From NCBI GenBank assembly GCA_963514005.1, contig OY740820.1, positions 8,494,001-8,558,000 of the forward strand: a stretch of 64,000 nucleotides of DNA, given 5' to 3'. This document shows, one piece after another, positions 1 through 64,000 of the stretch. Under the pieces are notes generated by a model. That model searched no databases. It was not told the origin of the DNA and saw only the letters and a list, made by a program, of their open reading frames with translations. How positions within the stretch are numbered: position 1 is the stretch's first letter; every line of letters begins with the position of its first letter. Position numbers and translations under genes: made by a program. This DNA is from Raja brachyura (Eukaryota).

Positions 1-429
1 TTGTAGTTACGCCCACCAGCTTGTTAGCGTCGCCGTCTACTGCACTCCGTTAGTCTAAAACGTGAACTCTCAAGTGAGATTATTATTACAGGGACTCTAA
101 ATCAACATGTCTGCCAACCAATTTTCTATCCATGTCAATATCCTACCCCCAATACCATGTGCTCTAATTTTGCCCACTAATCTCCTATGTGGGACCTTAT
201 CAAAGGCTTTCTGAAAGTCCAGGTATACTACATCTACTGGCTCTTGCTTGTCCATTTTCCTAGTACATCCTCAAAGAATTCCAGAAGATTCCCCTGCAAC
301 CACAGAAGATGCAACACCCAATGCTATTCCTCCTCCCTCGACTCTGTCCAGGGACCCTGACAGTCCTTTCAGGTTAGGCAGAGGTTCACTTGCACCTCCT
401 CCAACCTCATCTACTGTATCTGTATCTGA

Positions 430-1590
430 ACATCAAGGCATATGAAGGTTGACAGATCTCCTGGACCTGATATCCGAGGACACTAGAAAGCTAGAAAGCT
501 AGAGAAGAAATGACAGGTAGCCTTGCTGAGTTCAATGAATAATCATTAGATACGGGTGGGATGTCGGAAGACTGGAGCATGGCTTATCTTGTGCCTCTAT
601 TTGAGAAGGGCTGCAAGGAAAGCCTGGGAACTATAGACCAGTGAGCCTAATAACTGTGGTAGGCAAGTTACTGGTGAGGATTCTGAGGGATAAGATATTT
701 ATGCATTTGGATAGACAGGGGTTGATAAGGGATAGTCAGCATGGTTTTGTATGTGGGCGATCATGTCTCATAAATCTGAGTTTTTTGAATATGCACCAAA
801 AAGATTGATGAGGGCCGAGACGTAAACAAACCAACATGGGTTTCATCGGACATTTGAAAGCTGCTCTGGATGGTTAGATTGCATAGGATCTAGGGAGCTA
901 GACAACTGGATAGAATATTGGCTTCATGGAAGGAAGCAGAGGGTGATGGTGTTTTCAGAATGGAGGCCTGTGACTTGTGGTGTACCTCAGGGATTGGTGT
1001 TGGGCCCATTGCTGTGGCCCATTGTGGTTTATATCAACGATTTGGATGAGAATGTACAAGGCATGATTAGTAAGTCTGCAGATGACACTAAATTAGGTGG
1101 TGTTGTAGATGGCAAAAATGGTTATCACAAATTATAGCAGTATCTTGACCAGTTGCCTAATAGAGTTTTGGGTACTCAAACCAGGGCAGGAACTTCACAT
1201 TGGATCTCGGGCTGTGTGGAGTGCTGTAGTGCAGAGGGATCTAGGAATGCAGGTGCATTATTCCTTGAAAGTGGCATCACAGGTAGATAGGGTGGTCAAT
1301 AAGGGTTTCAGCCCATTGGCCTTTAACAGTCAGGGTATTGTGTAAAGCATTTGGGATGCTTTATGTTACAGTTGGGCAAGACGTTGGTGAAGCCACATTT
1401 TAAATAATGTGGTCAGTTTTGGTCATCCTGTGCAGGAAAGATGTTGTTCAGCTGTAATGAGTGCAGAGCAGGTTTGCGAGGATGTTGCCAGGACATGAGT
1501 GCATGAGCTATGGGGAGAGGTTGGGTAGACTAGCATTTTATTCATCGTAATGCAGGAGGACGAGGGAAGATCTTGCAGAGGTGTATACGC
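430..1590 (+). mobile_element. Old CR1 LINE RT fragment
   Basis: [30 protein letters not shown] in broken frames; an inverted CR1 piece lies at about 110-290. Confidence 0.88.
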
Positions 1591-2074
1591 TGGGCTGAAG
1601 GACTGATAGAGATGGGGAGAGAATGCTGGAAAAGGGGTGGGAGTGGGGCAAAGCCTGAGACGTGACGATTGCTGAGGGTCAGGGGCACGTGGCAGATGGG
1701 AGGATGAAGTCTGAGATGGGGGTGGGGGAAATGTGAGTGGAAGGATTACTTGACATTGGAGAATTCAATGTTTCTGATATGACACTGAAGATAGATAAAT
1801 CAGTTATGATTACAGCAGGCTTGAAGGACCTACTCCTTTTTTCTGAACTAATTTGTGTCAGAGCTCCTTGTCTCATGCTCATAATGCTACGGAATCCACA
1901 TCCATTTTAATTACCTTATTTATTTTTGCCATACTTGAAAATATCCACATGTCAGTTCTGAAACTCTTGCACCCCCTTAACCATTCTCCTGGCATTCTTC
2001 CAAGATGCAATGGCAACTGCCTTCATTTTTTCTGAAGTGTTTTGAACCCACTCACCCATCTTTTCTCGTTGCAG

Positions 2075-2458
2075 GGGACAGCGGAATCGTACCAACTAGC
2101 CGAGGGATGTTCAGCGGATGTACTACGCTGCAGAATCACTGGGGAAATCATGGAACTGGGCCTCGTTAAATATCAGGGCAGGAACTGGACCAGTCGGGTT
2201 AAAATTGAAGCAGCACTGCCCGAGTTTTTCCCAGTCTGCTTCACTGCCGATGTTGGCATGACCATCGACTTGCTTATCCACGTTGGGAAAGTTCGTGGCC
2301 TGCTAGTTCTGTCTGTCTACAGCCCATACTGGATCATTAACAAGACCTCAAGAGTTCTGCAATATCGGGCAGAAGACATACACGTGAAGCACCCTGCAGA
2401 CTTCAGCGATGTCATCCTGTTTTCCTTCAAGCGAAAAAATATTTTCAGCAAAAATAAG
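2075..2458 (+). CDS. VPS13C: VPS13C exon A (GTAESYQL...IFSKNK), VAB region
   Basis: Acceptor ttttctcgttgcag; 384 nt; ends AAG|GCATGT (GC donor); contains [16 protein letters not shown]. Confidence 0.93.
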
Positions 2459-5400
2459 GCATGTACAATTCCTGTTGGTCAATTAATTTCATGGAAACAA
2501 TATATTTAATGTTATATTTCTTAAAAGGCACAGAGAAAAGCATTTGAACAGCATTTGATTGATTTGAGCTTTATTAAGGGACTGTTTTACATCTCTTCTC
2601 AATTTTTTGTAAATGCAGAATTGGCCACAAAGGTCTGACAATACTCTCCCTATCACATACATAGTTAATGGAAGATGGTTTAAAGAACAGCAACAGTAAC
2701 TTGTTATTTGGACAGCAGGTTCGCTTGGGCAGCTTACACCCCAGCAGTCTGAATATTTAACTTCTCTAACTTCATGTAACCCTTGCTTTCCCTCTCTCTC
2801 CTTCCCCGCCCCCTTCTCCGTTCTCCGATTAGTCCGACTGTCCCTGATAACATTTTATCTCAGTTTGCTTTGTTGTTAACGTCTCCGAGCTAACAATGTT
2901 CTACTCTACATTTTCCTTGAGCTTCACCCCTTTTGATGTCTCGTTCTCACACCTTACACTTCCTTATCGCTGTACCTCCCCCTCCCCTGACTCTCAGTCT
3001 GAAGAAGGGTCTCAACCCGAACGGTCACCCATTCCTTCTCTCCAGAGATGGCGCTTGTCCTGCAGAGGTACTCCAGCATTTCGTGTCTATCTTCGTAATA
3101 AACCTCTCTCAGGATAGAGAAATACCCTTGCTGTTCATGCATGATATTCTGCAAAATGACACAGTAATTGAACGATGTGTTACGGGTTTCTGAAATGACT
3201 GATTTTGGATAACCGTTTACATCCAGGAAGTGACACTATAAGACTAAAGCATGGATATATTCAGACATTTGACGAAACCGTGCATCATTGCACCCAAAGT
3301 GTGCATTGGGAAGCCATTGAAGTCATGGCTATTGACAAATCTCACAGTATGGAAATAAGATTATGGCCCACTGAACACACATTGACTGTAATGTTCTCTG
3401 TAAGGCCCTGTTGTGACTAGCACAATGAATACACGTCCGCCATCTTGTAAGTACGATTTAATCTGAACGACCAACGGAAAATTATCGAAGGTGACCTGAC
3501 CTCAGTCACGAGGCACAGGCACATTTGCCAGCTTCAGCGTTTGGCCTCTAGGGGCTCTGGCATTTATATTACATATACATTCAGCACCCATTTACACTAT
3601 TCCTGTTTTTATTCTCTTTGCATTCCCACCAACCATCCTTTGATATCCCCTCACCAACATACTGGGGGAGTTTACAGTGGCTAACTAACCTTGGAGATGT
3701 GGGGGGAAACTGGAGCTCATAGGGAGGACATGCAAACTCCATATCGAGAGCATCCAAGGTCACAGTTGAACCCTGGATGTAAGGGGCTGTGAGCCAGCTG
3801 TTCCTCTGTTCTGCACTAAATTATGGTCATAGTGAGATACACAGCAGAAACGGGCTCCTTGGCCCACCAAGTCTACACTCAAACACACATTTACACTGAT
3901 CCTACACCAGTATAATGTTATTTTAGTCTCCCCACATTCTCATCAGCTCCCCCCAGGTTCTCCACTCACACGAAGGGCAATTTTCAGCAACCAATGCACT
4001 CACCAACCCTGCGCGTCCTTAGACTGTGGGAGGAAACTGGAGCACACAGTTCCCAGGGAGACTCCACACACCTGCAAACTCCACACACCTTGGCCTCCAG
4101 TTTAGTTTAGTTTAGAGATATAGCCCTTCGGCCCACCGAGTCTGCGCCGACCAGCGATCCCTGCACATTAACATTTTTTTACACACACTGGGGACAATTT
4201 ACAATTTTACCAAAGCCAATTAACCTATAAACCTGAATGTCTTTTGAAGTGCGGGAGGAAACCGGAGCACCCAGAGAAAGCCCACGCATCTAGTAGCCAC
4301 TGTGAGGCAGTAGTTCCACTGGATGTACCATCTGCCATCAGTGCTCTTTATCTACCAGATATGTCATTCCTCTTTCCCTTCTTCATTTGTTTTTGACTTT
4401 CCTAAGTTCAACACCTTTCTTCCGTCATGCTCTCTTTAATTCTTTCTGTATTACGTTTCTGCTTTTGATTTCAATTTCACTCCCGACTGTTCACTAGGAG
4501 ATCCTGTGAATCAGCTCACGCAACTGACTGGGTGAATCCAGGCAGGCTGGAATAGAATAGAATCAGACAGTTGTTGAAGGATTGTGATGGCTCACATTCA
4601 CTGAAGGCCTTGTCATTTATTCTCTTGCCCTGTCACATTCTGTTCCATTCGCCCCCTATGCACAAGAAATTTCAGATCACAACTGCATTCCGAGTATATG
4701 TTATATTCCTCACAATTCACGTGCATTTCCCCCTAGAAATCCACCACTCTTGTTCCTTGAACAACCCATTAATGGCAACTGCCTCTTTCGTGAGTCTAGT
4801 TAAGATAGTCAAAATCTTGTAAGCTGCCTTCCCTACTTGTACCCAAGCTTCACTGAAGGTCCTTAAACCATGTCAACCGTCAGAACGTTAAAGATCTTTT
4901 GACCCCAATTAGTGGTGGATTTACTCCCCATCTTGATGTCAAAATATTGGGTTAAATATAATCAGCGTTGAAGGATTTGTACTGAATCTGTATAGTAATG
5001 CCTTGCAAGTTCTGTCACACTGAACCAGGTGTGGATACTGAGGACCAGGGCACTTAGCAATGAGGCTTGAAGAGGGAGAACGGAAATACATTATTTTCGC
5101 CATCTTTTCCCCATCTTAGTCATAGAGTGATACAGTGTGGAAACAGGCCCAACTTGCCCACACAGGCCAACATGTCCCAGTTACACTAGTACCTCCTGCC
5201 AGCATTTGGTCCACATCCCTCCAAACCTGTCCTATCCATATCTAACTTTTTTAAACGTTGGGATAGTCCCAGCCTCAAGTACCTCCTGAGGCAGCTTGTT
5301 CCATACACCCACCACCCTTTGTGTAAAAAGAGTTACCGCTCAGATTCCTATTAAATCTTTTCTGGACTGATTGCCAAATGATAAATGATAAATGCTCAAT

Positions 5401-8400
5401 TTGTTGTGGCTTAATATGTCAGTGACATATTAAGTCACAACAAATTGAGCATGCAGACCTATGTTCAAAGAGGCATTTAAGGATTGTCAATAAAAGGTGG
5501 CTTTGCCAACAATTCCTGATCCCAGAAATTAATTAAAAGATTGAAAATTATAGATATTTTCAATATATTTTAAATAACATTTATCAATTATCTTCAAGAA
5601 CATTTTTCAATATTTTGCCTTGTGATGCAAACAACAACTAAATTTTTATTAGTGATCAAAACTCCTCATCTCGTGCATCAGAAATGACATATTAATTTAG
5701 TCATAATATTTTGCCCTAATATCTACTGCGCTGCATATCAGATTGTAAATGATAGTAAATAAAGGATATGAGGTTGGTGAGAATTTGGATTAAGCTTCCT
5801 TGGAATTCTATTCTGAAAGTTATTTATGGAGGGGTTGGTAAAATGCATCTTTCTTTTCACAAACAGATTCAGCTCAGCGTCTCCACCAGTAGCTGGTCTA
5901 ATGGTTTTTCATTAGACACTGTGGGAAGTTATGGATGTGTGAAGTGTCCTGCAAAGAATAAGGAATATCTGGTGAGTGTTCAGAGTCACATTGCAGTTTG
6001 AATTAATTTAGATTGCAGGTTCTGCATGAGTGTACGGTTAAAATAGATTTGCAGTGTCAATACCAAGTTATTATAATAGTTTGTATTTCTCCATTTTTCG
6101 CTTGATTGATTTGTTGTAAAGACTCCGTGCACTGTTTAGCTGCATCATGGAGCAAGGGACTTGTACAACACAATGTAGGCCCTTCAGCCCAGCCCCCCCA
6201 TGCCCCGACCAAAGGGATCAACTAAACTAGTGCCGTTTGCCTGCCATCTAAACCTTTCCCTCCCATGTACCTGTCCAAATGTCTTTAAAATGCTGTAATT
6301 ATCCTTACCTCGAACACTGGCAAGGCATTCCATATACCCGCCATCCTCTGTGAACAAACATTTGTTTTAGATCCCCATTAAATTTATCCCCCTCTCACCT
6401 TAACTCGTTGCTTTCTAGTTGACTGCACTGCCCTGTGGGAAACAACGACTGACCATTCAGCTTCAGCCCCTCATGATTTTGTAAACCTCTAAGTTCCCCC
6501 ATCAGCATCCTTCACTCCAGGAAAAACAGGCCCAGTCTCTCCAGCCTCTCCTTGTAACTCAGAACATTCAGTCCCAGTAGCATCCGTGTAAATCTTTTGT
6601 GCATCCTTTCCAGTTTAGTTGCAACTTTCCACGAGGATTGCAACTTAAACTGCACACATGTCCAGGTGTGCTCTCACCTTTACTCAGTGCCATGCACTAC
6701 CCTCACTACTCTTGCTCCTCCTCAACTTCTCTGTACTACAACACTTACCAAGGCAACTAACTGTAGGTTTTGTCCTGGTTCAATGATCCAAAAAGCTTCA
6801 CTTTGAACTCGGTTTGGTTTCCCAGTTGATTTTGATCCTGTTGACAACCTTCCTCATCAGTGACACCCACAAACTTACACCTTTGTATCCAGTAAACTAA
6901 TATAGTTGCTAATCAACAGGCAACTCCTGTGGTACACCACTGGTCACAGGCATCCAATTCCTGAATATCACCCTCTACCTCCAATCACTGCTAATTGCTT
7001 ATCTTATTGGATACTTGCTTTGAATCCTATGTAGTCTAACCTTCTAGACCAGACTACCATGAAGGACCTTGTCAAAGACCTTGGTCAAGCCACTAGTACA
7101 GAAAAGACACAGTCATTGAGTCTTACAGCATAGAAACAGGCCCTTTGGCCCCTTGCCCACACCGACTAACATGTCCCATCTACACTTGTCCCACCTGCCT
7201 ACATTTGGCACATGTCCATCTAAACCTCGTCCTATCCATGTTCCTGTCTAAATATTTGTTAAACATTGCGATAATCCCTGCCTTAACGACCTCTTCCGGC
7301 AGCTTGTTCCATTGTGTGGAATAGTTACCACTCAGGTTCCTATTAAATCTCTCCCCCCTCACTTTAGACCTATGTCCTCTGGTTCTTGATTCCCCTACTT
7401 TGGGCAAGAGATTCCGTGCATCTACCTGATCTATTCCTCTCATGTTTTTGTACACCTCTACAAGATACAGCAAGTTAGGCAGCATCTCTGGAGGACTTGG
7501 ACAGGTGACGTTTTGGAGTCCGGACTCGAAACATCACCTATCCATGTTCTCCAGAGATGCTGCCTGACCCACTGAGTTACTCCAGCACTAATGGGTGGAG
7601 TTATTCCAGGACTGTTAATATCATAAACCTGCATCTGCAGTTCCATGATTCTTCACGTACAGAATACTTCTAGCTACATGTTCCCTGTGAAGAATATGCT
7701 GCAAATGTTTCCCTTTTCAGGCTGAGTGTGTTGCTGCTTCTTGGTGACACTTGAAGTACTTGGGTTTTGTATTATTATACTGTACATGGCCTTAACGTAC
7801 ATGAGATCCTAGAGTTCTGACATATTGGAAATCTGAATTATCCAGTTAGATTTCATGTTTGGGAAGAGTAATTCATTCCGTAGTCACTCCTTGATAATGT
7901 AAGATATATAAACTTGACTCCGTATTAACTCTTTCTCTAAATCGCAGGTTGGAGTAGCCATTAAAGTGAGCAGTTTCAACATGACAAAAGTTGTCACCTT
8001 AACTCCATTCTACACTTTGGTCAATAAATCTTCCTACGAGCTGGAGGTTGGAGAAGAGCAATCCAGTAACTTGGCAAAAAGTGGGAAATGGATTTATATT
8101 TCGTCAGCTGAGGTACAGTATGGGATTTCAGTTTTCAAGTCTGATTGTGCCAGATGTTTTAACAATGCAATCTCCTGTATTAACAAAATCCCAAGCACAC
8201 TTCAATACAAGCGATATCCAGGACACTGTAGCGGTAAAGCATGTCAAAGACAATCTGTCCATACTTTTCCCTATTCCTATCTGATATATATCTGTGTAGA
8301 ATTCTTTTATGACATATTTTCCAAACATTTAACTTTAACGGGATATTTAATCTCGATCAGTGTAGTTTAGTTTATTGTCACAGGCACTGAAAAGCTTTTT

Positions 8401-11400
8401 GTTGCGTGCTATCCCGTCAGTGAAAAGATTATACATGATTACAATCGAGCCGTCCACATCAGGCACGTGCCGTGAGTAATTACTCAGGGTAGGCACTCTT
8501 TCGGATAAAAATAAAAGACCGCGCATGCGCAGATTGTTCTCGCCGTAAAAATAAAAACAGTAACAAGTCAATTTGCCCAAGGCTTCCTCGTCTCCTTTAT
8601 TCTTAATTACTGAAGGGGGAGGGGGAGGGGGGGTGAAGGGTGATTGCAGGTGGAGAGATGGTGGAAAAACGGGAGCATACAGGGAAAAGTTGAATCAGTT
8701 GTCATCTCATTAAATGACAACAAGGGACCAATTGGGGGGGGACAGTTCCTTTCACAGTGTATGGGGAGTCTGCGCCAGGGGTAAAGTTTCGGGGAGAGCA
8801 GGACTGTTGAGAATGAGGGGGTCGGGGATAATGCCAGTAACTCACTCACTTACCGCTGCTGCGGCGCTCCAGGCGTGGAGCCACCACATTGTAGCCGGGG
8901 ATAGAAGCAGCTCGGGTAGCTGCAAGCGGCCACTGGGACCCGACAGTCAAACTGTCCGCCACTTCAGCGCCTTCTGCCGGCCCGCTCACCTCTGTCAGTG
9001 CTCTCTGTCTGAACAACTCTCACCTGCCGCTCACTCATGTCAGCGGCTTCCTGCAAATCCTTAAGTTCCCACAGCCATGTAACCTCAATCGCGCTGTCGG
9101 AATTTAAGGATTTGCGGGACATGAGCGAGCGGCAGGAGTGAGGTTTTGCACGCCTCCGTGCAAGGCGCGTTGCAAGTGGCATTATCCCGATCCCCTCCTT
9201 CACAACATTCGTGCCCTCCCCGCAACTTTACCCCGGGCCAGACTCCCCAAATGCTATGAAAGGAACTCTCCCCCCACCCCCACACCCCGGGGAGTACGGA
9301 ATTTAAAAACATAAACACAAAATGTACTTACCACATTATCGGTACATGAGCTCCATTCTTCTCTCCCTGTTTCCTAAGATACACTTGAAATATTGCCAAT
9401 CCATTTTTGAAAACCCCGCCAAGAAACTAGCGTTGCGCATGCGCAGTAGGATGCTGCCCCTGTGCAGTGCTGCAAAGGCAGAATTTCAGCTGCCTTCAGC
9501 CCCGCTTGAAATTGGCGCTTGAAGCAGCGCTGACGGCACGTGGGCTGCACAGAGCTTCAAGGGTTACAAGCGCTGCGGATGAAAGGCACGGAGAATCATG
9601 CCTACCTAAGAGATCGATCTCTTACATAGGCATAATTCTCCCATGCCTTTATTATTTATATTTAGTTATTACTATGTTATAATTTTAGTCAGGGTAGGCA
9701 GTGCCTGCCTTGCCTAGCCTGACGGCACGTGCCTGGTCCACATGTACAGATACAAGATAAAGGGAATAACATTTAGTGCAAGGTAAAGTCTAATATAGTC
9801 TGATTAAGGATAGTCAGCGGGTCTCCATTGAGGTAGATGGTAGGTCAGGAGCATTCTCTAGTTGGTGTTAGGATGGTTAAGGTACAGGTTTGGATACAAA
9901 TGCCCAGCCTAGAGATTGCATAAATATTATTCAATTCTAACTGGACTTGCCCAAATGCAACCTGTAGGAGACTTGTTGCAATTGGCTTCAAGCTGCCATC
10001 ATATGTCCCGAATGAAGAACTAAAATGGATATTTCTCATGTCAGTTCAAACTTTTACACTGCTTTACGTTATAAATGTCTGGATTATACAAGGATACAAT
10101 GGCAAATCATGACAAGCTGTTCCCAGGTTAAAATCACCCAGCTCATGCATACCCAGCTACATGTCCGAGCACCCTCATCTTATTCAACTCAAACGCCTGG
10201 CGGATGTGCATCCATATTTCAAAGAATGTCAGAACTACTCTCTCTCTCACCATTTTTAATAATTGATCTTTCCTGTCAGGCTTGTGCTTTTGATGCCATT
10301 CATTGCAATACTGTGGCGGTATAGTAATGTTGAATTATGTCTGTGTACTCTCTGACAAAGACAAAATCGTCTTATAAATGTCTGTTAAAACAGTAACTGT
10401 TCAATACCGTGGGATGGGTTGTGCATGGGTGGACAGTATATTCTTTGGTGTGCAGGGAAATTCTAGGAATTGGAAGCTTAAGAACAATACTTTTGTTCTC
10501 TGTGTTAGGTATTGTGTAAAGTTTCCAACAAGTTGGTACTCTTTAGTTGCATTTTCAGAGTCTGGTACAGACCTGCAGTATTAGCATATGAAATGTCGAC
10601 CATTTGGCCCCTTCAGCCTGTTCTGACATTTGCTAAGATCAAAGTTTGTTGACCTCAACTTTACTTTTCTCGACTAAACCCTATCCTCTGTCAATAGTCA
10701 ATAGTCAGATTTATTCGTCACATACACGTTAAAGTGCAGTGAAATGAACTTGCCAGCAGCGGTAGAATAAAAAAGAATACACAATAAAAATGTAACACAA
10801 ACATCCACATGAGTGGCATGGGTGGGGGATCAATTCGTGAAATTTGAAAATTTTGAAAAATGTATATAGACTGTATGGAGACATTTGTATAGCCTCCGAA
10901 AATGTTGGATGGTTTTTTTTTTCGCATGGTTGATGTATTGTATATATTTATTACTCGAATAAAGTCTATTTTGAAATTTTTAAAAAAAAATTCATCACTG
11001 TGGTGGAAGGCACAAAGTACAGTCAGTCCTCCTCCATTTTCCCCCATGGTCGGGACCACAAACCTCCGCAGTCGCCGCTGCGGATGGCCAGATGTGCAGG
11101 CAAGGTAAATCCCGAATCGGTGCGTCCCTACTGGAGACCGCGGCTTCAAGATGATGTAGGCCGCAAGCTGGATAACATTATTTCATTATCCAAACAATTT
11201 TCAATCTCTTCATAAAATGCACCGCAATGACTCAATCTACACAGCCTCTTGGGTGGAGACATCCAAAAAATTGCTTCCCACTCTAAACATCTTTCCACAT
11301 CTTATTTTCTGAATGTGTATTTCAATACGATTGTTTCTTATTCTTCTAGATTCTAAGACTGTAGATATTATAAGTCCAGTCTGCTTATTCTTTTCCACTG

Positions 11401-14400
11401 TCCGTTTCTTTGTCATAGAGTCATACAGTGTGGAAACAGGCCCTTTGGCCAAACTTGCCCACATCGGCCAACATGTCCCAGCTACATGAGTCGCTCCTGC
11501 CAGCATTTGGTCCCTATCCCTCCAAACCTGTCGTATCCAAGCCTATACTATTCTTATACCAATGTAAAGCACTTTGGCCAACGAGAGTTGTTTTTTAAAT
11601 GTGCTATAGAAATAAAAGTGACTTGACTTGTATCCATGTACCTGTCTAACTATTTCTTAAACGTTGGGATAGCCCCTGCCTCAACTACCTCGTCTGGCAG
11701 CTTATTCTATACATTAAGCAATCTTTGTGAGAAAAAGTTACCCCTCAGATTCCTATTGAATCTTTTCCCCTTCTCCTTAAACCTATGTCCTCTAGTCCAC
11801 GATTCCTCTACTCTGGGCAAGAGACTCTGTGCATCTACCCAATCTATTCCTCTCATGATCTTGTACATCTCAAAAAGATAACCCCTCATCCTCCTGTGCT
11901 CCAAGGAATAGTCCCAGCCTACTCAACCTCTCCCTATAGTTCTGAGATCTTTTTCAATCCTCTTTTGTAGAACCACAGAATGGTCAGAGCAGGGAAGGAA
12001 ATTGCTTGGGGCATTGCCTCTGCAGGCTTTCTGTCAGAATAATCGCTGGTTCCAAGGTGCAGTCCCACCTCTGCAGTCTTGTTTGCCACTTGCTCGTGAA
12101 GGCCACAGTGGGCTCTGCCTCCACTTGGATCTTTTGAACCCCCAAATCACTGCCTACGCCACCACGCACCATGCGTGCGTAATGCACACCATACGCGCAT
12201 CACGTGCGCGCCACGACATGCCGTCGTACATAGTGACGCGTGAATGATGTTGCATAAATGACGGGCAAATGGTGGGACATGCCCTTAAGTGGCCCAGGCC
12301 TATCAGTCTTCCACCAACAGCTCCCACTATCTTCCTGCACAGACCATCGTCATTTGAGATGTTTATCTAAGATCTCCATCCAGTCTTCCCCTGAGATACT
12401 GTTCTGAGCCTCACCTTGTACCTGTTCTGTAACTGAGTCCAACTTGCTTTCTTTCTGAGTTCTGATAAATAATCTTTGCCTTGAAACGTTAACTTATTTC
12501 TTAGTTGCTTGACTGTGTGAGTTTGAGTTCTTCCAGCATTTGTGTTTTTGTTTCAGATTCCAATATCTATCTGCCACTGCTGAGGTTACCCTGACTGGTG
12601 TGATCTTATCCTTATTCCATTTATTGAGCAAGGGAGTGATATTGTCCGACCTCCAGCACCATTCACTTCAGTGAATAAATCTCCTCCTCCACACCAATGA
12701 TCCACCTCTTGTTTCCATCATCAGCAAACTCAGACATGTGGCATTTAGTGCCCTTAGCCAAATCCAGCTTCCTCCCCCCACCCCCCCGTGTCTAGAATTG
12801 ATTTAACAACTCTTGCTGCAAGTGATCCTGAATGTTTTTGTTAATATTTTAGTTATTTATGATAAATAAAATATGTATTTAGCTATGTTTGATATGGAGC
12901 AATTTTACTTCGGAGTCACGTGAGTAACATATCGTCGTTCGCATGCGGAAGCGACAGTCGGGAGGAGCGGGGCTCCTCCAGCGTAAGTTTCAAAACTTAC
13001 GAACGGTAAGACTCACCGGAGTGGTGAGCGCGGCGAGAGCAGCGGCAAGAGCTGCTGCTATAGAGAGCAGCCAGCAGCGTGCCGTTTTCTCCTGAGCTGC
13101 AAGTGGTACCTGCAGCTCCCGACTTCCCGCCCGGGAGGGCCGCTGGTTCGCCACGGACAGGCGGTAAATCCACCCGGAAGCCGGTCGGGACTGCCGACTC
13201 AGCTGGGTCCAGTCCCGAGGACACCCCGTTCGCTGTTAGCGACGGAGGTCGTCTTACCCGCATGGAGCGGATGGTGGAGCAATTGCTCCAGCGTGACCTG
13301 CTTTTGCAGGGGCAGGGTCACGGTGGGCCTCTTCGCAGGCCCACGGCAGGATCCTATTATGGACTGCCTAATGTCTCACCCTCTTCGCAGGGGAGCATTG
13401 GGGGTCAGAACTGGGCTGACCCTGAAGAGGGGGAGTTGGCTGAACAACCAACAGTGTCCGGGGTGCAAGAAGAGTTACTGGATATGGTAAGCAAACATGC
13501 AGTTCCTTCTCAAAAAGGTTACCTATCCACCCTAGCTGGCAGCTAGTTCAATTATATGACTACAAACCAGCTTCAGGAGCAAGCCATCAATGCTACAGCT
13601 GATAAGTATCTTGCTCCTGAAAATTGTAACTCGCTGATTGTTCCCGCGGTGAATAACCCTATTTGGGGGAACATGAGCCCTACGATTAGAGGGCAAGGAG
13701 TCAAACTTCAGAGGATCCTGAAGCTTTTGACCGCCGGAATTACGGCAGTGGCCAGTACTGCGGTGGGTATAGAGCTACCGGTAGAAACAGGATGCTCTGG
13801 CCTTACTGTGTAACACAGTTTGAGATAATAACTACAGGAAGAGCATTATCAAACCGGCACTCAACCCCAAAATTGCGGGGTTATGCAAACCAGGTAACGC
13901 TCAACCACCAAATCTGCTGTGCGCAGATAACCTCCCCAAACAGGTGAAAGACCTGGACAAAGAGGCCAAGGCCATAGGCCTGATAAAGGTACCCAGTACC
14001 TCCAAACCACACTACCAACAGCAACAGCACCCCTACACACCCACCGGACAGCGATATCACAACAGATCGTCCGGTGGTGAAAGCTTGAAGGCCGGCCCAC
14101 CTGCACAACAGCCTTTTTTAGGCCATGGCCCAGCCCGGCCTTCTTGGAAAATGCGCCACCCCTACAACGCAGCAACTCAACAGAGAAATAACGGTGGTAT
14201 TGGACCGCAACACCGGCAATACCTTGGAGGTAGGTGGGTCTGCCTCCCCCAGGAACATCATATGTCTAAATTCATCTTATGGGGGAGGCCGGTTGCACTT
14301 GTTTTATGAAGTATGGCGCACTTTTACCTCTGATCCTTACATACTCGGAAGTATTCAGGGCTATAAAATTGAATTCATTTACGAACTCCCTACCCCGGTC

Positions 14401-17400
14401 CAGCATTCGCCTAGCCGAAAGTTTATACTTTCACAAAAAGAAAGAACGGCGGGCCATGCTGAACTATTAAGACTAATTAGCAAAGGGGTAATTGAGAGAA
14501 CCACCGGAGAATCACAGGAGTTCGTATCAATATATTTACCAAAAATAAAAAGATGGCGGATGCCGCATAATCATAGACCTGACCGAACTGAATACTTCTG
14601 TTCTCCGGGCCTTCTGCTTAGATATGCACCAGTTGCATGTACGGTTACAAATTATAATACCACAGTGGTGGCCTATATTAATCATATGTGTGGAATAAAA
14701 TCGATATCATGTGATGAATTGCCTAATTACATCTGGCACTGGTGTCTGGATAGAGAGATTTGGATCTCAGCCACTTACCTTTCAGGTAAACTAAATACGG
14801 TGGCGAACACCAGGTCACGCAATTCAACGACAACATTGAATGGATGTTGGATCGGGACCCGGGGCCAGCAGCGATGGATGTTTCTCGCTGCATTGGGGGG
14901 ATTGTTTGCTATGCATTTCCCCTCTTCTGCCTCATCAGTCGGGTCTTACAAAAATGAAATGGACTCCGCAACGGGTATTTCGGGTTTCCCGACTGGCCTA
15001 CCCAACCATGGTCCCCAGCAGTACAAAGATGGCCGCAGAACACTGCTTTCGGATCCTCAAACGGCCGGGCCTGTTGGCACACCCTGTGACGGGTAAGTCA
15101 TCCGTGCCATGATCGCATGAACCTATTGATGCTGATTCTGAACAGGCCATTTCTGGACTTTGGATACTCCGACAGGACGATCAATGTCATCACATTGTCG
15201 TACAGGGAGTCCACCAGGGACAGCACTGACATATGTCAGAAGATGGGAGTGTTTCTGTCTTCAGAACAAACACTTCATATGACTCGGCCACCATCACTGG
15301 AGTGCTGGAGTTCTGGCCACCCTTCATTCCATGAAGGTTTGAGCTACAGTGCCATTAAATTTGCAAGGAGTGCCCTACCTACCAACCTGGACCGAGGGGG
15401 TGATCACCTGCCTATAGGATCACACCCTCTGGTATCAAACTGATGAGGGGTATTAATTCTATTTCCCCAGGGCCAGATACACCCATACATGGGACTTAGG
15501 CATAGAATTTACTATGCTTCGAGGATGGACACCAATATCGGGGCTCACTCTGGATAACTACATATAATATGGTTATGTTTATGGCACTTGTAACAGCACA
15601 ACGGGTCCAGTCTTTATAAAGCTAAGTATGTATGCCATGTGTTACCTATGGTAGATAACCTTTCTGATACAGGGGTACTCAAACTATATCGACCCTGTTC
15701 CTCTGGCCTAAAATTATCATTCTGGCCTACCCTGCAGATAGTCGTCTCTGCATTGTGACATATATTTACGATATAGAAGGAACCAAGAATCTAGGGGCAC
15801 GGAGAGGACTTTACCCATATGCCACAAACGCCCTCATCATAGGTCACAGTGCAAGCCACTTCGAGTTGGTTAAGGGTGGTATTGGGTGCAGCGGAGTGGA
15901 CACTGATGATTTAAATCTCACTCCACCAGGGCTGCATCCACGTCAGCGGCTAGGATGATGGGAGTTCCTATGGACCACATCCTTGCTACAGCGGGTTGGA
16001 GCAGTGAACGGACTTTTCAGCACTTCTATTATAAACCCGTGGCCGCTCCCGAGACGTTTACAGGGGAATATGTTAAGTTTCTGTTACATGATTTACCCAA
16101 TGTGGGGCATATCATTTTAGGTATGATTAAATACCTTCTTTGTTTTTCAGCACAGTATCATGTCTGAAATATGTTCATCCTCCATCACTACCATGGCAGT
16201 GTGTGAGCATGGACTCGTTCCAGGGCATGAAATCACAGAGCTTTGAAATCTTCACGTAGTCACTCACGTGACTCCGAAGTAAAATAGTGAGATTAAATGA
16301 GAACTTACCAGTTTGAAGTTTGATCTTTATTTTATGAGGAGTTACGATGAGGGATTACGTGCCCTCCGCTCCCAGAACCCTCTATTATAAAGTTCAACTG
16401 GTATGGAAGTTCTCTCTTATCTTACTATATTAGTCTACGTTGCTATCTGTGATTTCACACCACTGCTTTGAAGAATGTCGCGCATGCGTGCTGGCGGGGT
16501 CTTCACGTAATCCCTCATCGTAACTCCTCATAAAATAAAGATAAAACTTCAAACTGGTAAGTTCTCATTTAATCTTACTATTTATGTTGATATGATACCT
16601 GTTGGAAGATTATTTCAAAATTGCAGATCTAGCACTAATCAGTTCTTGATGCTTGGTGGCCTTTCCAATCTAACACTAACGTTTCCTTAATTTTGTTGCA
16701 GTGTCTTCCTTTCTGGCCTGAAGCCATTTCAAACAAGCTTCATGTCAGAGTAGTTGGCTCTGAACTGTCATCAAAATCGATCTTCTACAACAAGCAAGAC
16801 AATGGCACGTTGCTGAAGCTCGACTATGTGGTAAGTTTGTGCATTGGATGTGGTTTACAGTCTCGTTGATGTTGACAGAAGTTGGAGCTTGGTCATTTGG
16901 AATCAAAAGTTAAAATGTGGATATGGTGCTGATGTATTGGTCAAAATTACCAGACTGGTAACTGTCCAGAGGTGCGCACTCGGGTGTAGTCTTTAAATTC
17001 ATATGAAAATAGACACCAAAGGCTGGAGTAACTCAGCAGGTCAGACTGAAGAAGGTCTGAAGACCCGCAACATCACCTATTCCTTTTCTCCCGAGATGCT
17101 GTCTGACCAGCTGAGTTACTCCAGCGTTTTGCGTTTGATTCCGGTTTAAACCAGGATCTGCGGTTCTTTCCTACACGTTAAATTCAGTTAATGATTTGGA
17201 ATAAAAAATAAAATGCAGTCACAGTAATGCTGTACATGAAAGTGGTGGATTGTTGTGTGAAGTCCCCTAGTTCACTAATGTCCCTCAGGGTTGGAGATTT
17301 ACCATCTTTACCCAATCTGGATTATATGTAGATCCAGTTTCTTCGTGGTTAACTCTTAAATGCTTCTGAAACGGCTCAGTTGTTCCATGACTGTGGCGTT

Positions 17401-20400
17401 ACACCACAAAAGGACTAATACCTCACAGACTATCTGACAAGAACAAGGCAAAGTCACTCCATTTTGAAGTCCCCCATCCAGACTATTGTAGCAGCCTGGA
17501 TGGGGGGCTTTAATGTTCATCACCAAATAGAGTTGAGTGACAACACTGCTAACTGAGTTCAGCCTCGAGCTCAAAAGGACAGAACATTTTCTAGTGAACA
17601 AAGAAACCAAATATTAAACAGACATGACCTCATCCCTACCAATCTAGAATGAATCTCCTGATGGCATTTATTATACCTGCTTCAACTATTTCCTTTGGCA
17701 GCTTGTTGCATTTGTCTACCTGTGGCTGCGTGCCTGTGTGGAAAAAGTTGTCCCCTGGTTCCTATTAATTAAAAAAATAAAATGTTTTATTAAACTTGGG
17801 CCCTCCAGTTCTTGATTCACCTACCCTGGGGAAGAACATTCACCCTATCAGTTCCCCTCACGATTTGTTTACACCTCTATAGGACCACTCCTCAGCCAAG
17901 TAATAAAGTTCCAGCCTGCCCAACCTATCCCTTCAGCTCAGGTCCTGCAGTCCTGAAAGATGGGCACACTGCGCAAAAGACCAATTCCGATCAGTATAGA
18001 TGGTCATGTTTAGTTTAGTTTAAAGACACAGTGCGGAAGCAGGCCCTTCGGCCCACCAAGTCCGCACAGACCAGCGATCATTGCGCACTAACTCTACCCT
18101 ACACACACTAGGGACAAGTTTTACATTTTTATACATTTATACCAAGCCAATTAACCTACAAAACTGTACGCCTTTGAAGTGTGGGAGGAAATCGAAGGTT
18201 CTGGAGAAAACCCTCGCAGGTCACGGAGAGAACGTACAAACTCTGTACAGACAGCACCCGTAGTCAGGATCGAACCTGAGTCTCTGGCGCTGTAAGGAAG
18301 TAGTTCTGTTGCTGCGCCACCGTGCTGCCCAGTGCCATGTGGTGGGACCTGATACTATGCTGTATGATGATGATGCTGCAGAAAGGCAGGCTAGTGACAA
18401 GAGCAGCAGGTGCCTGCTGGATGCTGGAGGTTATGAATAGTGAGATGAAAAATTGTGAGAGTGTTACTGTGCGTTGAATAGACTTACTGTGTGTAACAGC
18501 GCATAGTCACATAGCACAAGAAACAGCCCTTTGACTCCTTTACTTACATTGATGCAATTTCATTGTCTCCAAATTCCCAGGTCCTATCATAAACACAGAA
18601 ATAGCTGGAACACTGGACAGAGCAGGCTGCATCTCGTTAGTCCAGTATTTTCTATTTTAATTGTAGATTTCCAGTGTGTGCAGCTTTATTAATTCCCAGA
18701 TTCCAGCACTGTTGTAGCCATTAAGCTTAAGTAAGTTTATTATGGCCATGTCTAGTTACCTATAGTTATTATCTGCCTGTGTTAATGTGGGTGGGATTTT
18801 ATACGTAGTTGCTGGCGAGAGGATTCTGGCGCAGACTCTCAAATGTCGGGCCATGGGATGGAACCGTTTTCTACCATGACCACGAGCATGATTGGGGCAT
18901 ATATATGTAGATAGACGATGTTCTTTTACAAGAAGAAGTTTTTGTGAAACCGCCACTGCAAGCACTCAACGGTAAAGGGAGAGTGAAGAGTGTTTAACTG
19001 TCCTATGTACCGACAAAGGAACAATGATGGTCCTACGCAGCAGCACAACAGGCCAGTAACACAATACACACACGTAGATGTGGATAAAACATAATAAACA
19101 CAATGCAACAAATTGATAATCCCAATACTAGTGCACTCATTACACACCAGGAACATCTTAACGTTCCCAGTGTAACGATCAACCCACACATGCTTTGGGA
19201 TGTGGAAGGAAAGTTGAGCACTGGGGACAACTAAAGGGCTTGTCCCACTTTCCCAAGTCCTCTGTCAAGTTGAAAGGACCTTAAGAAAAAATCAAGACTT
19301 TTGTGATCTACGAACTCCTCCTCCCGACTATCTTTTTACTCGTGGACTGTTTTGTCATGCTGAAAAAAAACCCAATTTACCCGATGCCCTGAGTACCTAC
19401 GGCTGGCATAACAAGTCGCTACGGACTCGCTACGGCCTCCCACGGACTCGCTACGGACATTCTCCAAGTTTGAATCAAGGGTTAAACTCGGGAGAATTCG
19501 TGAGTAACTCGGGAAAGTGGGACAGGCCCTTTATACTCACAGGGAGAATGTGTGAAGTCCACACAGGTGCCACCTGAGATCGGGAATGCACCAGAATTGG
19601 AGCTGTGAGCTCCATTACTGCACCACTCTGCCAGCCAAAGAACCTGATGGCAGCAAGACTACAAAGAGCTAAACTAACAATGCAAAAGGTGGCTCCAAAA
19701 TCTTCTGCTTTCATACAACATCGGAATAAAAGCAGAGGATCTTGGAGGCACTTTTTGCTCCTTTATATCAATGTCACAGCTACCCGTATTGTATTCTTTA
19801 TACTTTGATATCATGATTGGCATTATGTTCAACATGCAATCGGAGAGTAACCATATTCTCCAAACATTTCTCATCATCTCCACAGTTTAGTGGTATAGCT
19901 GCAGAAATTAACGTACATGTTTCCCAACGGTTGAGTCATTGAATTGCTTAGAAACGGGAATCCTGCCTCCCACGTAACAGGATTAATGAAATTGCATTGA
20001 ATTGTGATATTCTTACTCAATTTAGTCTACAGGTAAAGGAATAAAAAATTGTAAATACCATGTTTCCACAAAAAATCCTCTCACTCTCCCTCTCTCTTGT
20101 GTGTGAGTAATACGTCGACTCGAACACGCATCAAGATACAACACATATTTATTAAATCTACATACAGCAAGGATCTGCAGTCATCACATCTCCGAGCTGC
20201 TATTCATTCTAACCAACATAAACAGGCGCTTGATAATATGAAGTACATAGTAGCCGGAGTCACCACTAAAGGGCCTGTCCCACTGTACGAAGTAATGTAA
20301 GAGTTCTCCCGAGTTTTCCCCTGATTCGAACTCGGAGAATATCCGTAGCGGATCCATAGGAGTTTGTGAATGTCCCGTAGCGGCGCGTACGAGTAACGGT

Positions 20401-23400
20401 AGGCACTCGGGAAATCCGGCAAACTCATGACATTTTTGCAACATTATGAAAAATGTCCACGAGTAAAAAAAATACTCGTGATGAAAACATTTTTTACTTT
20501 TTACTCGTATGAGCCGCTACGAGACATCCATGAACTCCTACGGACCCGCTACGGACTTTCTCCGAGTTCGAATCGGGAAAATTCGGGATAACTCTTGAAT
20601 TACTTCGTACAGTGGGACAGGCCCTTAACAAACACTATAATTGGCTAGTATGGAATAGTCAATCTACATACAAAATTCTTAAGGGATTGGACATGCTAGA
20701 TGCAAGAAGATTGTTCCCGATGTTGGGGAGGTCCAGGACAAGGGGTCGCAGCTTAAGGATAAGGGGGAAATCCTTCAGGACCGAGATGAGAAGGACTTTT
20801 TTCACACAGAGAGTGGTCCGACTGGCAGGAAGGATGACGAGATAGGCGAGCTAAACGCCAAATGCCGCGGGGAGACCACAGTGGGAACAATAGGTGGCAG
20901 TGGGGACGTGGGACCGACTTCGGGAGGGTATACGAAACGCGAGACATCAGGATACGGAGTCGCAGATGTGATGACAATCTACATACAGTAACTAACTTTG
21001 AACACAAAATAGGTACAAATTTAAGATAGACACAAAATACTGGAGTAAATCGGCGGTTCAGGCAGCATCTCTAGAGAGAAGGAATGGGTGACGTTTCGGG
21101 TCGAGACTGGTCAGATTAGGTACAAATTTATGTCTGGAGAAGGATCACAACCTCAAAGGTCATGATTCCTTTTCTCCGGAGATGCTGCCTGACCCGCTGA
21201 GTTACTCCAGCTTTTTGTGTCTATCTTCGGTTTAAACCAGCGTCTGTAGTTTCTTCCTACAAATTGGTGACGGATGTTTTGCAGTTATTTTGGAAGTAAA
21301 GGACAGTACTTGCAGCCGATCTGATGCAGCTTTTGTTTTGTCAGTGTGGTGGAGTTATAGTGGACGTGAATGTTGCAGACCATGCCGCAGTGATCACCTT
21401 CACAGACTACTACCATGGATCAGCACCCGCCCTCGTCATTAATCATACTGCAGCGCTGAAGTTTCGCTTCAAGCAAAGGTCTGTAAAATCTGCACAACAC
21501 TTCTGCCAACCTTGTCGTCCCTTCCCACCCAAACCACCCCCTCCCCAGGTACTTTACCCTGCAACCGCAGGAGATGCAACATCAGTCCCTATACCTCCTC
21601 CCTCCACTCTGTCCATGGACTCTTTTCAGGTGAGGGTGAGGGTCACTTGCACCTCCTCCATCCTCATCTACTGTATCTGCTGTTCCAGGTGTGGACTCCT
21701 ATATATCTGCGAGACCAAGCGTAGGCTCGACTATCGTTTCGCTGAACACCTCCGCTCAGTCCGTCTTAACCAACCTGATCTCCCAGTTGCTCAGCACTTT
21801 AACTCCCCCTCCCATTCCCACACTGACCTTTCTGTCCTGGGCCTCCTCCATTGTCAGAGTGAGGCCCAGCGCAAATTGGAGGAACAGGACCTCATATTTT
21901 GTTTGGGCAGCTTACACCCCAGCGGTATGAACATTGACTTCTCTAACTTTAAATAGCCCTTGCTTTCCCTCTTTCTCCATCCCCTCCCCCTTCCCAGTTC
22001 TCCCACCAGTCGTACTGTCTCCGAGTACATTTTATCTCTGTCCCGCCCCCTCCTCTGAAGAAGGGTCTCGACCTGATACATCACCCATTCCTTCTCACCA
22101 GAGATACTGCCTGTCCCGCTGAGTTACTCCACCATTTTGCGTCAACATAGAAAATAGGTGCAGGAGGAGGCCCTTCGAGCCAGCACCGCCATTCATTGTG
22201 ATCATGGCTGATCGTCCCCAATCAATAACCCGTGCCTGCCTTCTCCCCATATCCCTTGATTCCACTAGCCCTATCTAACTCTCTCTTAAATCCATCCAGT
22301 GATTTGGCCTCCACTGCCCTCTGTGGCAGGGAGGCCAAATCAACCTTGTAAATGGTGCTGAATCACCAATTACAGCCTTCAGTCAATTTACAAACGGGAT
22401 GTAGTCCTGACAAACATTCTGTGAAAGAAACATATGTATTTGAAAAGACCAGGTGAACATGAGAATCTTCGTACAATGCACGGTTAATAGTGCGCTAATT
22501 GTTACAGTGAAAAATGAGTTTATAAATCATAGTCTTGGCATTGTACAGTACTGAAACTGCCCCTTCAGCCCACCACGTCTATGCTGATCATTTTAGAAAC
22601 AGAAACATAGTAATTAGGTGCAGGAGTTCCTGCTTTCTCCGCATATCTCTTGATCCCATTTTGACCAGCACTAATCACATTTGCCTGCATTAGAACTATA
22701 TCCTTCCACACGTTTACCCATATGTGTCTGCCTAATTATCTCCTAGATATAGCAATTGTATCTGATTCCACCATCTCCTTTAACAAGGCATTCCAGGGTA
22801 TCAACCACTTTCTGTGTATATCACAAAAACGTTAGCCCCTTTAAATATCCTACCTTTCACCTTAAAACTATGCCCACTTGTTTTCATATACTGATACTGG
22901 GAAAAATATTTTAGCTATCTATTCATTCAAGACCTCTTATTTTATATCCCTCGTAGGTTTAGTCGAGGTATGTCGTAGTAGGTCGGCATGTTATTCGTAA
23001 CAATCGAGGTAATCGAGGGTAGTCGAAGATAGTCGTAGATAGCCTTCAACAAAGTCGAAGGAAGATCGAAGGAGATCGAAGGAGGTCACCTTCACTCTCC
23101 ACTATTCAGTGTCCAATTTTCCGGAAGCTAGTCGAAGCTAGTCGATGCTAGTCTTCAAGGGTACACAAAAGGCTGGAGAAACTCAGCGGGTGCAGCAGCA
23201 TCTAAGGAGCGAAGGAGATAGGCGACGTTTCGGGTCGAGACCCTTCTTAGTCTTCAAAATAGTTGAAGGAGGTCCCAGGAGGTCTTCGACATAGTCGCAG
23301 GAGGTCTTCAACATGACGTTTTTGTCAAACTCCCCTAAACTGTTCTAAACTTGCCAATTAGGTCGCCACAGTGGGACAGCCCCTTCAGCCTCCTTCACTC

Positions 23401-26400
23401 CAGGGAAAACGAGCCCAGCATTTCCATCCCCTCCTCATAAGTCAAGTCCTGCAATACAAGGAACTTCTCTTTCTCATTCTCTTCAACTCAATCACATCCT
23501 AATAAAGTGTGTAGGAAGGAACTGCAGATGCTGGTTTAAACCGAAGATAGACACAAAATGCTGGAGTAACTCAGCAGGACAGGAAGCATTTCTGGAAAGA
23601 AGGACTGGGTGACGTTTCGGGTCGAGGCCCTTCTTCGGGCCTTTTCTCCCGAGGTACTGCCTGACCCGTTGAGTTACTCCACCTTTTTGTGTCTATCACC
23701 CTAAGAAAGTGTCATAGCCAGAACTGCACAAATGCTCCAAGTGCAGCCTAACCAACGTTTTGTAAAGATCCAACATAATGTCCCACTTGTCTTCATGTTC
23801 TATGCCTCAATGTATGAGAGAAAGTGTGCCAGATATTGTTTTACCCACCCTATCCAGCTGTGTTGCCACTGTTAGGTATCTATGGACTTGAGCCCCAGGG
23901 TTTCTCTATGCAACGATGCTGTCCCATTTATCATACATGTCCTATACTTTATCACTTCCCAATTTGCATCAACTTGGACTTGTTGGGATTAAAATCTGCC
24001 AACGTGCGGCCCTCAAAAGGGTATCAGACGAGGAAAGATGAGGATGAGTGAAATGTGAAGCCAGAGGGAGGGATCGCGTGAAATGGGACAGGGGGGGAGG
24101 GGAAAGTGGGGAGAGGAGAAGGGAATGGGGAGAGGAGAGGGATGGGAGATGAGAGTACAGAGGAGGGGTAAAGGGCAGGTAGACCAGGGGGGTGGGAGAT
24201 GGTCGGAGCAATATGTGCACACTAGGTTGGTGGTGAGGGATATAGGAAAGAGAGTGGAGGAACTATTTGATGTTGGAGAATTCAGGTTGTAAGCTACCCA
24301 AGAGGAATATGAGGTGCTGTTCCCGCAGTTTGTTTGTGGTCTCCCTATGGCAGTGGTTAGAAACTTGGCAGACTGAGCGCAATTGTTGGTGACAAAAACA
24401 AAATGCTAGAAAGTCTTTAACGCTGGCAGAATCTGCGGAAAGAGAAACTGTCAATGTTTTGGATTAGTAATCTTCCTGTTTTTAGTTTAGTCTAGTTTAC
24501 TGATACAGCATGAAAACAGGCCCTTCAGCCCACCCAAGTCCATACCGTACTAACCATCCATCCATCTCCTGTTTACACTAGTTTTATGTTATCCCACTTT
24601 CTCATTCTCTCCCTACACACTAGGGGCAATTAACCTACAAACACACACGTCTATGCGATGTGGGAGGAAACCGAAGCACCCGGAGGAAACCCACGTGATC
24701 ACTGGGAGAATGTGCAAACTCCACACAGACAGCACCCAACACCAGGATTAAACTTGGGTCCCTGGCGCTGTGATGCAGCAGCTCTACCTCTGCGCCACTG
24801 TGCCACCTACTACAAAATAAACAAATATTCATTTCCGGTTTCTATCATTTGCATTTGGTGTTTGAATTTTGGGAATGAAGCTCAAGGAAAATATAGAATA
24901 GACCATTGTTAGCTGGGAGAAGGTAACAACAAAGCAAACAGAGACAGTAAGACTGGTCGGAGAACTGGGAAGGGGGAGGGATGGAGAGAGAGAGAAAGCG
25001 AGGGTTACTTGAAGTTGGCTTTAGCTTTCTCAGATTGTACATTTTTGTATTGCAGGATTTTTCTTTCCTCACAAACTAGTTTTCTCACGATCCTGCTCTG
25101 CTCCAAACAGTGGATGCTTCTAGTTATTACCATTGACAGATCAGAGTGAATATTTGCATCACTTCTGGTATCGCATTCATTAGATCATAATTTAACACAG
25201 ATTTTAATCTTCAACAAGCAGCAACTTGCATTCAGTAATTGAGAAGTGGATGAACTTTTATAATTTTAAAAAACAAATTGCTTTATGCAAAGAACCACTC
25301 ACTGTGGCTGAACCGTTTGCCTAATTCTATTTTAAATTTAATGTTCACGTTCAAAATAGTTCTTGCATCAAAGCGATCAAATTACAAATTGTGCAATGAC
25401 TGAATTTAACTTGGATATCAAACGTGGCAGATAGTCTCATCTCATGGGGCTTTGTACATCTTCACGGATAGAAAAAGGTTTAGACGAACATGGGCCAAAC
25501 GTGGGCAGGTGGGACTGGTGTAGATGGGCCCATTGGTCAGCATGGGCAAGCTCCTTCGGGTGTTTTTCAACTGTCCATATAGACAATCTCGAGGGCTTTG
25601 GCCTCATCAGCCTTTGTGATTACTTCCTCAAAAAACTCAATCAACAATAAGACATGATCTCCCATGAGCAAAACCATGCTGACTCTCCCTAATCAGCCCA
25701 TCTATCCAAACGCATATATATCTTTTCCCTCGGAATTCTCTCCAATAACTTGCCTACCACAGCTGTTAGGCTCACTGGTCCATTTGATCCCACACTTTTT
25801 CTTGCAGCCCTTATAGAGTTACAATATTATCCATCCTCCAGTCTTCTGGCACCCACCCACGTATAATGATGACTCGTATATCTCAGCGAGGGCCCCTGCA
25901 ATTTATTCTCAATGTCCCCGTATATATCAGATCAGGCTGGGGAGATTTATCTACCTGCATTAGCATTAGGACATTCAGCACCTCCTTGACAGTAATGCAG
26001 ACTGTCCTCAATACATCGCCTTTAACTGTCCCAATTTCCCCAGTTTTCATGTCTTTCTCCATGGTAAAAATACTCTTCGAGGACCATGCCCATCTCCTGT
26101 GGCTCCACACAGAGATCACTGCTTTGGTGTCTGAGGGGCTCTATTCCCTGTCTAGCTACCCTCTTTCTCTCAATATACACCAAATTGATACTGTCTGCCA
26201 GAACTATCTGTCCCATATGTGCCCTTCTGATTTCCACCTTAAGTATGCATCTCAGTTCCAGAAACCCCTGCAGGGATACACGATCCTGGCTACCTGTACC
26301 TATCCCATGCCTTCTTCTTTTCCCTGACCAGAGCCTCAATTTCTCTCGCCATCCAAGCTTTCTTACACCCACTTGCCTTGCCCTTCACTCTAACAGGAAC

Positions 26401-29400
26401 ATGCATGCCCCAAATTCTTGTCATCACATTTTTATTCAATTTTAGCAAGTTCCTGTCTAATGTACCTTCTGAAGTTGTCCTTGTCCCAAATCAGAATTTT
26501 TACTTGTGGGCTGAAGAAGACTGAAGAAGGGTCTCAACCTGAAACGTCACCCATTCCTTCTCTTCAGAGATGCTGCCCGTCCCGTTGAGTTACTCCAGCA
26601 TTTTGTGTCTGAGAGAGAGTGCTTTGTAGTACAACTGCTGCAATGTCTGCAGTAGTGCAGAGGTAAATTGGACACTACCATAGCTCATGGAAAGACCATT
26701 CACAAGCCTGACACAGAAGGGAAGAAGTTGTTTCTTTGTCTGGTGGTGTATACTTTTAATCTTTGTTATCGACTGCAAGGAGAAGAAAGAATGACCAGGG
26801 TTGGCTACTTTTCTGAGGCAACGTGAAGTGTAGTTGGAGTCAGTAGTAGGGAGTTTGGTCAATTTCTTGTGGTCTTCGGCAGAGCTGTTCCCAAGCCAAG
26901 CTGTGATGTAACCGAACCGTATTCTTTCTATGGTGCATCTGTAGAAGTTTGTAAGAGTCATTGGAAACGTGCCGAATTCCTCAGCCTCCTGAGGAAACCG
27001 AGATGTTATTCTACCTTCTGCTGACTTGACCTTTAAGTTATGATTATTCTAATGGTCCATTGATATATTTCTCTTCCGCAGTGAAACACAGGAAGAGACG
27101 ATACTTGATCCAGGGGAAGCTCGGTTGTTTGCATGGAGCGACCCTGCTGGCACCAGGAAGCTTGACTGGGGCTGTGCATGGAAAACCGGAGAACTGGACC
27201 TGTTCAAGGTCTGTTGGTATTGAGTGTAACAATGACTACCAGACCAAAGTCTCCATTGATAAACCTGCTAACATTTGAGCGGCAATATTGCATTGATGCT
27301 ATTTTCTGTGATTGGATTGAAATATTCGGCTGCTTAGTTCTCTGGATTAGCCCACTGGCTAAAGCTTTCTTTCTGTGACATCCACCAATATAAATGACCA
27401 GTGTTTCGTACCGAGCAATAGGCCATTCAGCCCACCGAGCGCACTCATTGACTCGAGTGCTCTGCTATCCCCACATTACACACTAGGCGTTGTTTACAAG
27501 GGCCAACTAACCTACAAACCGCACGTCTTTGGAAGGTGGGAGGAAACCAGAGCACCCGAAGGAAACCCACGTGGTCATGGAGAGAACATGCAAACTCCAC
27601 AAAGAGTGGGAAAGTGAGGTCAGGTTCAAAAACAGGTCTCTGGAGCTGTGAGACAGCAGCACTACCAACTTCACTACTGCGCCACCTTTAGTGACGGCTA
27701 CCTGTTCATTTGTGACCAGACTTTCAGAGTGGTGAGACCACTCCCAGTTGCTGCCATGCTACGAGAACATCAATTGGTACTTGGATTAATTTTCCCAAAT
27801 GAGCACATTTGACCATCCCTTAATGAAAATGGACAAAACTGAATACACCTGTACTACCTCGTTAGCACCAACTCCCCACTCCTTCAATAGCCTTGCTTGA
27901 TGCGAGTCGAGGATCTTAATGAAAATAGACACAAAAGCTGGAGTAACTCAGCAGGTCAGCCAGCATCTCTGGAGAGAAGAATCGGTGGCGTTTCAGGTCG
28001 AGACCCTTCTTCAGACTTCCTTTTCTCTAGCAGTTACTCCTGCTGAGTAAATCTAGCTTTTGGTGTCTATTTTCATTAAGATCAAGTTGACTCGCATCAA
28101 GCATCTGCAGTTGCTTCCTACACATTTGATCTTCATGAAGCCTGTGAAGATGATGAATCCCATAACGTAGACACAGATAAAATGCAGATTTACCTTCAGC
28201 TGGAGCTTCAGTTCCTAAAATGCTTTAATAAAAAGTACACAGCTGAAAGTGGAAACAAATCAGTCGTAAAGCTATTACGTTGTAATTTGATTACCTAACT
28301 GGTGTGTAGAGTCTTAGAAAGGGAAGCCTAGTGCCGCAGCCTGGCCAGTCTGTGACCCAAGTCCCACACAAACAAGGTTAACTCATGACTCCTTCTCCGT
28401 AATAGCCCACCAAGATATACGCCTGCATCAGGCCAGTAACTATTGCACAGGAGTGGCTCAAGAGGCAGTCTGTCACCTCCTTTCAGTGGAACTAAAGATG
28501 AGTAACAAATGTCAATCTTGCCAGTCTTGTCACTTTTGAGAATGAATAAATGAGAAAGGATTCTGGCACCAAGTGATTGTCAAAAGCTTGAGTGCTTTTC
28601 CAATCATGCCTGAAAATTGGAGAGAATCATCGGATGCTTGTCAGCGGATGCTTGGGCTCTGCCTGTGTTCAAAGACCACGGTTGAAATAGCACCAAACAA
28701 TTGTCTGACTCCTACACCTACCTTGCTCTGTTACTAAATACTATCTGATACAAAGCAGGAAGGAAGTCACTCGCCACAAGTTTCTTGTTTCTAATTAAAG
28801 TATTGAGTCAAACACTATCACACAATAAAAGTAGGAAAAGCTGGAAATGCTCAGCAGGTCAGGCAGCATTTGTAGGAAGAAAAATAGACAATGTTTGACG
28901 TCAAAGATCTTTGTCAGAACTTTGGTCTTAGTTTAGATATCATAGGATCATAAGGGATAGGAGCAGAATTAGGCCATTTGGCCCATCAAATCTACTCCGC
29001 CATTCAATCGTGGCTGATCTACCTCTCCCTCCTAACCCCATTCTCCAGCCTTCTCCTCATAACCTCTAACACCCGCACTCATTAAGAATCTACAAATCTC
29101 GGCCTTAAAAATATCCACTCACTTGACCTCTTAGTGTTCTGTGGCAAAGAATTCCACAGATTCACCACCCACTGACTAAATAAATTCCTCATCTCCTTCC
29201 TAAAAGAACATCCTTTAATTCTGAGGCTATGACCTCTAGTCCTGGACTCTCCCAATCGTGGAAACTCCTCTCCGCATCCACCCTATCCAAGCCTTTTATT
29301 ATTCTGTATGTTTTTCTCATTTTTCTAAACTCTAGCGAGTGCCCAGTGCCGACAAAAGCTCATCATATGTTAACCTACTCATTCCTGGGATCATTCTTGT

Positions 29401-31028
29401 AAACCTCCTCTGGGCCCTCTCCAGAGCCAGCACATCCTTCCTCAACTATGGTGGCCAAAGTTGCTCACAATATTCCAAATGCGGCCTGATCAGCACCTTG
29501 TAGAAGTAACTGACCTGAAACGTCACCCAATCCTTCTCTCCTGAGATGCTGCCTGTCCCGCTGAGTTACTCCAGCATTTTGTGTCTACCTTTGATTTAAA
29601 CCAGCATCTGGACTTCTTCCATTCACATTTTGTCAGCACATTGGTCAAGTCAAGTTTATTTGTCACATACACATACGGGATATGCAGTGAAATGAAAAGT
29701 GACATTATAGAGCCTATATAGCAAATATAGCAAAAATAAAATATATATCAGCATAATGTATAAAATCTTGAATTTTAAGGACCTTGATAGAATTGTTTAT
29801 ACTTTACAGGATCAGTTTGGGCAATTCCTCTGGAATCAGAACAATCAGATTCACTGGGTTTCCTTCCTTGATGGGCGACAGCGTGTGCTGCTGTTCACTG
29901 AAGACCTGGCTATTGTGTCCAAAGCGCGGCAGGCCGAGGACTTGAAACAGTTTGAAAAGGGAGTTACTATTTCCCTTCACAGCCTTGGCGTATCGCTGGT
30001 TAACAACGAAAACAAGCAGGAAATTGCTTACGTAGGAATCACCAGGTTAGTTTTTCATTTTCTGTACAAGAATGGTTTCAGCAAATGACTTGCATGAGTT
30101 TTAAAGAAATGGTGAGCATCGATGATCATGAGTGATCAATACCCCTCTATTGACAAGGCTTGAAAGATTAAACTCATCCAGTCATTTGAAATCAGTATTA
30201 TAAGTAAAAGTCACTTTGTATTTAATAATTATAAAATGCATGGCAAATGAAACGGGTTTAAAAGAATAGGAATAAAAACAGAAAACGTTGCAAACACATG
30301 ACCTTGTTGCAGCAAGTGGAGAAACGGGCAATGCTCCAGTGATGCGGTTCAATCCTGACCTCTGGTGCTATCTGTGTGGAGTTTGCACGTTCTCCCTGTG
30401 ACTGCATGTGTTTTCTCATTAGTGCTCCAGTTTCTTCCCACATCTTAAAGATGTGTAGGTTGGTAGGTTACCTGGCCACTGTACATTACGCCTAATATTT
30501 GGGGGCATGGTAGAATCTGGGGAGAATAAATTTAAAAAATGCATTGAAAATACAATGAGTTAGGGGAGTGTTAAAGAAGGAACTGCAGATGCTGGAGAAT
30601 CGATGGTTACACAAAAAGCTGGAGAAACTCAGCGGGTGCAGCAGCATCTAAGGAGCGAAGTAGATAGGCGACGTTTTGGGTCGAGACCCTTCTTCAGACT
30701 GCTTAGTGGTTAGCACAGACATGGTAGTCTGAAGGTTCTGCTTCCATTTGGTAGGGGATATGCGGGCAAAATCTGAAGAAGGGTCTCGACCCGAAACGTC
30801 GCCTATCTCCTTCGCTCTTTAGATGCTGCTGCACTCACTGAGTTTCTCCAGCTTTTTGTGTAACCCATGAGTTAGGGGAGGATTGCCTTAACAGTGTGTG
30901 CTTGGTGGTTAGCACGGACATGGTAGTCTGAAGGTTCTGCTTCCATTTTGTAGGGGATGGGCGTCAAAGTAGGAGGGGGCAGGGAAGTAAAACAGGGTAC
31001 AGGAGGCTAGGGGGTATTATCAGAAGAA

Positions 31029-31069
<41 letters not shown>

Positions 31070-34000
31070 AGGATCGGGCTAAATAGGAGGGAAGAGAAAG
31101 AAACGAGGTGAAAGTTACCGAAAACTGGAGAGTTCATTGTCCATGCTGTCAGGTAGTAAACCATCTGAGCAGACTACCCTGGTCCTGTCATACATATCCT
31201 TCTTCCCACAACGGTACCTTCTTCCCAGACACTGTTACCCTCCCCTGATCCGATCATTCATTTTCCTCTTCCCCCCCCCCCCCCACACTTCTGCCCCTGC
31301 CTTCTCATTTGCCCATTGCCCCCACCCTCATTCCGCCCCACCATATAAAATGTCTACAGTCCCAATGTCCACAGCAGCTGGCAAACCCAAATCACCCGTT
31401 CCCCACTACGTTCATCTGTGTGCACGTCAGGCGTAATCTGAAATTATTCCATATTCTTTAACGACTCTCTTCCAAAACTTTCTTATTATCACTCCTAAAC
31501 ATAGAAACATAGAATCATAGGAAAAAGGTGCAGGAGTAGGCCATTCGGCCCTTCGAGCCAGAAAAGCCATTCAATATGATCATGGCTGATCATCCAACAG
31601 TACCCCGTCCCTGCTTTCTCCCCATATCCCTTGATTCCGTTAGCCATAAGAGCTGTATCTAACTCTCTCTTCAAAACATCCAGTGAATTGGCCTCCACTG
31701 CCTTCTGTGGCAGAGAATTCCACAGATTCACAACTCTGGGTGAAAAACGTGCCTTTTTGATGCGGAAACCAAGTCACATTGTGCTAGTTTCTCGGCCTTG
31801 GTTTAAAGTCTGGCTGTGTATATTTTGGCTTTGGTTATCTTAACTTTGGTGGCAACTCTGAATCTAAAGTCTCTTTCCCCTCCAGCTGTCAACACAGTTT
31901 ATGGTGCACACAATTTGCATGTTCCTTCAAACACAATTATTGAGGCCACCATGTAATTTAACACGCGCCATTCAGTTTCCCTGGCCCTTGTAGTTTGGCA
32001 TCTTACATACTTCATACCTTCCATTGAGTTTGCACATCTGGAAGTGAAGTCGTCCCACGCAATGCCCCATCTATCCTGACGTCATTGTAATATGTTGCCT
32101 GGTGTTTTCCATAATCCCACATTTGTTTCCCTGTCATGTGCTTTGAACTCAGTTTTAGCTGACAAATGGGCAGGATGGGTTCCGTTCAGAAGTTAAACGT
32201 TGAAACTCTGATCTGTCCATTTTGTGGTTGATAGAGATGACTAGGGCTGGTACCCAACTTGCTCCCAGGAGATTCCCTGACTCTATGAAGCAGGTTAGGA
32301 AGTTATTTGAAAGAAATTGGCAGTTCTGACCGAGAGTGTTTGACAATGGGTAGTCGGCTTTCTGAAGCCTCAGGCAAGCTGATCGCTTGGAGGCAAAGGT
32401 GGATAGGAGTTGTGTGAATATGCTCATGTCCTGAAGACTGGTGGTTGTGACCTTACTCTGAATGTTGCATCCTCTTGATAAAGTGCATGTCATTCTTCTA
32501 TAGTAATGCCGAAACAATGATAATATTACCTCTGTGTAGGAAGGAACTGCAGATGCTGGTTTAAACCGAAGATAGGCACAACAAGCTGGAGTAACTCAGC
32601 GGGATAGGCAGCATCTCTGGAGAGAAGGGATGGGTGATGTCTTAGGACTGAAGAAGGGTCTTGACCCGAAACGTCAGCCGTCCCTTCTCTCCAGAGATGC
32701 TGCCTGTCCCGCTGAGTTACTCCAGCTTCTTGTGTCTATAATACTGTTTCTCTTCCACCTTATTTGTATGATAATCAAAGTACAATATGTGAAAATACAG
32801 CCCACATTAAAGTGTAGCTCTGGGCGACCTACAGCTGGCCGACAAGGTCATTGCATGTGGGAATGAGTTCACACTACATCAGTTTGTGAACTAACAGTTA
32901 CAAATGCTAGTGTATATCTCAATGGCAACACCGTCGGAAGATGAGATTTGCATGCAGAAATGTCCTTTCATTTGCGACGCAGAATCGTGAATAGATGCAT
33001 TTCCTTTTTCACTTGAAATCTTTCCACTGTATCTGGGCACGTAAAGATTAAGAATGGATGAACTAGATGAAGAAGAGAAACCCGCTGACTGGAGGTTAGT
33101 GTTGTTGAAATGCCATATGAATGACCTACAACTGAAGCATGCTTTCATAGCTTGGATGCATCATCCACACTTGTGTGAACATTTATCGCTGCTTCGGACT
33201 GAAAGAGGATGATTTCTAACCTGCCGGAGGGCATTGAGACAGCCCAGCAAGCGGTCAAGTTTCAGTGAGCAGTCAATGGGGATGATTCAAAATAAAATCC
33301 ATGGTTTGTAAAAGTGAAGCAGCTGGTTAATAATGGTAATATTTCAAACCTGAAGAGATGAAAATAGTAGCAGTGTACGTCAAAGAATATTGCGTTTAGT
33401 GCATTAGTAGAGAGAATTCAATATGAAAGGGTTGACATATTTGAAACTTACCGAAAAGTGAAAGGACTGGATAGAGTGAATGTGGAGAGGATATTTCCAC
33501 TAGTGGGAGAGTCTAGGTCCAGAGGTCACAGCCTCAGAATTAAAGGATGAGGAGGGATTTCTTTAGTCACATAGTGGTGAATCTGTGGAATTCATTGCCA
33601 AAGACAGCTGTGGAGGCCAAGTCAATTAATTTTTTTAAGGTGGAGATTGACAGATTCTTGATTTGTATGGGTGTCAGGGGTTATGGAGAGCAGGCAGGAG
33701 AATGGGGTTGAGAAGGAAAGATAGATCAGCCATGATTGAATGGCAGAGTAGACTTGATGGGGCGAATGGCTTGACTCTGCTCCTTGAACTTATGAACTTA
33801 AGAATTATAGGTTGGCCTCTGGAACGTCTGGGTCTACCTATACGAGGGTGTATGTCACCTGCATGTTGCTGCATTTTGGGTGCACTGTTTGAGAAGCTTA
33901 AGGTGAATGTTAGTATCACCGTCCCATCTTCGCTTTTCAATGGCCACCAACTTTATTCTTCTGTTCCTTTTCATTGTTCACAGATATTTATATTTTTCTC

Positions 34001-37000
34001 CCTGGGCAATAGCTTACAATTCCTCTGAAAAAGTATTGTAGACTGAGGCCGAGTCTCTGCTGCTAGTCTTCTAAACTCTAAAACAATGAAGTTATAATCT
34101 TGGAGTTTGTGTCAGCAAAGCCTCAGAATACTTGAGATGGAGAATCTATTGTGTTACTGATGCAGTTATCATTTGCTGCATAATATGGGCTGTTCCCAGA
34201 ATAAGCATTTAATTCTGCATGGCAGCCACTGCAATGAAATATAGAGTGCTTGTTGCGCAGCAGAGCTTCAGATCGCTTGGAATCATTTCAAATGCCTCCG
34301 ATCTACATTCATCTGCTTTCAGAAGCATGTGGATAAATTCAGGTACAGGTTGTGCACGGCCTGTGATGAAGAATTGGGATTGTTTCTGAGAATTTGCATT
34401 TTTTCTCCACAGAAGGCACTGTGTTAAACTGCTCCACCAGGTGGCAGAACTGAGCTGCACAACTACATACGTAGGCCGTAGCACAGTACAGCACAAGAAC
34501 AGGCCCTTCAGCCCACAATGTCTGTGCCCGTCATGTTGCCAAGACCACCTCTTATCTACCTGTGCACAATCCATATCCCTCCATCCCCTGCATATCCATG
34601 TGCCTATGGAAACGCCTCAAATACCACTATCGTATCAGCCTCAACCAGCAGGCAGGCAGGCAACATGTTGCAGGCACCCACCACTCTTTATATTCCGCAC
34701 GTCTTCTTTAGACTTTGCCCCTCTCACTGTAATTCTGTGCCCTCTAGTGTTTGATAAAGCAATTGGTGCAGTTGATGCAGAAGTTCAATATGCCTGTGAG
34801 CAACATACCATCATTCTGCAAAATTACATTGATGTACAAGTAAAGATTGTCACGGCATTCGTACAATATTTCCAGTGAGCAATTCAAAGTATAATATTAT
34901 GTGTCTAAAACACATTAATGTAATGGATTTCTAATCTGCAAGTGTTATGTGAGCAGGGACAGGGTTTAAAATGTGTTTGAAAGTTCAGGAATTACTGTAT
35001 TTGGTAAAACAAATTGGTGTGGCATGGTGGCACAGCAGTAGAGTTGCTACCTCACGGCGCCAGGGACCCAGCTTCGATCCTCACTATGGGTGCTGTCTAT
35101 GTGGAGTTTGTACGTTCTCCCCGTGACCGCATTGATTTTCTCCGCGTTTTTCCGGTTTCCTCCCACTTTCCAAAGAAGTGCAGGTTTGTAGGTTAATTGT
35201 CTTTTATAAATTGCTCCAAGTGGGTAGGATATGATGCAAAAACACGGATTTATTGTATATGTGTTCAATAGTCAGTGTGGACACGGTGGGCCTAAGGGTC
35301 TGTTCAAATGCTTTATCCCTAAACTAAGCTCAATTAATTACATTTTAAAATTTATTTTATGTTTTTATTCAAATTCTGCAAACATCGGGACCTGGTGATC
35401 AGCAACTGGATTCTTGACTTTTGTTGACATGCTGGTAGTACTAGGGCGGCACGGTGGTGCAGCGGTAGAGTCGCTGCCTTACAGCGCATTACAGTGCCGG
35501 ACGCGGGTTCGATCCTGACTTCGGGTGTTGTCTGTATGGAGTTCATACATTCTCCCCGTGACCGCGTGGGTTTTCTCCGAGAGCTTCAGTTTCCTCCCAC
35601 ACTCCAAAGACGTACAGGTATGTAGGTAAAGTAAATGGGTTTGGTAAATGTAAAAATTGTCCTTGGTGTGTGTGTGTAGGATGGTGTTAATATGCGGGAT
35701 CCCTGATCGGTGGGCCGAAAGTCCTGTTTCCTTGCTGTATCTCCAAACTAAACTAAACTGAACTAAACCCTTGAGGTTGGCTTGATTGAAGTCCCTGGCT
35801 ACAATGGCCAGGGCTCCAGGCTGCTTGGCCTGAGGTTGTTGATAGCGGAGTGCATTTCATTCAGAGCAAGTCTGACATGGGGAGGTTTGTCAATGGGGAC
35901 CACATGGTCCCATGGGGAGGGATGCGGACCTATTGCTGTGACACTATATTCTGTATGGCTGGATTGTGCTTGTGTGTGGTATGACTTGTCTGGCTCATAG
36001 AATCTGTAACATGGCACTGATTTGAGGATGAGGAGACTCTGTTCTAATGCATAGAACAATCCTCACAGATTAGCTTATAGCTGTTGTAATGACGTTTGGT
36101 TTAGTTTAGAGATACAGTGCGGAAACAGGCCCTTCGACCCGCCGAGTCCACGCCGAACAACAATCCCCGCACACTAACGCACACTAGAGACAATTTACAA
36201 TTATACCAAGCCAATTAGCCTGCAACTTTGTACGTCTTTGGAGGAAACTGGAGATCCCGGTGTAAACTCACGTAGGTCTTTGGGAAAACGTGCAAACTCC
36301 ATACAGACAGTATCGAACCGGGTCTCTGGCGCTGTAAGGCAGCAACTCCACCGCTGCGCCGCTGTGCAACTATGCAAACATTTTTCCTTGATTCAAGATG
36401 AGCTTGCGTTGGAGTGGAGAAAAGGTTGTTAATTTGTTTGATACATGTTTAATTATTTTTTAACTTCAACACGTGGGTGTTTATTAAGTGAACAATTACA
36501 ATTAGGCATAGTTGTGATTTACAGTGAATCGCAAACCTATTGCATTATTTGAGATACATATGAGATGCTTTGTCGAAAACCACTCCATCAGAACTAGAAT
36601 AAGGAGATGTAGATCAATTCTAATTCCTGTGTGGTCTGGCATTTCTCCTTTAATCATCTCAATGTGATATTGAGAAGTTGCACCTATCGTAGTTGTAAAT
36701 AGTATTGTAGCATTATTGTAGTATAGTTGATTTGCGGCATTGACAATTTACAATACTATGTCTAAAATGTTAATTTAAGCCATTTTAATGTCATAATTTC
36801 TCTATTGGGAGCGTTGAACTTATAAATTTATGCTACGTTGCCCATAATTCTCCAAGATACTTGTCTTCCTAAATCTATTCTTCCCAGTAATGAATAGCGC
36901 ACTTCTCTGTCCGCTTTAATAGTGGGCCCCCTCTCGGTCATGGCTGACCATGGGTGATGCATCCTGGTAGGATACAAGCCTGGGCGATGTCATATGGAGG

Positions 37001-40000
37001 ACAGGCTGTTGCCCTGGCAGCACGTCCCCCCTCTCCACGTTGCCGATTGATCCAAAGGAACAGCAGGGCCGTTACAGTTTGGCACCAGCGCCGTCACAGG
37101 AGCTGCCAGAGCGAGGTTGTAGACACCGACGAATTGCCTTAGGGGCTCTGACTCTGGATTTTCTTGAGGTTTACTCCTGGATCCTTTTCCATGACTGGAT
37201 ATGGCCACAAGGCAGTGGAGGTTTTAAATCCGAGTTTTCCCTCTCCTAGATGGACTGCCTTCCGAGGCTGTCGAGTCCCATCTGCCCGATTGATACATTG
37301 CATCAAAATTATGCATCATCATTGATTCCATCCCCCCATGAATACATTGCATCAAAAAAACTTAGTGTGCATTTTCTTCATCTCTTCGATTTACAAAATT
37401 TCACTTCACTTCAAGTTTAGTAACTGAACCGAACTTAATGAAGCAATTTCAGTGACAGATAACTATAATAACTAGCGAAAAGGAATGACACCAATTTTTG
37501 AATGAAGAAATGCGTGTCAAGTGTTGAGAATAGTGATTCTTGGTTTTGATTTTATGACTGGAAGTATATAATGTTCTGAGTAGATACAGTGCGGTCTGGA
37601 TTGGATCTGAGCCTTTGTTTTGTATGCTTTACTTTCCTACTGAATCCTGGATGTTAGTTTACACCAAAGATAGACACAAAACACTGGAGTAACTCAGCGG
37701 GACAAGCAGCATATCCAGATAGAAGGTATGGGTGACGTTTCGGGTCGCGTCCCCTCTTCAGACTGAGATGTCTTCAGAAAGACTCGACCCGAAATGTCAC
37801 CCATTCCTTCTTTCCAGAGATGCTGCCTGTGCTTATTTTTTTTTATTGTTAAATTATAACAAAGAGCAACATAGGGACAGGCCCACTTGGCCCGTAATGT
37901 CTGGCTGAACATGGTACCAGGATAAACTAACTGCTCTGCCTGCACGTGATCCATATGTAGTTCAAATTGTGTGCTGTCTGTGATGAAGAATGTTTTCTCC
38001 ACAGAAGGCACCGTGTCAAACTGCTCCACCAGGTGGTAAAACTGAGCTGTACAATTGCATACATAGGACGTAGAACAGTGCAGCACAAGAACAGGCCATT
38101 CAGCCCACAATGTCTGTGCTGAACATGATGCCAAGACCATCTCATCTATCTGTACAAAATCCAAATCCCTCCATTCCCTGCATATTCATGTGCCTATCTA
38201 AAACCCTCTTTAACGTCACTGTTGTGTCTTCTACCAACAGCCGTGGCAACGTGTTCAAGGCATCCACCACTATCTGTATATAAAAGACAATTGCCCTGCA
38301 TATCTCCCTTAAACTATCTTCCCCTCACCTTAAAGCTTATGCCCTCTGCCCTTTGACATTTCCGCCCTGGGAAATAGGTTCTGACTGTCTTCCCTATCTA
38401 CGCCTTTCATAATTATATATTCTTCACTTGAGTTTCCCCTTAACTCCAAAGCTCCAGAGAAAACAATCCAAGTTTGGCTAAACTCTCTTTAATTTTAATA
38501 TCTCTAACACGGGCAGCATTCTGGTAAACCTCATCAAGCGTTTGGTTTTAATAGCATGCAATATTTTTGAGGGGATCAGAATACAAGCTGTTTAGTGAAG
38601 CCTTTCAGAAGCTGTGTTGTATAACAAGCAAGATTATAACTTAATCTTGTGTGCAGAAAGAGCATTCCTTAGACATTATTGTTTTGCGGGCTGAACATTA
38701 GTAATATAGAGATACAGCATGAAAATGGGTACTTCAGTTTACTGTCGGCACCATTAATCAAGTATTCATTTACACTAATCTTACACTAATCCCTTTTTAA
38801 TTCTCCCCACATTCTCACCAACTCCTGCCGATTCTATAATTTGCCCGCCACTAGGCACAATTTACAGTCACCTGTTAACTCCCCAGCATTCGAGCCTTTG
38901 GGCCGTGGCAAGGAGCCAGATACCCTGAAGAAACCCATGTGGTTACAGGGAAAATGTGCAAATTGAACCTGGGTGGTTGGAGCTGCAAGGCAGCAGATCG
39001 ACTGGGGTGCCACTGTGAGCACCCTTGTTAAGCTCAGAGTTAAACACGAGTTGAAATATTTGCAAGTTAAATCAAAAACAAAATGCTATAGAATCGAGAG
39101 TATGGAGTTGGAGCTGACGTACTAAAAATATATACTGACAATTTTCAAAGCATACAAAATATGGGAAGATTGAATAAATTGATAAGCAAAAGTAGGTTCA
39201 AAAGATCAGAGAAAAAACCAAGTACAATCACTGATAATAGTACACAACACACAAAAGCTAGCGATGATCCGTCTCCACATTTTATTGAAAAAATGAGCAG
39301 GTGAATAATTGAAGGAAGAAAGTGAACGATTAGCAGGAATGGTGAGGTGAGGTTGATAAATGCTTTATCTTCAGAGCAAGTGCGTGCAACAAAAGATTTT
39401 CACTGGACCTCGGTACACGTGACAATAAACTAAACTCAATTCAAGTGAGGAATCACAAGCTGGGACAGTTTGTTTTAAAAGCAAAAAGTTGGTTAGGTAT
39501 AAATGTGGATTCCAATGCTGGACAGAACTAAAAGCCCTGTCCCACGGTACGAGTTCATTCCAAGAACTCTCCCGAGTTTACAAAAAAACAAACTCGTGAT
39601 AAGCACGGAGAATGAACGTAGCAGGTACGTCGGAGCTCGGGGACGTCTCTTAGCGGCTCGTAACGCTAACGGCAGGTACGCGGGAAGACTCGCTAACGGC
39701 AGGTAAGCACGGGAAGACTCGTGAAGATTTTTGAACATGTTGAAAAATGTCCACGAGAGGCCCAAGTACCGACGAGTGGCCATTACCATAAATCCCCGAG
39801 TTCGAATCAGGGCAAACTCGGGAGAGCTCTTGGAATGAACTCGTACTGTGGGACAGGGGTTAAAGAACATGCTTCAGTGTCAGGCTTGCTCAAATCCCTC
39901 CTGGATTAAATACTTATCACAACACTGAAGACCATCAGACCCATGCTGTATCACAGTGGGTCAGTTGTACTCTGCATCTGCTTATCCCCAGTACTGACTC

Positions 40001-43000
40001 ACTCATATCTACTTCCCCTATAAACCTTTTTGCCACAATGTTACACTAAAATAGTTTATAGTTGTTAATTTACCTTGTGGAAATGGGAGGCAACTGGAGC
40101 ATACCATCATTTAAGAAGCAGACTGCGACAGCACCAAATCCAGCCTGGTTCCCCAAAACCGTGAGCATCAATGCTGTCCTGAGTGCAGTTCTCAACTAAC
40201 CTTGGAAGCTTGTTACGACTTCTGAGAAAGTTGAGAGAGCTATGCATTTCTAAAATTCTGCATAGCAGTACGGCACGGTGGCACAGCGGTAGAGTTGCTG
40301 CTTTACAGCGCCAGAGACCCAGGTTCGATCCTGACTACGGGTGCTGTCTTTACAGAGTTTGTATGTTCTCCCTGTGACCGAATGGGTTTCCTCCGGGTGC
40401 TCCGGTTTCCTCCCACACCCAACGACATGCTGGTTTGTAAGTGAATTGGCTTCAATAAAGTTGTTAATTGTCCATACTGTGTGTGTGTAGGATAGTGTTA
40501 CTGTACGGGGAAGGCTATTTTGCGCAGACTCAGTGGGCCGAAGTGCCTGTTTCTGTGCTGTATCTCTAAACTAAACATTCAATTAATTCAGAATACAAAT
40601 GTAAAAAATCTTAGGAAATTTAAAAATGAAAAGTGAAGCTGAGTATGTTTGCTGAAGATGAGTGTGTTGAGGTAATATAATGAAGTGGCCTCTACAAATG
40701 GTTCTAAGAAAAGTGTTTGGATAGAGAGAGAATTAAAACATTGAAAAGTGTATACGTAGGATTGGGGTAATAAAGAGACTATTTCTGAGTTTTTTAGTCC
40801 ATCTCTCAACACTTGTCTTAGACAAATAGTTAAGTTTAGTTTAGAGATACAGTACAGACACACTGCTACATCTTCAGCTACTGAGTCCGCACCAACCAGC
40901 GATTTCTCGCACATTAATATTATCCTACACACACCAGGGACAATTTAGATTTATACTAAGCCAATTAATCTGCAAACCTGTACATTTTTGGAGAGTGGGA
41001 GGAAACCGAAGATCTCGGAGAAAACCCAGACGGTGACATGGAGAACGTACAGACAGCGCCCGTAGTCGGGATGGAACCCGGGTCGCTGGCCCTGCAAGCG
41101 CTGTAAGGCAGTAACTCTTCCGGTGCGCCACCGTGCCGCACTTAACCTTTAATCAATATTTTATTTTTTAATCGGTCTTTCATTCTAACTTCAGCTCTGG
41201 TGTTGTCTGGGAAATGAAACGCAAGCAACGCTGGAAGCCATTTAGTCAAAAGCACATCAACCTTTTGGAGCACGCCTACCAGAAACACCTGACTACAAAG
41301 ACCGTCGATCACTGGATAAAGTTGGACAGTAACTTGGAGGTAACATAAGAGTTCTAGTCTTGTTGAAGCTGGGCCCCAATGAATGTGCCAGCTCACAATG
41401 GTAGAGGTTTTTGACTCTGTTCCTGGAATTGTTCCAATCTTCAAACGTTAACAGGTTGTCTCATGAATTTGCTTTTTCCTTTATGGGCCTTAATTTAATA
41501 AACATTGTTCTCTTCCCCTCAAAGATAGACACAACAAGCTGGAGTAACTCAGCAGGTCAGACAACATGTCTGGAGAAAAGGAATAAGTGATGTTTCGGGT
41601 CGAGACCCTTCTTCAGGGGAAAGGGAAACAAAATATAGACAGTGATGTAGAGAGATATAGAACAAATGAATGAAAGATATGCAAAATAGTAAAGGTGATA
41701 AAGGAACCAGGCTTCCCCTCTTCTCCTCCATTGATCCATCCACCCTCATTTGACTGGTCAACAGCTTTTGGTAGATTACTTCTTTTAAAGTTACTTTTTC
41801 CAAAGCAAAACATGAAATGTTCTGATCAATTATGTTGTGCATTTTCACTGTAGATCAGTACAATTTACAGTGATTATATAAATTGGCAAACAAGATAAAT
41901 GAACCACCACAAACTGATGGACTGTTTCTAAATGGTGCTGGCTCGAAGGGCCGAATGGCCTCCTCCTGCACCTATTTTCTATGTTTCTAAGTTTTCGTAT
42001 GTAAATATGCTCAGTTGGATGTTGGATAATGAAAATACATTTCTTTCTTTACCTCACTTTCTGCTTCCAACATGTAGAAATTCTGAGATAAATGTTTGTG
42101 CAGATTTTAAAGAAAACTACACAGTATAAATTGGTCATGCAGCTGCAACCTTCTCTTCTTGGTAGTCATGAAGAATAGTATTTCTATTCTAGCTTTACCC
42201 AATACCGTATGTTACGTTGTTTAATAGAGTATCCTTGCACGACTGTCAATGGAAGCGATCGCTTGTCAATTTCAGTGGCCACCCACGGTTAAAGCACATG
42301 TGTCAGGAGAGCTAATGGTGTCTGATCACTGCAGGGAGTTATATGGAAATAGATTTTTTTTCCCCTATACAAGTCCACAGCCAAGTTTCCGGCACCCTTG
42401 GTCCCAGAGCCTTGCTCTTTATCTCTTTACATCATCGTCTATATCTCTCGGTTCCCTTTTCCCTAACTAGTCTGAAGAAGGGTCTCGACATGAAACGTTA
42501 CCCTTGCCTTCTCATCAGAGATGCTGCCTGTCCCGCTGAGTAACTCTAGCTTTTTGTGTGTATCATTGTTAGATTATCCTTTTTGCCGGACCAACAGTGG
42601 TCATTGCCTTGGGGAGCCAATATAGCAGCCCACAAAGTCGACCGTGGAACACGGCAATGGGAGCGGATCTGCCGGCTCCAGCCGGTCCGGAGTTCCTGAG
42701 CCCCGTCCACAGGGGGCAAATGCGACCCGCCGATCGGTCGTGGAAGTCCCGATGAGGTCGAGATCCGCTGCCTCACCCGGCCTAGGTGCAGCATTTTTGT
42801 TGGGACAACCGGGGATGATTTCAAGTGCACTCTTGTCATTATGTCTGGGTTAAAGGAGGTGCCACTAAATCGGTGGTGGACCTGTACTATTTAAATCCAA
42901 GACACCATTTTTTCTGTGTGGTAATCTCCGTAGTAAATATTAAGTGGTTCACTAGTTCCGGATCGAAAACGTGTTCGGACCAAAACAGCCCATGTAATGC

Positions 43001-46000
43001 AAATAGTTTTCCCGAATTCATCGCTCTGTTGCAGCAGAACTACACATATACCCAGTTACATTTGACTAACAGCCCTGTATCTCTCACAGTGCGTGAGTAC
43101 AGGATGATGTACCACGGTTAGTTTACTAATGCGCTGCTATGTCTGCTATCATGACAAATTATCCCATGGTTTTTTTTTCACTTTAGGCTAATTTTCACAG
43201 GATGGAGACACGGCTGCCGCAGCCAATGAGCATCCGACGTAACTTTTTATCTGGAATTCACATTGAATACAAACAGTCTGCACACCACAGGAGCCTGCGT
43301 GCCCAATTATACTGGTTACAGGTAACGATGGAGCTTGTACGTTCAGTGAGTCATCGTCCTTCTGGCAGTGTTGCAGAGTTTTGGACAGGTGCATGGATAG
43401 CAAAGATTTAGAGGGACATGGGGCGAACATTGGCAAATGGGACTAGCTTAGATTGGGCATCTTGGTCGGGATGGGCAAGTTAGGCTGAAGGGCCTGTCTC
43501 TGTGTTGGACTCTATTGCTTTGTGAAGGTTGGTTTGCTGTTGGGATTTAGGGCAGGTCACTAGTTGGTCAGTTACAGTTTGAGGAGTTCAGCCACTTGAC
43601 AAACAAGGTGGAGATGAAATATTTTACCTGATTGGTCCTTGTTTGGTGAGAATTTTGTTGAGATAATCAAGTTTGTTACGGATTATTAGATTCAGTATTT
43701 TACACAAGATTCTGATAAGAAAAATGAAGCTCCGTATTCCACATGCTGACTCTCCTTTGAGTAATGTCCTCTGGCATTTTGGACAACTAGTAGAAACAAG
43801 GAACTGCAAATGCTGGTTTACAAAAAAGGACACGCACTGCTGGAGTAACTCAACGAATCAGGCAGCATCTGTGGAGAAAAGGAATGGGTGATGTTTCGGG
43901 TCAGAGCCCTTCTGAGAGAATCTGCTGAAGGGTCCCAATGTGAAACATCATCTATCCATGTTTTCCAGAGATGCTGCCCGACCTGCTGAGTTACTTCAAC
44001 ACTTTGTGTGTGTTTTTTTTAAACCATACATTAGTATTTTTACAATCTACTGCTGTTTTCTCACTGCCCAGTAATTCCAACACAAAAAACGCACAATTTC
44101 TTCCCTGAAACAAAGTTGTGGCTTTACGTCACAATGTAATATATATTGTCCAATATTTATCCTACGGTCAGTATCATTAAAATAGATTATCTGTTCAACG
44201 TGACACTATGGGCAGTACTTTTCCTTCAAATAAATATAGAGGTCTTTATTTTGTCCAAGTGTGTAGGAAGGAACTGCAGATGCTGGTTTATACCAAAGAT
44301 AGACATAAAGTGCTGGAGTAACTCAGCGGGTCAGGCAGCATCTCAGGAGAAAAAGGATGGGTGTTGTTTTAGGTCGGAACCCTTCTTCAGACTTAAATTG
44401 TCCAGGGTTTATTTTAGAAATGCAATGTAAATATATTTTCTTCCTGAAAATGGTGAAATGTTATGCTTCAGTTTGAGGTTGTCATGCCATTTTTGATCTT
44501 TGAGATATTAAAATAAAGATATTTATATAGAGTCCATGAGTAATAAACTCTGAACAATCGGTGAAAATAGAAATAATCTGCAGATGTTCGAAATCAGAAG
44601 TTAGAAATGTTGGAAACAGCAGGTCAGGCAGCATCTTTGAAAGGGAAAATGTTTCTCCTTTGTCAGAACAATTTGACATGAGTAGCCCCAGAATTCTCAT
44701 TATATTTCTGTAATGGTAGAATAAATGACTTTCAGACTATTTGAATTGTTTTACTTTCAGACTATTTAAATTGTTTCTCTGTGACAGATTGATAATCAGC
44801 TGGCCGGAGCGATATTTCCAACAGCATTCTATCCTGTGCTCCCTCCTAAGTCTATCGCATTGGATTCAGGTGAGCTCAGTCAGTGTGTTGGAAAGAACTG
44901 CAGATGCTGGTTTAAATCAAAGACAGACACAAAATGCTGGAGTAACTCAGTCAGAAGAAGAGTCTCGACCATTCCTTTTCTCCAGAGATGCTGCCTGTCC
45001 CACTGAATTACTCCAGCATTTTCAATCAGTGTGTTTATCTATAAATAACATTACAAATCTTTATATTTTATATTTGCTCTCTTTAGAACCAAAACCATTT
45101 GTTGACATAAGTATCATCACAAGATTTAATGAACACAGTCAAGTGATCCAGTTCAAGTGAGTAAAATGTCTTTGCTCCTGGTGGAGTTGTTCAATCTACT
45201 GATGCTAATGTGCAGTTTTTAAACATTAAATAATCCACATAGTCTGGGGATCTGGATACAGATTGTCCTGCTCACTGGTAACGTGGCCAGACGCTACGAA
45301 GAGCTGGCCACGCAACTCTACACAGGGACTAATTGAATTTCACTGCCAGTCATTAGGCCTAATAGTTTTATTTTGACTTGCTACAAACTCCCCGCCTTCC
45401 TTCAGATCGCCAAAACACTATTCCAGTTCACATTAGTTCTAGTTTAGTTTATTGTCACGTGTACTGAGGTACAGTGAAAATCTTTTGTTGCGGAAAATCA
45501 ATAAATACTTACAATCGAGCCATTTACAGTGTATCGATACATGATGAGGGAATAACGTTTAGTGCAAGGTAGAGCAAGTACAGTCTGATCAAAGATAATC
45601 CCAGTGTCACCTACGAAGTAGATAGTAGGTCAGGACTGTTCTGTGGTTGTGGGAGGATGGTTCAGTTGCCTGATAACAGCTTGGAAGAAGCTGTCCCTGT
45701 ATCTGGAGGTGTGCGTTTTCACACTGCTATACTGTTTGCCCGATGGGAGATGAGTAATAAAGTGTTTCCAGGACTTTACACCCCTTGGATGTATTCCTGA
45801 CGAGCTACTGAAGTGCATGAAGCTCATAAGCAACTCAGATTAAGGCTGAAACTAAGATCGCTTTGCAGGACTTTGGTCAGGCATATTTGGTTAGGATTTA
45901 TTAATATTTGGAGCATTGAGTGCAGTTCTGGTCATCACACTACAGGAAGGATGAGTGTGGGTTTTGGAAAGGGTGCAGAGGAGGTTTACAGAATGCTGCC

Positions 46001-49000
46001 TCGATTGGAGGATATTAATTACAAGGAGAGGGTGTTGCCAGGACGAGAGGGTCTGAACTGTAGGGAGAGGTTGAGTGGACTCTATTCCTTGGAGAGCAGG
46101 GGGATGAAGGGTGATCTTATAGAGGTGTATAAAATCATAAATGGAATAGATCTGGTAGATGCACAGAGTCTCTTGCCCAGAGTAGATGAATCGAGGACCA
46201 GAGGACGTGGGTTTAAGGTGAAGAGCAAAAGATTTAATTGGAATCTGAGGGGTAGCTTTTTCACACAAAGATGGTGGGTGTATGGAACAAGCTGTCAGAA
46301 GAGGTAGTTGAGGCTGGGACTAGTCCAACATTTAAGAAACAGTTAGACAGGTACATGGATAGGGCAAGTTTGTACATGGAGGGATATGGACCAAACGCGG
46401 GCAGGTGGGACTAGTGTAGCTGGGTCATGTTGGCCGGTGTGGGCAAGTTGGGCCAAGGGCCTGTTTCCACACTGCAGCACTCTATGACTCGATGTGAGTT
46501 TGGGCAAACATGGATTGTATTCGCTGGCTGAGTGGAGACCTGAGGGGTATATAAAATGATGAGATATGGTAGACGCCCCTGAAACTTTGTTCCCCAGGGT
46601 GGAGATGGCAACAGCTTTAAGGTGACAGGGGTAAAGTGTGGGGCCGGTTTTATATGCAGAGGATGGTGGGTGCGTGGGATGTGTTGCCAGGGATGGTGGT
46701 GGAGGCAGGTACGACAGTGGAGTTTAAAAGGCTCACACGGATATGCAGGGAATGGAAGGATGTGCAGGCAGATGAGAAATATTATCTTGGTAACATGTTT
46801 GTTATTGACATTGTGAGGCAAAGGTCCAGTTCCTGGGCTACACTGTTTGGTGTTCGATTTGTCTGTCACCTTCTTCCCTTCCTGTATTATTCAGACACAA
46901 ATACTCCGTACTTCCTTGTGCTCTTTAATGGTGTTTATCGACCTTCCTCCTTCACTGCCTCTCCATCAGTGTTCAGATGGTGCCAAGTAATAGCCTGCAG
47001 GTCACAAGTAATAGCTTCTCATTCATTTGTTGTCAGCAAGGATCTATACCTTGTTCCTATTTATTTCTAGTTGACACCAATATCTAACGGTCATTCTTCA
47101 CCTTATACTGCTGACGCCCGCTCTGCCTACAATTACATCTCTGGTCCCCTCCATTCCCTTTTTAGTCAAACAATCAACAACTGAGTAGCTGGAAGTTTGC
47201 TCCCATTGATTCATTGCAAACCAAATGTAATTTTCTCCATCTTTTACCTTTGTTTCCCAAACCATGACCCTGTTCCTGATATCTTTCTGAGAATGGAGAA
47301 GGCCAGAAAGTGCTGGAAACATTCGGCCGATTGAGAATAGCGTTAATATTTCAGGTCGATAGTTTCATACTGATTGATGTTTATGAGGGTGGCGCAGTGG
47401 TAGAGTTGCTGGCTCACAGCGCCAGAGACCCGGGTTCCATCCTGACTACAGGTGCTGTCTGAACGGAGTTTTAAATTCTCCCCGTGACCTGCGTGGGTTA
47501 CCGAGATCTTCGGTTTCCTCCCACACTCCAAAGACGTGCAGGTTTGTAGGTTAATTGGTTTGGTATAAATTTTCTGCAATGTGTGCAGGGTAGTGTTAAT
47601 GTGTGGGGATCGCTGGTCTGTGCGGACATGGTGGGCCGAAGGGCCTGTTTCCGCGCTGTATCTCAAAACTAAACTAGAGGTCATCTATTGCACCTTCGTC
47701 TCACTTTGAGATCTCATTTGAAACAAGTTGGACAGTCAGGACATTGTGATGTGCCCTTATTCTGTTCCTCAAATAGACATTTTGCACAGTATCTGGATGT
47801 TTCTAACCAAGCTTTTTTTTAAAGGCAGTACACAACCTCATTTACTTCATTTCCCTTTCAGATACTTCATGGTCTTGATTCAGGAGATGGCGGTGAAGAT
47901 TGACCAGGGATTTCTCAACGCACTGATTACACTGTTTACTCCAGCTTCAGACCTGGTGGGAACCCAGAAGGTAGGTTCAGCACAATGATTATTCTTGGTA
48001 ACGTTGCTGCGTTCACATTCACTCACAATCGTCGCGGCACAGCTGCATTAAACAGCTGTTTCATTTTTCGGATTTTCCTCTTGCTAAAATTGCCCATTCT
48101 ATCATTTAGCGCAACAAGTGGGTGAAAGGTGTTGCCAATACCTATGAACACAACTTATTTGGCTTCCTAAAGCTCACTGACTCCACCTGAATCTGTTGGT
48201 GGGGTCATTATTTTAGCTGGTAGGGGTAAGGAAAATTATTGCCGTGACCAGCTTTTTGGGAAATGTAGGTTGACCAAGATGCATGCCAGCACTTGATGGG
48301 TTACAGGAGTCTCAGGGCTTTTTCTTAGCCTTTAGGTGGTGAGTGAAGTCTGCTTGGAAAGGAGAGTGCTTTGTTGTTTATGACAGCGTTCGTCGACCAG
48401 TTGGTGTTGTGAGATGTGAACCAAAACACATTTAATTCATTATTACGAGGGCACTTAGGGTGCAATGAGTAGAGTGTGCAACCATGCTTTTGTAGGAATC
48501 CCAACATTGTATACCAGCCTGATTTGAGAGCCAAGATGTTAGGATTTTGTATCTCGGATCAATGGGAGTATTGACATTGAATCATATCCATACCCGTTTA
48601 AACTCATTTCACATGCAAAGTAAGTATTCCTTGGCATTCTCTGTACAATACCATCAAAAGCCAGACAGTTAAATATTTGATAGCTTGAAGGTGAGAGGGG
48701 CAAAGATTAAAGGAGATGTTTTGGACAAGTTTTTCAACACAGTGGGTGGTGAGTGCAAGGAACTTGCTGCCAGGAGTGGTGGTGGAGGCAGATACAGTAG
48801 TGGCATTTAAGGGACATGTGGATAGGCAGATGGATATGCAGATAATGGAGGATTATGGATGTAGAAACAAAGAACTGCAGATGCTGGTTAATGCACAAAG
48901 GGACACATAAGATAAGATTGTCAAGGGCTTGGACACACTAGAGGCAGGAAACATGTTCCCGATGTTGGGAGAGTCCAGAACCAGGGGCCACAGTTTAATA

Positions 49001-52000
49001 ATAAGGAGTAAGCCATTTAGAATGGAGACGAGGAAACACTTTTTCTCACAGAGAGTGGTGAGTCTGTGGAATTCTCTGCCTCCGATGGCGGTGGAGGCAG
49101 GTTCTCTGGATGCTTTCAAGAGAGAGCTAGACAGCGCTCTTAAAAATAGTGGAGTCAGGAGATATGGGGAGAAGGCTGGAATGGGATACTGATTGGGGAT
49201 GATCAGCCATGATCACATTGAATGGCGGCGCTGGCTCGAAGGGCCAAATGGCCTACTCCTGCACCTATTGTCTATTGTCTATTGACACAAAGTGCTGGAG
49301 TAACTCAGCAAGTCAGGGAGCATATGTGGAGAACATGAATTGGTGACATTTCTGATCAAGACCTTTCTTCAGACTAAGATCCTTCTTCAAACCAAAATGT
49401 TCAAATCTCAACTCAGCGGGACAGGCAGCATCTCTGGAGAGAAGGGATGGGTAACGTTTTGGGTCGAGACCCTTCTTCAGACTGGTTAGGGATAAGGGAA
49501 ACGAGAGATATAGATGGTGATGTGGAGAGATAAAGAACAATGAATGAAAGATATGCAAAAAAGTAACGATGATAAAGGAAACAGACCATGGTAAGCTGTT
49601 TGCAGGGTGAAAATGAGAAGCTAGTGCGACTTGGGTGGGGGAGGGATAGAGAGAGAGGGAATGCCGGGGCTACCTGATGTGAGAAAAATCAATATTCATA
49701 CCACTGGGCTGTAAGCTGCCCAAGCAAAATATGAGATGCTGTTCCTCCAATTTGTGTTTAGCCTCACTCTGACAGTGGAGGAGACCTGGGACAGAAAGGG
49801 CTGTGTGGGAATGGGAAGGAGAGGTAAAGGAGGACACTTTAGAGGTGAAAACTATCCTTTGGATCAAACTGTTGTAGCAGCACTAATGTAGTGTGGCCAT
49901 TGCTTAATATTTTAATTGCTTCCTTGCACAATAATTGGATCGCACCTGGCAATGATAAGATTATGGTGATGTTGATTCTGGTTTCTTTTGTAGACCAGTT
50001 TGATAGACCGAGATATGGAATCGATAAAGGCGGAATTGATAGAAACGTCCATAACTGATGCCTCCAGCCTGAGTTTCTTTGAGTATTTCCACATCTCACC
50101 AATCAAGGTAAAGGGATTGACTCCTTGTCGATTTGATACAGAATTAAGGTTGTTTACATTTGATACAGAATTTAAGTTGGTTTACTGTATCTATGTTTAG
50201 TTTAGAGATACAGCGCCGAAACAGGCCCATCGGCCCACCGTGTCTGCACCCACCAGCGATCCCCGCACGTTAATGAGAATTATTCTTAATGAGACATGAG
50301 AATTAAGGAACAGAAGTTTAGGGGTAACATGAGGGGGAACTTCTTTACTCAGAGAGTGGTGGCTGCGTGGAATGATCTTCCAGCAGAAGTGGTGGAGGCA
50401 GGATTGATTTTAACATTTAAAAGTAAAGTGGATAGGTATATGGACGGGAAGGGAATGGAGGGGTATGGTCTAAGTGCAGGTAGATGGGACTAGGGGAAAA
50501 TAAATGGTCAGCACGGACTGGAAGGGCCGAGAAGACCTGTTTCCGTGCTGTAATTGTTATATGGTTAACACAATCCTACACACACTAGGGACAATTTTCA
50601 TTTGTACCAAGCCAATGAACCTACGTCTTCAGAGTGTGGGAGGAAACCGAAGCTCTCAGATGAAACCCACGTCGGTCACGGGGAGAAGGTACAAACTCCG
50701 TACAGACAGCATCAGTAGTCCGTGTCAAACCCAGGTCTCTGGCAGTGTAAGGCAGCATCTCTACTGCTGCCACCGTGCCTCCCATATAGATGGTATTAAT
50801 AATATGCTAGTTTTAACCTCAGTCATATTTGTTTCTCTTTTTGCATAACTGTGTTAATTGAGATAACGCAGCTTTGATTTGTTTTCTCTCTTGCATATAA
50901 ATATTACATTTCTCGGCTGAAGTTTTGTTCTTTTTCCAAGTTTGCTCTAACACTGATGGCTTTGCATAAATATTAGTAAACTGAACAGTTGCCACTGATG
51001 ATTTTTTATTCATTACTTCGAAAGAAAGGAAAATTGGAGGCGATGTTATACTTGGCCGGGGAACAATTTCCACATTGCTAACTAAAGCTCAGTAGCTGGT
51101 GTAATGAAAATTGCTGTCAAATAAATGAATAGAGTTATAAAGCATGGATACAGGCCCTGTGGCCCAACATGCCCATGTCAGCCAAGATGCCCCATCTATG
51201 CTAGTCCCACCTGCCCATGTTCGGCCTATATCCCTGTAGACCTTTCCTATCCATGCTTCTATCCAAATATCTTTTTGGATAAATTAAACTAAACCAAGTG
51301 TAGAAACAAGGAACTGCTGATGCTGATTAGACCAAAAATAGACACAGTGCTGGAGTAACTTAGTAGGTCAGGCAGCATCTCCGGAGAAAAATGATGGGTG
51401 ATCTTACAGCTTGGGACCCTTCCTGGGGGGGCGAGGGGATGTTGAAGGTGCGAGTAAAGACCAGGGACACCAATTACCTGGGCAAGTCGGTGCCCTGATA
51501 GGCCCATTGTTGGCTTGGTATGATCTCAAGGTGTGATCTCAAGAGGGATATAATTTGGAGAGCAGTGGAACTGGTAAAATGAACAGAGTGGGGGGAAGGG
51601 GTAGGGGAGTGTAAGTAGATGTTACTTAAACTTACAGAATTCAATGTTCATACTGCTGTGTTATAAGCAAGCCAAGTGAAATATGAGGTGCTGTTCCATC
51701 AATTTGTGTGTGATCACAATCTGGCTCATCCAGGACAGAAAGGTCAGAATGGGAAGGGGTTGAAATTGTTGGCAACCAGGAGATCCCGTAGGCAGAGCGA
51801 GCACAAGCGTCCAACGAAACAGTCGGCGAGTCTATGTTTGGTCTCGCCAGTGTACAGGACCCAACCAAACTAAATGTTGTTATAGTACCTGCCTTAGCTG
51901 CTTCCTCTGGCAGCTCATTACATGTACCCACCACTTCTATTAAATCTTTCACCTCTTGCCTGAAACCTATATCCCCTGGTTCTTGATTCGTCTGGTAGAA

Positions 52001-55000
52001 ACACGGAACTGCAGCTGCTGGTTTACACAAAAGGGCACAGGGCTTTGTGTCTAGCGCTTTGTGTCTATCCATGTTTCTGCATTTGAACCTGACAAGTATG
52101 GGGTTTCCATAAAAATGTCATCTCCACCTTTCTACAAGCATGTCAAAAGATTCAAGAGAGTTTATTGTCATGTGTCCCTGATAGGACAATGAAATTCCTG
52201 CTTTGCTTCAGCACAACAGAACATAGTAGGCATTGACTACAAAACAGATCAGTGTGTCCATATACCATTATATACGTATATACACACATGAATATGGATA
52301 TTAAAAGCATATTCCTACTCTGGATTCTATTTGCCACAAGTTGATTGTAGACATTCTGTTCTCTTCTAACAGTTACATCTAAGCTTGTCTTTGGACTCGG
52401 GAGGCGAGGAGTCAAGAGGTACAAAGCAGGAAGCAATGCGACTCCAAACTATCCATGTTTTGCTCACGAGCATTGGAGCAACATTAACGGACGTTGATGA
52501 CCTGATCTTTAAGTAAGTAGCACAAGCTGTCTTAACGTTTGGGGTATTTTGTCCCACAATATGTTTTAATGCTGAGGTAAGGGTTGACAGTGGATGTGCA
52601 ATGGAAGGTATTTAAAGAATGCATGGATGAAGTACAAAAGTTGTTCATACCAGTTTGGCAAAAGAATAAATCGGGGAAGGTGGTGCATCCATGGATAACA
52701 AGGGAAATCAGGGATAGTATAAAAACAAAAGATGAGGCATACAAATTTGCCAGAAAAAGCAGCCTACCGGAGGACTGGGAGAAATTCAGAATCCAGCAGA
52801 GGAGGACAAAGGGCTTAATTAGGAAAGGGAAAATAGATTATGAAAGGAAACTGGCAGGGAACATAAAAACTGACTGCAAAAGTTTTTCTAGATATGTGAA
52901 GAGAAAGAGACTAGTTAAAACAAATGTTGGTCCCTTGCAGTCAGAAACAGGTGAATTGATCATGGGGAACAAGGACATGGCAGACCAATTGAATAACTAC
53001 TTTGGTTCTGTCTTCACTAAGGAAGACATAAATAATCTGCCGGAAATAGCAGTGGAACGGGGGTCAAATAAGATGGAGGAACTGAGTGAAATCCAGGTTA
53101 GCCGGGAGGTGGTGTTGGGTAAATTGAACGGATTGAAGGCCGATAAATCCCCAGGGCCAGATAGTCTGCATCCCAGAGTACTCAAGGAGGTAGCCACAGA
53201 AATAGTGGATGCATTAGTGATAATTTTTCAAAATTCCTTAGATTCTGGAGTAGTTCGTGAGGATTGGAGGGTAGCTGATGTAACCCCACTTTTTAAAAAA
53301 GGAGGGAGAGAGAAAGCGGGGAATTACAGACCAGTTAGTCTAACATCGGTAGTGGGGAAACTGCTAGAGTCAGTTATTAAAGATGGGATAGCAGCGCATT
53401 TGGAAAGTGGTGAAATCATTGGACAAAGTCAGCATGGATTTACGAAAGGTAAATCATGTCTGACAAATCTGATAGAATTTTTCGAGGATGTAACTAGTAG
53501 AGTGGATAAGGGAGAACCAGTGGATGTGTTATATCTAGACTTTCAGAAGGCTTTCGACAAGGTCCTGCATAAGAGATTAGCATACAAACTTAAAGCACAC
53601 GGTATTGGGGGTTCAGTATTGATGTGGATAGAGAACTGGCTAGCAGACAGGAGGCAAAGGGTAGGAGTAAACGGGTCCTTTTCAGAATGGCAGGCAGTGA
53701 CTAGTGGGGTGCCGCAAGGCTCAGTGCTGGGACCCCAGCTATTTACAATATATATTAATGATTTGGACGAGGGAATTCAATGCAACATCTCCAAATTTGC
53801 AGATGATACCAAGCTGGGGGGTATAGTTAGGTGTGAGGAGGATGCTTGGAGGCTGCAGGGTGATTTGGATAGGCTGAGTAAATGGGCAGATGCATGGCAG
53901 ATGCAGTATAATGTGGATAAATGTGAGGTTATCCACTTTGGTGGCAAAAACATGAGGGTAGACTATTATCTGAATGGTGGCAGATTAGGAAAGGGGGAGA
54001 TGCAACGAGACCTGGGTGTCATGGTACACCAGTCATTGAAAGTAGGCATGCAGGTGCAGCAGGCAGTGAAGAAAGCAAATGGTATGTTAGCATTCATAGC
54101 GAAAGGATTTGAGTATAGGAGCAGGGAGGTTCTACTGCAGTTGTACAGGGTTTTGGTGAGGCCACACCTGGAGTATTGCGTACAGTTTTGGTCTCCAAAT
54201 CTGAGGAAAGACATCCTTGCCATAGAGGGGGTACAGAGAAGATTCACCAGACTGATTCTGGGTATGTCAGGACTTTCATATGAGGAAATATTGGATTTTA
54301 CTCGCTGGAATTTAGAAGATTGAGGGGGGATCTTATAGAAACTTACAAAATTCTTAAGGGGTTGGACAAGCTAGATGCTGGAAGATTGTTCCCGATGTTG
54401 GGGGAGTCCAGAACAAGGGGTCACAGTCTAAGGATAAGGGGGAATTCCTTTAGGACCGAAATGAGGAAAACATTCTTTACACAGAGAGTGGTGAGTCTCT
54501 GGAATTCTCTGCCACAGAAGGTTGTTGAGGCCAGTTCATTGGCTATATTTAAGAGTGCGTTAGATGTGGCACTTGTGGCTAAAGGGATCAGGGGGTATGG
54601 AGAGAAGGCAGGTACGGGATACTGAGTTGGATGATCAGCCATGATCACATTGAATAGCGGTGCAGGCTCGAAGGGCCGAATGGCCTACTCCTGCACCTAT
54701 TTTCTATGTTTCTATGTAATCAGTTCGGGGGGGGGGGGGGGGGGGGGGGGGGTAGCTGTCTGATGAACATAACGCTGTATTTATTTTAATACTTTTATAA
54801 TATTGCAGAAATGTACGTGCTGATGACAAATTAATTTATCTGCAGTAAACATGCAATTATGGCGGAGTGAACAGCCACATTTGAATTTTAATGAGGTAGA
54901 GAACAAATGGAAGAGGTGTGCAAGATAAAAGCAGCAATATGGTCAACAGGATAATACAGAAGTAAAGAAAATGAGCACCACGTTTCATTTCTTCAGGGGT

Positions 55001-58000
55001 GGAAATAAAAATCAGTCAAGAAATATTAAACAAAAGAGGTGGAAGTTTAAGGAGAGACAGTAATAAGAGAACTCAGCGGGACAGGCAGCATCTCTGGAGA
55101 GAAGGAATGGGTGACATTTCAGGTTGAGACCCGTCTTCAGACTAATTAGGGATAAGGAAAACGAGAGATATAGACGGTGATGTAGAGAGATGAACAACAA
55201 TATAACCATAACAATTACAGCACGGAAACAGGCAATCTCTGCCCTTCTAGTCCGTGCCGAACACCTAGTCCCATCTACCTGCACTCAGACCATACCCCTC
55301 CATTCCTTTCCCGTCCATATACCTATCCAATTTATTTTTAAATGATAAAATCGAACCTGCCTCCACCACTTCCACTGGAAGCTCATTCCACGCAGCTACC
55401 ACTCTCTGAGTAAAGAAGTTCCCCCTCATGTTACCCCTAAATTTTTGTCCCTTAATTCTCAAATCCTGTCCTCTTGTTTGAATCTTCCCTACTCTCAGTG
55501 GAAAAAGCTTATCGACGTCAACTCTGTCTATCCCTCTCATCATTTTAAAGACCTCTATCAAGTCCCCCCTTAACCTTCTGCGCTCCAAAGAATAAAGACC
55601 TAACTTGTTCAACCTTTCTCTGTAACTTAGGTGCTGAAACCCAGGCCGCATTCTCGTAAATCTCCTCTGTACTCTCTCTATTTTGTTGACATCTTTCCTA
55701 TAATTAGGAGACCAAAATTGTACACCATACTCCAGAATTGGCCTCACCAATGCCTTGTATAATTTTAACATTGCATCCTAACTTTTATACTCAATGAATG
55801 AAAGATATGCAAAAAACGGATCAGCTGTATCCGTCGTTCAAGATGATGACTCTTATACATCGGCGAGACCAAACGCAGACTGAGCAATCGTTTCGCTCAG
55901 CCTGCGTGAACCAACCAGATCTCCCGGTTGCCGGAAACTTTAATTCTCCTTCCCATTCCTACACAGATCTTTCTGTCCTCTGTCTCCTCCATTGTCAGAG
56001 TGAGGCTAAACGCATATTGGAGGAACAACATCTCATATTTTGCTAGGGCAGCTTACAGCCCGGTGGTATGAATATTGGTTTCTCTCACTTCAGGTAGCCC
56101 CGACATTCCCTCTCTCTCTATCCCTTTCGCACCCAAGTCACACTAGTTTCTCGTTTTCATCCTATGAACAGCTTACAATGGGTTACACAAAAAGCTGGAG
56201 AAACTCAGCGGGTGCAGCAGCATCTAAGGAGCGAAGGAGATAGGCGACGTTTCAGGTCGAGACCCTTCTTCAGACGACCCGAAACGTCGCCTATCTCCTT
56301 CGCTCCTTAGATGCTGCTGCACCCGCTGAGTTTCTCCAGCTTTTTGTGTAACCCTCGATTCTCCAGCATCTGCAGTTCCTTCTTTAACAGCTTACAATGG
56401 CCTGTTTCCATCATCATCGTTACTTTTTTGCATATCATTAATTAATTGTTCTTTATCTCTCCACATCTCCGTCTTTATCTCTTGCTTTCCTTATCCCTAA
56501 CCAGTCCGAAGAAGGGTCTCAACCCGAAACGTCACCCAGTCCTCCTCTCCAGGGATGCTGCCTGTCCAGCTGAGTTACTCCAGCATTTTGTGTCTAACTT
56601 CGGTTTAAACCACCATCTGCAGTTCCGTCTTATACTGTAATAAGAGTGACTGGTCTCATCCATGAAGGGTTTTAAACTGCAATTTAAAGGACGAAAGATG
56701 ATTTTTTTTTTTATCATTGAGCCCAAAGCGTCAATCACAGAGACCACTGGAATAAATGGACTGTTGCTTTCAGGTTTCAGCTGGATCTTAGATTTATCTT
56801 TCTTTGGGTGAGATAAGTGTGAGATTCACAATTAGGGGGGAAAGTGGAAATGTCTTGCTTCTGAATGGACTTCCCATTCATGTCACCCAATCTGCTAGGT
56901 GTCTGATAAAGTTTTTGTTTTTATTTCAGATTTTTGCAGTTGCTTTATTTTTTATCTTCTGTAAATGTAGAGTAAGGACCAGTGAATGTTGGAGTATTAA
57001 AATCGGAAGGAACCAATAGCATGGATAAGGATTTGAGGAGAATGGGAGCCAGTTGAGGATGAGACGGTGGTGGGGCTGTAGTTAAGATTCAAGAGCCTGG
57101 TTATCAATGAGAAGATGCTATTCTTGAGCCTGGAGGCAATAGCTCTCAAACTCTTTTACCTTCATCTCAATGGTAACTGAGAGCGTGGCCAGGCTTGCGT
57201 GTTTAGTTTATTGTTGCCGTGCGTGCCAAGGTACAGTGAAAAGCTTTTGTTGCGTATTATCCTGTCAAAGAGAATATTATACATGATTACTGTTAAACCA
57301 TCCACAGTATATAGATCAGCGATAAAGGATACAGCATTTAGTCAAGTCAAGTCAAAAGAGTTTATTGTCATGTGTCCCTAACAGGACAATGAAAATCTTT
57401 CTTTGCATAGCACAACGGAACATAGAAGGCATTGACTACAATTCTATACACAAATACACCCATGAATAAATTAATAAAGTGCAAATAGCAGATGGAGGGA
57501 TATTAATGTTCAGAGTTCCGAGCCAAGTTTAATAGCCTGATGGCTGTGGGGAAGTAGCTATTCCTAAACCGGGTTGTTGCAGTCTTCAGGCTCCTGTACC
57601 TTCTACCCGAAGGTAGCAGGTAAATGAGTGCGTGGCCAGGGTGGTGTGGGTCCTTGATGATGCTGCCAGCCTTTTTGAGGCAGCGACTGTGATAAATAAT
57701 AGTGCAAAATAAAGTCTGAATAAAGATAGTTAAAAGGTCTCCAATGAGATATTTGGGAGATCAGGACCACACTCATGTTGGTGAGAGGACATCGTACTCA
57801 ATAGATAATATGATAAACAAACAAAAAAGATGTCTAATGAATAAAAAAACCCAACATAGTTCAAAACTGCACTACAGTATTTAAGTATTTGCTGTTACCA
57901 TTTTCAAAGAAATAAAAGTGAGTTTCTTGGGTTCCAGGCTTGCCTTCTTCGAAACTAAATGTCAGTTCTACAAGAGAGACCAGTTGATGTTGGCAGCAGG

Positions 58001-61000
58001 GAGACATTATGGAGAACAAGTAAGTGCTTTCTCTCTCCAATTGTCCTGCAGTTTACTTCAGCTCTGAGAATGATCACTTAGCTGATGGATAAATGGCCTT
58101 CCTGATGCTTTCCTCTCATGCCTGTTGTGAGTCAATGCTCTTGGTTAACTTTAGTTAACTTTAATCACTAACCAAACCCTCTCCCACTTCCTCACAGTTC
58201 CTCAAGCAAATGTACGTGCTTGTTTTGGGGCTGGATGTTCTTGGAAACCCGTTTGGCCTCATCAGAGGTCTTTCTGAAGGAGTTGAAGCATTCTTTTATG
58301 AGCCTTTCCAGGTAAGGCAGTGAAAATGCTATCCATTATTTTGAACGTTTCTCCATGTTTTAATGCTCATAACATTGGCGACTGTGATCATTCCAGGGAG
58401 CGGTTCAGGGACCAGAGGAATTTGCTGAGGGCTTTGTGATCGGAGTGAGGAGCTTGCTGGGGCACACGGTCGGTAGGTACCAGCTTTCTATTGACTCTGT
58501 CTTTGGTTTAGATGATGACTATGTCCATTATTCACCAACACATTGATCTCTCCCTGCAGCCTAAAATTACGATTTTCCATACAATTCCATATATTCCATA
58601 TGATATTCCATACAATTAACAGCCCTGCCAATCTTCGTGTTATTCACAGTTACCGATCTCATATCTCTGATCTACATCCAGCTCATTGACATAAATAGAC
58701 ACTAAAGCAGGACAGGCAGCATCTCTGGAGAGAAGGAATGAGTCTGAAGAAGGGGCTTGACCCGAAACGTCACCCATTCCTTCTCTCCTGAGTTACTCCA
58801 ACACTTTATATCTTTAAATTGTTAACTCTCATTAAAGAGCTCCTCATTTACTTAACATATGAGTAGCATGACCACAGATATGCTGTCTGTCCCGCTGAGT
58901 TACTCCAGCATTTCGTGCCTATCTTCGGTGTAAACCAGCTTCTGCACTTCCTTCCTACACTATAAAGTCCATATTTTTCGGATAGTTTCAGAATCGGTCA
59001 TTCACTGGATTTGAAACTTGTGTACAGCCCCAACACGGATGCAGAATACAAATGATCTTATCTACAGGTGGTGCAGCTGGTGTGGTGTCGAGAATCACTG
59101 GCTCAGTTGGCAAAGGTTTGGCTGCTATCACAATGGATAAAGAGTATCAACAGAAGCGGAGGGAAGAAATGAACCGCCAACCCAAAGACTTTGGAGACAG
59201 TTTGGCCAAAGGGGGAAAAGGCCTGATACGGGTAGGTCAAGTTCCTATTATTAAAAGAAAACTACCTGAAGGGGGAAACTTTATGGGCTGTTAAGTACAA
59301 ACATTAGGAACAGCAGTGGAGATGGTCTTTGATCTAGTTGTGGCATTGGGTGAAACTCTGAATCCTTGCACCATCTCCTGCCTGTCCCCAGTTCACTGTG
59401 GTTAACTTCTCTGCTTCTCCAGTCTAAAGTTAATAATCAACGCAGCGTAAATTGAAATGTCTACATCTTTAGACCATGGCTGCTGGTTCTCAACTTCACA
59501 GCCACCTCTAAATAGCATTATTAGAAATGGATCAAAAAATACAGGCTACCTTGAGTATTTTATTGAGAAAGACAAGACAATAAATAATATGCATGATGCG
59601 GTTAATGTTTGAACAAATTCTTTGTAAATGTGGGACCAGATTCGGCAGAACAAAATGAATGACCCAGGAACAAAAGAAGGGGCGGATACTGATCTTTGGG
59701 ATAGAAATACTAGTTCTATCTTCCATAGAGCAGTCGAAGGAAAATAAGTCATAGACACTGTAAGAAAATGTAAAAGCAAATCCTCTACTGATTGGAATGT
59801 TATCGATATGATTATAATACAAAACGTTATTGAGGAAATTGCAGAACCATTAACTCATATCTGTAACGTGTCTTTTCAATCCGGTAAATTTCCGAACAAA
59901 ATTAAAATAGCAAAAGTCATACCATTATATAAAAATGGGGATAGACACCATTTCACAAATTCCAGGCCAGTTTCATTACTCTCCCAATTCTCCCCACCAG
60001 GTCTGCGCCGACCAGCAATCCCCGCACACTAAAACTATCCTACACACTAGGGACAATTTACAATCCTTAACAAAGCCAATTCATCTACAAACCTGTACGT
60101 CTTTGGAGTGTGGAAGGAAGCCAGAGCGCCCGGGGAATCGTGGTGATGGGGAGAATGTACATACTACGTACAGACAGCACCTATAGTCAGGATCGAACCA
60201 GGGTCTCTGGTGCTTTAATGCAGCAACTCTACCGCTGAGCCACCGTGCTAGATGGTTACTGCATCTACAAAACTGTAGGGATATTGTAACAAGTCGACAC
60301 GTGAAGCCTGTATGGTCGTAAGTAGTCGCCCAAAGAGTCGTACCTTTTTCTGGTCACTGCTGGATTTTCAACATTTTGAAAATTTTCGGCGACCTGCTGC
60401 GACTGACGGGTGCGAGCAAGTCGCCGGAAAAAATTGCAGAAGTGGGACAGGCCCTTAAGAAATCTATTCGTATGGAGAATTGCATTATTAAAAACGTGTC
60501 AACAGAGAAAATGGGAGATTTAGGGATCATAAAGTTTCAGGTTTGCAATAATAACTTTTTTTTTCCTGCAACATTTAAGGTATTTTTAATAGGTATAAAT
60601 GTATTTTAGTTGTATTAAAATACTAGACACTATGTCACTATAGTATTGTTGCTCAAGTGTCAAGAGAAACAATTGCTGGCCAATTTCCATAGCCTACTGT
60701 GGTGAAACTATCAGCTGTGTTCTTAACAGGCAATGGAGTCTATTGGAACAGTATTTGTCCCCAGAGCAGCTTTCCTTTCTGCTGTTGTGTTTTAAGTAAC
60801 GTTTAAGTGGTGCTCTGGTTCCCCATAGAAATCATGTTGTAACTATCTACAATGCGATCAATTCATTCCTGTAGCATGGTGACCAGAACTGCACCCAGTA
60901 CTCCAGCTGTGGTCTCAGGTTTTATCACAGCTGCAGCACAACCTCCTTATTTTTATATTCTATGTATCCCATGCTAGTGTTCCATATGGTTTCCCAATGC

Positions 61001-62434
61001 TGTTATCTAGCTGCGTTGCCACTTTTAAGGATAAATGGACGTGCTCCAATGTCCCACTGTTACTACTTTCTAAGATCCTGTCGTACATGGTGTTATTCAC
61101 CTTATTCATGCTCTCCAAATGCTTGACCTCTCGATTATCTGGATTAAACTCCATCTGCCATTTCACCAACACATTGATCTCTCCCTGCAGCCTAAAATGA
61201 CGATATTCCATACAATTAACAACCCAGCCAATCTTCGTGTTATTCACTGTTACAGATCACGCATTCTGATCTACATCCAGGTCATTGACGTAAATAGACA
61301 CAAAAGCAGGTCAAGCAGCATCACTGGAGAGAAGGAACGGGTCTGAAGAAGGGTCTCGACCCAAAACGTCACCCATTGAGTTTGAAGAAGGGTCTTGATC
61401 CGAAACGTCACCCATTCGTTCTCTCTCGAGTTACTCCAGCCCTTTATGTCTTTAAATTGTTGACTCTCGTTAAAGAGCTCCTCATTTACTTAATTGTTTG
61501 CGTAGCATTACCACAGAGATGCTGTCTGTCCCGCTGAGTTATGCCAGCATTTTGTGTCTATCTTTGGTTTAAGCCAGCATCTTCAGTTCCTTCCTACACG
61601 AGAAGGAATGGATGACATTTCGGGTCGAGAACCTTCTTCAGTCTCTATGGGTGATGTTTCGGGTCGAGACCGTTCTTTAGACTGGAGTCTGAAGAACGGT
61701 CGCGACCCAAAGCATCAACCATTCCTTCTCTCCTGAGTACCTCCTGCACTGTATGTCTATAAACCAGCATCTGCAGTTCCTTCCTACACAGGTCATTCAC
61801 GTATTTTACACAGAGCAAGAGTCCCACCAACGATCCTTGTGGGACACAGCGAGTCACAAAAACAGCCTCTCTAATTATCCTCTAACTCCTATTGATAAGT
61901 CAGCTTTAGATCCAGTTTAATAACTTGCCTGGATCCCTTGTGCCCTAACTTTTTCAACTAGTCTCCCATGTGGAACTTTGTCAAAGATCTCACTAAAGTC
62001 CACATAACGTATATCTACAGCCCTGCCCTCACCAATACCTCCTCAAAGAATTCAATCAAATTGATCAGATAGTCTCTGCCTTTGACAAAACAGTCTGAAG
62101 AACAGTCTCGACCCGATATGCCATCTATTCCTTTTCTCCAGAGATGCTGCCTGACCAGCTGAGTTACTCCAGCATTTTGTGTCAAGCCATCTCGGCTTAG
62201 TCCCTGCCTTTCCAAATGATCATAAATCCTCTCCCTCAGATTTTTTATCCAGTGTCTTCCCTCTTGTCATGACACTTTATACTTTTTTTTTCAATGCTCA
62301 AAGAAGCTAAAATGACCCAGTTCCGTACTGGCTCAATTGGCGGATTTCACACAACAAAACAATAATTTATAAACATTTGTTCTTTCAGGGTGTATTGGGA
62401 GGATTTACAGGAATCATCACGAAGCCAGTCGAAG
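2075..62434 (+). CDS. VPS13C: VPS13C (bridge-like lipid transfer protein), internal part: 19 coding exons; gene extends beyond both window ends
   Basis: 19 exons with AG acceptors, GT donors (one GC) and compatible phases give 852 codons with no stop. The peptide follows vertebrate VPS13C as I recall it (e.g. [91 protein letters not shown]). Confidence 0.95.
2712..3095 (+). mobile_element. Penelope-like element 3' tail
   Basis: ttgggcagcttacaccccagc (end of GIY-YIG ORF), pyrimidine tract, hammerhead remnant at about 2999-3028; another PLE fragment at about 291-420. Confidence 0.8.
5392..5452. repeat. 61-bp near-perfect palindrome
   Basis: 30-bp arms, 1-nt centre, one G.T mismatch. Confidence 0.95.
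5867..5971 (+). CDS. VPS13C: VPS13C exon B ([11 protein letters not shown]...KEYL)
   Basis: ttcacaaacag acceptor, CTG|gtgagt donor, 105 nt, phase 0/0. Confidence 0.95.
6150..7470 (-). mobile_element. Two adjacent CR1 3' fragments
   Basis: ORF 7180-7485 ([10 protein letters not shown]...SRTRGH) and CR1 3' UTR motifs. Confidence 0.8.
7948..8112 (+). CDS. VPS13C: VPS13C exon C ([12 protein letters not shown]...YISSAE)
   Basis: atcgcag acceptor, GAG|gtacag donor, 165 nt. Confidence 0.93.
8460..9735. mobile_element. Non-autonomous hAT-type DNA transposon
   Basis: 14-bp perfect TIRs CAGGCACGTGCCGT (8460-8473 / 9722-9735); 8-bp TSD GTCCACAT (8452-8459 / 9736-9743); no transposase; inserted into a Rex1/Babar 3' tail. 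Confidence 0.9.
11415..11940 (-). mobile_element. CR1 3' fragment containing a + strand L2-type 3' end (about 11540-11630)
   Basis: ORF 11707-11904 is CR1 C-terminus; the insert tgtaaagcactttg...aataaaagtgacttgacttg is flanked by a TATCCA repeat (11534-11539 / 11631-11636). Confidence 0.78.
12140..12285. mobile_element. Harbinger-type MITE, right end only
   Basis: GTGGGACATGCCCT+TAA at 12272-12288, preceded by ACGC-rich repeats. Confidence 0.5.
12903..16583 (+). mobile_element. DIRS1-type tyrosine-recombinase retrotransposon, degenerate, with the RT core deleted
   Basis: Gag-like ORF pieces 13079-14309; RT N-terminus ([11 protein letters not shown]...[12 protein letters not shown]); RNase H ([11 protein letters not shown]...ATYLSGKLN); YR pieces ([40 protein letters not shown]). 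The ICR at 16262-16361 is complementary to the left end (12903-12925, 23/23) and the right end (16504-16580, 75/77). Both termini carry TTT. Confidence 0.92.
16702..16830 (+). CDS. VPS13C: VPS13C exon D ([10 protein letters not shown]...LKLDYV)
   Basis: ttttgttgcag acceptor with CTAAC branch-like motifs at 16670-16680, GTG|gtaagt donor, 129 nt; not in the ORF track. Confidence 0.93.
18008..18330 (-). mobile_element. V-SINE (HE1-like)
   Basis: Full copy on the minus strand; further minus copies at about 4100-4330, 24481-24806, 27415-27690, 36098-36366, 50196-50779 (split by CR1) and 59995-60248. Confidence 0.85.
19235..19530. mobile_element. PIF/Harbinger-type MITE
   Basis: TIRs AGGGCTTGTCCCAC / GTGGGACAGGCCCT, flanks TAA and TTA, internal (G)CTACGG repeats; interrupts a V-SINE. 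Confidence 0.75.
20270..20625. mobile_element. PIF/Harbinger-type MITE, largely palindromic
   Basis: 27-bp perfect TIR AGGGCCTGTCCCACTGTACGAAGTAAT, TAA TSD on both sides (20267-20269, 20626-20628). Confidence 0.85.
21345..21478 (+). CDS. VPS13C: VPS13C exon E ([10 protein letters not shown]...FRFKQ)
   Basis: ttttgtcag acceptor, AG|gtctgt donor, 134 nt, ends in phase 2. Confidence 0.92.
21510..22140 (+). mobile_element. Penelope-like element 3' part: GIY-YIG endonuclease remnant plus tail
   Basis: [35 protein letters not shown]...VAQHFN...GMN is a PLE-type GIY-YIG with Cys/His motif; followed by a pyrimidine tract and a degenerate hammerhead at about 22055. Confidence 0.88.
22952..23384. mobile_element. 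Harbinger-type MITE, right end only, carrying a Penelope-tail insertion
   Basis: GTGGGACAGCCCCT at 23371-23384; internal GTCGAAG/GTCGAGG repeats; insertion at 23159-23247. Confidence 0.6.
25590..26400 (-). mobile_element. Old CR1 ORF2 fragment
   Basis: [10 protein letters not shown]...[11 protein letters not shown] linker/RT start on the minus strand. Confidence 0.78.
26521..26548 (+). ncRNA. Minimal hammerhead ribozyme core
   Basis: CTGAAGA a GGGT ctca ACCT GAAAC GTC. Confidence 0.65.
26620..27010 (-). mobile_element. Rex1/Babar LINE RT C-terminal fragment
   Basis: [10 protein letters not shown]...ITAWLGN...RCLRK...PGHSFFSL; related 3' ends at about 8366-9880, 45440-45760 (LPSGKQY...DSFF.AVIRQLN), 52150-52290 and 57080-57790. 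Confidence 0.75.
27082..27208 (+). CDS. VPS13C: VPS13C exon F (SETQEE...[15 protein letters not shown]...LFK)
   Basis: ctcttccgcag acceptor, AAG|gtctgt donor, 127 nt; frame differs from the ORF-track call here. Confidence 0.92.
28940..29505 (-). mobile_element. CR1 3' fragment
   Basis: CR1 3' UTR and RT C-terminus; similar pieces at about 22145-22330, 31495-31745, 33455-33780, 38070-38530 and 48905-49285. Confidence 0.8.
29810..30045 (+). CDS. VPS13C: VPS13C exon G (DQFGQF...AYVGIT)
   Basis: actttacag acceptor, AG|gttagt donor, 236 nt. Confidence 0.95.
30773..30800 (+). ncRNA. Minimal type I hammerhead ribozyme core (Penelope-associated)
   Basis: CTGAAGA + stem II GGGT-ctcg-ACCC + GAAAC + GTC cleavage triplet; all core nucleotides intact. 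Confidence 0.75.
31031..31067. repeat. (GT)18 microsatellite
   Basis: Read directly from the sequence. Confidence 0.97.
32648..32675 (+). ncRNA. Minimal hammerhead ribozyme core
   Basis: CTGAAGA a GGGT cttg ACCC GAAAC GTC inside a fold-back unit at about 32535-32740. Confidence 0.65.
34348..34464 (+). ncRNA. Candidate box C/D snoRNA-like element (copy 1)
   Basis: C box GTGATGA 34363-34369, CTGA at 34386 and 34450, terminal stem; intronic and sense to the host gene; no target identified. Confidence 0.35.
35444..35767 (+). mobile_element. tRNA-derived V-SINE (HE1-like)
   Basis: A box GGTGCAGCGG, B box GGTTCGATCC, V-domain core TTCTCCCCGTG..CGTGGGTTT...TTTCCTCCCACA, CR1-like tail and (CTAAA)n end; another copy at 35016-35327. 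Confidence 0.85.
37965..38056 (+). ncRNA. Candidate box C/D snoRNA-like element (copy 2, internally shorter)
   Basis: C box 37980-37986, D box 38042-38045, terminal stem retained with compensating changes. Confidence 0.28.
39532..39861. mobile_element. PIF/Harbinger-type MITE
   Basis: About 45-bp imperfect TIR (CCCTGTCCCACGGTACGAGTTCATTCCAAGA...), TAA-like flanks; exact ends ambiguous by 1 nt. Confidence 0.75.
40271..40576 (+). mobile_element. V-SINE (HE1-like)
   Basis: Same architecture; an inverted copy lies nearby at 40832-41140. Confidence 0.85.
41195..41339 (+). CDS. VPS13C: VPS13C exon H ([16 protein letters not shown]...SNLE), WWE-like domain
   Basis: ctaacttcag acceptor, GAG|gtaaca donor, 145 nt; not in the ORF track. 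Confidence 0.93.
43187..43321 (+). CDS. VPS13C: VPS13C exon I (ANFHRME...LRAQLYWLQ)
   Basis: ttttcactttag acceptor, CAG|gtaacg donor, 135 nt. Confidence 0.9.
44788..44869 (+). CDS. VPS13C: VPS13C exon J ([11 protein letters not shown]...SIALDS)
   Basis: gtgacag acceptor, G|gtgagc donor, 82 nt. Confidence 0.93.
45087..45156 (+). CDS. VPS13C: VPS13C exon K ([23 protein letters not shown])
   Basis: ctctttag acceptor, AA|gtgagt donor, 70 nt. Confidence 0.93.
45860..46780 (+). mobile_element. CR1 3' fragments
   Basis: [20 protein letters not shown]...SRTRG...FFTQR. Confidence 0.82.
47387..47676 (+). mobile_element. V-SINE (HE1-like)
   Basis: A/B boxes, V domain, (CTAAA)n tail. Confidence 0.85.
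47862..47970 (+). CDS. VPS13C: VPS13C exon L ([18 protein letters not shown]...TQK)
   Basis: ttccctttcag acceptor, AAG|gtaggt donor, 109 nt. Confidence 0.94.
49410..49830 (-). mobile_element. Penelope-like element 3' part
   Basis: Minus-strand [50 protein letters not shown] plus the family tail. Confidence 0.85.
49994..50107 (+). CDS. VPS13C: VPS13C exon M (TSLIDRD...[11 protein letters not shown])
   Basis: ttcttttgtag acceptor, AAG|gtaaag donor, 114 nt. Confidence 0.94.
51298..51870 (-). mobile_element. Penelope-like element 3' part, degenerate
   Basis: Same GIY-YIG C-terminus and tail on the minus strand. Confidence 0.7.
52373..52512 (+). CDS. VPS13C: VPS13C exon N (LHLSLSL...[13 protein letters not shown])
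   Basis: ttctaacag acceptor, AA|gtaagt donor, 140 nt. Confidence 0.94.
52575..54717 (+). mobile_element. CR1 LINE, 5'-truncated, young; RT ORF 52584-54323 with a frameshifted C-terminus 54320-54625
   Basis: [51 protein letters not shown] motifs; 3' end with (TTTCTATG)n microsatellite tail. Confidence 0.95.
54727..54752. repeat. G26 homopolymer
   Basis: Read directly from the sequence; 10 nt after the CR1 3' end. Confidence 0.95.
55200..55795 (-). mobile_element. CR1 LINE 3' fragment nested in a Penelope tail
   Basis: ORF 55265-55771 ([15 protein letters not shown]...FFTQRVV); the Penelope tail resumes at about 55793. Confidence 0.9.
55855..56630 (+). mobile_element. Penelope-like element 3' part with a nested hairpin unit
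   Basis: YIGETKR..., [17 protein letters not shown]...EQHLIF; tail with hammerhead remnant at 56506; insertion at about 56182-56385. Confidence 0.85.
56246..56273 (-). ncRNA. Minimal hammerhead ribozyme core
   Basis: Reverse complement reads CTGAAGA a GGGT ctcg ACCT GAAAC GTC; a similar minus-strand core lies at 37734-37761. Confidence 0.65.
57938..58019 (+). CDS. VPS13C: VPS13C exon O (LAFFETK...RHYGEQ)
   Basis: gttccag acceptor, CAA|gtaagt donor, 82 nt. Confidence 0.92.
58198..58311 (+). CDS. VPS13C: VPS13C exon P ([20 protein letters not shown]...YEPFQ)
   Basis: cttcctcacag acceptor, CAG|gtaagg donor, 114 nt. Confidence 0.95.
58397..58472 (+). CDS. VPS13C: VPS13C exon Q ([12 protein letters not shown]...GHTV)
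   Basis: cattccag acceptor after an 85-nt intron, G|gtaggt donor, 76 nt. Confidence 0.95.
58727..58787 (+). ncRNA. Hammerhead core (58744-58771) closed by a long stem I
   Basis: GGAGAGAAGGAATGAGT-CTGAAGA...GAAACGTC-ACCCATTCCTTCTCTCC; the flanks pair with one mismatch. Confidence 0.65.
59068..59231 (+). CDS. VPS13C: VPS13C exon R ([11 protein letters not shown]...GKGLIR)
   Basis: tctacag acceptor, CGG|gtaggt donor, 164 nt. Confidence 0.95.
59540..59992 (+). mobile_element. AT-rich LINE RT fragment of the L2/Crack group
   Basis: [50 protein letters not shown]; distinct from the CR1 copies. Confidence 0.7.
60290..60455. mobile_element. Harbinger-type MITE, right end only
   Basis: GTGGGACAGGCCCT+TAA at 60442-60458, CpG-rich interior. 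Confidence 0.6.
60870..62250 (-). mobile_element. Old CR1 RT fragment interrupted by several Penelope tails
   Basis: ORFs 60960-61247 (WQMEFNPD), 61645-61857 (VPQGSLVG) and 62015-62215 (NLIEFFEEV). Confidence 0.75.
62389..62434 (+). CDS. VPS13C: VPS13C exon S ([15 protein letters not shown])
   Basis: ttctttcag acceptor, G|gtatgt donor, 46 nt. Confidence 0.93.
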
Positions 62435-62879
62435 GTATGTTTGTCCCATTTGGAAATGTGACAGATTATTTTGAACAATATTATGATACATTGTTAACTC
62501 TCGTTAAAGAGCTCCTCATTATTTAATATATTGCATAGCATAACCACGGTTACTGCCGAAATCACTTGGAAATAACTTTTACGTATCAGGGGGTCGTTGA
62601 AATGGTTAAAACGCTAATGCCTGACTTGGGGGAAGTCGTGTTGTAGTATATGACCCGGCAAAAATAGACCGATAGGTAATTGTGCACCCCACCAGAGAGA
62701 GGCATTCACAAGCAAAATCATTTCTGGGGTCAATGTGTTCCCATAAAGGTTAAAGGTAAGGAACCTGGGATTACACGGGATATCAAGGTTTTAATAAATT
62801 ATATAAAGGGAATTATATTGGCAAACAGCACAGAAACAGGCCCTTCGGCCCAATTTGCCCATGCCAACCCAGATCTAGC

Positions 62880-64000
62880 GTTATGTAATGGATTTAGTGT
62901 TATGTAATGAACCGGATTTGATAAAGGACCTGGAGGTTAATGAGCCATTAGGAGGCAGTGACCATAACATGCTCAGGTTTAATCTACAATTGGAGAGGGA
63001 GAAGAGTAGATCGGAGGTGTCAGTGTTGCAGCTGAATAAAGGGGACTATGGAGCCATGAGGGATGAGCTGGCCAAATTTGACTGGAAAGATACACTAGCA
63101 GGGATGACAGTGGAACAAATATGGCAGGTGTTTCTAGGAATAATACAGAAGGTGCAGGATCAGTTCATTCCTAGGAGGAAGAAAGATTCCAAGGGACGAA
63201 AGGGACGACCATGGCTGACAAGGGACGTCAGGGACAGTATAAAAATTAAAGCAAAGAAGTATAACGTAGCAAAGATGAGCGGGAAGCAAGAGGATTGGGT
63301 AATGTTTAAAGGACAACAGAAGATAACCAAACAGACAATACGGGGAGAAAAGATGAGGTACGAAGGTAAGCTAGCGAAGAATATGAAGCAGGATACTAAA
63401 AACTTCTTTAGGTATGTGAAGAGGAAAAAATTAGTTAAGACCAAAATTGGACCCTTGAAGACCGAAAAAGGTGAATTTATTTTGGGGAACAAGGAAATGG
63501 CAGATGAGTTGAACGGGTACTTTGGATCTGTCTTCTCCAAGGAGGACACAAACAATCTTCCCGATATAGTAGTGGCCAGAGGATCTGGGGTGACAGAGGA
63601 ACTGAAGGAAATCCACATTAGGCAGGAAATGGTGTTGGATAGACTAATGGGACTGAAGGCTGATACATCCCCACGGCCCGATGGTCTGCATCCCAGGGTA
63701 GTTAAGGAAGTGGCTCTACAAATCATGGATGCATTGATGATAATTTTCCAATGTTCTATAGACTCAGGATCAGTTCCTGTGGATTGGAGGGTAGCTAATG
63801 TTATCCCACTTTTTTAAAAAGGCGGGAGAGAAAACTGGGAATCATAGACCAGTTAGCCTGACATCGGTGGTGGGGAAGATGCTGGAGTCAGTTATAAAAG
63901 ATGAGATAGACCGATCCTGTTACTGCTATCCAAATGTTCGGCTGAGTCGGCATGGATTTACGAAGGGGAAATCATGCTTGACTAATCTTCTGGAATTTTT
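62880..64000 (+). mobile_element. CR1 LINE ORF2 (endonuclease end, linker, RT start), runs off the window
   Basis: DLVLCNE...EPLGGSDHNM (APE end), PRPDGLHPRV, DWRVANVIPLF; short tandem duplication at the 5' junction. Confidence 0.93.

Follow-up and report, generated by a model that had tools for sequence, protein, structure and literature searches.

The window, by which is meant the whole 64-kb stretch of skate DNA analysed here, holds the host gene VPS13C, recognised through approximately 19 coding exon matches on the + strand. Between these coding exons lie 30 loci of a short repeat, all of them intronic, as the initial annotation had placed them. The repeat is a known kind of hammerhead-bearing end of a Penelope-like element (PLE), and most of what it displays is known already; the less expected features concern its insertion geometry and the position of its 5′ edge. 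Among eight short ORFs at 10.7-16.2 kb no Pfam match was found. In two runs of other organisms, contigs join VPS13C exons over the intron which here holds the unit at 58706-58959; as the insertion may be absent there, this is not counted as evidence.

A profile HMM trained on 12 copies from the window identified 48 segments of the repeat and a longer model identified 50, with very short fragments escaping the HMM. The 12-copy model gave no match in three shuffled windows and none in the reversed window. When merged, the segments form the 30 loci (Table 1), in agreement with the approximately 30 motifs originally counted. The span from CUGAAGA to GUC is covered by 31 segments at 24 of the 30 loci. 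A scan of the window with hammerhead models, as had been proposed, had two outcomes: a relaxed minimal-hammerhead descriptor without stem I matched six times (mean 0.07 and maximum 1 in 100 shuffles), and Rfam covariance models returned no hammerhead family at E<=1 over the whole window. Two Rfam matches to microRNA hairpins were set aside as chance. The exact 28-base core pattern had no match in metagenome contigs.

Table 1. Repeat loci, PLE remnants and host gene in the window (C3 positions refer to the hammerhead core)
Positions	Strand	Feature
247..423	+	PLE linker zinc finger and start of GIY-YIG, stop present, repeat not attached
2042..62436	+	VPS13C host gene
2993..3105	+	Repeat copy, C3 at 2999, A15.1 changed; ~250 nt pyrimidine-rich UTR upstream (type B)
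7468..7647	.	Head-to-head pair centred on stem II, without CUGAAGA, right-arm tail
17004..17175	.	Head-to-head pair, right-arm tail, 9-bp target duplication, changed core
21016..21261	.	Head-to-head pair, right-arm tail, changed core
21512..22151	+	5′-truncated PLE: linker zinc finger, GIY-YIG with CCHH, UTR, repeat with C3 at 22055; frame break near 21620
23144..23255	-	Solo copy, subfamily C, G5 deleted
23510..23715	.	Head-to-head pair, left-arm tail, U4 changed
24266..24355	-	Older GIY-YIG C-terminal remnant, then pyrimidine-rich UTR, repeat not attached
26514..26612	+	Solo sense copy, 11 core bases intact, G10.1-U11.1, without stem I
27917..28122	.	Head-to-head pair, right-arm tail, U16.1 changed
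28836..28918	-	Related copy, older and more divergent
29500..29623	+	Copy truncated within stem II, tail present
30571..30869	.	Head-to-head pair, subfamily C, 62-nt spacer, 14-bp target duplication; sense core 30773 fully intact, full pairing to the left arm predicted
32535..32743	.	Head-to-head pair, sense core 32648 fully intact without stem I, the left arm predicted to pair with its cleavage site
37649..37830	.	Head-to-head pair, antisense core with C3 at 37761, 3-bp stem II
41519..41720	-	Copy preceded by ~106 nt of type A UTR; palindrome lost, core bases kept
42412..42571	+	Copy preceded by 60 nt of type A UTR; stem II broken, core bases kept
43796..44026	.	Head-to-head pair, left-arm tail, changed core
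44262..44397	-	Solo copy beginning 3 bases ahead of C3 and reaching the tail end, changed core
44576..44643	-	Divergent fragment, weak
44886..45041	.	Head-to-head pair occupying most of a short intron, GAAA-GUC deleted
48868..48910	-	Tail-only fragment, weak
49279..49834	-	GIY-YIG C-terminal remnant, UTR and repeat (49410-49834; C3 at 49480, G12 changed), then tandem short copy (49279-49378)
51305..51860	-	Older GIY-YIG remnant, UTR and repeat with tail, core start deleted
52001..52032	-	Tail-only fragment, weak
55070..55201	-	Copy with 61 nt upstream UTR (type A), 3′ side cut
55820..56634	+	5′-truncated PLE: broken GIY-YIG, UTR, repeat with C3 at 56506 (U4 changed), tail
56175..56387	.	Head-to-head pair, subfamily C, 15-bp target duplication, inside the UTR of the 55820..56634 PLE
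58706..58959	.	Composite unit, sense core 58744 (3-bp stem II, no stem III partner); left arm begins at the predicted cleavage site and gives this core a long artificial stem I
61286..61788	.	Composite of seven segments, some of it a local duplicate of 58706-58959; sense cores in tandem at 61343 (G12 changed) and 61382 (C3 changed); exact 9-base target duplication
62086..62188	+	Solo copy beginning 4 bases ahead of C3, without tail, changed core

The Penelope origin put forward at the outset is upheld by the continuity of the repeat with GIY-YIG remnants whose relatives carry a reverse transcriptase (RT) followed by GIY-YIG. The three remnants reported initially are present at 21512-21953 (+), 49673-49834 (-) and 55820-56094 (+), and three further remnants were found at 247-423 (+), 24266-24355 (-) and 51637-51860 (-); four remnants continue into the repeat. 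The Pfam GIY-YIG match is weak (E=0.066), and the nearest proteins are from skates, with 73-78% identity, one skate protein being at 75%. The CCHH signature consists of two Cys between the GIY and YIG positions and two His downstream. A shark relative encodes an RT, then a linker CX4CxxC, then GIY-YIG. The CX2-5CxxC linker zinc finger is intact in skate and shark homologues; its last Cys is changed in the 21512 copy and the 247-423 copy has one extra residue. This finger is common to Neptune and Nematis, and the vertebrates sampled in a published survey contained Neptune and Poseidon only. The element probably belongs to the Neptune clade. Neither a remnant of a PLE reverse transcriptase nor a full-length element was found in the window, and an autonomous partner of the short copies is presumed. 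Within the repeat no reading frame conserved across subfamilies was apparent by eye, and a search for proteins starting with the translated repeat returned one short unnamed match.

The majority sequence of the repeat fits the minimal type I hammerhead of PLEs in all but its 2-bp stem I. It possesses the CUGANGA, GAAA and UH core, an extra base after A9 and a G10.1-C11.1 pair closing helix II. A palindromic ACGU occupies positions 15.2-16.2, with no stable helix III, and the original identification of a minimal type I motif in which this palindrome replaces stem III is supported by the majority sequence. All 11 core bases are kept in 12 of the 31 core-spanning segments. The core bases together with a 4-bp stem II with G-C are found in 3/31, and the core, the 4-bp stem II with G10.1-C11.1 and the ACGT palindrome in 2/31, namely 30773 and 32648. 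Both CpG positions of the palindrome decay in the copies. Six cores had been named as intact, and all are present with their 11 core bases, having C3 at 26521, 30773, 32648 and 58744 (+) and at 37761 and 56273 (-); the positions 37734 and 56246 first given for the minus cores are their low ends (C17). Only 30773 and 32648 are intact in full, as G-U replaces G10.1-C11.1 in 26521 and 56273, and 58744 and 37761 have three of the four stem II pairs.

Stem I measures 2 bp at most where native upstream sequence is present, short of the approximately 4-5 bp expected of helix I. Compensatory two-sided changes occur in none of the six pairs of stems I and II, the copies stemming from near-identical masters, and the sole change in stem I (U-A to U-G, three rows) keeps the pairing. 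Consensus folding of 23 copies gave only one 4-bp helix, lying downstream, with no covariation, and folds of four single copies had z values from -1.9 to +0.7; a structured 3′ domain is therefore not claimed. In three copies the double-hammerhead fold is predicted to lie 7-16 kcal/mol above the alternatives. Tandem Repeats Finder detected no retrozyme-like array of consecutive units with complete hammerheads in the window, and the tandem cores 61343 and 61382 have one core change each.

The majority sequence of subfamily C differs from that of the main group at 16 positions in columns 10-101, with none in the 28 hammerhead columns (p=0.0015), a comparison which covers five segments of one subfamily. 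All core bases, the extra base after A9, the G10.1-C11.1 pair and the ACGU palindrome are kept in both. For decay among copies, seven of the 50 segments were dropped (three local duplicates, four divergent or tail-only) and the five of subfamily C were kept apart. With polymorphic columns removed, core substitutions amount to 16/274, compared with 146/1701 elsewhere (p=0.15). The expectation of a core more conserved than the rest of the repeat is borne out between subfamilies but, on this count, not in the decay of the copies. When the five subfamily-polymorphic columns are kept, the counts become 16/274 and 205/1857 and the core is the more conserved (p=0.008), so a weak post-insertion constraint on the core may exist.

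The arrangement of the copies and the clustering of their 5′ ends at the core edge are features absent from the initial annotation. Head-to-head inverted pairs occur at 13 of the 30 loci and tail-to-tail pairs at none (p=0.0002). A tail of approximately 37 nt is present on exactly one arm in 13/13 of these pairs, and 3′ ends fall at two places, near model columns 101 and 138. Four head-to-head loci have exact target duplications, of 9, 14, 15 and 9 bases; candidates shorter than 9 bases were discarded because matches of 4-8 bases occur near almost every locus. In a related species, 63 contigs join opposite arms which both end approximately 2 bases before C3 (the joint 56275-61341). The combination of head-to-head pairs, one-arm tail and target duplications matches the published insertion pattern of PLEs. 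Inverted 5′-truncated copies, partial tandems and a 30-40 bp tail at one end are described in the available part of PMC8557442. The same part, which includes Neptune, also describes variable target duplication, insertion into an older copy, a C-terminal GIY-YIG with CCHH and the linker zinc finger, all as seen here. Unlike that description, the arms in the window are only 30-140 nt and their 5′ ends are piled at the hammerhead edge; no microsatellite targeting was evident in an informal look.

The 5′ ends were placed by hand for 46 of the 50 segments, leaving out 28836, 44576, 48868 and 52001. Of these, 22 fall at 0 to -7 from C3, where 0.88 would be expected from the downstream rate; without the duplicated unit at 61.3-61.8 kb the figures are 17/39 and 0.78. 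None of the eight longer copies ends between -8 and -58. Whether they belong to subfamily C or to the main group, short copies have the same 5′ edge, and the seven short copies that do not fold back have no common upstream sequence. Hammerhead cleavage was rejected as the origin of the edge, because the cleavage site is 28 bases downstream of C3 and no more than two of the 46 ends, one event duplicated, are found there. As the 22 ends lie 0-7 bases before CUGAAGA and only these two at the cleavage site, the clustering suggests run-off copies from the 5′ end of an RNA and not a separate non-autonomous family. The edge is the new detail in this sequence, and it likely marks the start of the element's own RNA. 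More tentatively, and with rather less than even confidence, the thousands of short copies may be ‘strong-stop’ cDNAs recording the 5′ end of a Penelope transcript that has its start at an initiator-like CAGT, 3-4 bases ahead of the core. Such a start would limit stem I to no more than 3-4 bp.

It is considered probable that the 30 intronic loci are decaying, 5′-truncated pLTR insertions of a PLE, probably of the Neptune clade, with a hammerhead that likely served the element RNA and likely spares the VPS13C pre-mRNA. The repeat is the 3′ end of copies carrying linker, GIY-YIG and UTR. By analogy with the anole element, the PLE protein would nick both DNA strands 9-15 bases apart, and reverse transcription would begin at two internal sites approximately 100 and 137 nt downstream of the hammerhead. 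This step fits the window, as there are two 3′ ends, one per arm, in 13/13 head-to-head pairs; two internal start sites have been demonstrated in vitro for the anole PLE (PMC11167929). Most cDNAs would be synthesised on the pLTR at the transcript's 5′ end and would run off their template 3-4 bases ahead of CUGAAGA, after which each may join a second cDNA, snap back or join host DNA. Copies of 100-140 nt with a common 5′ edge would be the consequence, and the few long copies would arise from priming in the downstream pLTR. Selection may have maintained the hammerhead in transposing masters, where it would act as a two-strand ribozyme with protein assistance and a stem I of 2 bp. Cleaved RNA would rarely be the template: the two ends of 46 at the cleavage site are in line with the unprocessed RNA template of the anole element (PMC11167929). 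After insertion, the core appears to decay at approximately the rate of the rest.

The abundance of short copies was first ascribed to a high-copy non-autonomous ribozyme-bearing family, that is, to one or more 130-nt masters which start at the hammerhead and use PLE protein in trans. Most loci do lack coding sequence, GIY-YIG being attached at 4/30, and the 5′ edge is sharp. In four runs of relatives, contig depth in repeat-only bins is 9-35 times that in the endonuclease bin, although depth is not equivalent to copy number, and putative non-autonomous PLE derivatives are already known. A separate family is nonetheless doubtful and rated as improbable. More than one subfamily has the same 5′ edge, so each master would need to have originated at the same point. 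Subfamilies, downstream sequence, tail and head-to-head geometry are common to short copies and to those with endonuclease, and dispersed and opposite-strand minimal hammerheads have been published as truncated PLEs. Somewhat less improbable, yet still unlikely, is that the edge reflects a block to reverse transcription instead of an RNA start, caused by a 3′ splice acceptor (bound factors or branch) or by a stem II hairpin in the cDNA. Both upstream types, A and B, finish with a pyrimidine tract and a CAG standing one base ahead of C3, the intron of Drosophila virilis Penelope is published as ending at the 5′ end of helix I, and two pairs (7468-7647, 56275) have junctions in stem II. Against a splice acceptor, many short copies keep the AG with no common spliced-on exon, and no more than 5-8 bases separate the upstream branch-point-like motifs from the AG, which is short by general acceptor rules. 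Upstream of the edge, the loose ends of contigs in RNA-like runs weakly resemble the genomic pyrimidine tract (low agreement, 0.40-0.42) and not one exon. The designation as RNA-like is a presumption, made for five runs of small share.

The motif could also be a vestige, with stem I mostly lost and the sequence kept, if at all, for promoter function or protein binding. The 2-bp stem I, the lack of covariation and the unfavoured dimer fold agree with this, and anole hammerhead mutants insert normally in vitro (PMC11167929). Were the RNA to start 3 bases ahead of the core, a promoter role alone could conserve these 30 bases. The reading is thought unlikely, in view of the retention of every core feature in both subfamilies compared and of pairing after the sole stem I change; a 2-bp helix I is also reported for D. 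virilis Penelope. Far less credible than any of these is an action of some sense copies on VPS13C pre-mRNA, in which they would pair mutually or with PLE transcripts, with PLE protein helping, and tune splicing or level. All 11 core bases are kept by 6/17 sense segments, the 58744 copy has a long fold-back stem I and an open core in the predicted fold, and the repeat occurs abundantly in the RNA-like runs from relatives. However, the only two fully intact sense cores, 30773 and 32648, have stem I of 1 and 0 bp and are predicted to sit inside fold-back hairpins, and the sole tandem sense pair is changed in each unit. Sense copies are neither depleted nor in excess, with 17 sense to 14 antisense core-spanning segments (p=0.72), 6/14 antisense segments keeping the core and core substitutions of 13/169 (sense) and 10/136 (antisense). 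Metazoan PLE hammerheads have been published as inactive monomers and weak dimers, 8/9 Xenopus dimers were inactive, and the anole PLE hammerhead needs PLE protein (PMC11167929). The suggestion that sense copies could cut the pre-mRNA is accordingly not borne out: as 2/31 segments are fully intact, both lacking an adequate stem I and predicted to lie in hairpins, cutting of the host transcript by the copies is unlikely. The fold-back units may, as predicted, form long double-stranded RNA in pre-mRNAs, a likelier host effect than cleavage.

Besides the PLE insertion pattern, three known systems are close to the repeat. The minimal hammerheads (min-HHR) of PLEs, in the available part of PMC4209133, have the same core, an extra base between 9 and 10.1, the G10.1-C11.1 pair and a palindrome without loop 3, and are known from Xena, Poseidon and Neptune elements of fishes. 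They also occur as thousands of dispersed single motifs per genome, with close opposite-strand pairs, as here. Their helix I is given there as 4-5 bp in Schistosoma and 2 bp in a D. virilis variant, the latter equal to the skate length; helix II measures 4-5 bp. No cartilaginous-fish family is named in that part of the source. The Anolis carolinensis Poseidon PAc (PMC11167929) is similar in having two internal RT starts that bound the tail downstream of the hammerhead, in the nicking and extension of both DNA strands and in the use of uncleaved RNA as main template. PAc is a Penelope/Poseidon element without the linker zinc finger, and so differs in clade; its ORF start overlaps the hammerhead, whereas no conserved ORF start was found in the skate repeat. 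Non-LTR retrozymes (PMC7229834; Li, Clavereau and Pollet 2026 preprint) are likewise non-coding, hammerhead-bearing and PLE-related with many solo monomers, and have been reported for the one chondrichthyan sampled. They form head-to-tail arrays with a complete hammerhead per unit, unlike the solo and head-to-head copies here, whose sole tandem pair is doubly mutated.

A hammerhead-bearing PLE family is in itself ordinary, as thousands of such motifs exist in fish, amphibian and invertebrate genomes. For annotation, the abundant short hairpin-like intron repeat of skates is to be treated as the end of a PLE and not as a MITE or a host ribozyme. The sharp 5′ edge and the rule of one tail per pair are traces left in vivo by the PLE integration cycle, which is poorly understood, and they allow a cheap genome-scale test of the RNA start and of the copying of cleaved RNA. 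If the strong-stop reading is true, the ribozyme would be transcribed first and its cleavage would clip a capped leader of approximately 31 nt off the element RNA. Each head-to-head pair would then be a fossil of two cDNAs, with one protein dimer priming on both nicked strands. The PLE hammerhead would act as a 5′-end processing switch, and skate genomes would provide a very large natural record of priming and run-off.

VPS13C lies on the + strand of the window, with about 19 coding exon matches between 2042 and 62436 when three vertebrate VPS13C proteins are used as tblastn queries. Homologues of these exons carry the name VPS13C, and Pfam VPS13_VAB was also matched. A profile built from 12 window copies of the ~130-nt intronic repeat found 48 segments (single matches) in the window, and none in three shuffled windows or in the reversed window. 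A longer profile model gave 50 segments, merging into 30 loci, and the motif from CUGAAGA to GUC is spanned by 31 segments in 24 loci. The core coordinates of the initial annotation are correct, its minus-strand figures being the low ends of cores in which C3, the first base of CUGAAGA, lies at 37761 and 56273. The remaining repeats are tabulated.

Other repeats in the window
Feature	Positions	Strand	Evidence	Assignment
LINE remnants	52581-54630, 62879-63817, 45801-46307 (fragments)	+	580-aa ORF matching Pfam RVT_1, E=1e-31	Presumably CR1-type, by C-terminal motifs
LINE remnant fragment, with others elsewhere	55265-55777	-		
Broken ORFs	13000-16200	+	No Pfam match	Translation presumably resembling DIRS-type RT/RNase H region, by motifs
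Second abundant repeat family	4088, 18008-18326, 24620-24806, 27496, 35021-35630, 36094, 40272-41022, 47383, 50190-50781, 60070-60249		Repeat search	Probably an HE1-type SINE of cartilaginous fishes
Third repeat family	5146-5329, 7145-7466, 11447-11911, 46082-46272, 51161-51948		Repeat search	Probably LINE 3′ ends

The repeat can be regarded with high confidence as the end of a Penelope-like element (PLE) bearing a minimal hammerhead. The family is real, high-copy and of a known kind, and is new only as a family member. Its Penelope origin, as originally proposed, is borne out at four loci where GIY-YIG remnants are linked to the repeat by a pyrimidine-rich UTR (21512-22151, 49410-49834, 51305-51860 and 55820-56634). 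A tblastn search of the window with five homologues found six remnants of linker or GIY-YIG sequence but none of a PLE RT. The host is probably a skate, as the three proteins closest to the GIY-YIG remnant belong to Leucoraja and Rhinoraja (73-78% identity). The endonuclease shows the CCHH arrangement, and before it comes a CX4CxxC linker that skate and shark homologues retain intact; in a shark homologue the RT is followed by GIY-YIG. In the available text of Craig et al. (PMC8557442), linkers of this type are present in Neptune and Nematis and absent from Penelope/Poseidon, and the accessible part of the Li et al. preprint records only Neptune and Poseidon in the vertebrates sampled. The clade is therefore likely to be Neptune, as judged from the linker and published survey. 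Around 21486-21512 the GIY-YIG-bearing remnant begins, in sense, ~25 bases past a VPS13C exon. Since PLE endonuclease sequence is joined to host exons in several skate gene models, annotation often mis-joins or exonises remnants of this kind.

The majority sequence fits the minimal hammerhead identity first suggested for the repeat, though stem I is only 2 bp. It contains all features listed in the available text of Cervera and de la Pena (PMC4209133) for minimal PLE hammerheads: the core, an extra base after A9, G10.1-C11.1 and a palindromic 15.2-16.2. These hammerheads occur in fish Xena, Poseidon and Neptune elements, and coelacanth and Xenopus have 4,000-9,000 motifs per genome, mostly single truncated copies with some close opposite-strand pairs (PMC4209133). 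A relaxed minimal-hammerhead descriptor gave 6 matches in the window vs 0.07 in shuffles; Rfam models did not detect the motif there. Twelve of 31 segments have all 11 core bases and a base at position 17 that allows cleavage (6/17 sense, 6/14 antisense). Three of these also retain stem II at 4 bp with G10.1-C11.1 as its closing pair; two of the three, the sense copies with C3 at 30773 and 32648, have the ACGU palindrome as well. The weak point of the motif is stem I, which is 2 bp in every copy whose native upstream sequence keeps these bases, as in the D. virilis variant (PMC4209133).

Subfamily C, represented by five segments, departs from the main majority sequence in 16/92 columns, with 0 differences in 28 hammerhead columns (p=0.0015). 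Among inserted copies, 16/274 non-CpG core bases are changed vs 146/1701 elsewhere (p=0.15), or vs 205/1857 when five polymorphic columns are kept (p=0.008). At the CpG site G12, 7/31 segments carry a change; two-sided changes in stems I or II were seen in 0/6 pairs. The unvarying hammerhead columns between subfamilies, together with the non-significant difference in core decay among copies, suggest that selection worked on the masters and not on inserted copies.

Meaningful cutting of VPS13C pre-mRNA by sense copies, put forward in the initial annotation, is very probably absent. Stem I of the fully intact sense cores is 1 bp at 30773 and 0 bp at 32648, and both sit in fold-backs in which the whole core and the GUC, respectively, are predicted to be paired. 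As the motif is without stem III, a partner strand is needed, and the dimer is then held by 4+2+2 intermolecular pairs. For three copies its computed energy is -6 to -7 kcal/mol, whereas alternative two-strand folds reach -13 to -22 kcal/mol. In the single tandem sense pair, both units have a core change. Copy 58744 is the most suggestive one: an inverted arm starting at the cleavage site is predicted to give it a long stem I with the core left open, but stem II is 3 pairs long and no stem III partner is present. Motif-spanning segments have no strand bias (17:14 sense:antisense). In the available parts of the literature, minimal PLE hammerheads have nil activity as monomers and low activity as dimers (PMC4209133; review PMC6765202), the anole PLE hammerhead requires the PLE protein (Frangieh et al., PMC11167929) and 8/9 Xenopus dimers are inactive (Li et al. 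preprint).

Head-to-head pairs of arms lie in or form 13/30 loci, and tail-to-tail pairs number 0 at unit level (p=0.0002). Copies have two 3′ end points ~37 bases apart, the extra tail being on exactly one arm in 13/13 pairs. Each pair is one insertion event, since four have exact flanking duplications (9, 14, 15 and 9 bases). One of these four, the pair 56175-56387, is inserted into the UTR of an older PLE copy. An inverted 5′-truncated copy and a one-sided 30-40 bp tail are likewise typical of the PLEs described in the available text of Craig et al. (PMC8557442). Frangieh et al. (PMC11167929, accessible part) report that the anole PLE protein nicks and extends both DNA strands, and that reverse transcription starts at two internal sites bounding the tail.

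Between the two arms of one insertion flanked by a 14-bp target duplication lies a 62-nt spacer (30707-30768), which is not derived from the PLE upstream region and resembles captured DNA of the host or of a LINE end. A composite unit with its left flank is duplicated locally ~2.6 kb apart (58680-58959 and 61270-61599; 91% over 117 nt), the second copy having later gained further arms. A head-to-head unit of ~155 nt takes up most of a ~210-nt VPS13C intron (44869-45076), ~17 bases after the upstream exon, and its predicted long hairpin could affect splicing. Four related-species contigs connect unique flanking sequence with the copies at 55070, 56498, 58875 and 62086, insertions that thus appear older than the species split.

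The copies share a 5′ edge at the hammerhead. Among 46 segments with hand-curated 5′ ends, 22 begin 0-7 bases before C3, none between -8 and -58 and 16 at +1 to +64, while 8 carry at least 60 bases of upstream element. The end rate per base is ~25x higher in the 8-base window (0.88 expected; Poisson p ~1e-23), and 17 ends remain at the edge vs 0.78 expected once the duplicated 61.3-61.8 kb unit is removed. Unknown upstream sequence is not the cause, as most of the edge ends abut the inverted arm and the seven others have nothing common upstream. Related-species contigs (n=63) join two opposite arms, each ending ~2 bases before C3, and loose contig ends at the edge are heterogeneous (agreement 0.33-0.42 vs ~0.6 inside the repeat). 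An A directly precedes C3 in 5/6 ends scored 0, as would be expected if the cDNA stopped at -3/-4 and then folded back on its own sequence. Hammerhead cleavage was rejected as the cause because only 2 ends, from one duplicated event, fall at the cleavage site, 28 bases downstream of C3.

In the preferred reading, the RNA of the element would start at the edge, just before C3, and priming in the 5′ terminal repeat (pLTR) would give short run-off cDNAs. The chance that the short copies are such run-off from the RNA 5′ end is put at about even. The CAGT context at the edge is taken to fit the initiator consensus YYANWYY. In D. virilis the PLE promoter is internal to the pLTR (PMC2377424, available text), and transcription begins 46 bases upstream of a 75-base intron whose end falls at helix I (PMC2377424; PMC4209133); a splice-acceptor block in place of an RNA start is therefore a real rival.

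The short copies would also fit a separate short non-autonomous master, as coding remnants occur at only 4/30 loci, an observation that fits run-off products equally. In relatives' runs, contig depth in repeat-only bins is 9-35x that in the endonuclease bin; this too fits either reading, and depth added up over contigs does not measure copy number. The non-autonomous family of the initial annotation is doubtful: run-off is favoured because the edge is common to subfamilies and the tail and pair geometry are identical. Retrozymes, in the sense of the accessible text of PMC7229834 and the Li et al. preprint, require tandem complete units; none were found here, so the copies are not retrozymes. 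In 47 related-species contigs a tail-less 3′ end is joined to a new copy starting ~2 bases before C3 (joint 56596-61341), and short head-to-tail tandems of ~105 nt, possibly retrozyme-like, may exist elsewhere than in the window.

No prior description of such a 5′ edge was found in the open literature searched, which did not extend to Dfam, Repbase, subscription papers or the Frangieh et al. supplementary figures. The edge is the out-of-the-ordinary feature of an otherwise known kind of element.

Follow-up and report, generated by a model that had tools for sequence, protein, structure and literature searches.

A 312-nt insert (30555-30866) was found in an intron of a VPS13C-like gene, in which two inverted pieces of a Penelope-like element (PLE) enclose a spacer that is a direct copy of DNA from the insert's own right flank. 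The insert is bracketed by a 14-nt target-site duplication, and the corresponding empty site is present in a related species. The unit was probably formed in a single integration event, during which a new DNA end copied about 70 nt of the neighbouring right flank before the ends were joined. The whole stretch of 64,000 nt that was analysed is referred to below as the window, and the features of the locus are given in Table 1.

Locus and insertion target

The insertion took place in the intron following the exon listed in Table 1, and the + strand is therefore the transcribed strand of the host gene. Pfam gave no name for this exon adjoining the insert, which was named as VPS13C by a sequence search of the PDB; Pfam matches to VPS13_VAB were present in the window at 2036 and 7918, also on the + strand. 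The insertion target is the 5' part of an old repeat that we take to be a SINE. The core of this repeat (30356-30393) showed a contig depth above 1e6 in all four runs compared, and the repeat profile based on 12 other copies in the window matches again to the right of the insert, at 30870-30947 (E 1e-5), and in the spacer itself (E 2e-4). The 312-nt unit is a dead passenger, neutral debris of the intron.

Table 1. Features of the insert and its surroundings (positions in the window).
Feature	Positions	Strand	Evidence
Upstream exon of the insert-bearing intron, VPS13C-like	29804..30046	+	phmmer against VPS13C chain 9yqp_B, residues 3034-3114, E 6.7e-30
Old SINE-like repeat, 5' part, insertion target	30333..30516	+	profile of 12 other window copies, 120 bits
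Target-site duplication, left copy, 14 nt, ATGAGTTAGGGGAG	30555..30568	+	exact repeat; single copy in empty-site contig
Left pseudo-LTR arm, Penelope-like, 3' end facing outward	30569..30701	-	97% to 56275-56389
Minimal hammerhead motif, left arm	30670..30697	-	AAAA in place of GAAA in the core (change at 30677)
Spacer, direct copy of 30899-30970	30700..30772	+	57/60, then 8/13 with one gap
Right arm, same subfamily, without tail, 3' end outward	30772..30866	+	3/90 differences from majority of five young arms
Minimal hammerhead motif, right arm	30773..30800	+	all core letters present
Target-site duplication, right copy, ATGAGTTAGGGGAG	30867..30880	+	exact repeat; empty-site contig
Uncopied flank, 18 nt	30881..30898	+	between right duplication copy and spacer source
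Spacer source	30899..30970	+	old SINE-like 3' end to about 30947, plus about 23 nt past the profile match

Insert boundaries and empty site

For comparison with public contigs, four runs (X1, X6, X15 and X17) of the 21 listed were used. The empty site that the initial annotation had proposed to look for in related species was found in an 817-nt contig (X1 record 4), which passes from 30379-30554 directly to 30867-31018 with zero letters between. It carries the 14-mer once, and the spacer source is present once and in place. With a single copy in the empty site, the 14-nt direct repeat, which had been described correctly as bracketing the unit, is a target-site duplication, and the presence of the spacer source there means that the source is older than the insertion. 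The same contig has an extra letter behind 30962, exactly where the spacer exceeds the flank in the window by one letter, and this supports a spacer reaching to about 30970.

In a second species, the left outer junction was bridged by a contig (X17 record 19) that covers 30426-30602 with 0 substitutions and extends 34 nt into the tail of the left arm. For the best-matching species, X15 record 15 covers 30844-30948 with no difference; 23 of its letters lie to the left of 30867, against a bar of 31 letters, and its end at 30948 is the exact end of a 32-nt block common to spacer and source. Among the contigs listed for this species, none spanned the whole unit or either spacer junction, and little or no contig cover was obtained over 30949-31020 in runs X15 and X6, a gap from which nothing follows. 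Another contig, X17 record 23, fits 30899-31013, while the 24 letters before 30899 do not match the window, which suggests that the left arm and spacer there continue directly into the flank on the right. This species may lack the right arm and the 18 nt of uncopied flank through a later deletion between the repeats formed by spacer and source, or the contig may instead have been merged via the 32-nt identical block.

Structure of the arms

The arms are head-to-head pieces of one young Penelope-like subfamily, in the textbook inverted pseudo-LTR arrangement. The initial annotation had recognised them as two inverted Penelope tails, and this is borne out by their 95% complementarity over 94 nt each (30605-30698 and 30772-30865) and by the Penelope-like marks that they carry. 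The left arm differs from the majority of five young arms at 2/90 positions and has, as the only one of the two, an outer tail of 36 nt (30569-30604), 35/36 identical to the tail at 56354-56389. The inner ends of both arms lie at nearly the same position of the element, where most copies end, and the element consensus runs to 30701.

In total, 46 arm pieces in 27 clusters could be identified in the window, the young subfamily being represented by five pieces at three loci, with no ORF attached to it anywhere in the window. A related older arm at 22054 shows 76% identity to the young arm, and a GIY-YIG remnant located just upstream of it (21612-21953) gave a Pfam E-value of 0.015, below the cut-off, and an Atlas value of 0.96 to GIY-YIG clusters. 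As a whole, 21300-22151 looks like what is left of the end of a Penelope-like ORF, with its GIY-YIG motif region, and a hammerhead arm comes after it.

Hammerhead motifs

The minimal PLE hammerhead described in PMC4209133 comprises CUGAnGA, an unpaired letter before helix II, GAAA, an ACGU palindrome replacing helix III and a GUC site. Motifs with this layout were recognised by eye in both arms and in 22 other copies in the window, and they occupy the first 28 nt of every arm. The initial annotation had placed one hammerhead in each arm, which holds for the positions and for the intact right core; the left core is mutated, and no support was given by Rfam, with 0 matches at gathering level in the whole window and two chance matches by E-value in 30200-31100 (E 1.9 and 2.9), neither to a hammerhead model. 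In the predicted fold of the + transcript, the helix II pairs of the right motif have probabilities below 0.0001, the motif being paired into a 94-bp arm-arm hairpin (fold z -20.7), and within the spacer, helix I partners of the right motif do not exceed 4 nt.

Compared with the ribozymes treated in the accessible text of PMC4209133, the unit differs in its changed left core and in a right motif that is buried in the hairpin and whose helix I could consist of no more than one G-U pair. As the two motifs are located on opposite strands, a tandem dimer in one RNA is impossible. With the left core changed and the right motif paired into the hairpin, cleavage by either copy is unlikely. The hammerheads are passengers and incidental to the unit, and nothing is gained from the earlier emphasis that the duplication lies between ribozyme motifs, as every arm begins with such a motif. 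A microRNA-like or ribozyme function of the hairpin was also considered and is unsupported.

Origin of the spacer

Over its first 60 nt (30700-30759), the spacer agrees with 30899-30958 at 57/60 positions, compared with 34/60 for the best other ungapped 60-nt match in the window. Its end (30760-30772) agrees with 30959-30970 at 8/13 positions with one gap, which is worse than the first 60 (Fisher p=0.0035); the near-identity to the flank reported in the initial annotation applies to these first 60 nt and not to the last 13 of the approximately 73. The first two letters of the spacer, TG, belong also to the left arm (a 2-nt microhomology), and GATATGCG within the last 12 nt of the spacer resembles GATAGGCG of the arm, so that the element itself was considered as a possible source of these 12 nt.

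The spacer shares the private changes of the source copy and extends past the end of the repeat profile, while six other copies of the repeat reach just 68-82% over 28-39 nt. At 85% likeness, contig depth over 30926-30963 was 8-56, compared with 10-22 for a single-copy exon and more than 1e6 for the repeat core. By sequence comparison, the flank of the same site is a better source than any other place in the window, and the spacer is of local origin. The captured segment had been called host DNA, which is right as far as the local flank is concerned; by its profile match it is mostly the decayed 3' end of the older SINE-like repeat. The capture would have been in doubt if the spacer, as part of a common repeat, had matched distant loci equally well; it does belong to such a repeat, but the other copies are clearly poorer matches and the proposal is not refuted.

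The 3/60 differences between spacer and source are in line with those of the arms (2/90 and 3/90). The agreement of these ages indicates that the copying may have been contemporary with integration, but on 3-5 substitutions a somewhat later event is possible as well. No sign was seen of the captured piece moving on with the element.

Other head-to-head units and elements in the window

Ten head-to-head units were identified in the window, six of them with duplications of 9-16 nt that exceed the 99th percentile of random flank pairs. The remaining four, at 21k (score 8, above the 95th percentile), 32.5k, 37.6k and 43.8k, have no duplication above the 99th percentile. Three of the ten, a small count from one gene, hold local DNA: the unit described above (30555-30866), 21023-21260 and 61295-61789. 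Among six inner gaps tested for a local match, four were without a significant one. The inner gap of the older unit at 21023-21260 contains an exact 13-nt copy of its left flank, equalled at 0/1,962 random places; two insertions may also account for this unit. In the unit at 61295-61789, an inner piece of 62 nt matches single-source intron DNA at 62487-62547, 700 nt away, at 85%. This last unit is a compound Penelope-like structure of five arm pieces with a 15-nt duplication (14/15).

Head-to-head joints are also found elsewhere, in at least 283, 310, 288 and 209 contigs in the four runs (in the 12 rows listed), some with fillers of up to 26 nt. A young spacer-less head-to-head unit with a 14-15-nt duplication and one tailed arm is located at 56180-56389, where it interrupts an older Penelope-like copy (about 55825-56631) in its upstream portion; 49480-49830 on the minus strand may be compared. 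A local duplicate of about 430 nt was observed between 58528-58960 and 61159-61599 (357/401 aligned letters), consisting of intron DNA and part of the 61.3-kb Penelope unit. The end of the copy at 58528-58960 coincides exactly with that of a tail, and a weak repeat (ACTAT..GTCCATTATT) flanks the copy, as though copying had begun at a tail start site and the product had been placed 2.6 kb upstream. The window further contains a stop-free frame of 580 aa at 52581-54323 with an RVT_1 domain (E 1e-31), representing a retroelement, and two inverted-repeat elements unrelated to the arms, at 16282-16583 (80 nt at 98%) and 20269-20626 (52-77 nt at 86-92%), which are probably small DNA transposons.

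Formation of the unit

According to the accessible text of PMC11167929, a Penelope-like protein in purified form is able to cut both strands and to extend them, and hammerhead cleavage is not needed. In the same work, reverse transcription begins at two RNA sites close to each other, and the interval between them corresponds to the tail. In the single integration event that probably produced the unit, the GIY-YIG endonuclease would nick both strands 14 nt apart, and both nicked 3' ends would prime reverse transcription, one per start site, yielding the tailed left arm and the untailed right arm. Cutting of both strands in combination with two start sites would give two outward 3' ends, one of them tailed, and the 14-nt duplication. 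Both cDNAs would end at one shared position, the 5' end of the RNA at the hammerhead, after which one cDNA end would pair by 2-3 nt with the flank, extend by about 70 nt, release and join the other cDNA. Candidate pairing sites are TG at 30899-30900 or, on the assumption of a later change at 30771, AGT at 30968-30970; the end of the right arm shares T with the end of the source, or AGT under the same assumption. Microhomologies of 2-3 nt are frequent by chance, and judged by the sequence either arm may have made the switch. For polymerase theta, 60 nt in a single run would be long, and copying by the reverse transcriptase of the element or by strand-annealing repair is at least as likely. Template switching by the element during integration, as first proposed, is retained in part: copying at integration is the most economical account, and the copying enzyme may have been either the element's reverse transcriptase or a host repair polymerase.

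The same single event could have used an RNA template, with the reverse transcriptase jumping to the host pre-mRNA after completing the right arm and copying 30970 back to 30899, but this is unlikely. It would agree with the + orientation of the host gene, with all local copies in the window being direct and on the + strand, and with the copy of 61159-61599 at 58528-58960, whose exact end at the tail end resembles that of a tail-primed cDNA in intron RNA; PLEs can also carry intron-containing host genes, according to the accessible part of PMC3846280. However, direct repeats are expected equally from DNA templates (PMC7165422, as far as its accessible text goes), one gene on one strand provides no test of strand bias, and the closeness of the source to the nick would be left unexplained.

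It is distinctly unlikely that a direct join of the arms came first, giving a near-perfect palindrome whose tip later broke and was repaired by copying nearby DNA in. Spacer-less joins are common, the unit at 56180-56389 being an example in the window, and contigs joining 30699-30701 to 30770-30778 number at least 209-310 per run in the 12 rows listed; end-joining repair is also described to yield locally templated direct repeats in the accessible text of PMC7165422. A broken tip is at odds with the inner ends of both arms, which are no more than 3 nt off the usual position and show no central deletion, with a spacer that appears as old as the arms, and with a source lying beside the original nick and at least 127 nt from the tip.

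The order of the parts is collinear with yet another history, in which the right arm inserted with a duplication of about 104 nt and the left arm then inserted into the first copy, with 18 nt deleted. Some LINEs do have very long duplications (bioRxiv 2022.05.23.493040), and a two-step history would suit the 21-kb unit too. The duplications called in the window are, however, of 8-16 nt, a second strike by a subfamily as rare as this one (3 loci in 64 kb) would be needed, in opposite orientation and exactly 14 nt into the duplication, and a pair of arms of which just one is tailed is known as the signature of a single unit, all of which makes two insertions very improbable.

An assembly artefact, or a spacer taken from another copy of the common repeat, has almost nothing to recommend it: among the listed contigs none covers the entire unit, the source belongs to a very common repeat and the best-match comparison refers to the 64-kb window, but spacer and source differ at 3/60 places plus the end, the stop of X15 record 15 at 30948 is where a read-graph fork is expected at the shared 32-nt block, and depth over 30926-30963 is near single-copy (8-56) with the spacer passing the end of the repeat.

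Relation to known systems

Inverted pseudo-LTR insertions of PLEs are described in the accessible parts of PMC3846280 and PMC8557442 as head-to-head arms with an 8-10 bp duplication and a 30-40-nt tail on one arm. The unit resembles these endonuclease-containing PLE units in its arms, its short duplication (14 nt here), its single tail and the hammerhead within the arm. Unrelated sequence between solo pLTRs, flanked by a duplication, has been reported as well (PMC3846280, accessible part). Compared with known PLE units, an ORF is absent here and the origin of the piece between the arms could be placed 18 nt past the insertion site of the unit itself; in the accessible text of PMC3846280 and PMC8557442, captured spacers are not traced to the adjacent flank and inverted joints are explained by self-priming palindromes.

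A comparable junction is known from L1, for which the accessible text of bioRxiv 2024.08.27.596794 gives templated insertions below 250 bp with a source within 15 bp of the site in 22 of about 3,600 solo L1 copies, a count made with no dedicated search; PMC11702581, in its accessible part, adds three further cases. In both systems, non-element DNA of less than 250 bp from beside the site appears to be copied in during integration. The present unit differs from the L1 cases, as far as these are described there, by its element class and endonuclease and by a source starting 18 nt from the duplication instead of "within 15 bp". Furthermore, both nicks would here copy the same 3' region of the element and so give two overlapping arms and not the halves of twin priming.

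In the accessible text of PMC7165422, single synthesis runs of polymerase theta in synthesis-dependent MMEJ are described as AT-rich and rarely longer than 10 bp. The spacer is similar to such templated insertions (TINS) as a direct repeat of the flank within about 30 bp, possibly started at a 2-3 nt microhomology, and differs from them by its single run of 60 nt.

No description of locally templated spacers in PLE inverted units was found in the literature searched, in which older Penelope papers from subscription journals are thinly represented, and the accessible part of bioRxiv 10.64898/2026.07.22.740005 contains nothing on inverted spacers. The unit is a combination of a known element architecture and a known kind of junction scar, a pairing that was not found described.

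Significance for Penelope-like elements

The accessible text of PMC8557442 and PMC11167929 describes the completion of PLE integration and the origin of inverted units as unresolved. The unit, with its clean empty site, fits the model of two nicks and two starts in vivo and would add to it a copying step that is known from L1. Local copying could even be a routine step of Penelope-like elements, in which the reverse transcriptase, on passing the RNA 5' end, would jump to cut DNA or to a nascent transcript, and intron tails would be start sites copying an intron a few kb off, as for the 58.5-kb copy of the 61.2-kb stretch; this broader proposal is possible but rather doubtful. If it is routine, about one third of head-to-head units would carry local DNA (3/10 here, compared with 22 of about 3,600 for L1), and the hundreds of junctions per genome would represent a fossil record of the Penelope end-joining step. 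Should the rate of 3/10 hold genome-wide, PLEs would steadily generate small local duplications, and their junctions would permit a direct test of DNA versus RNA templates.
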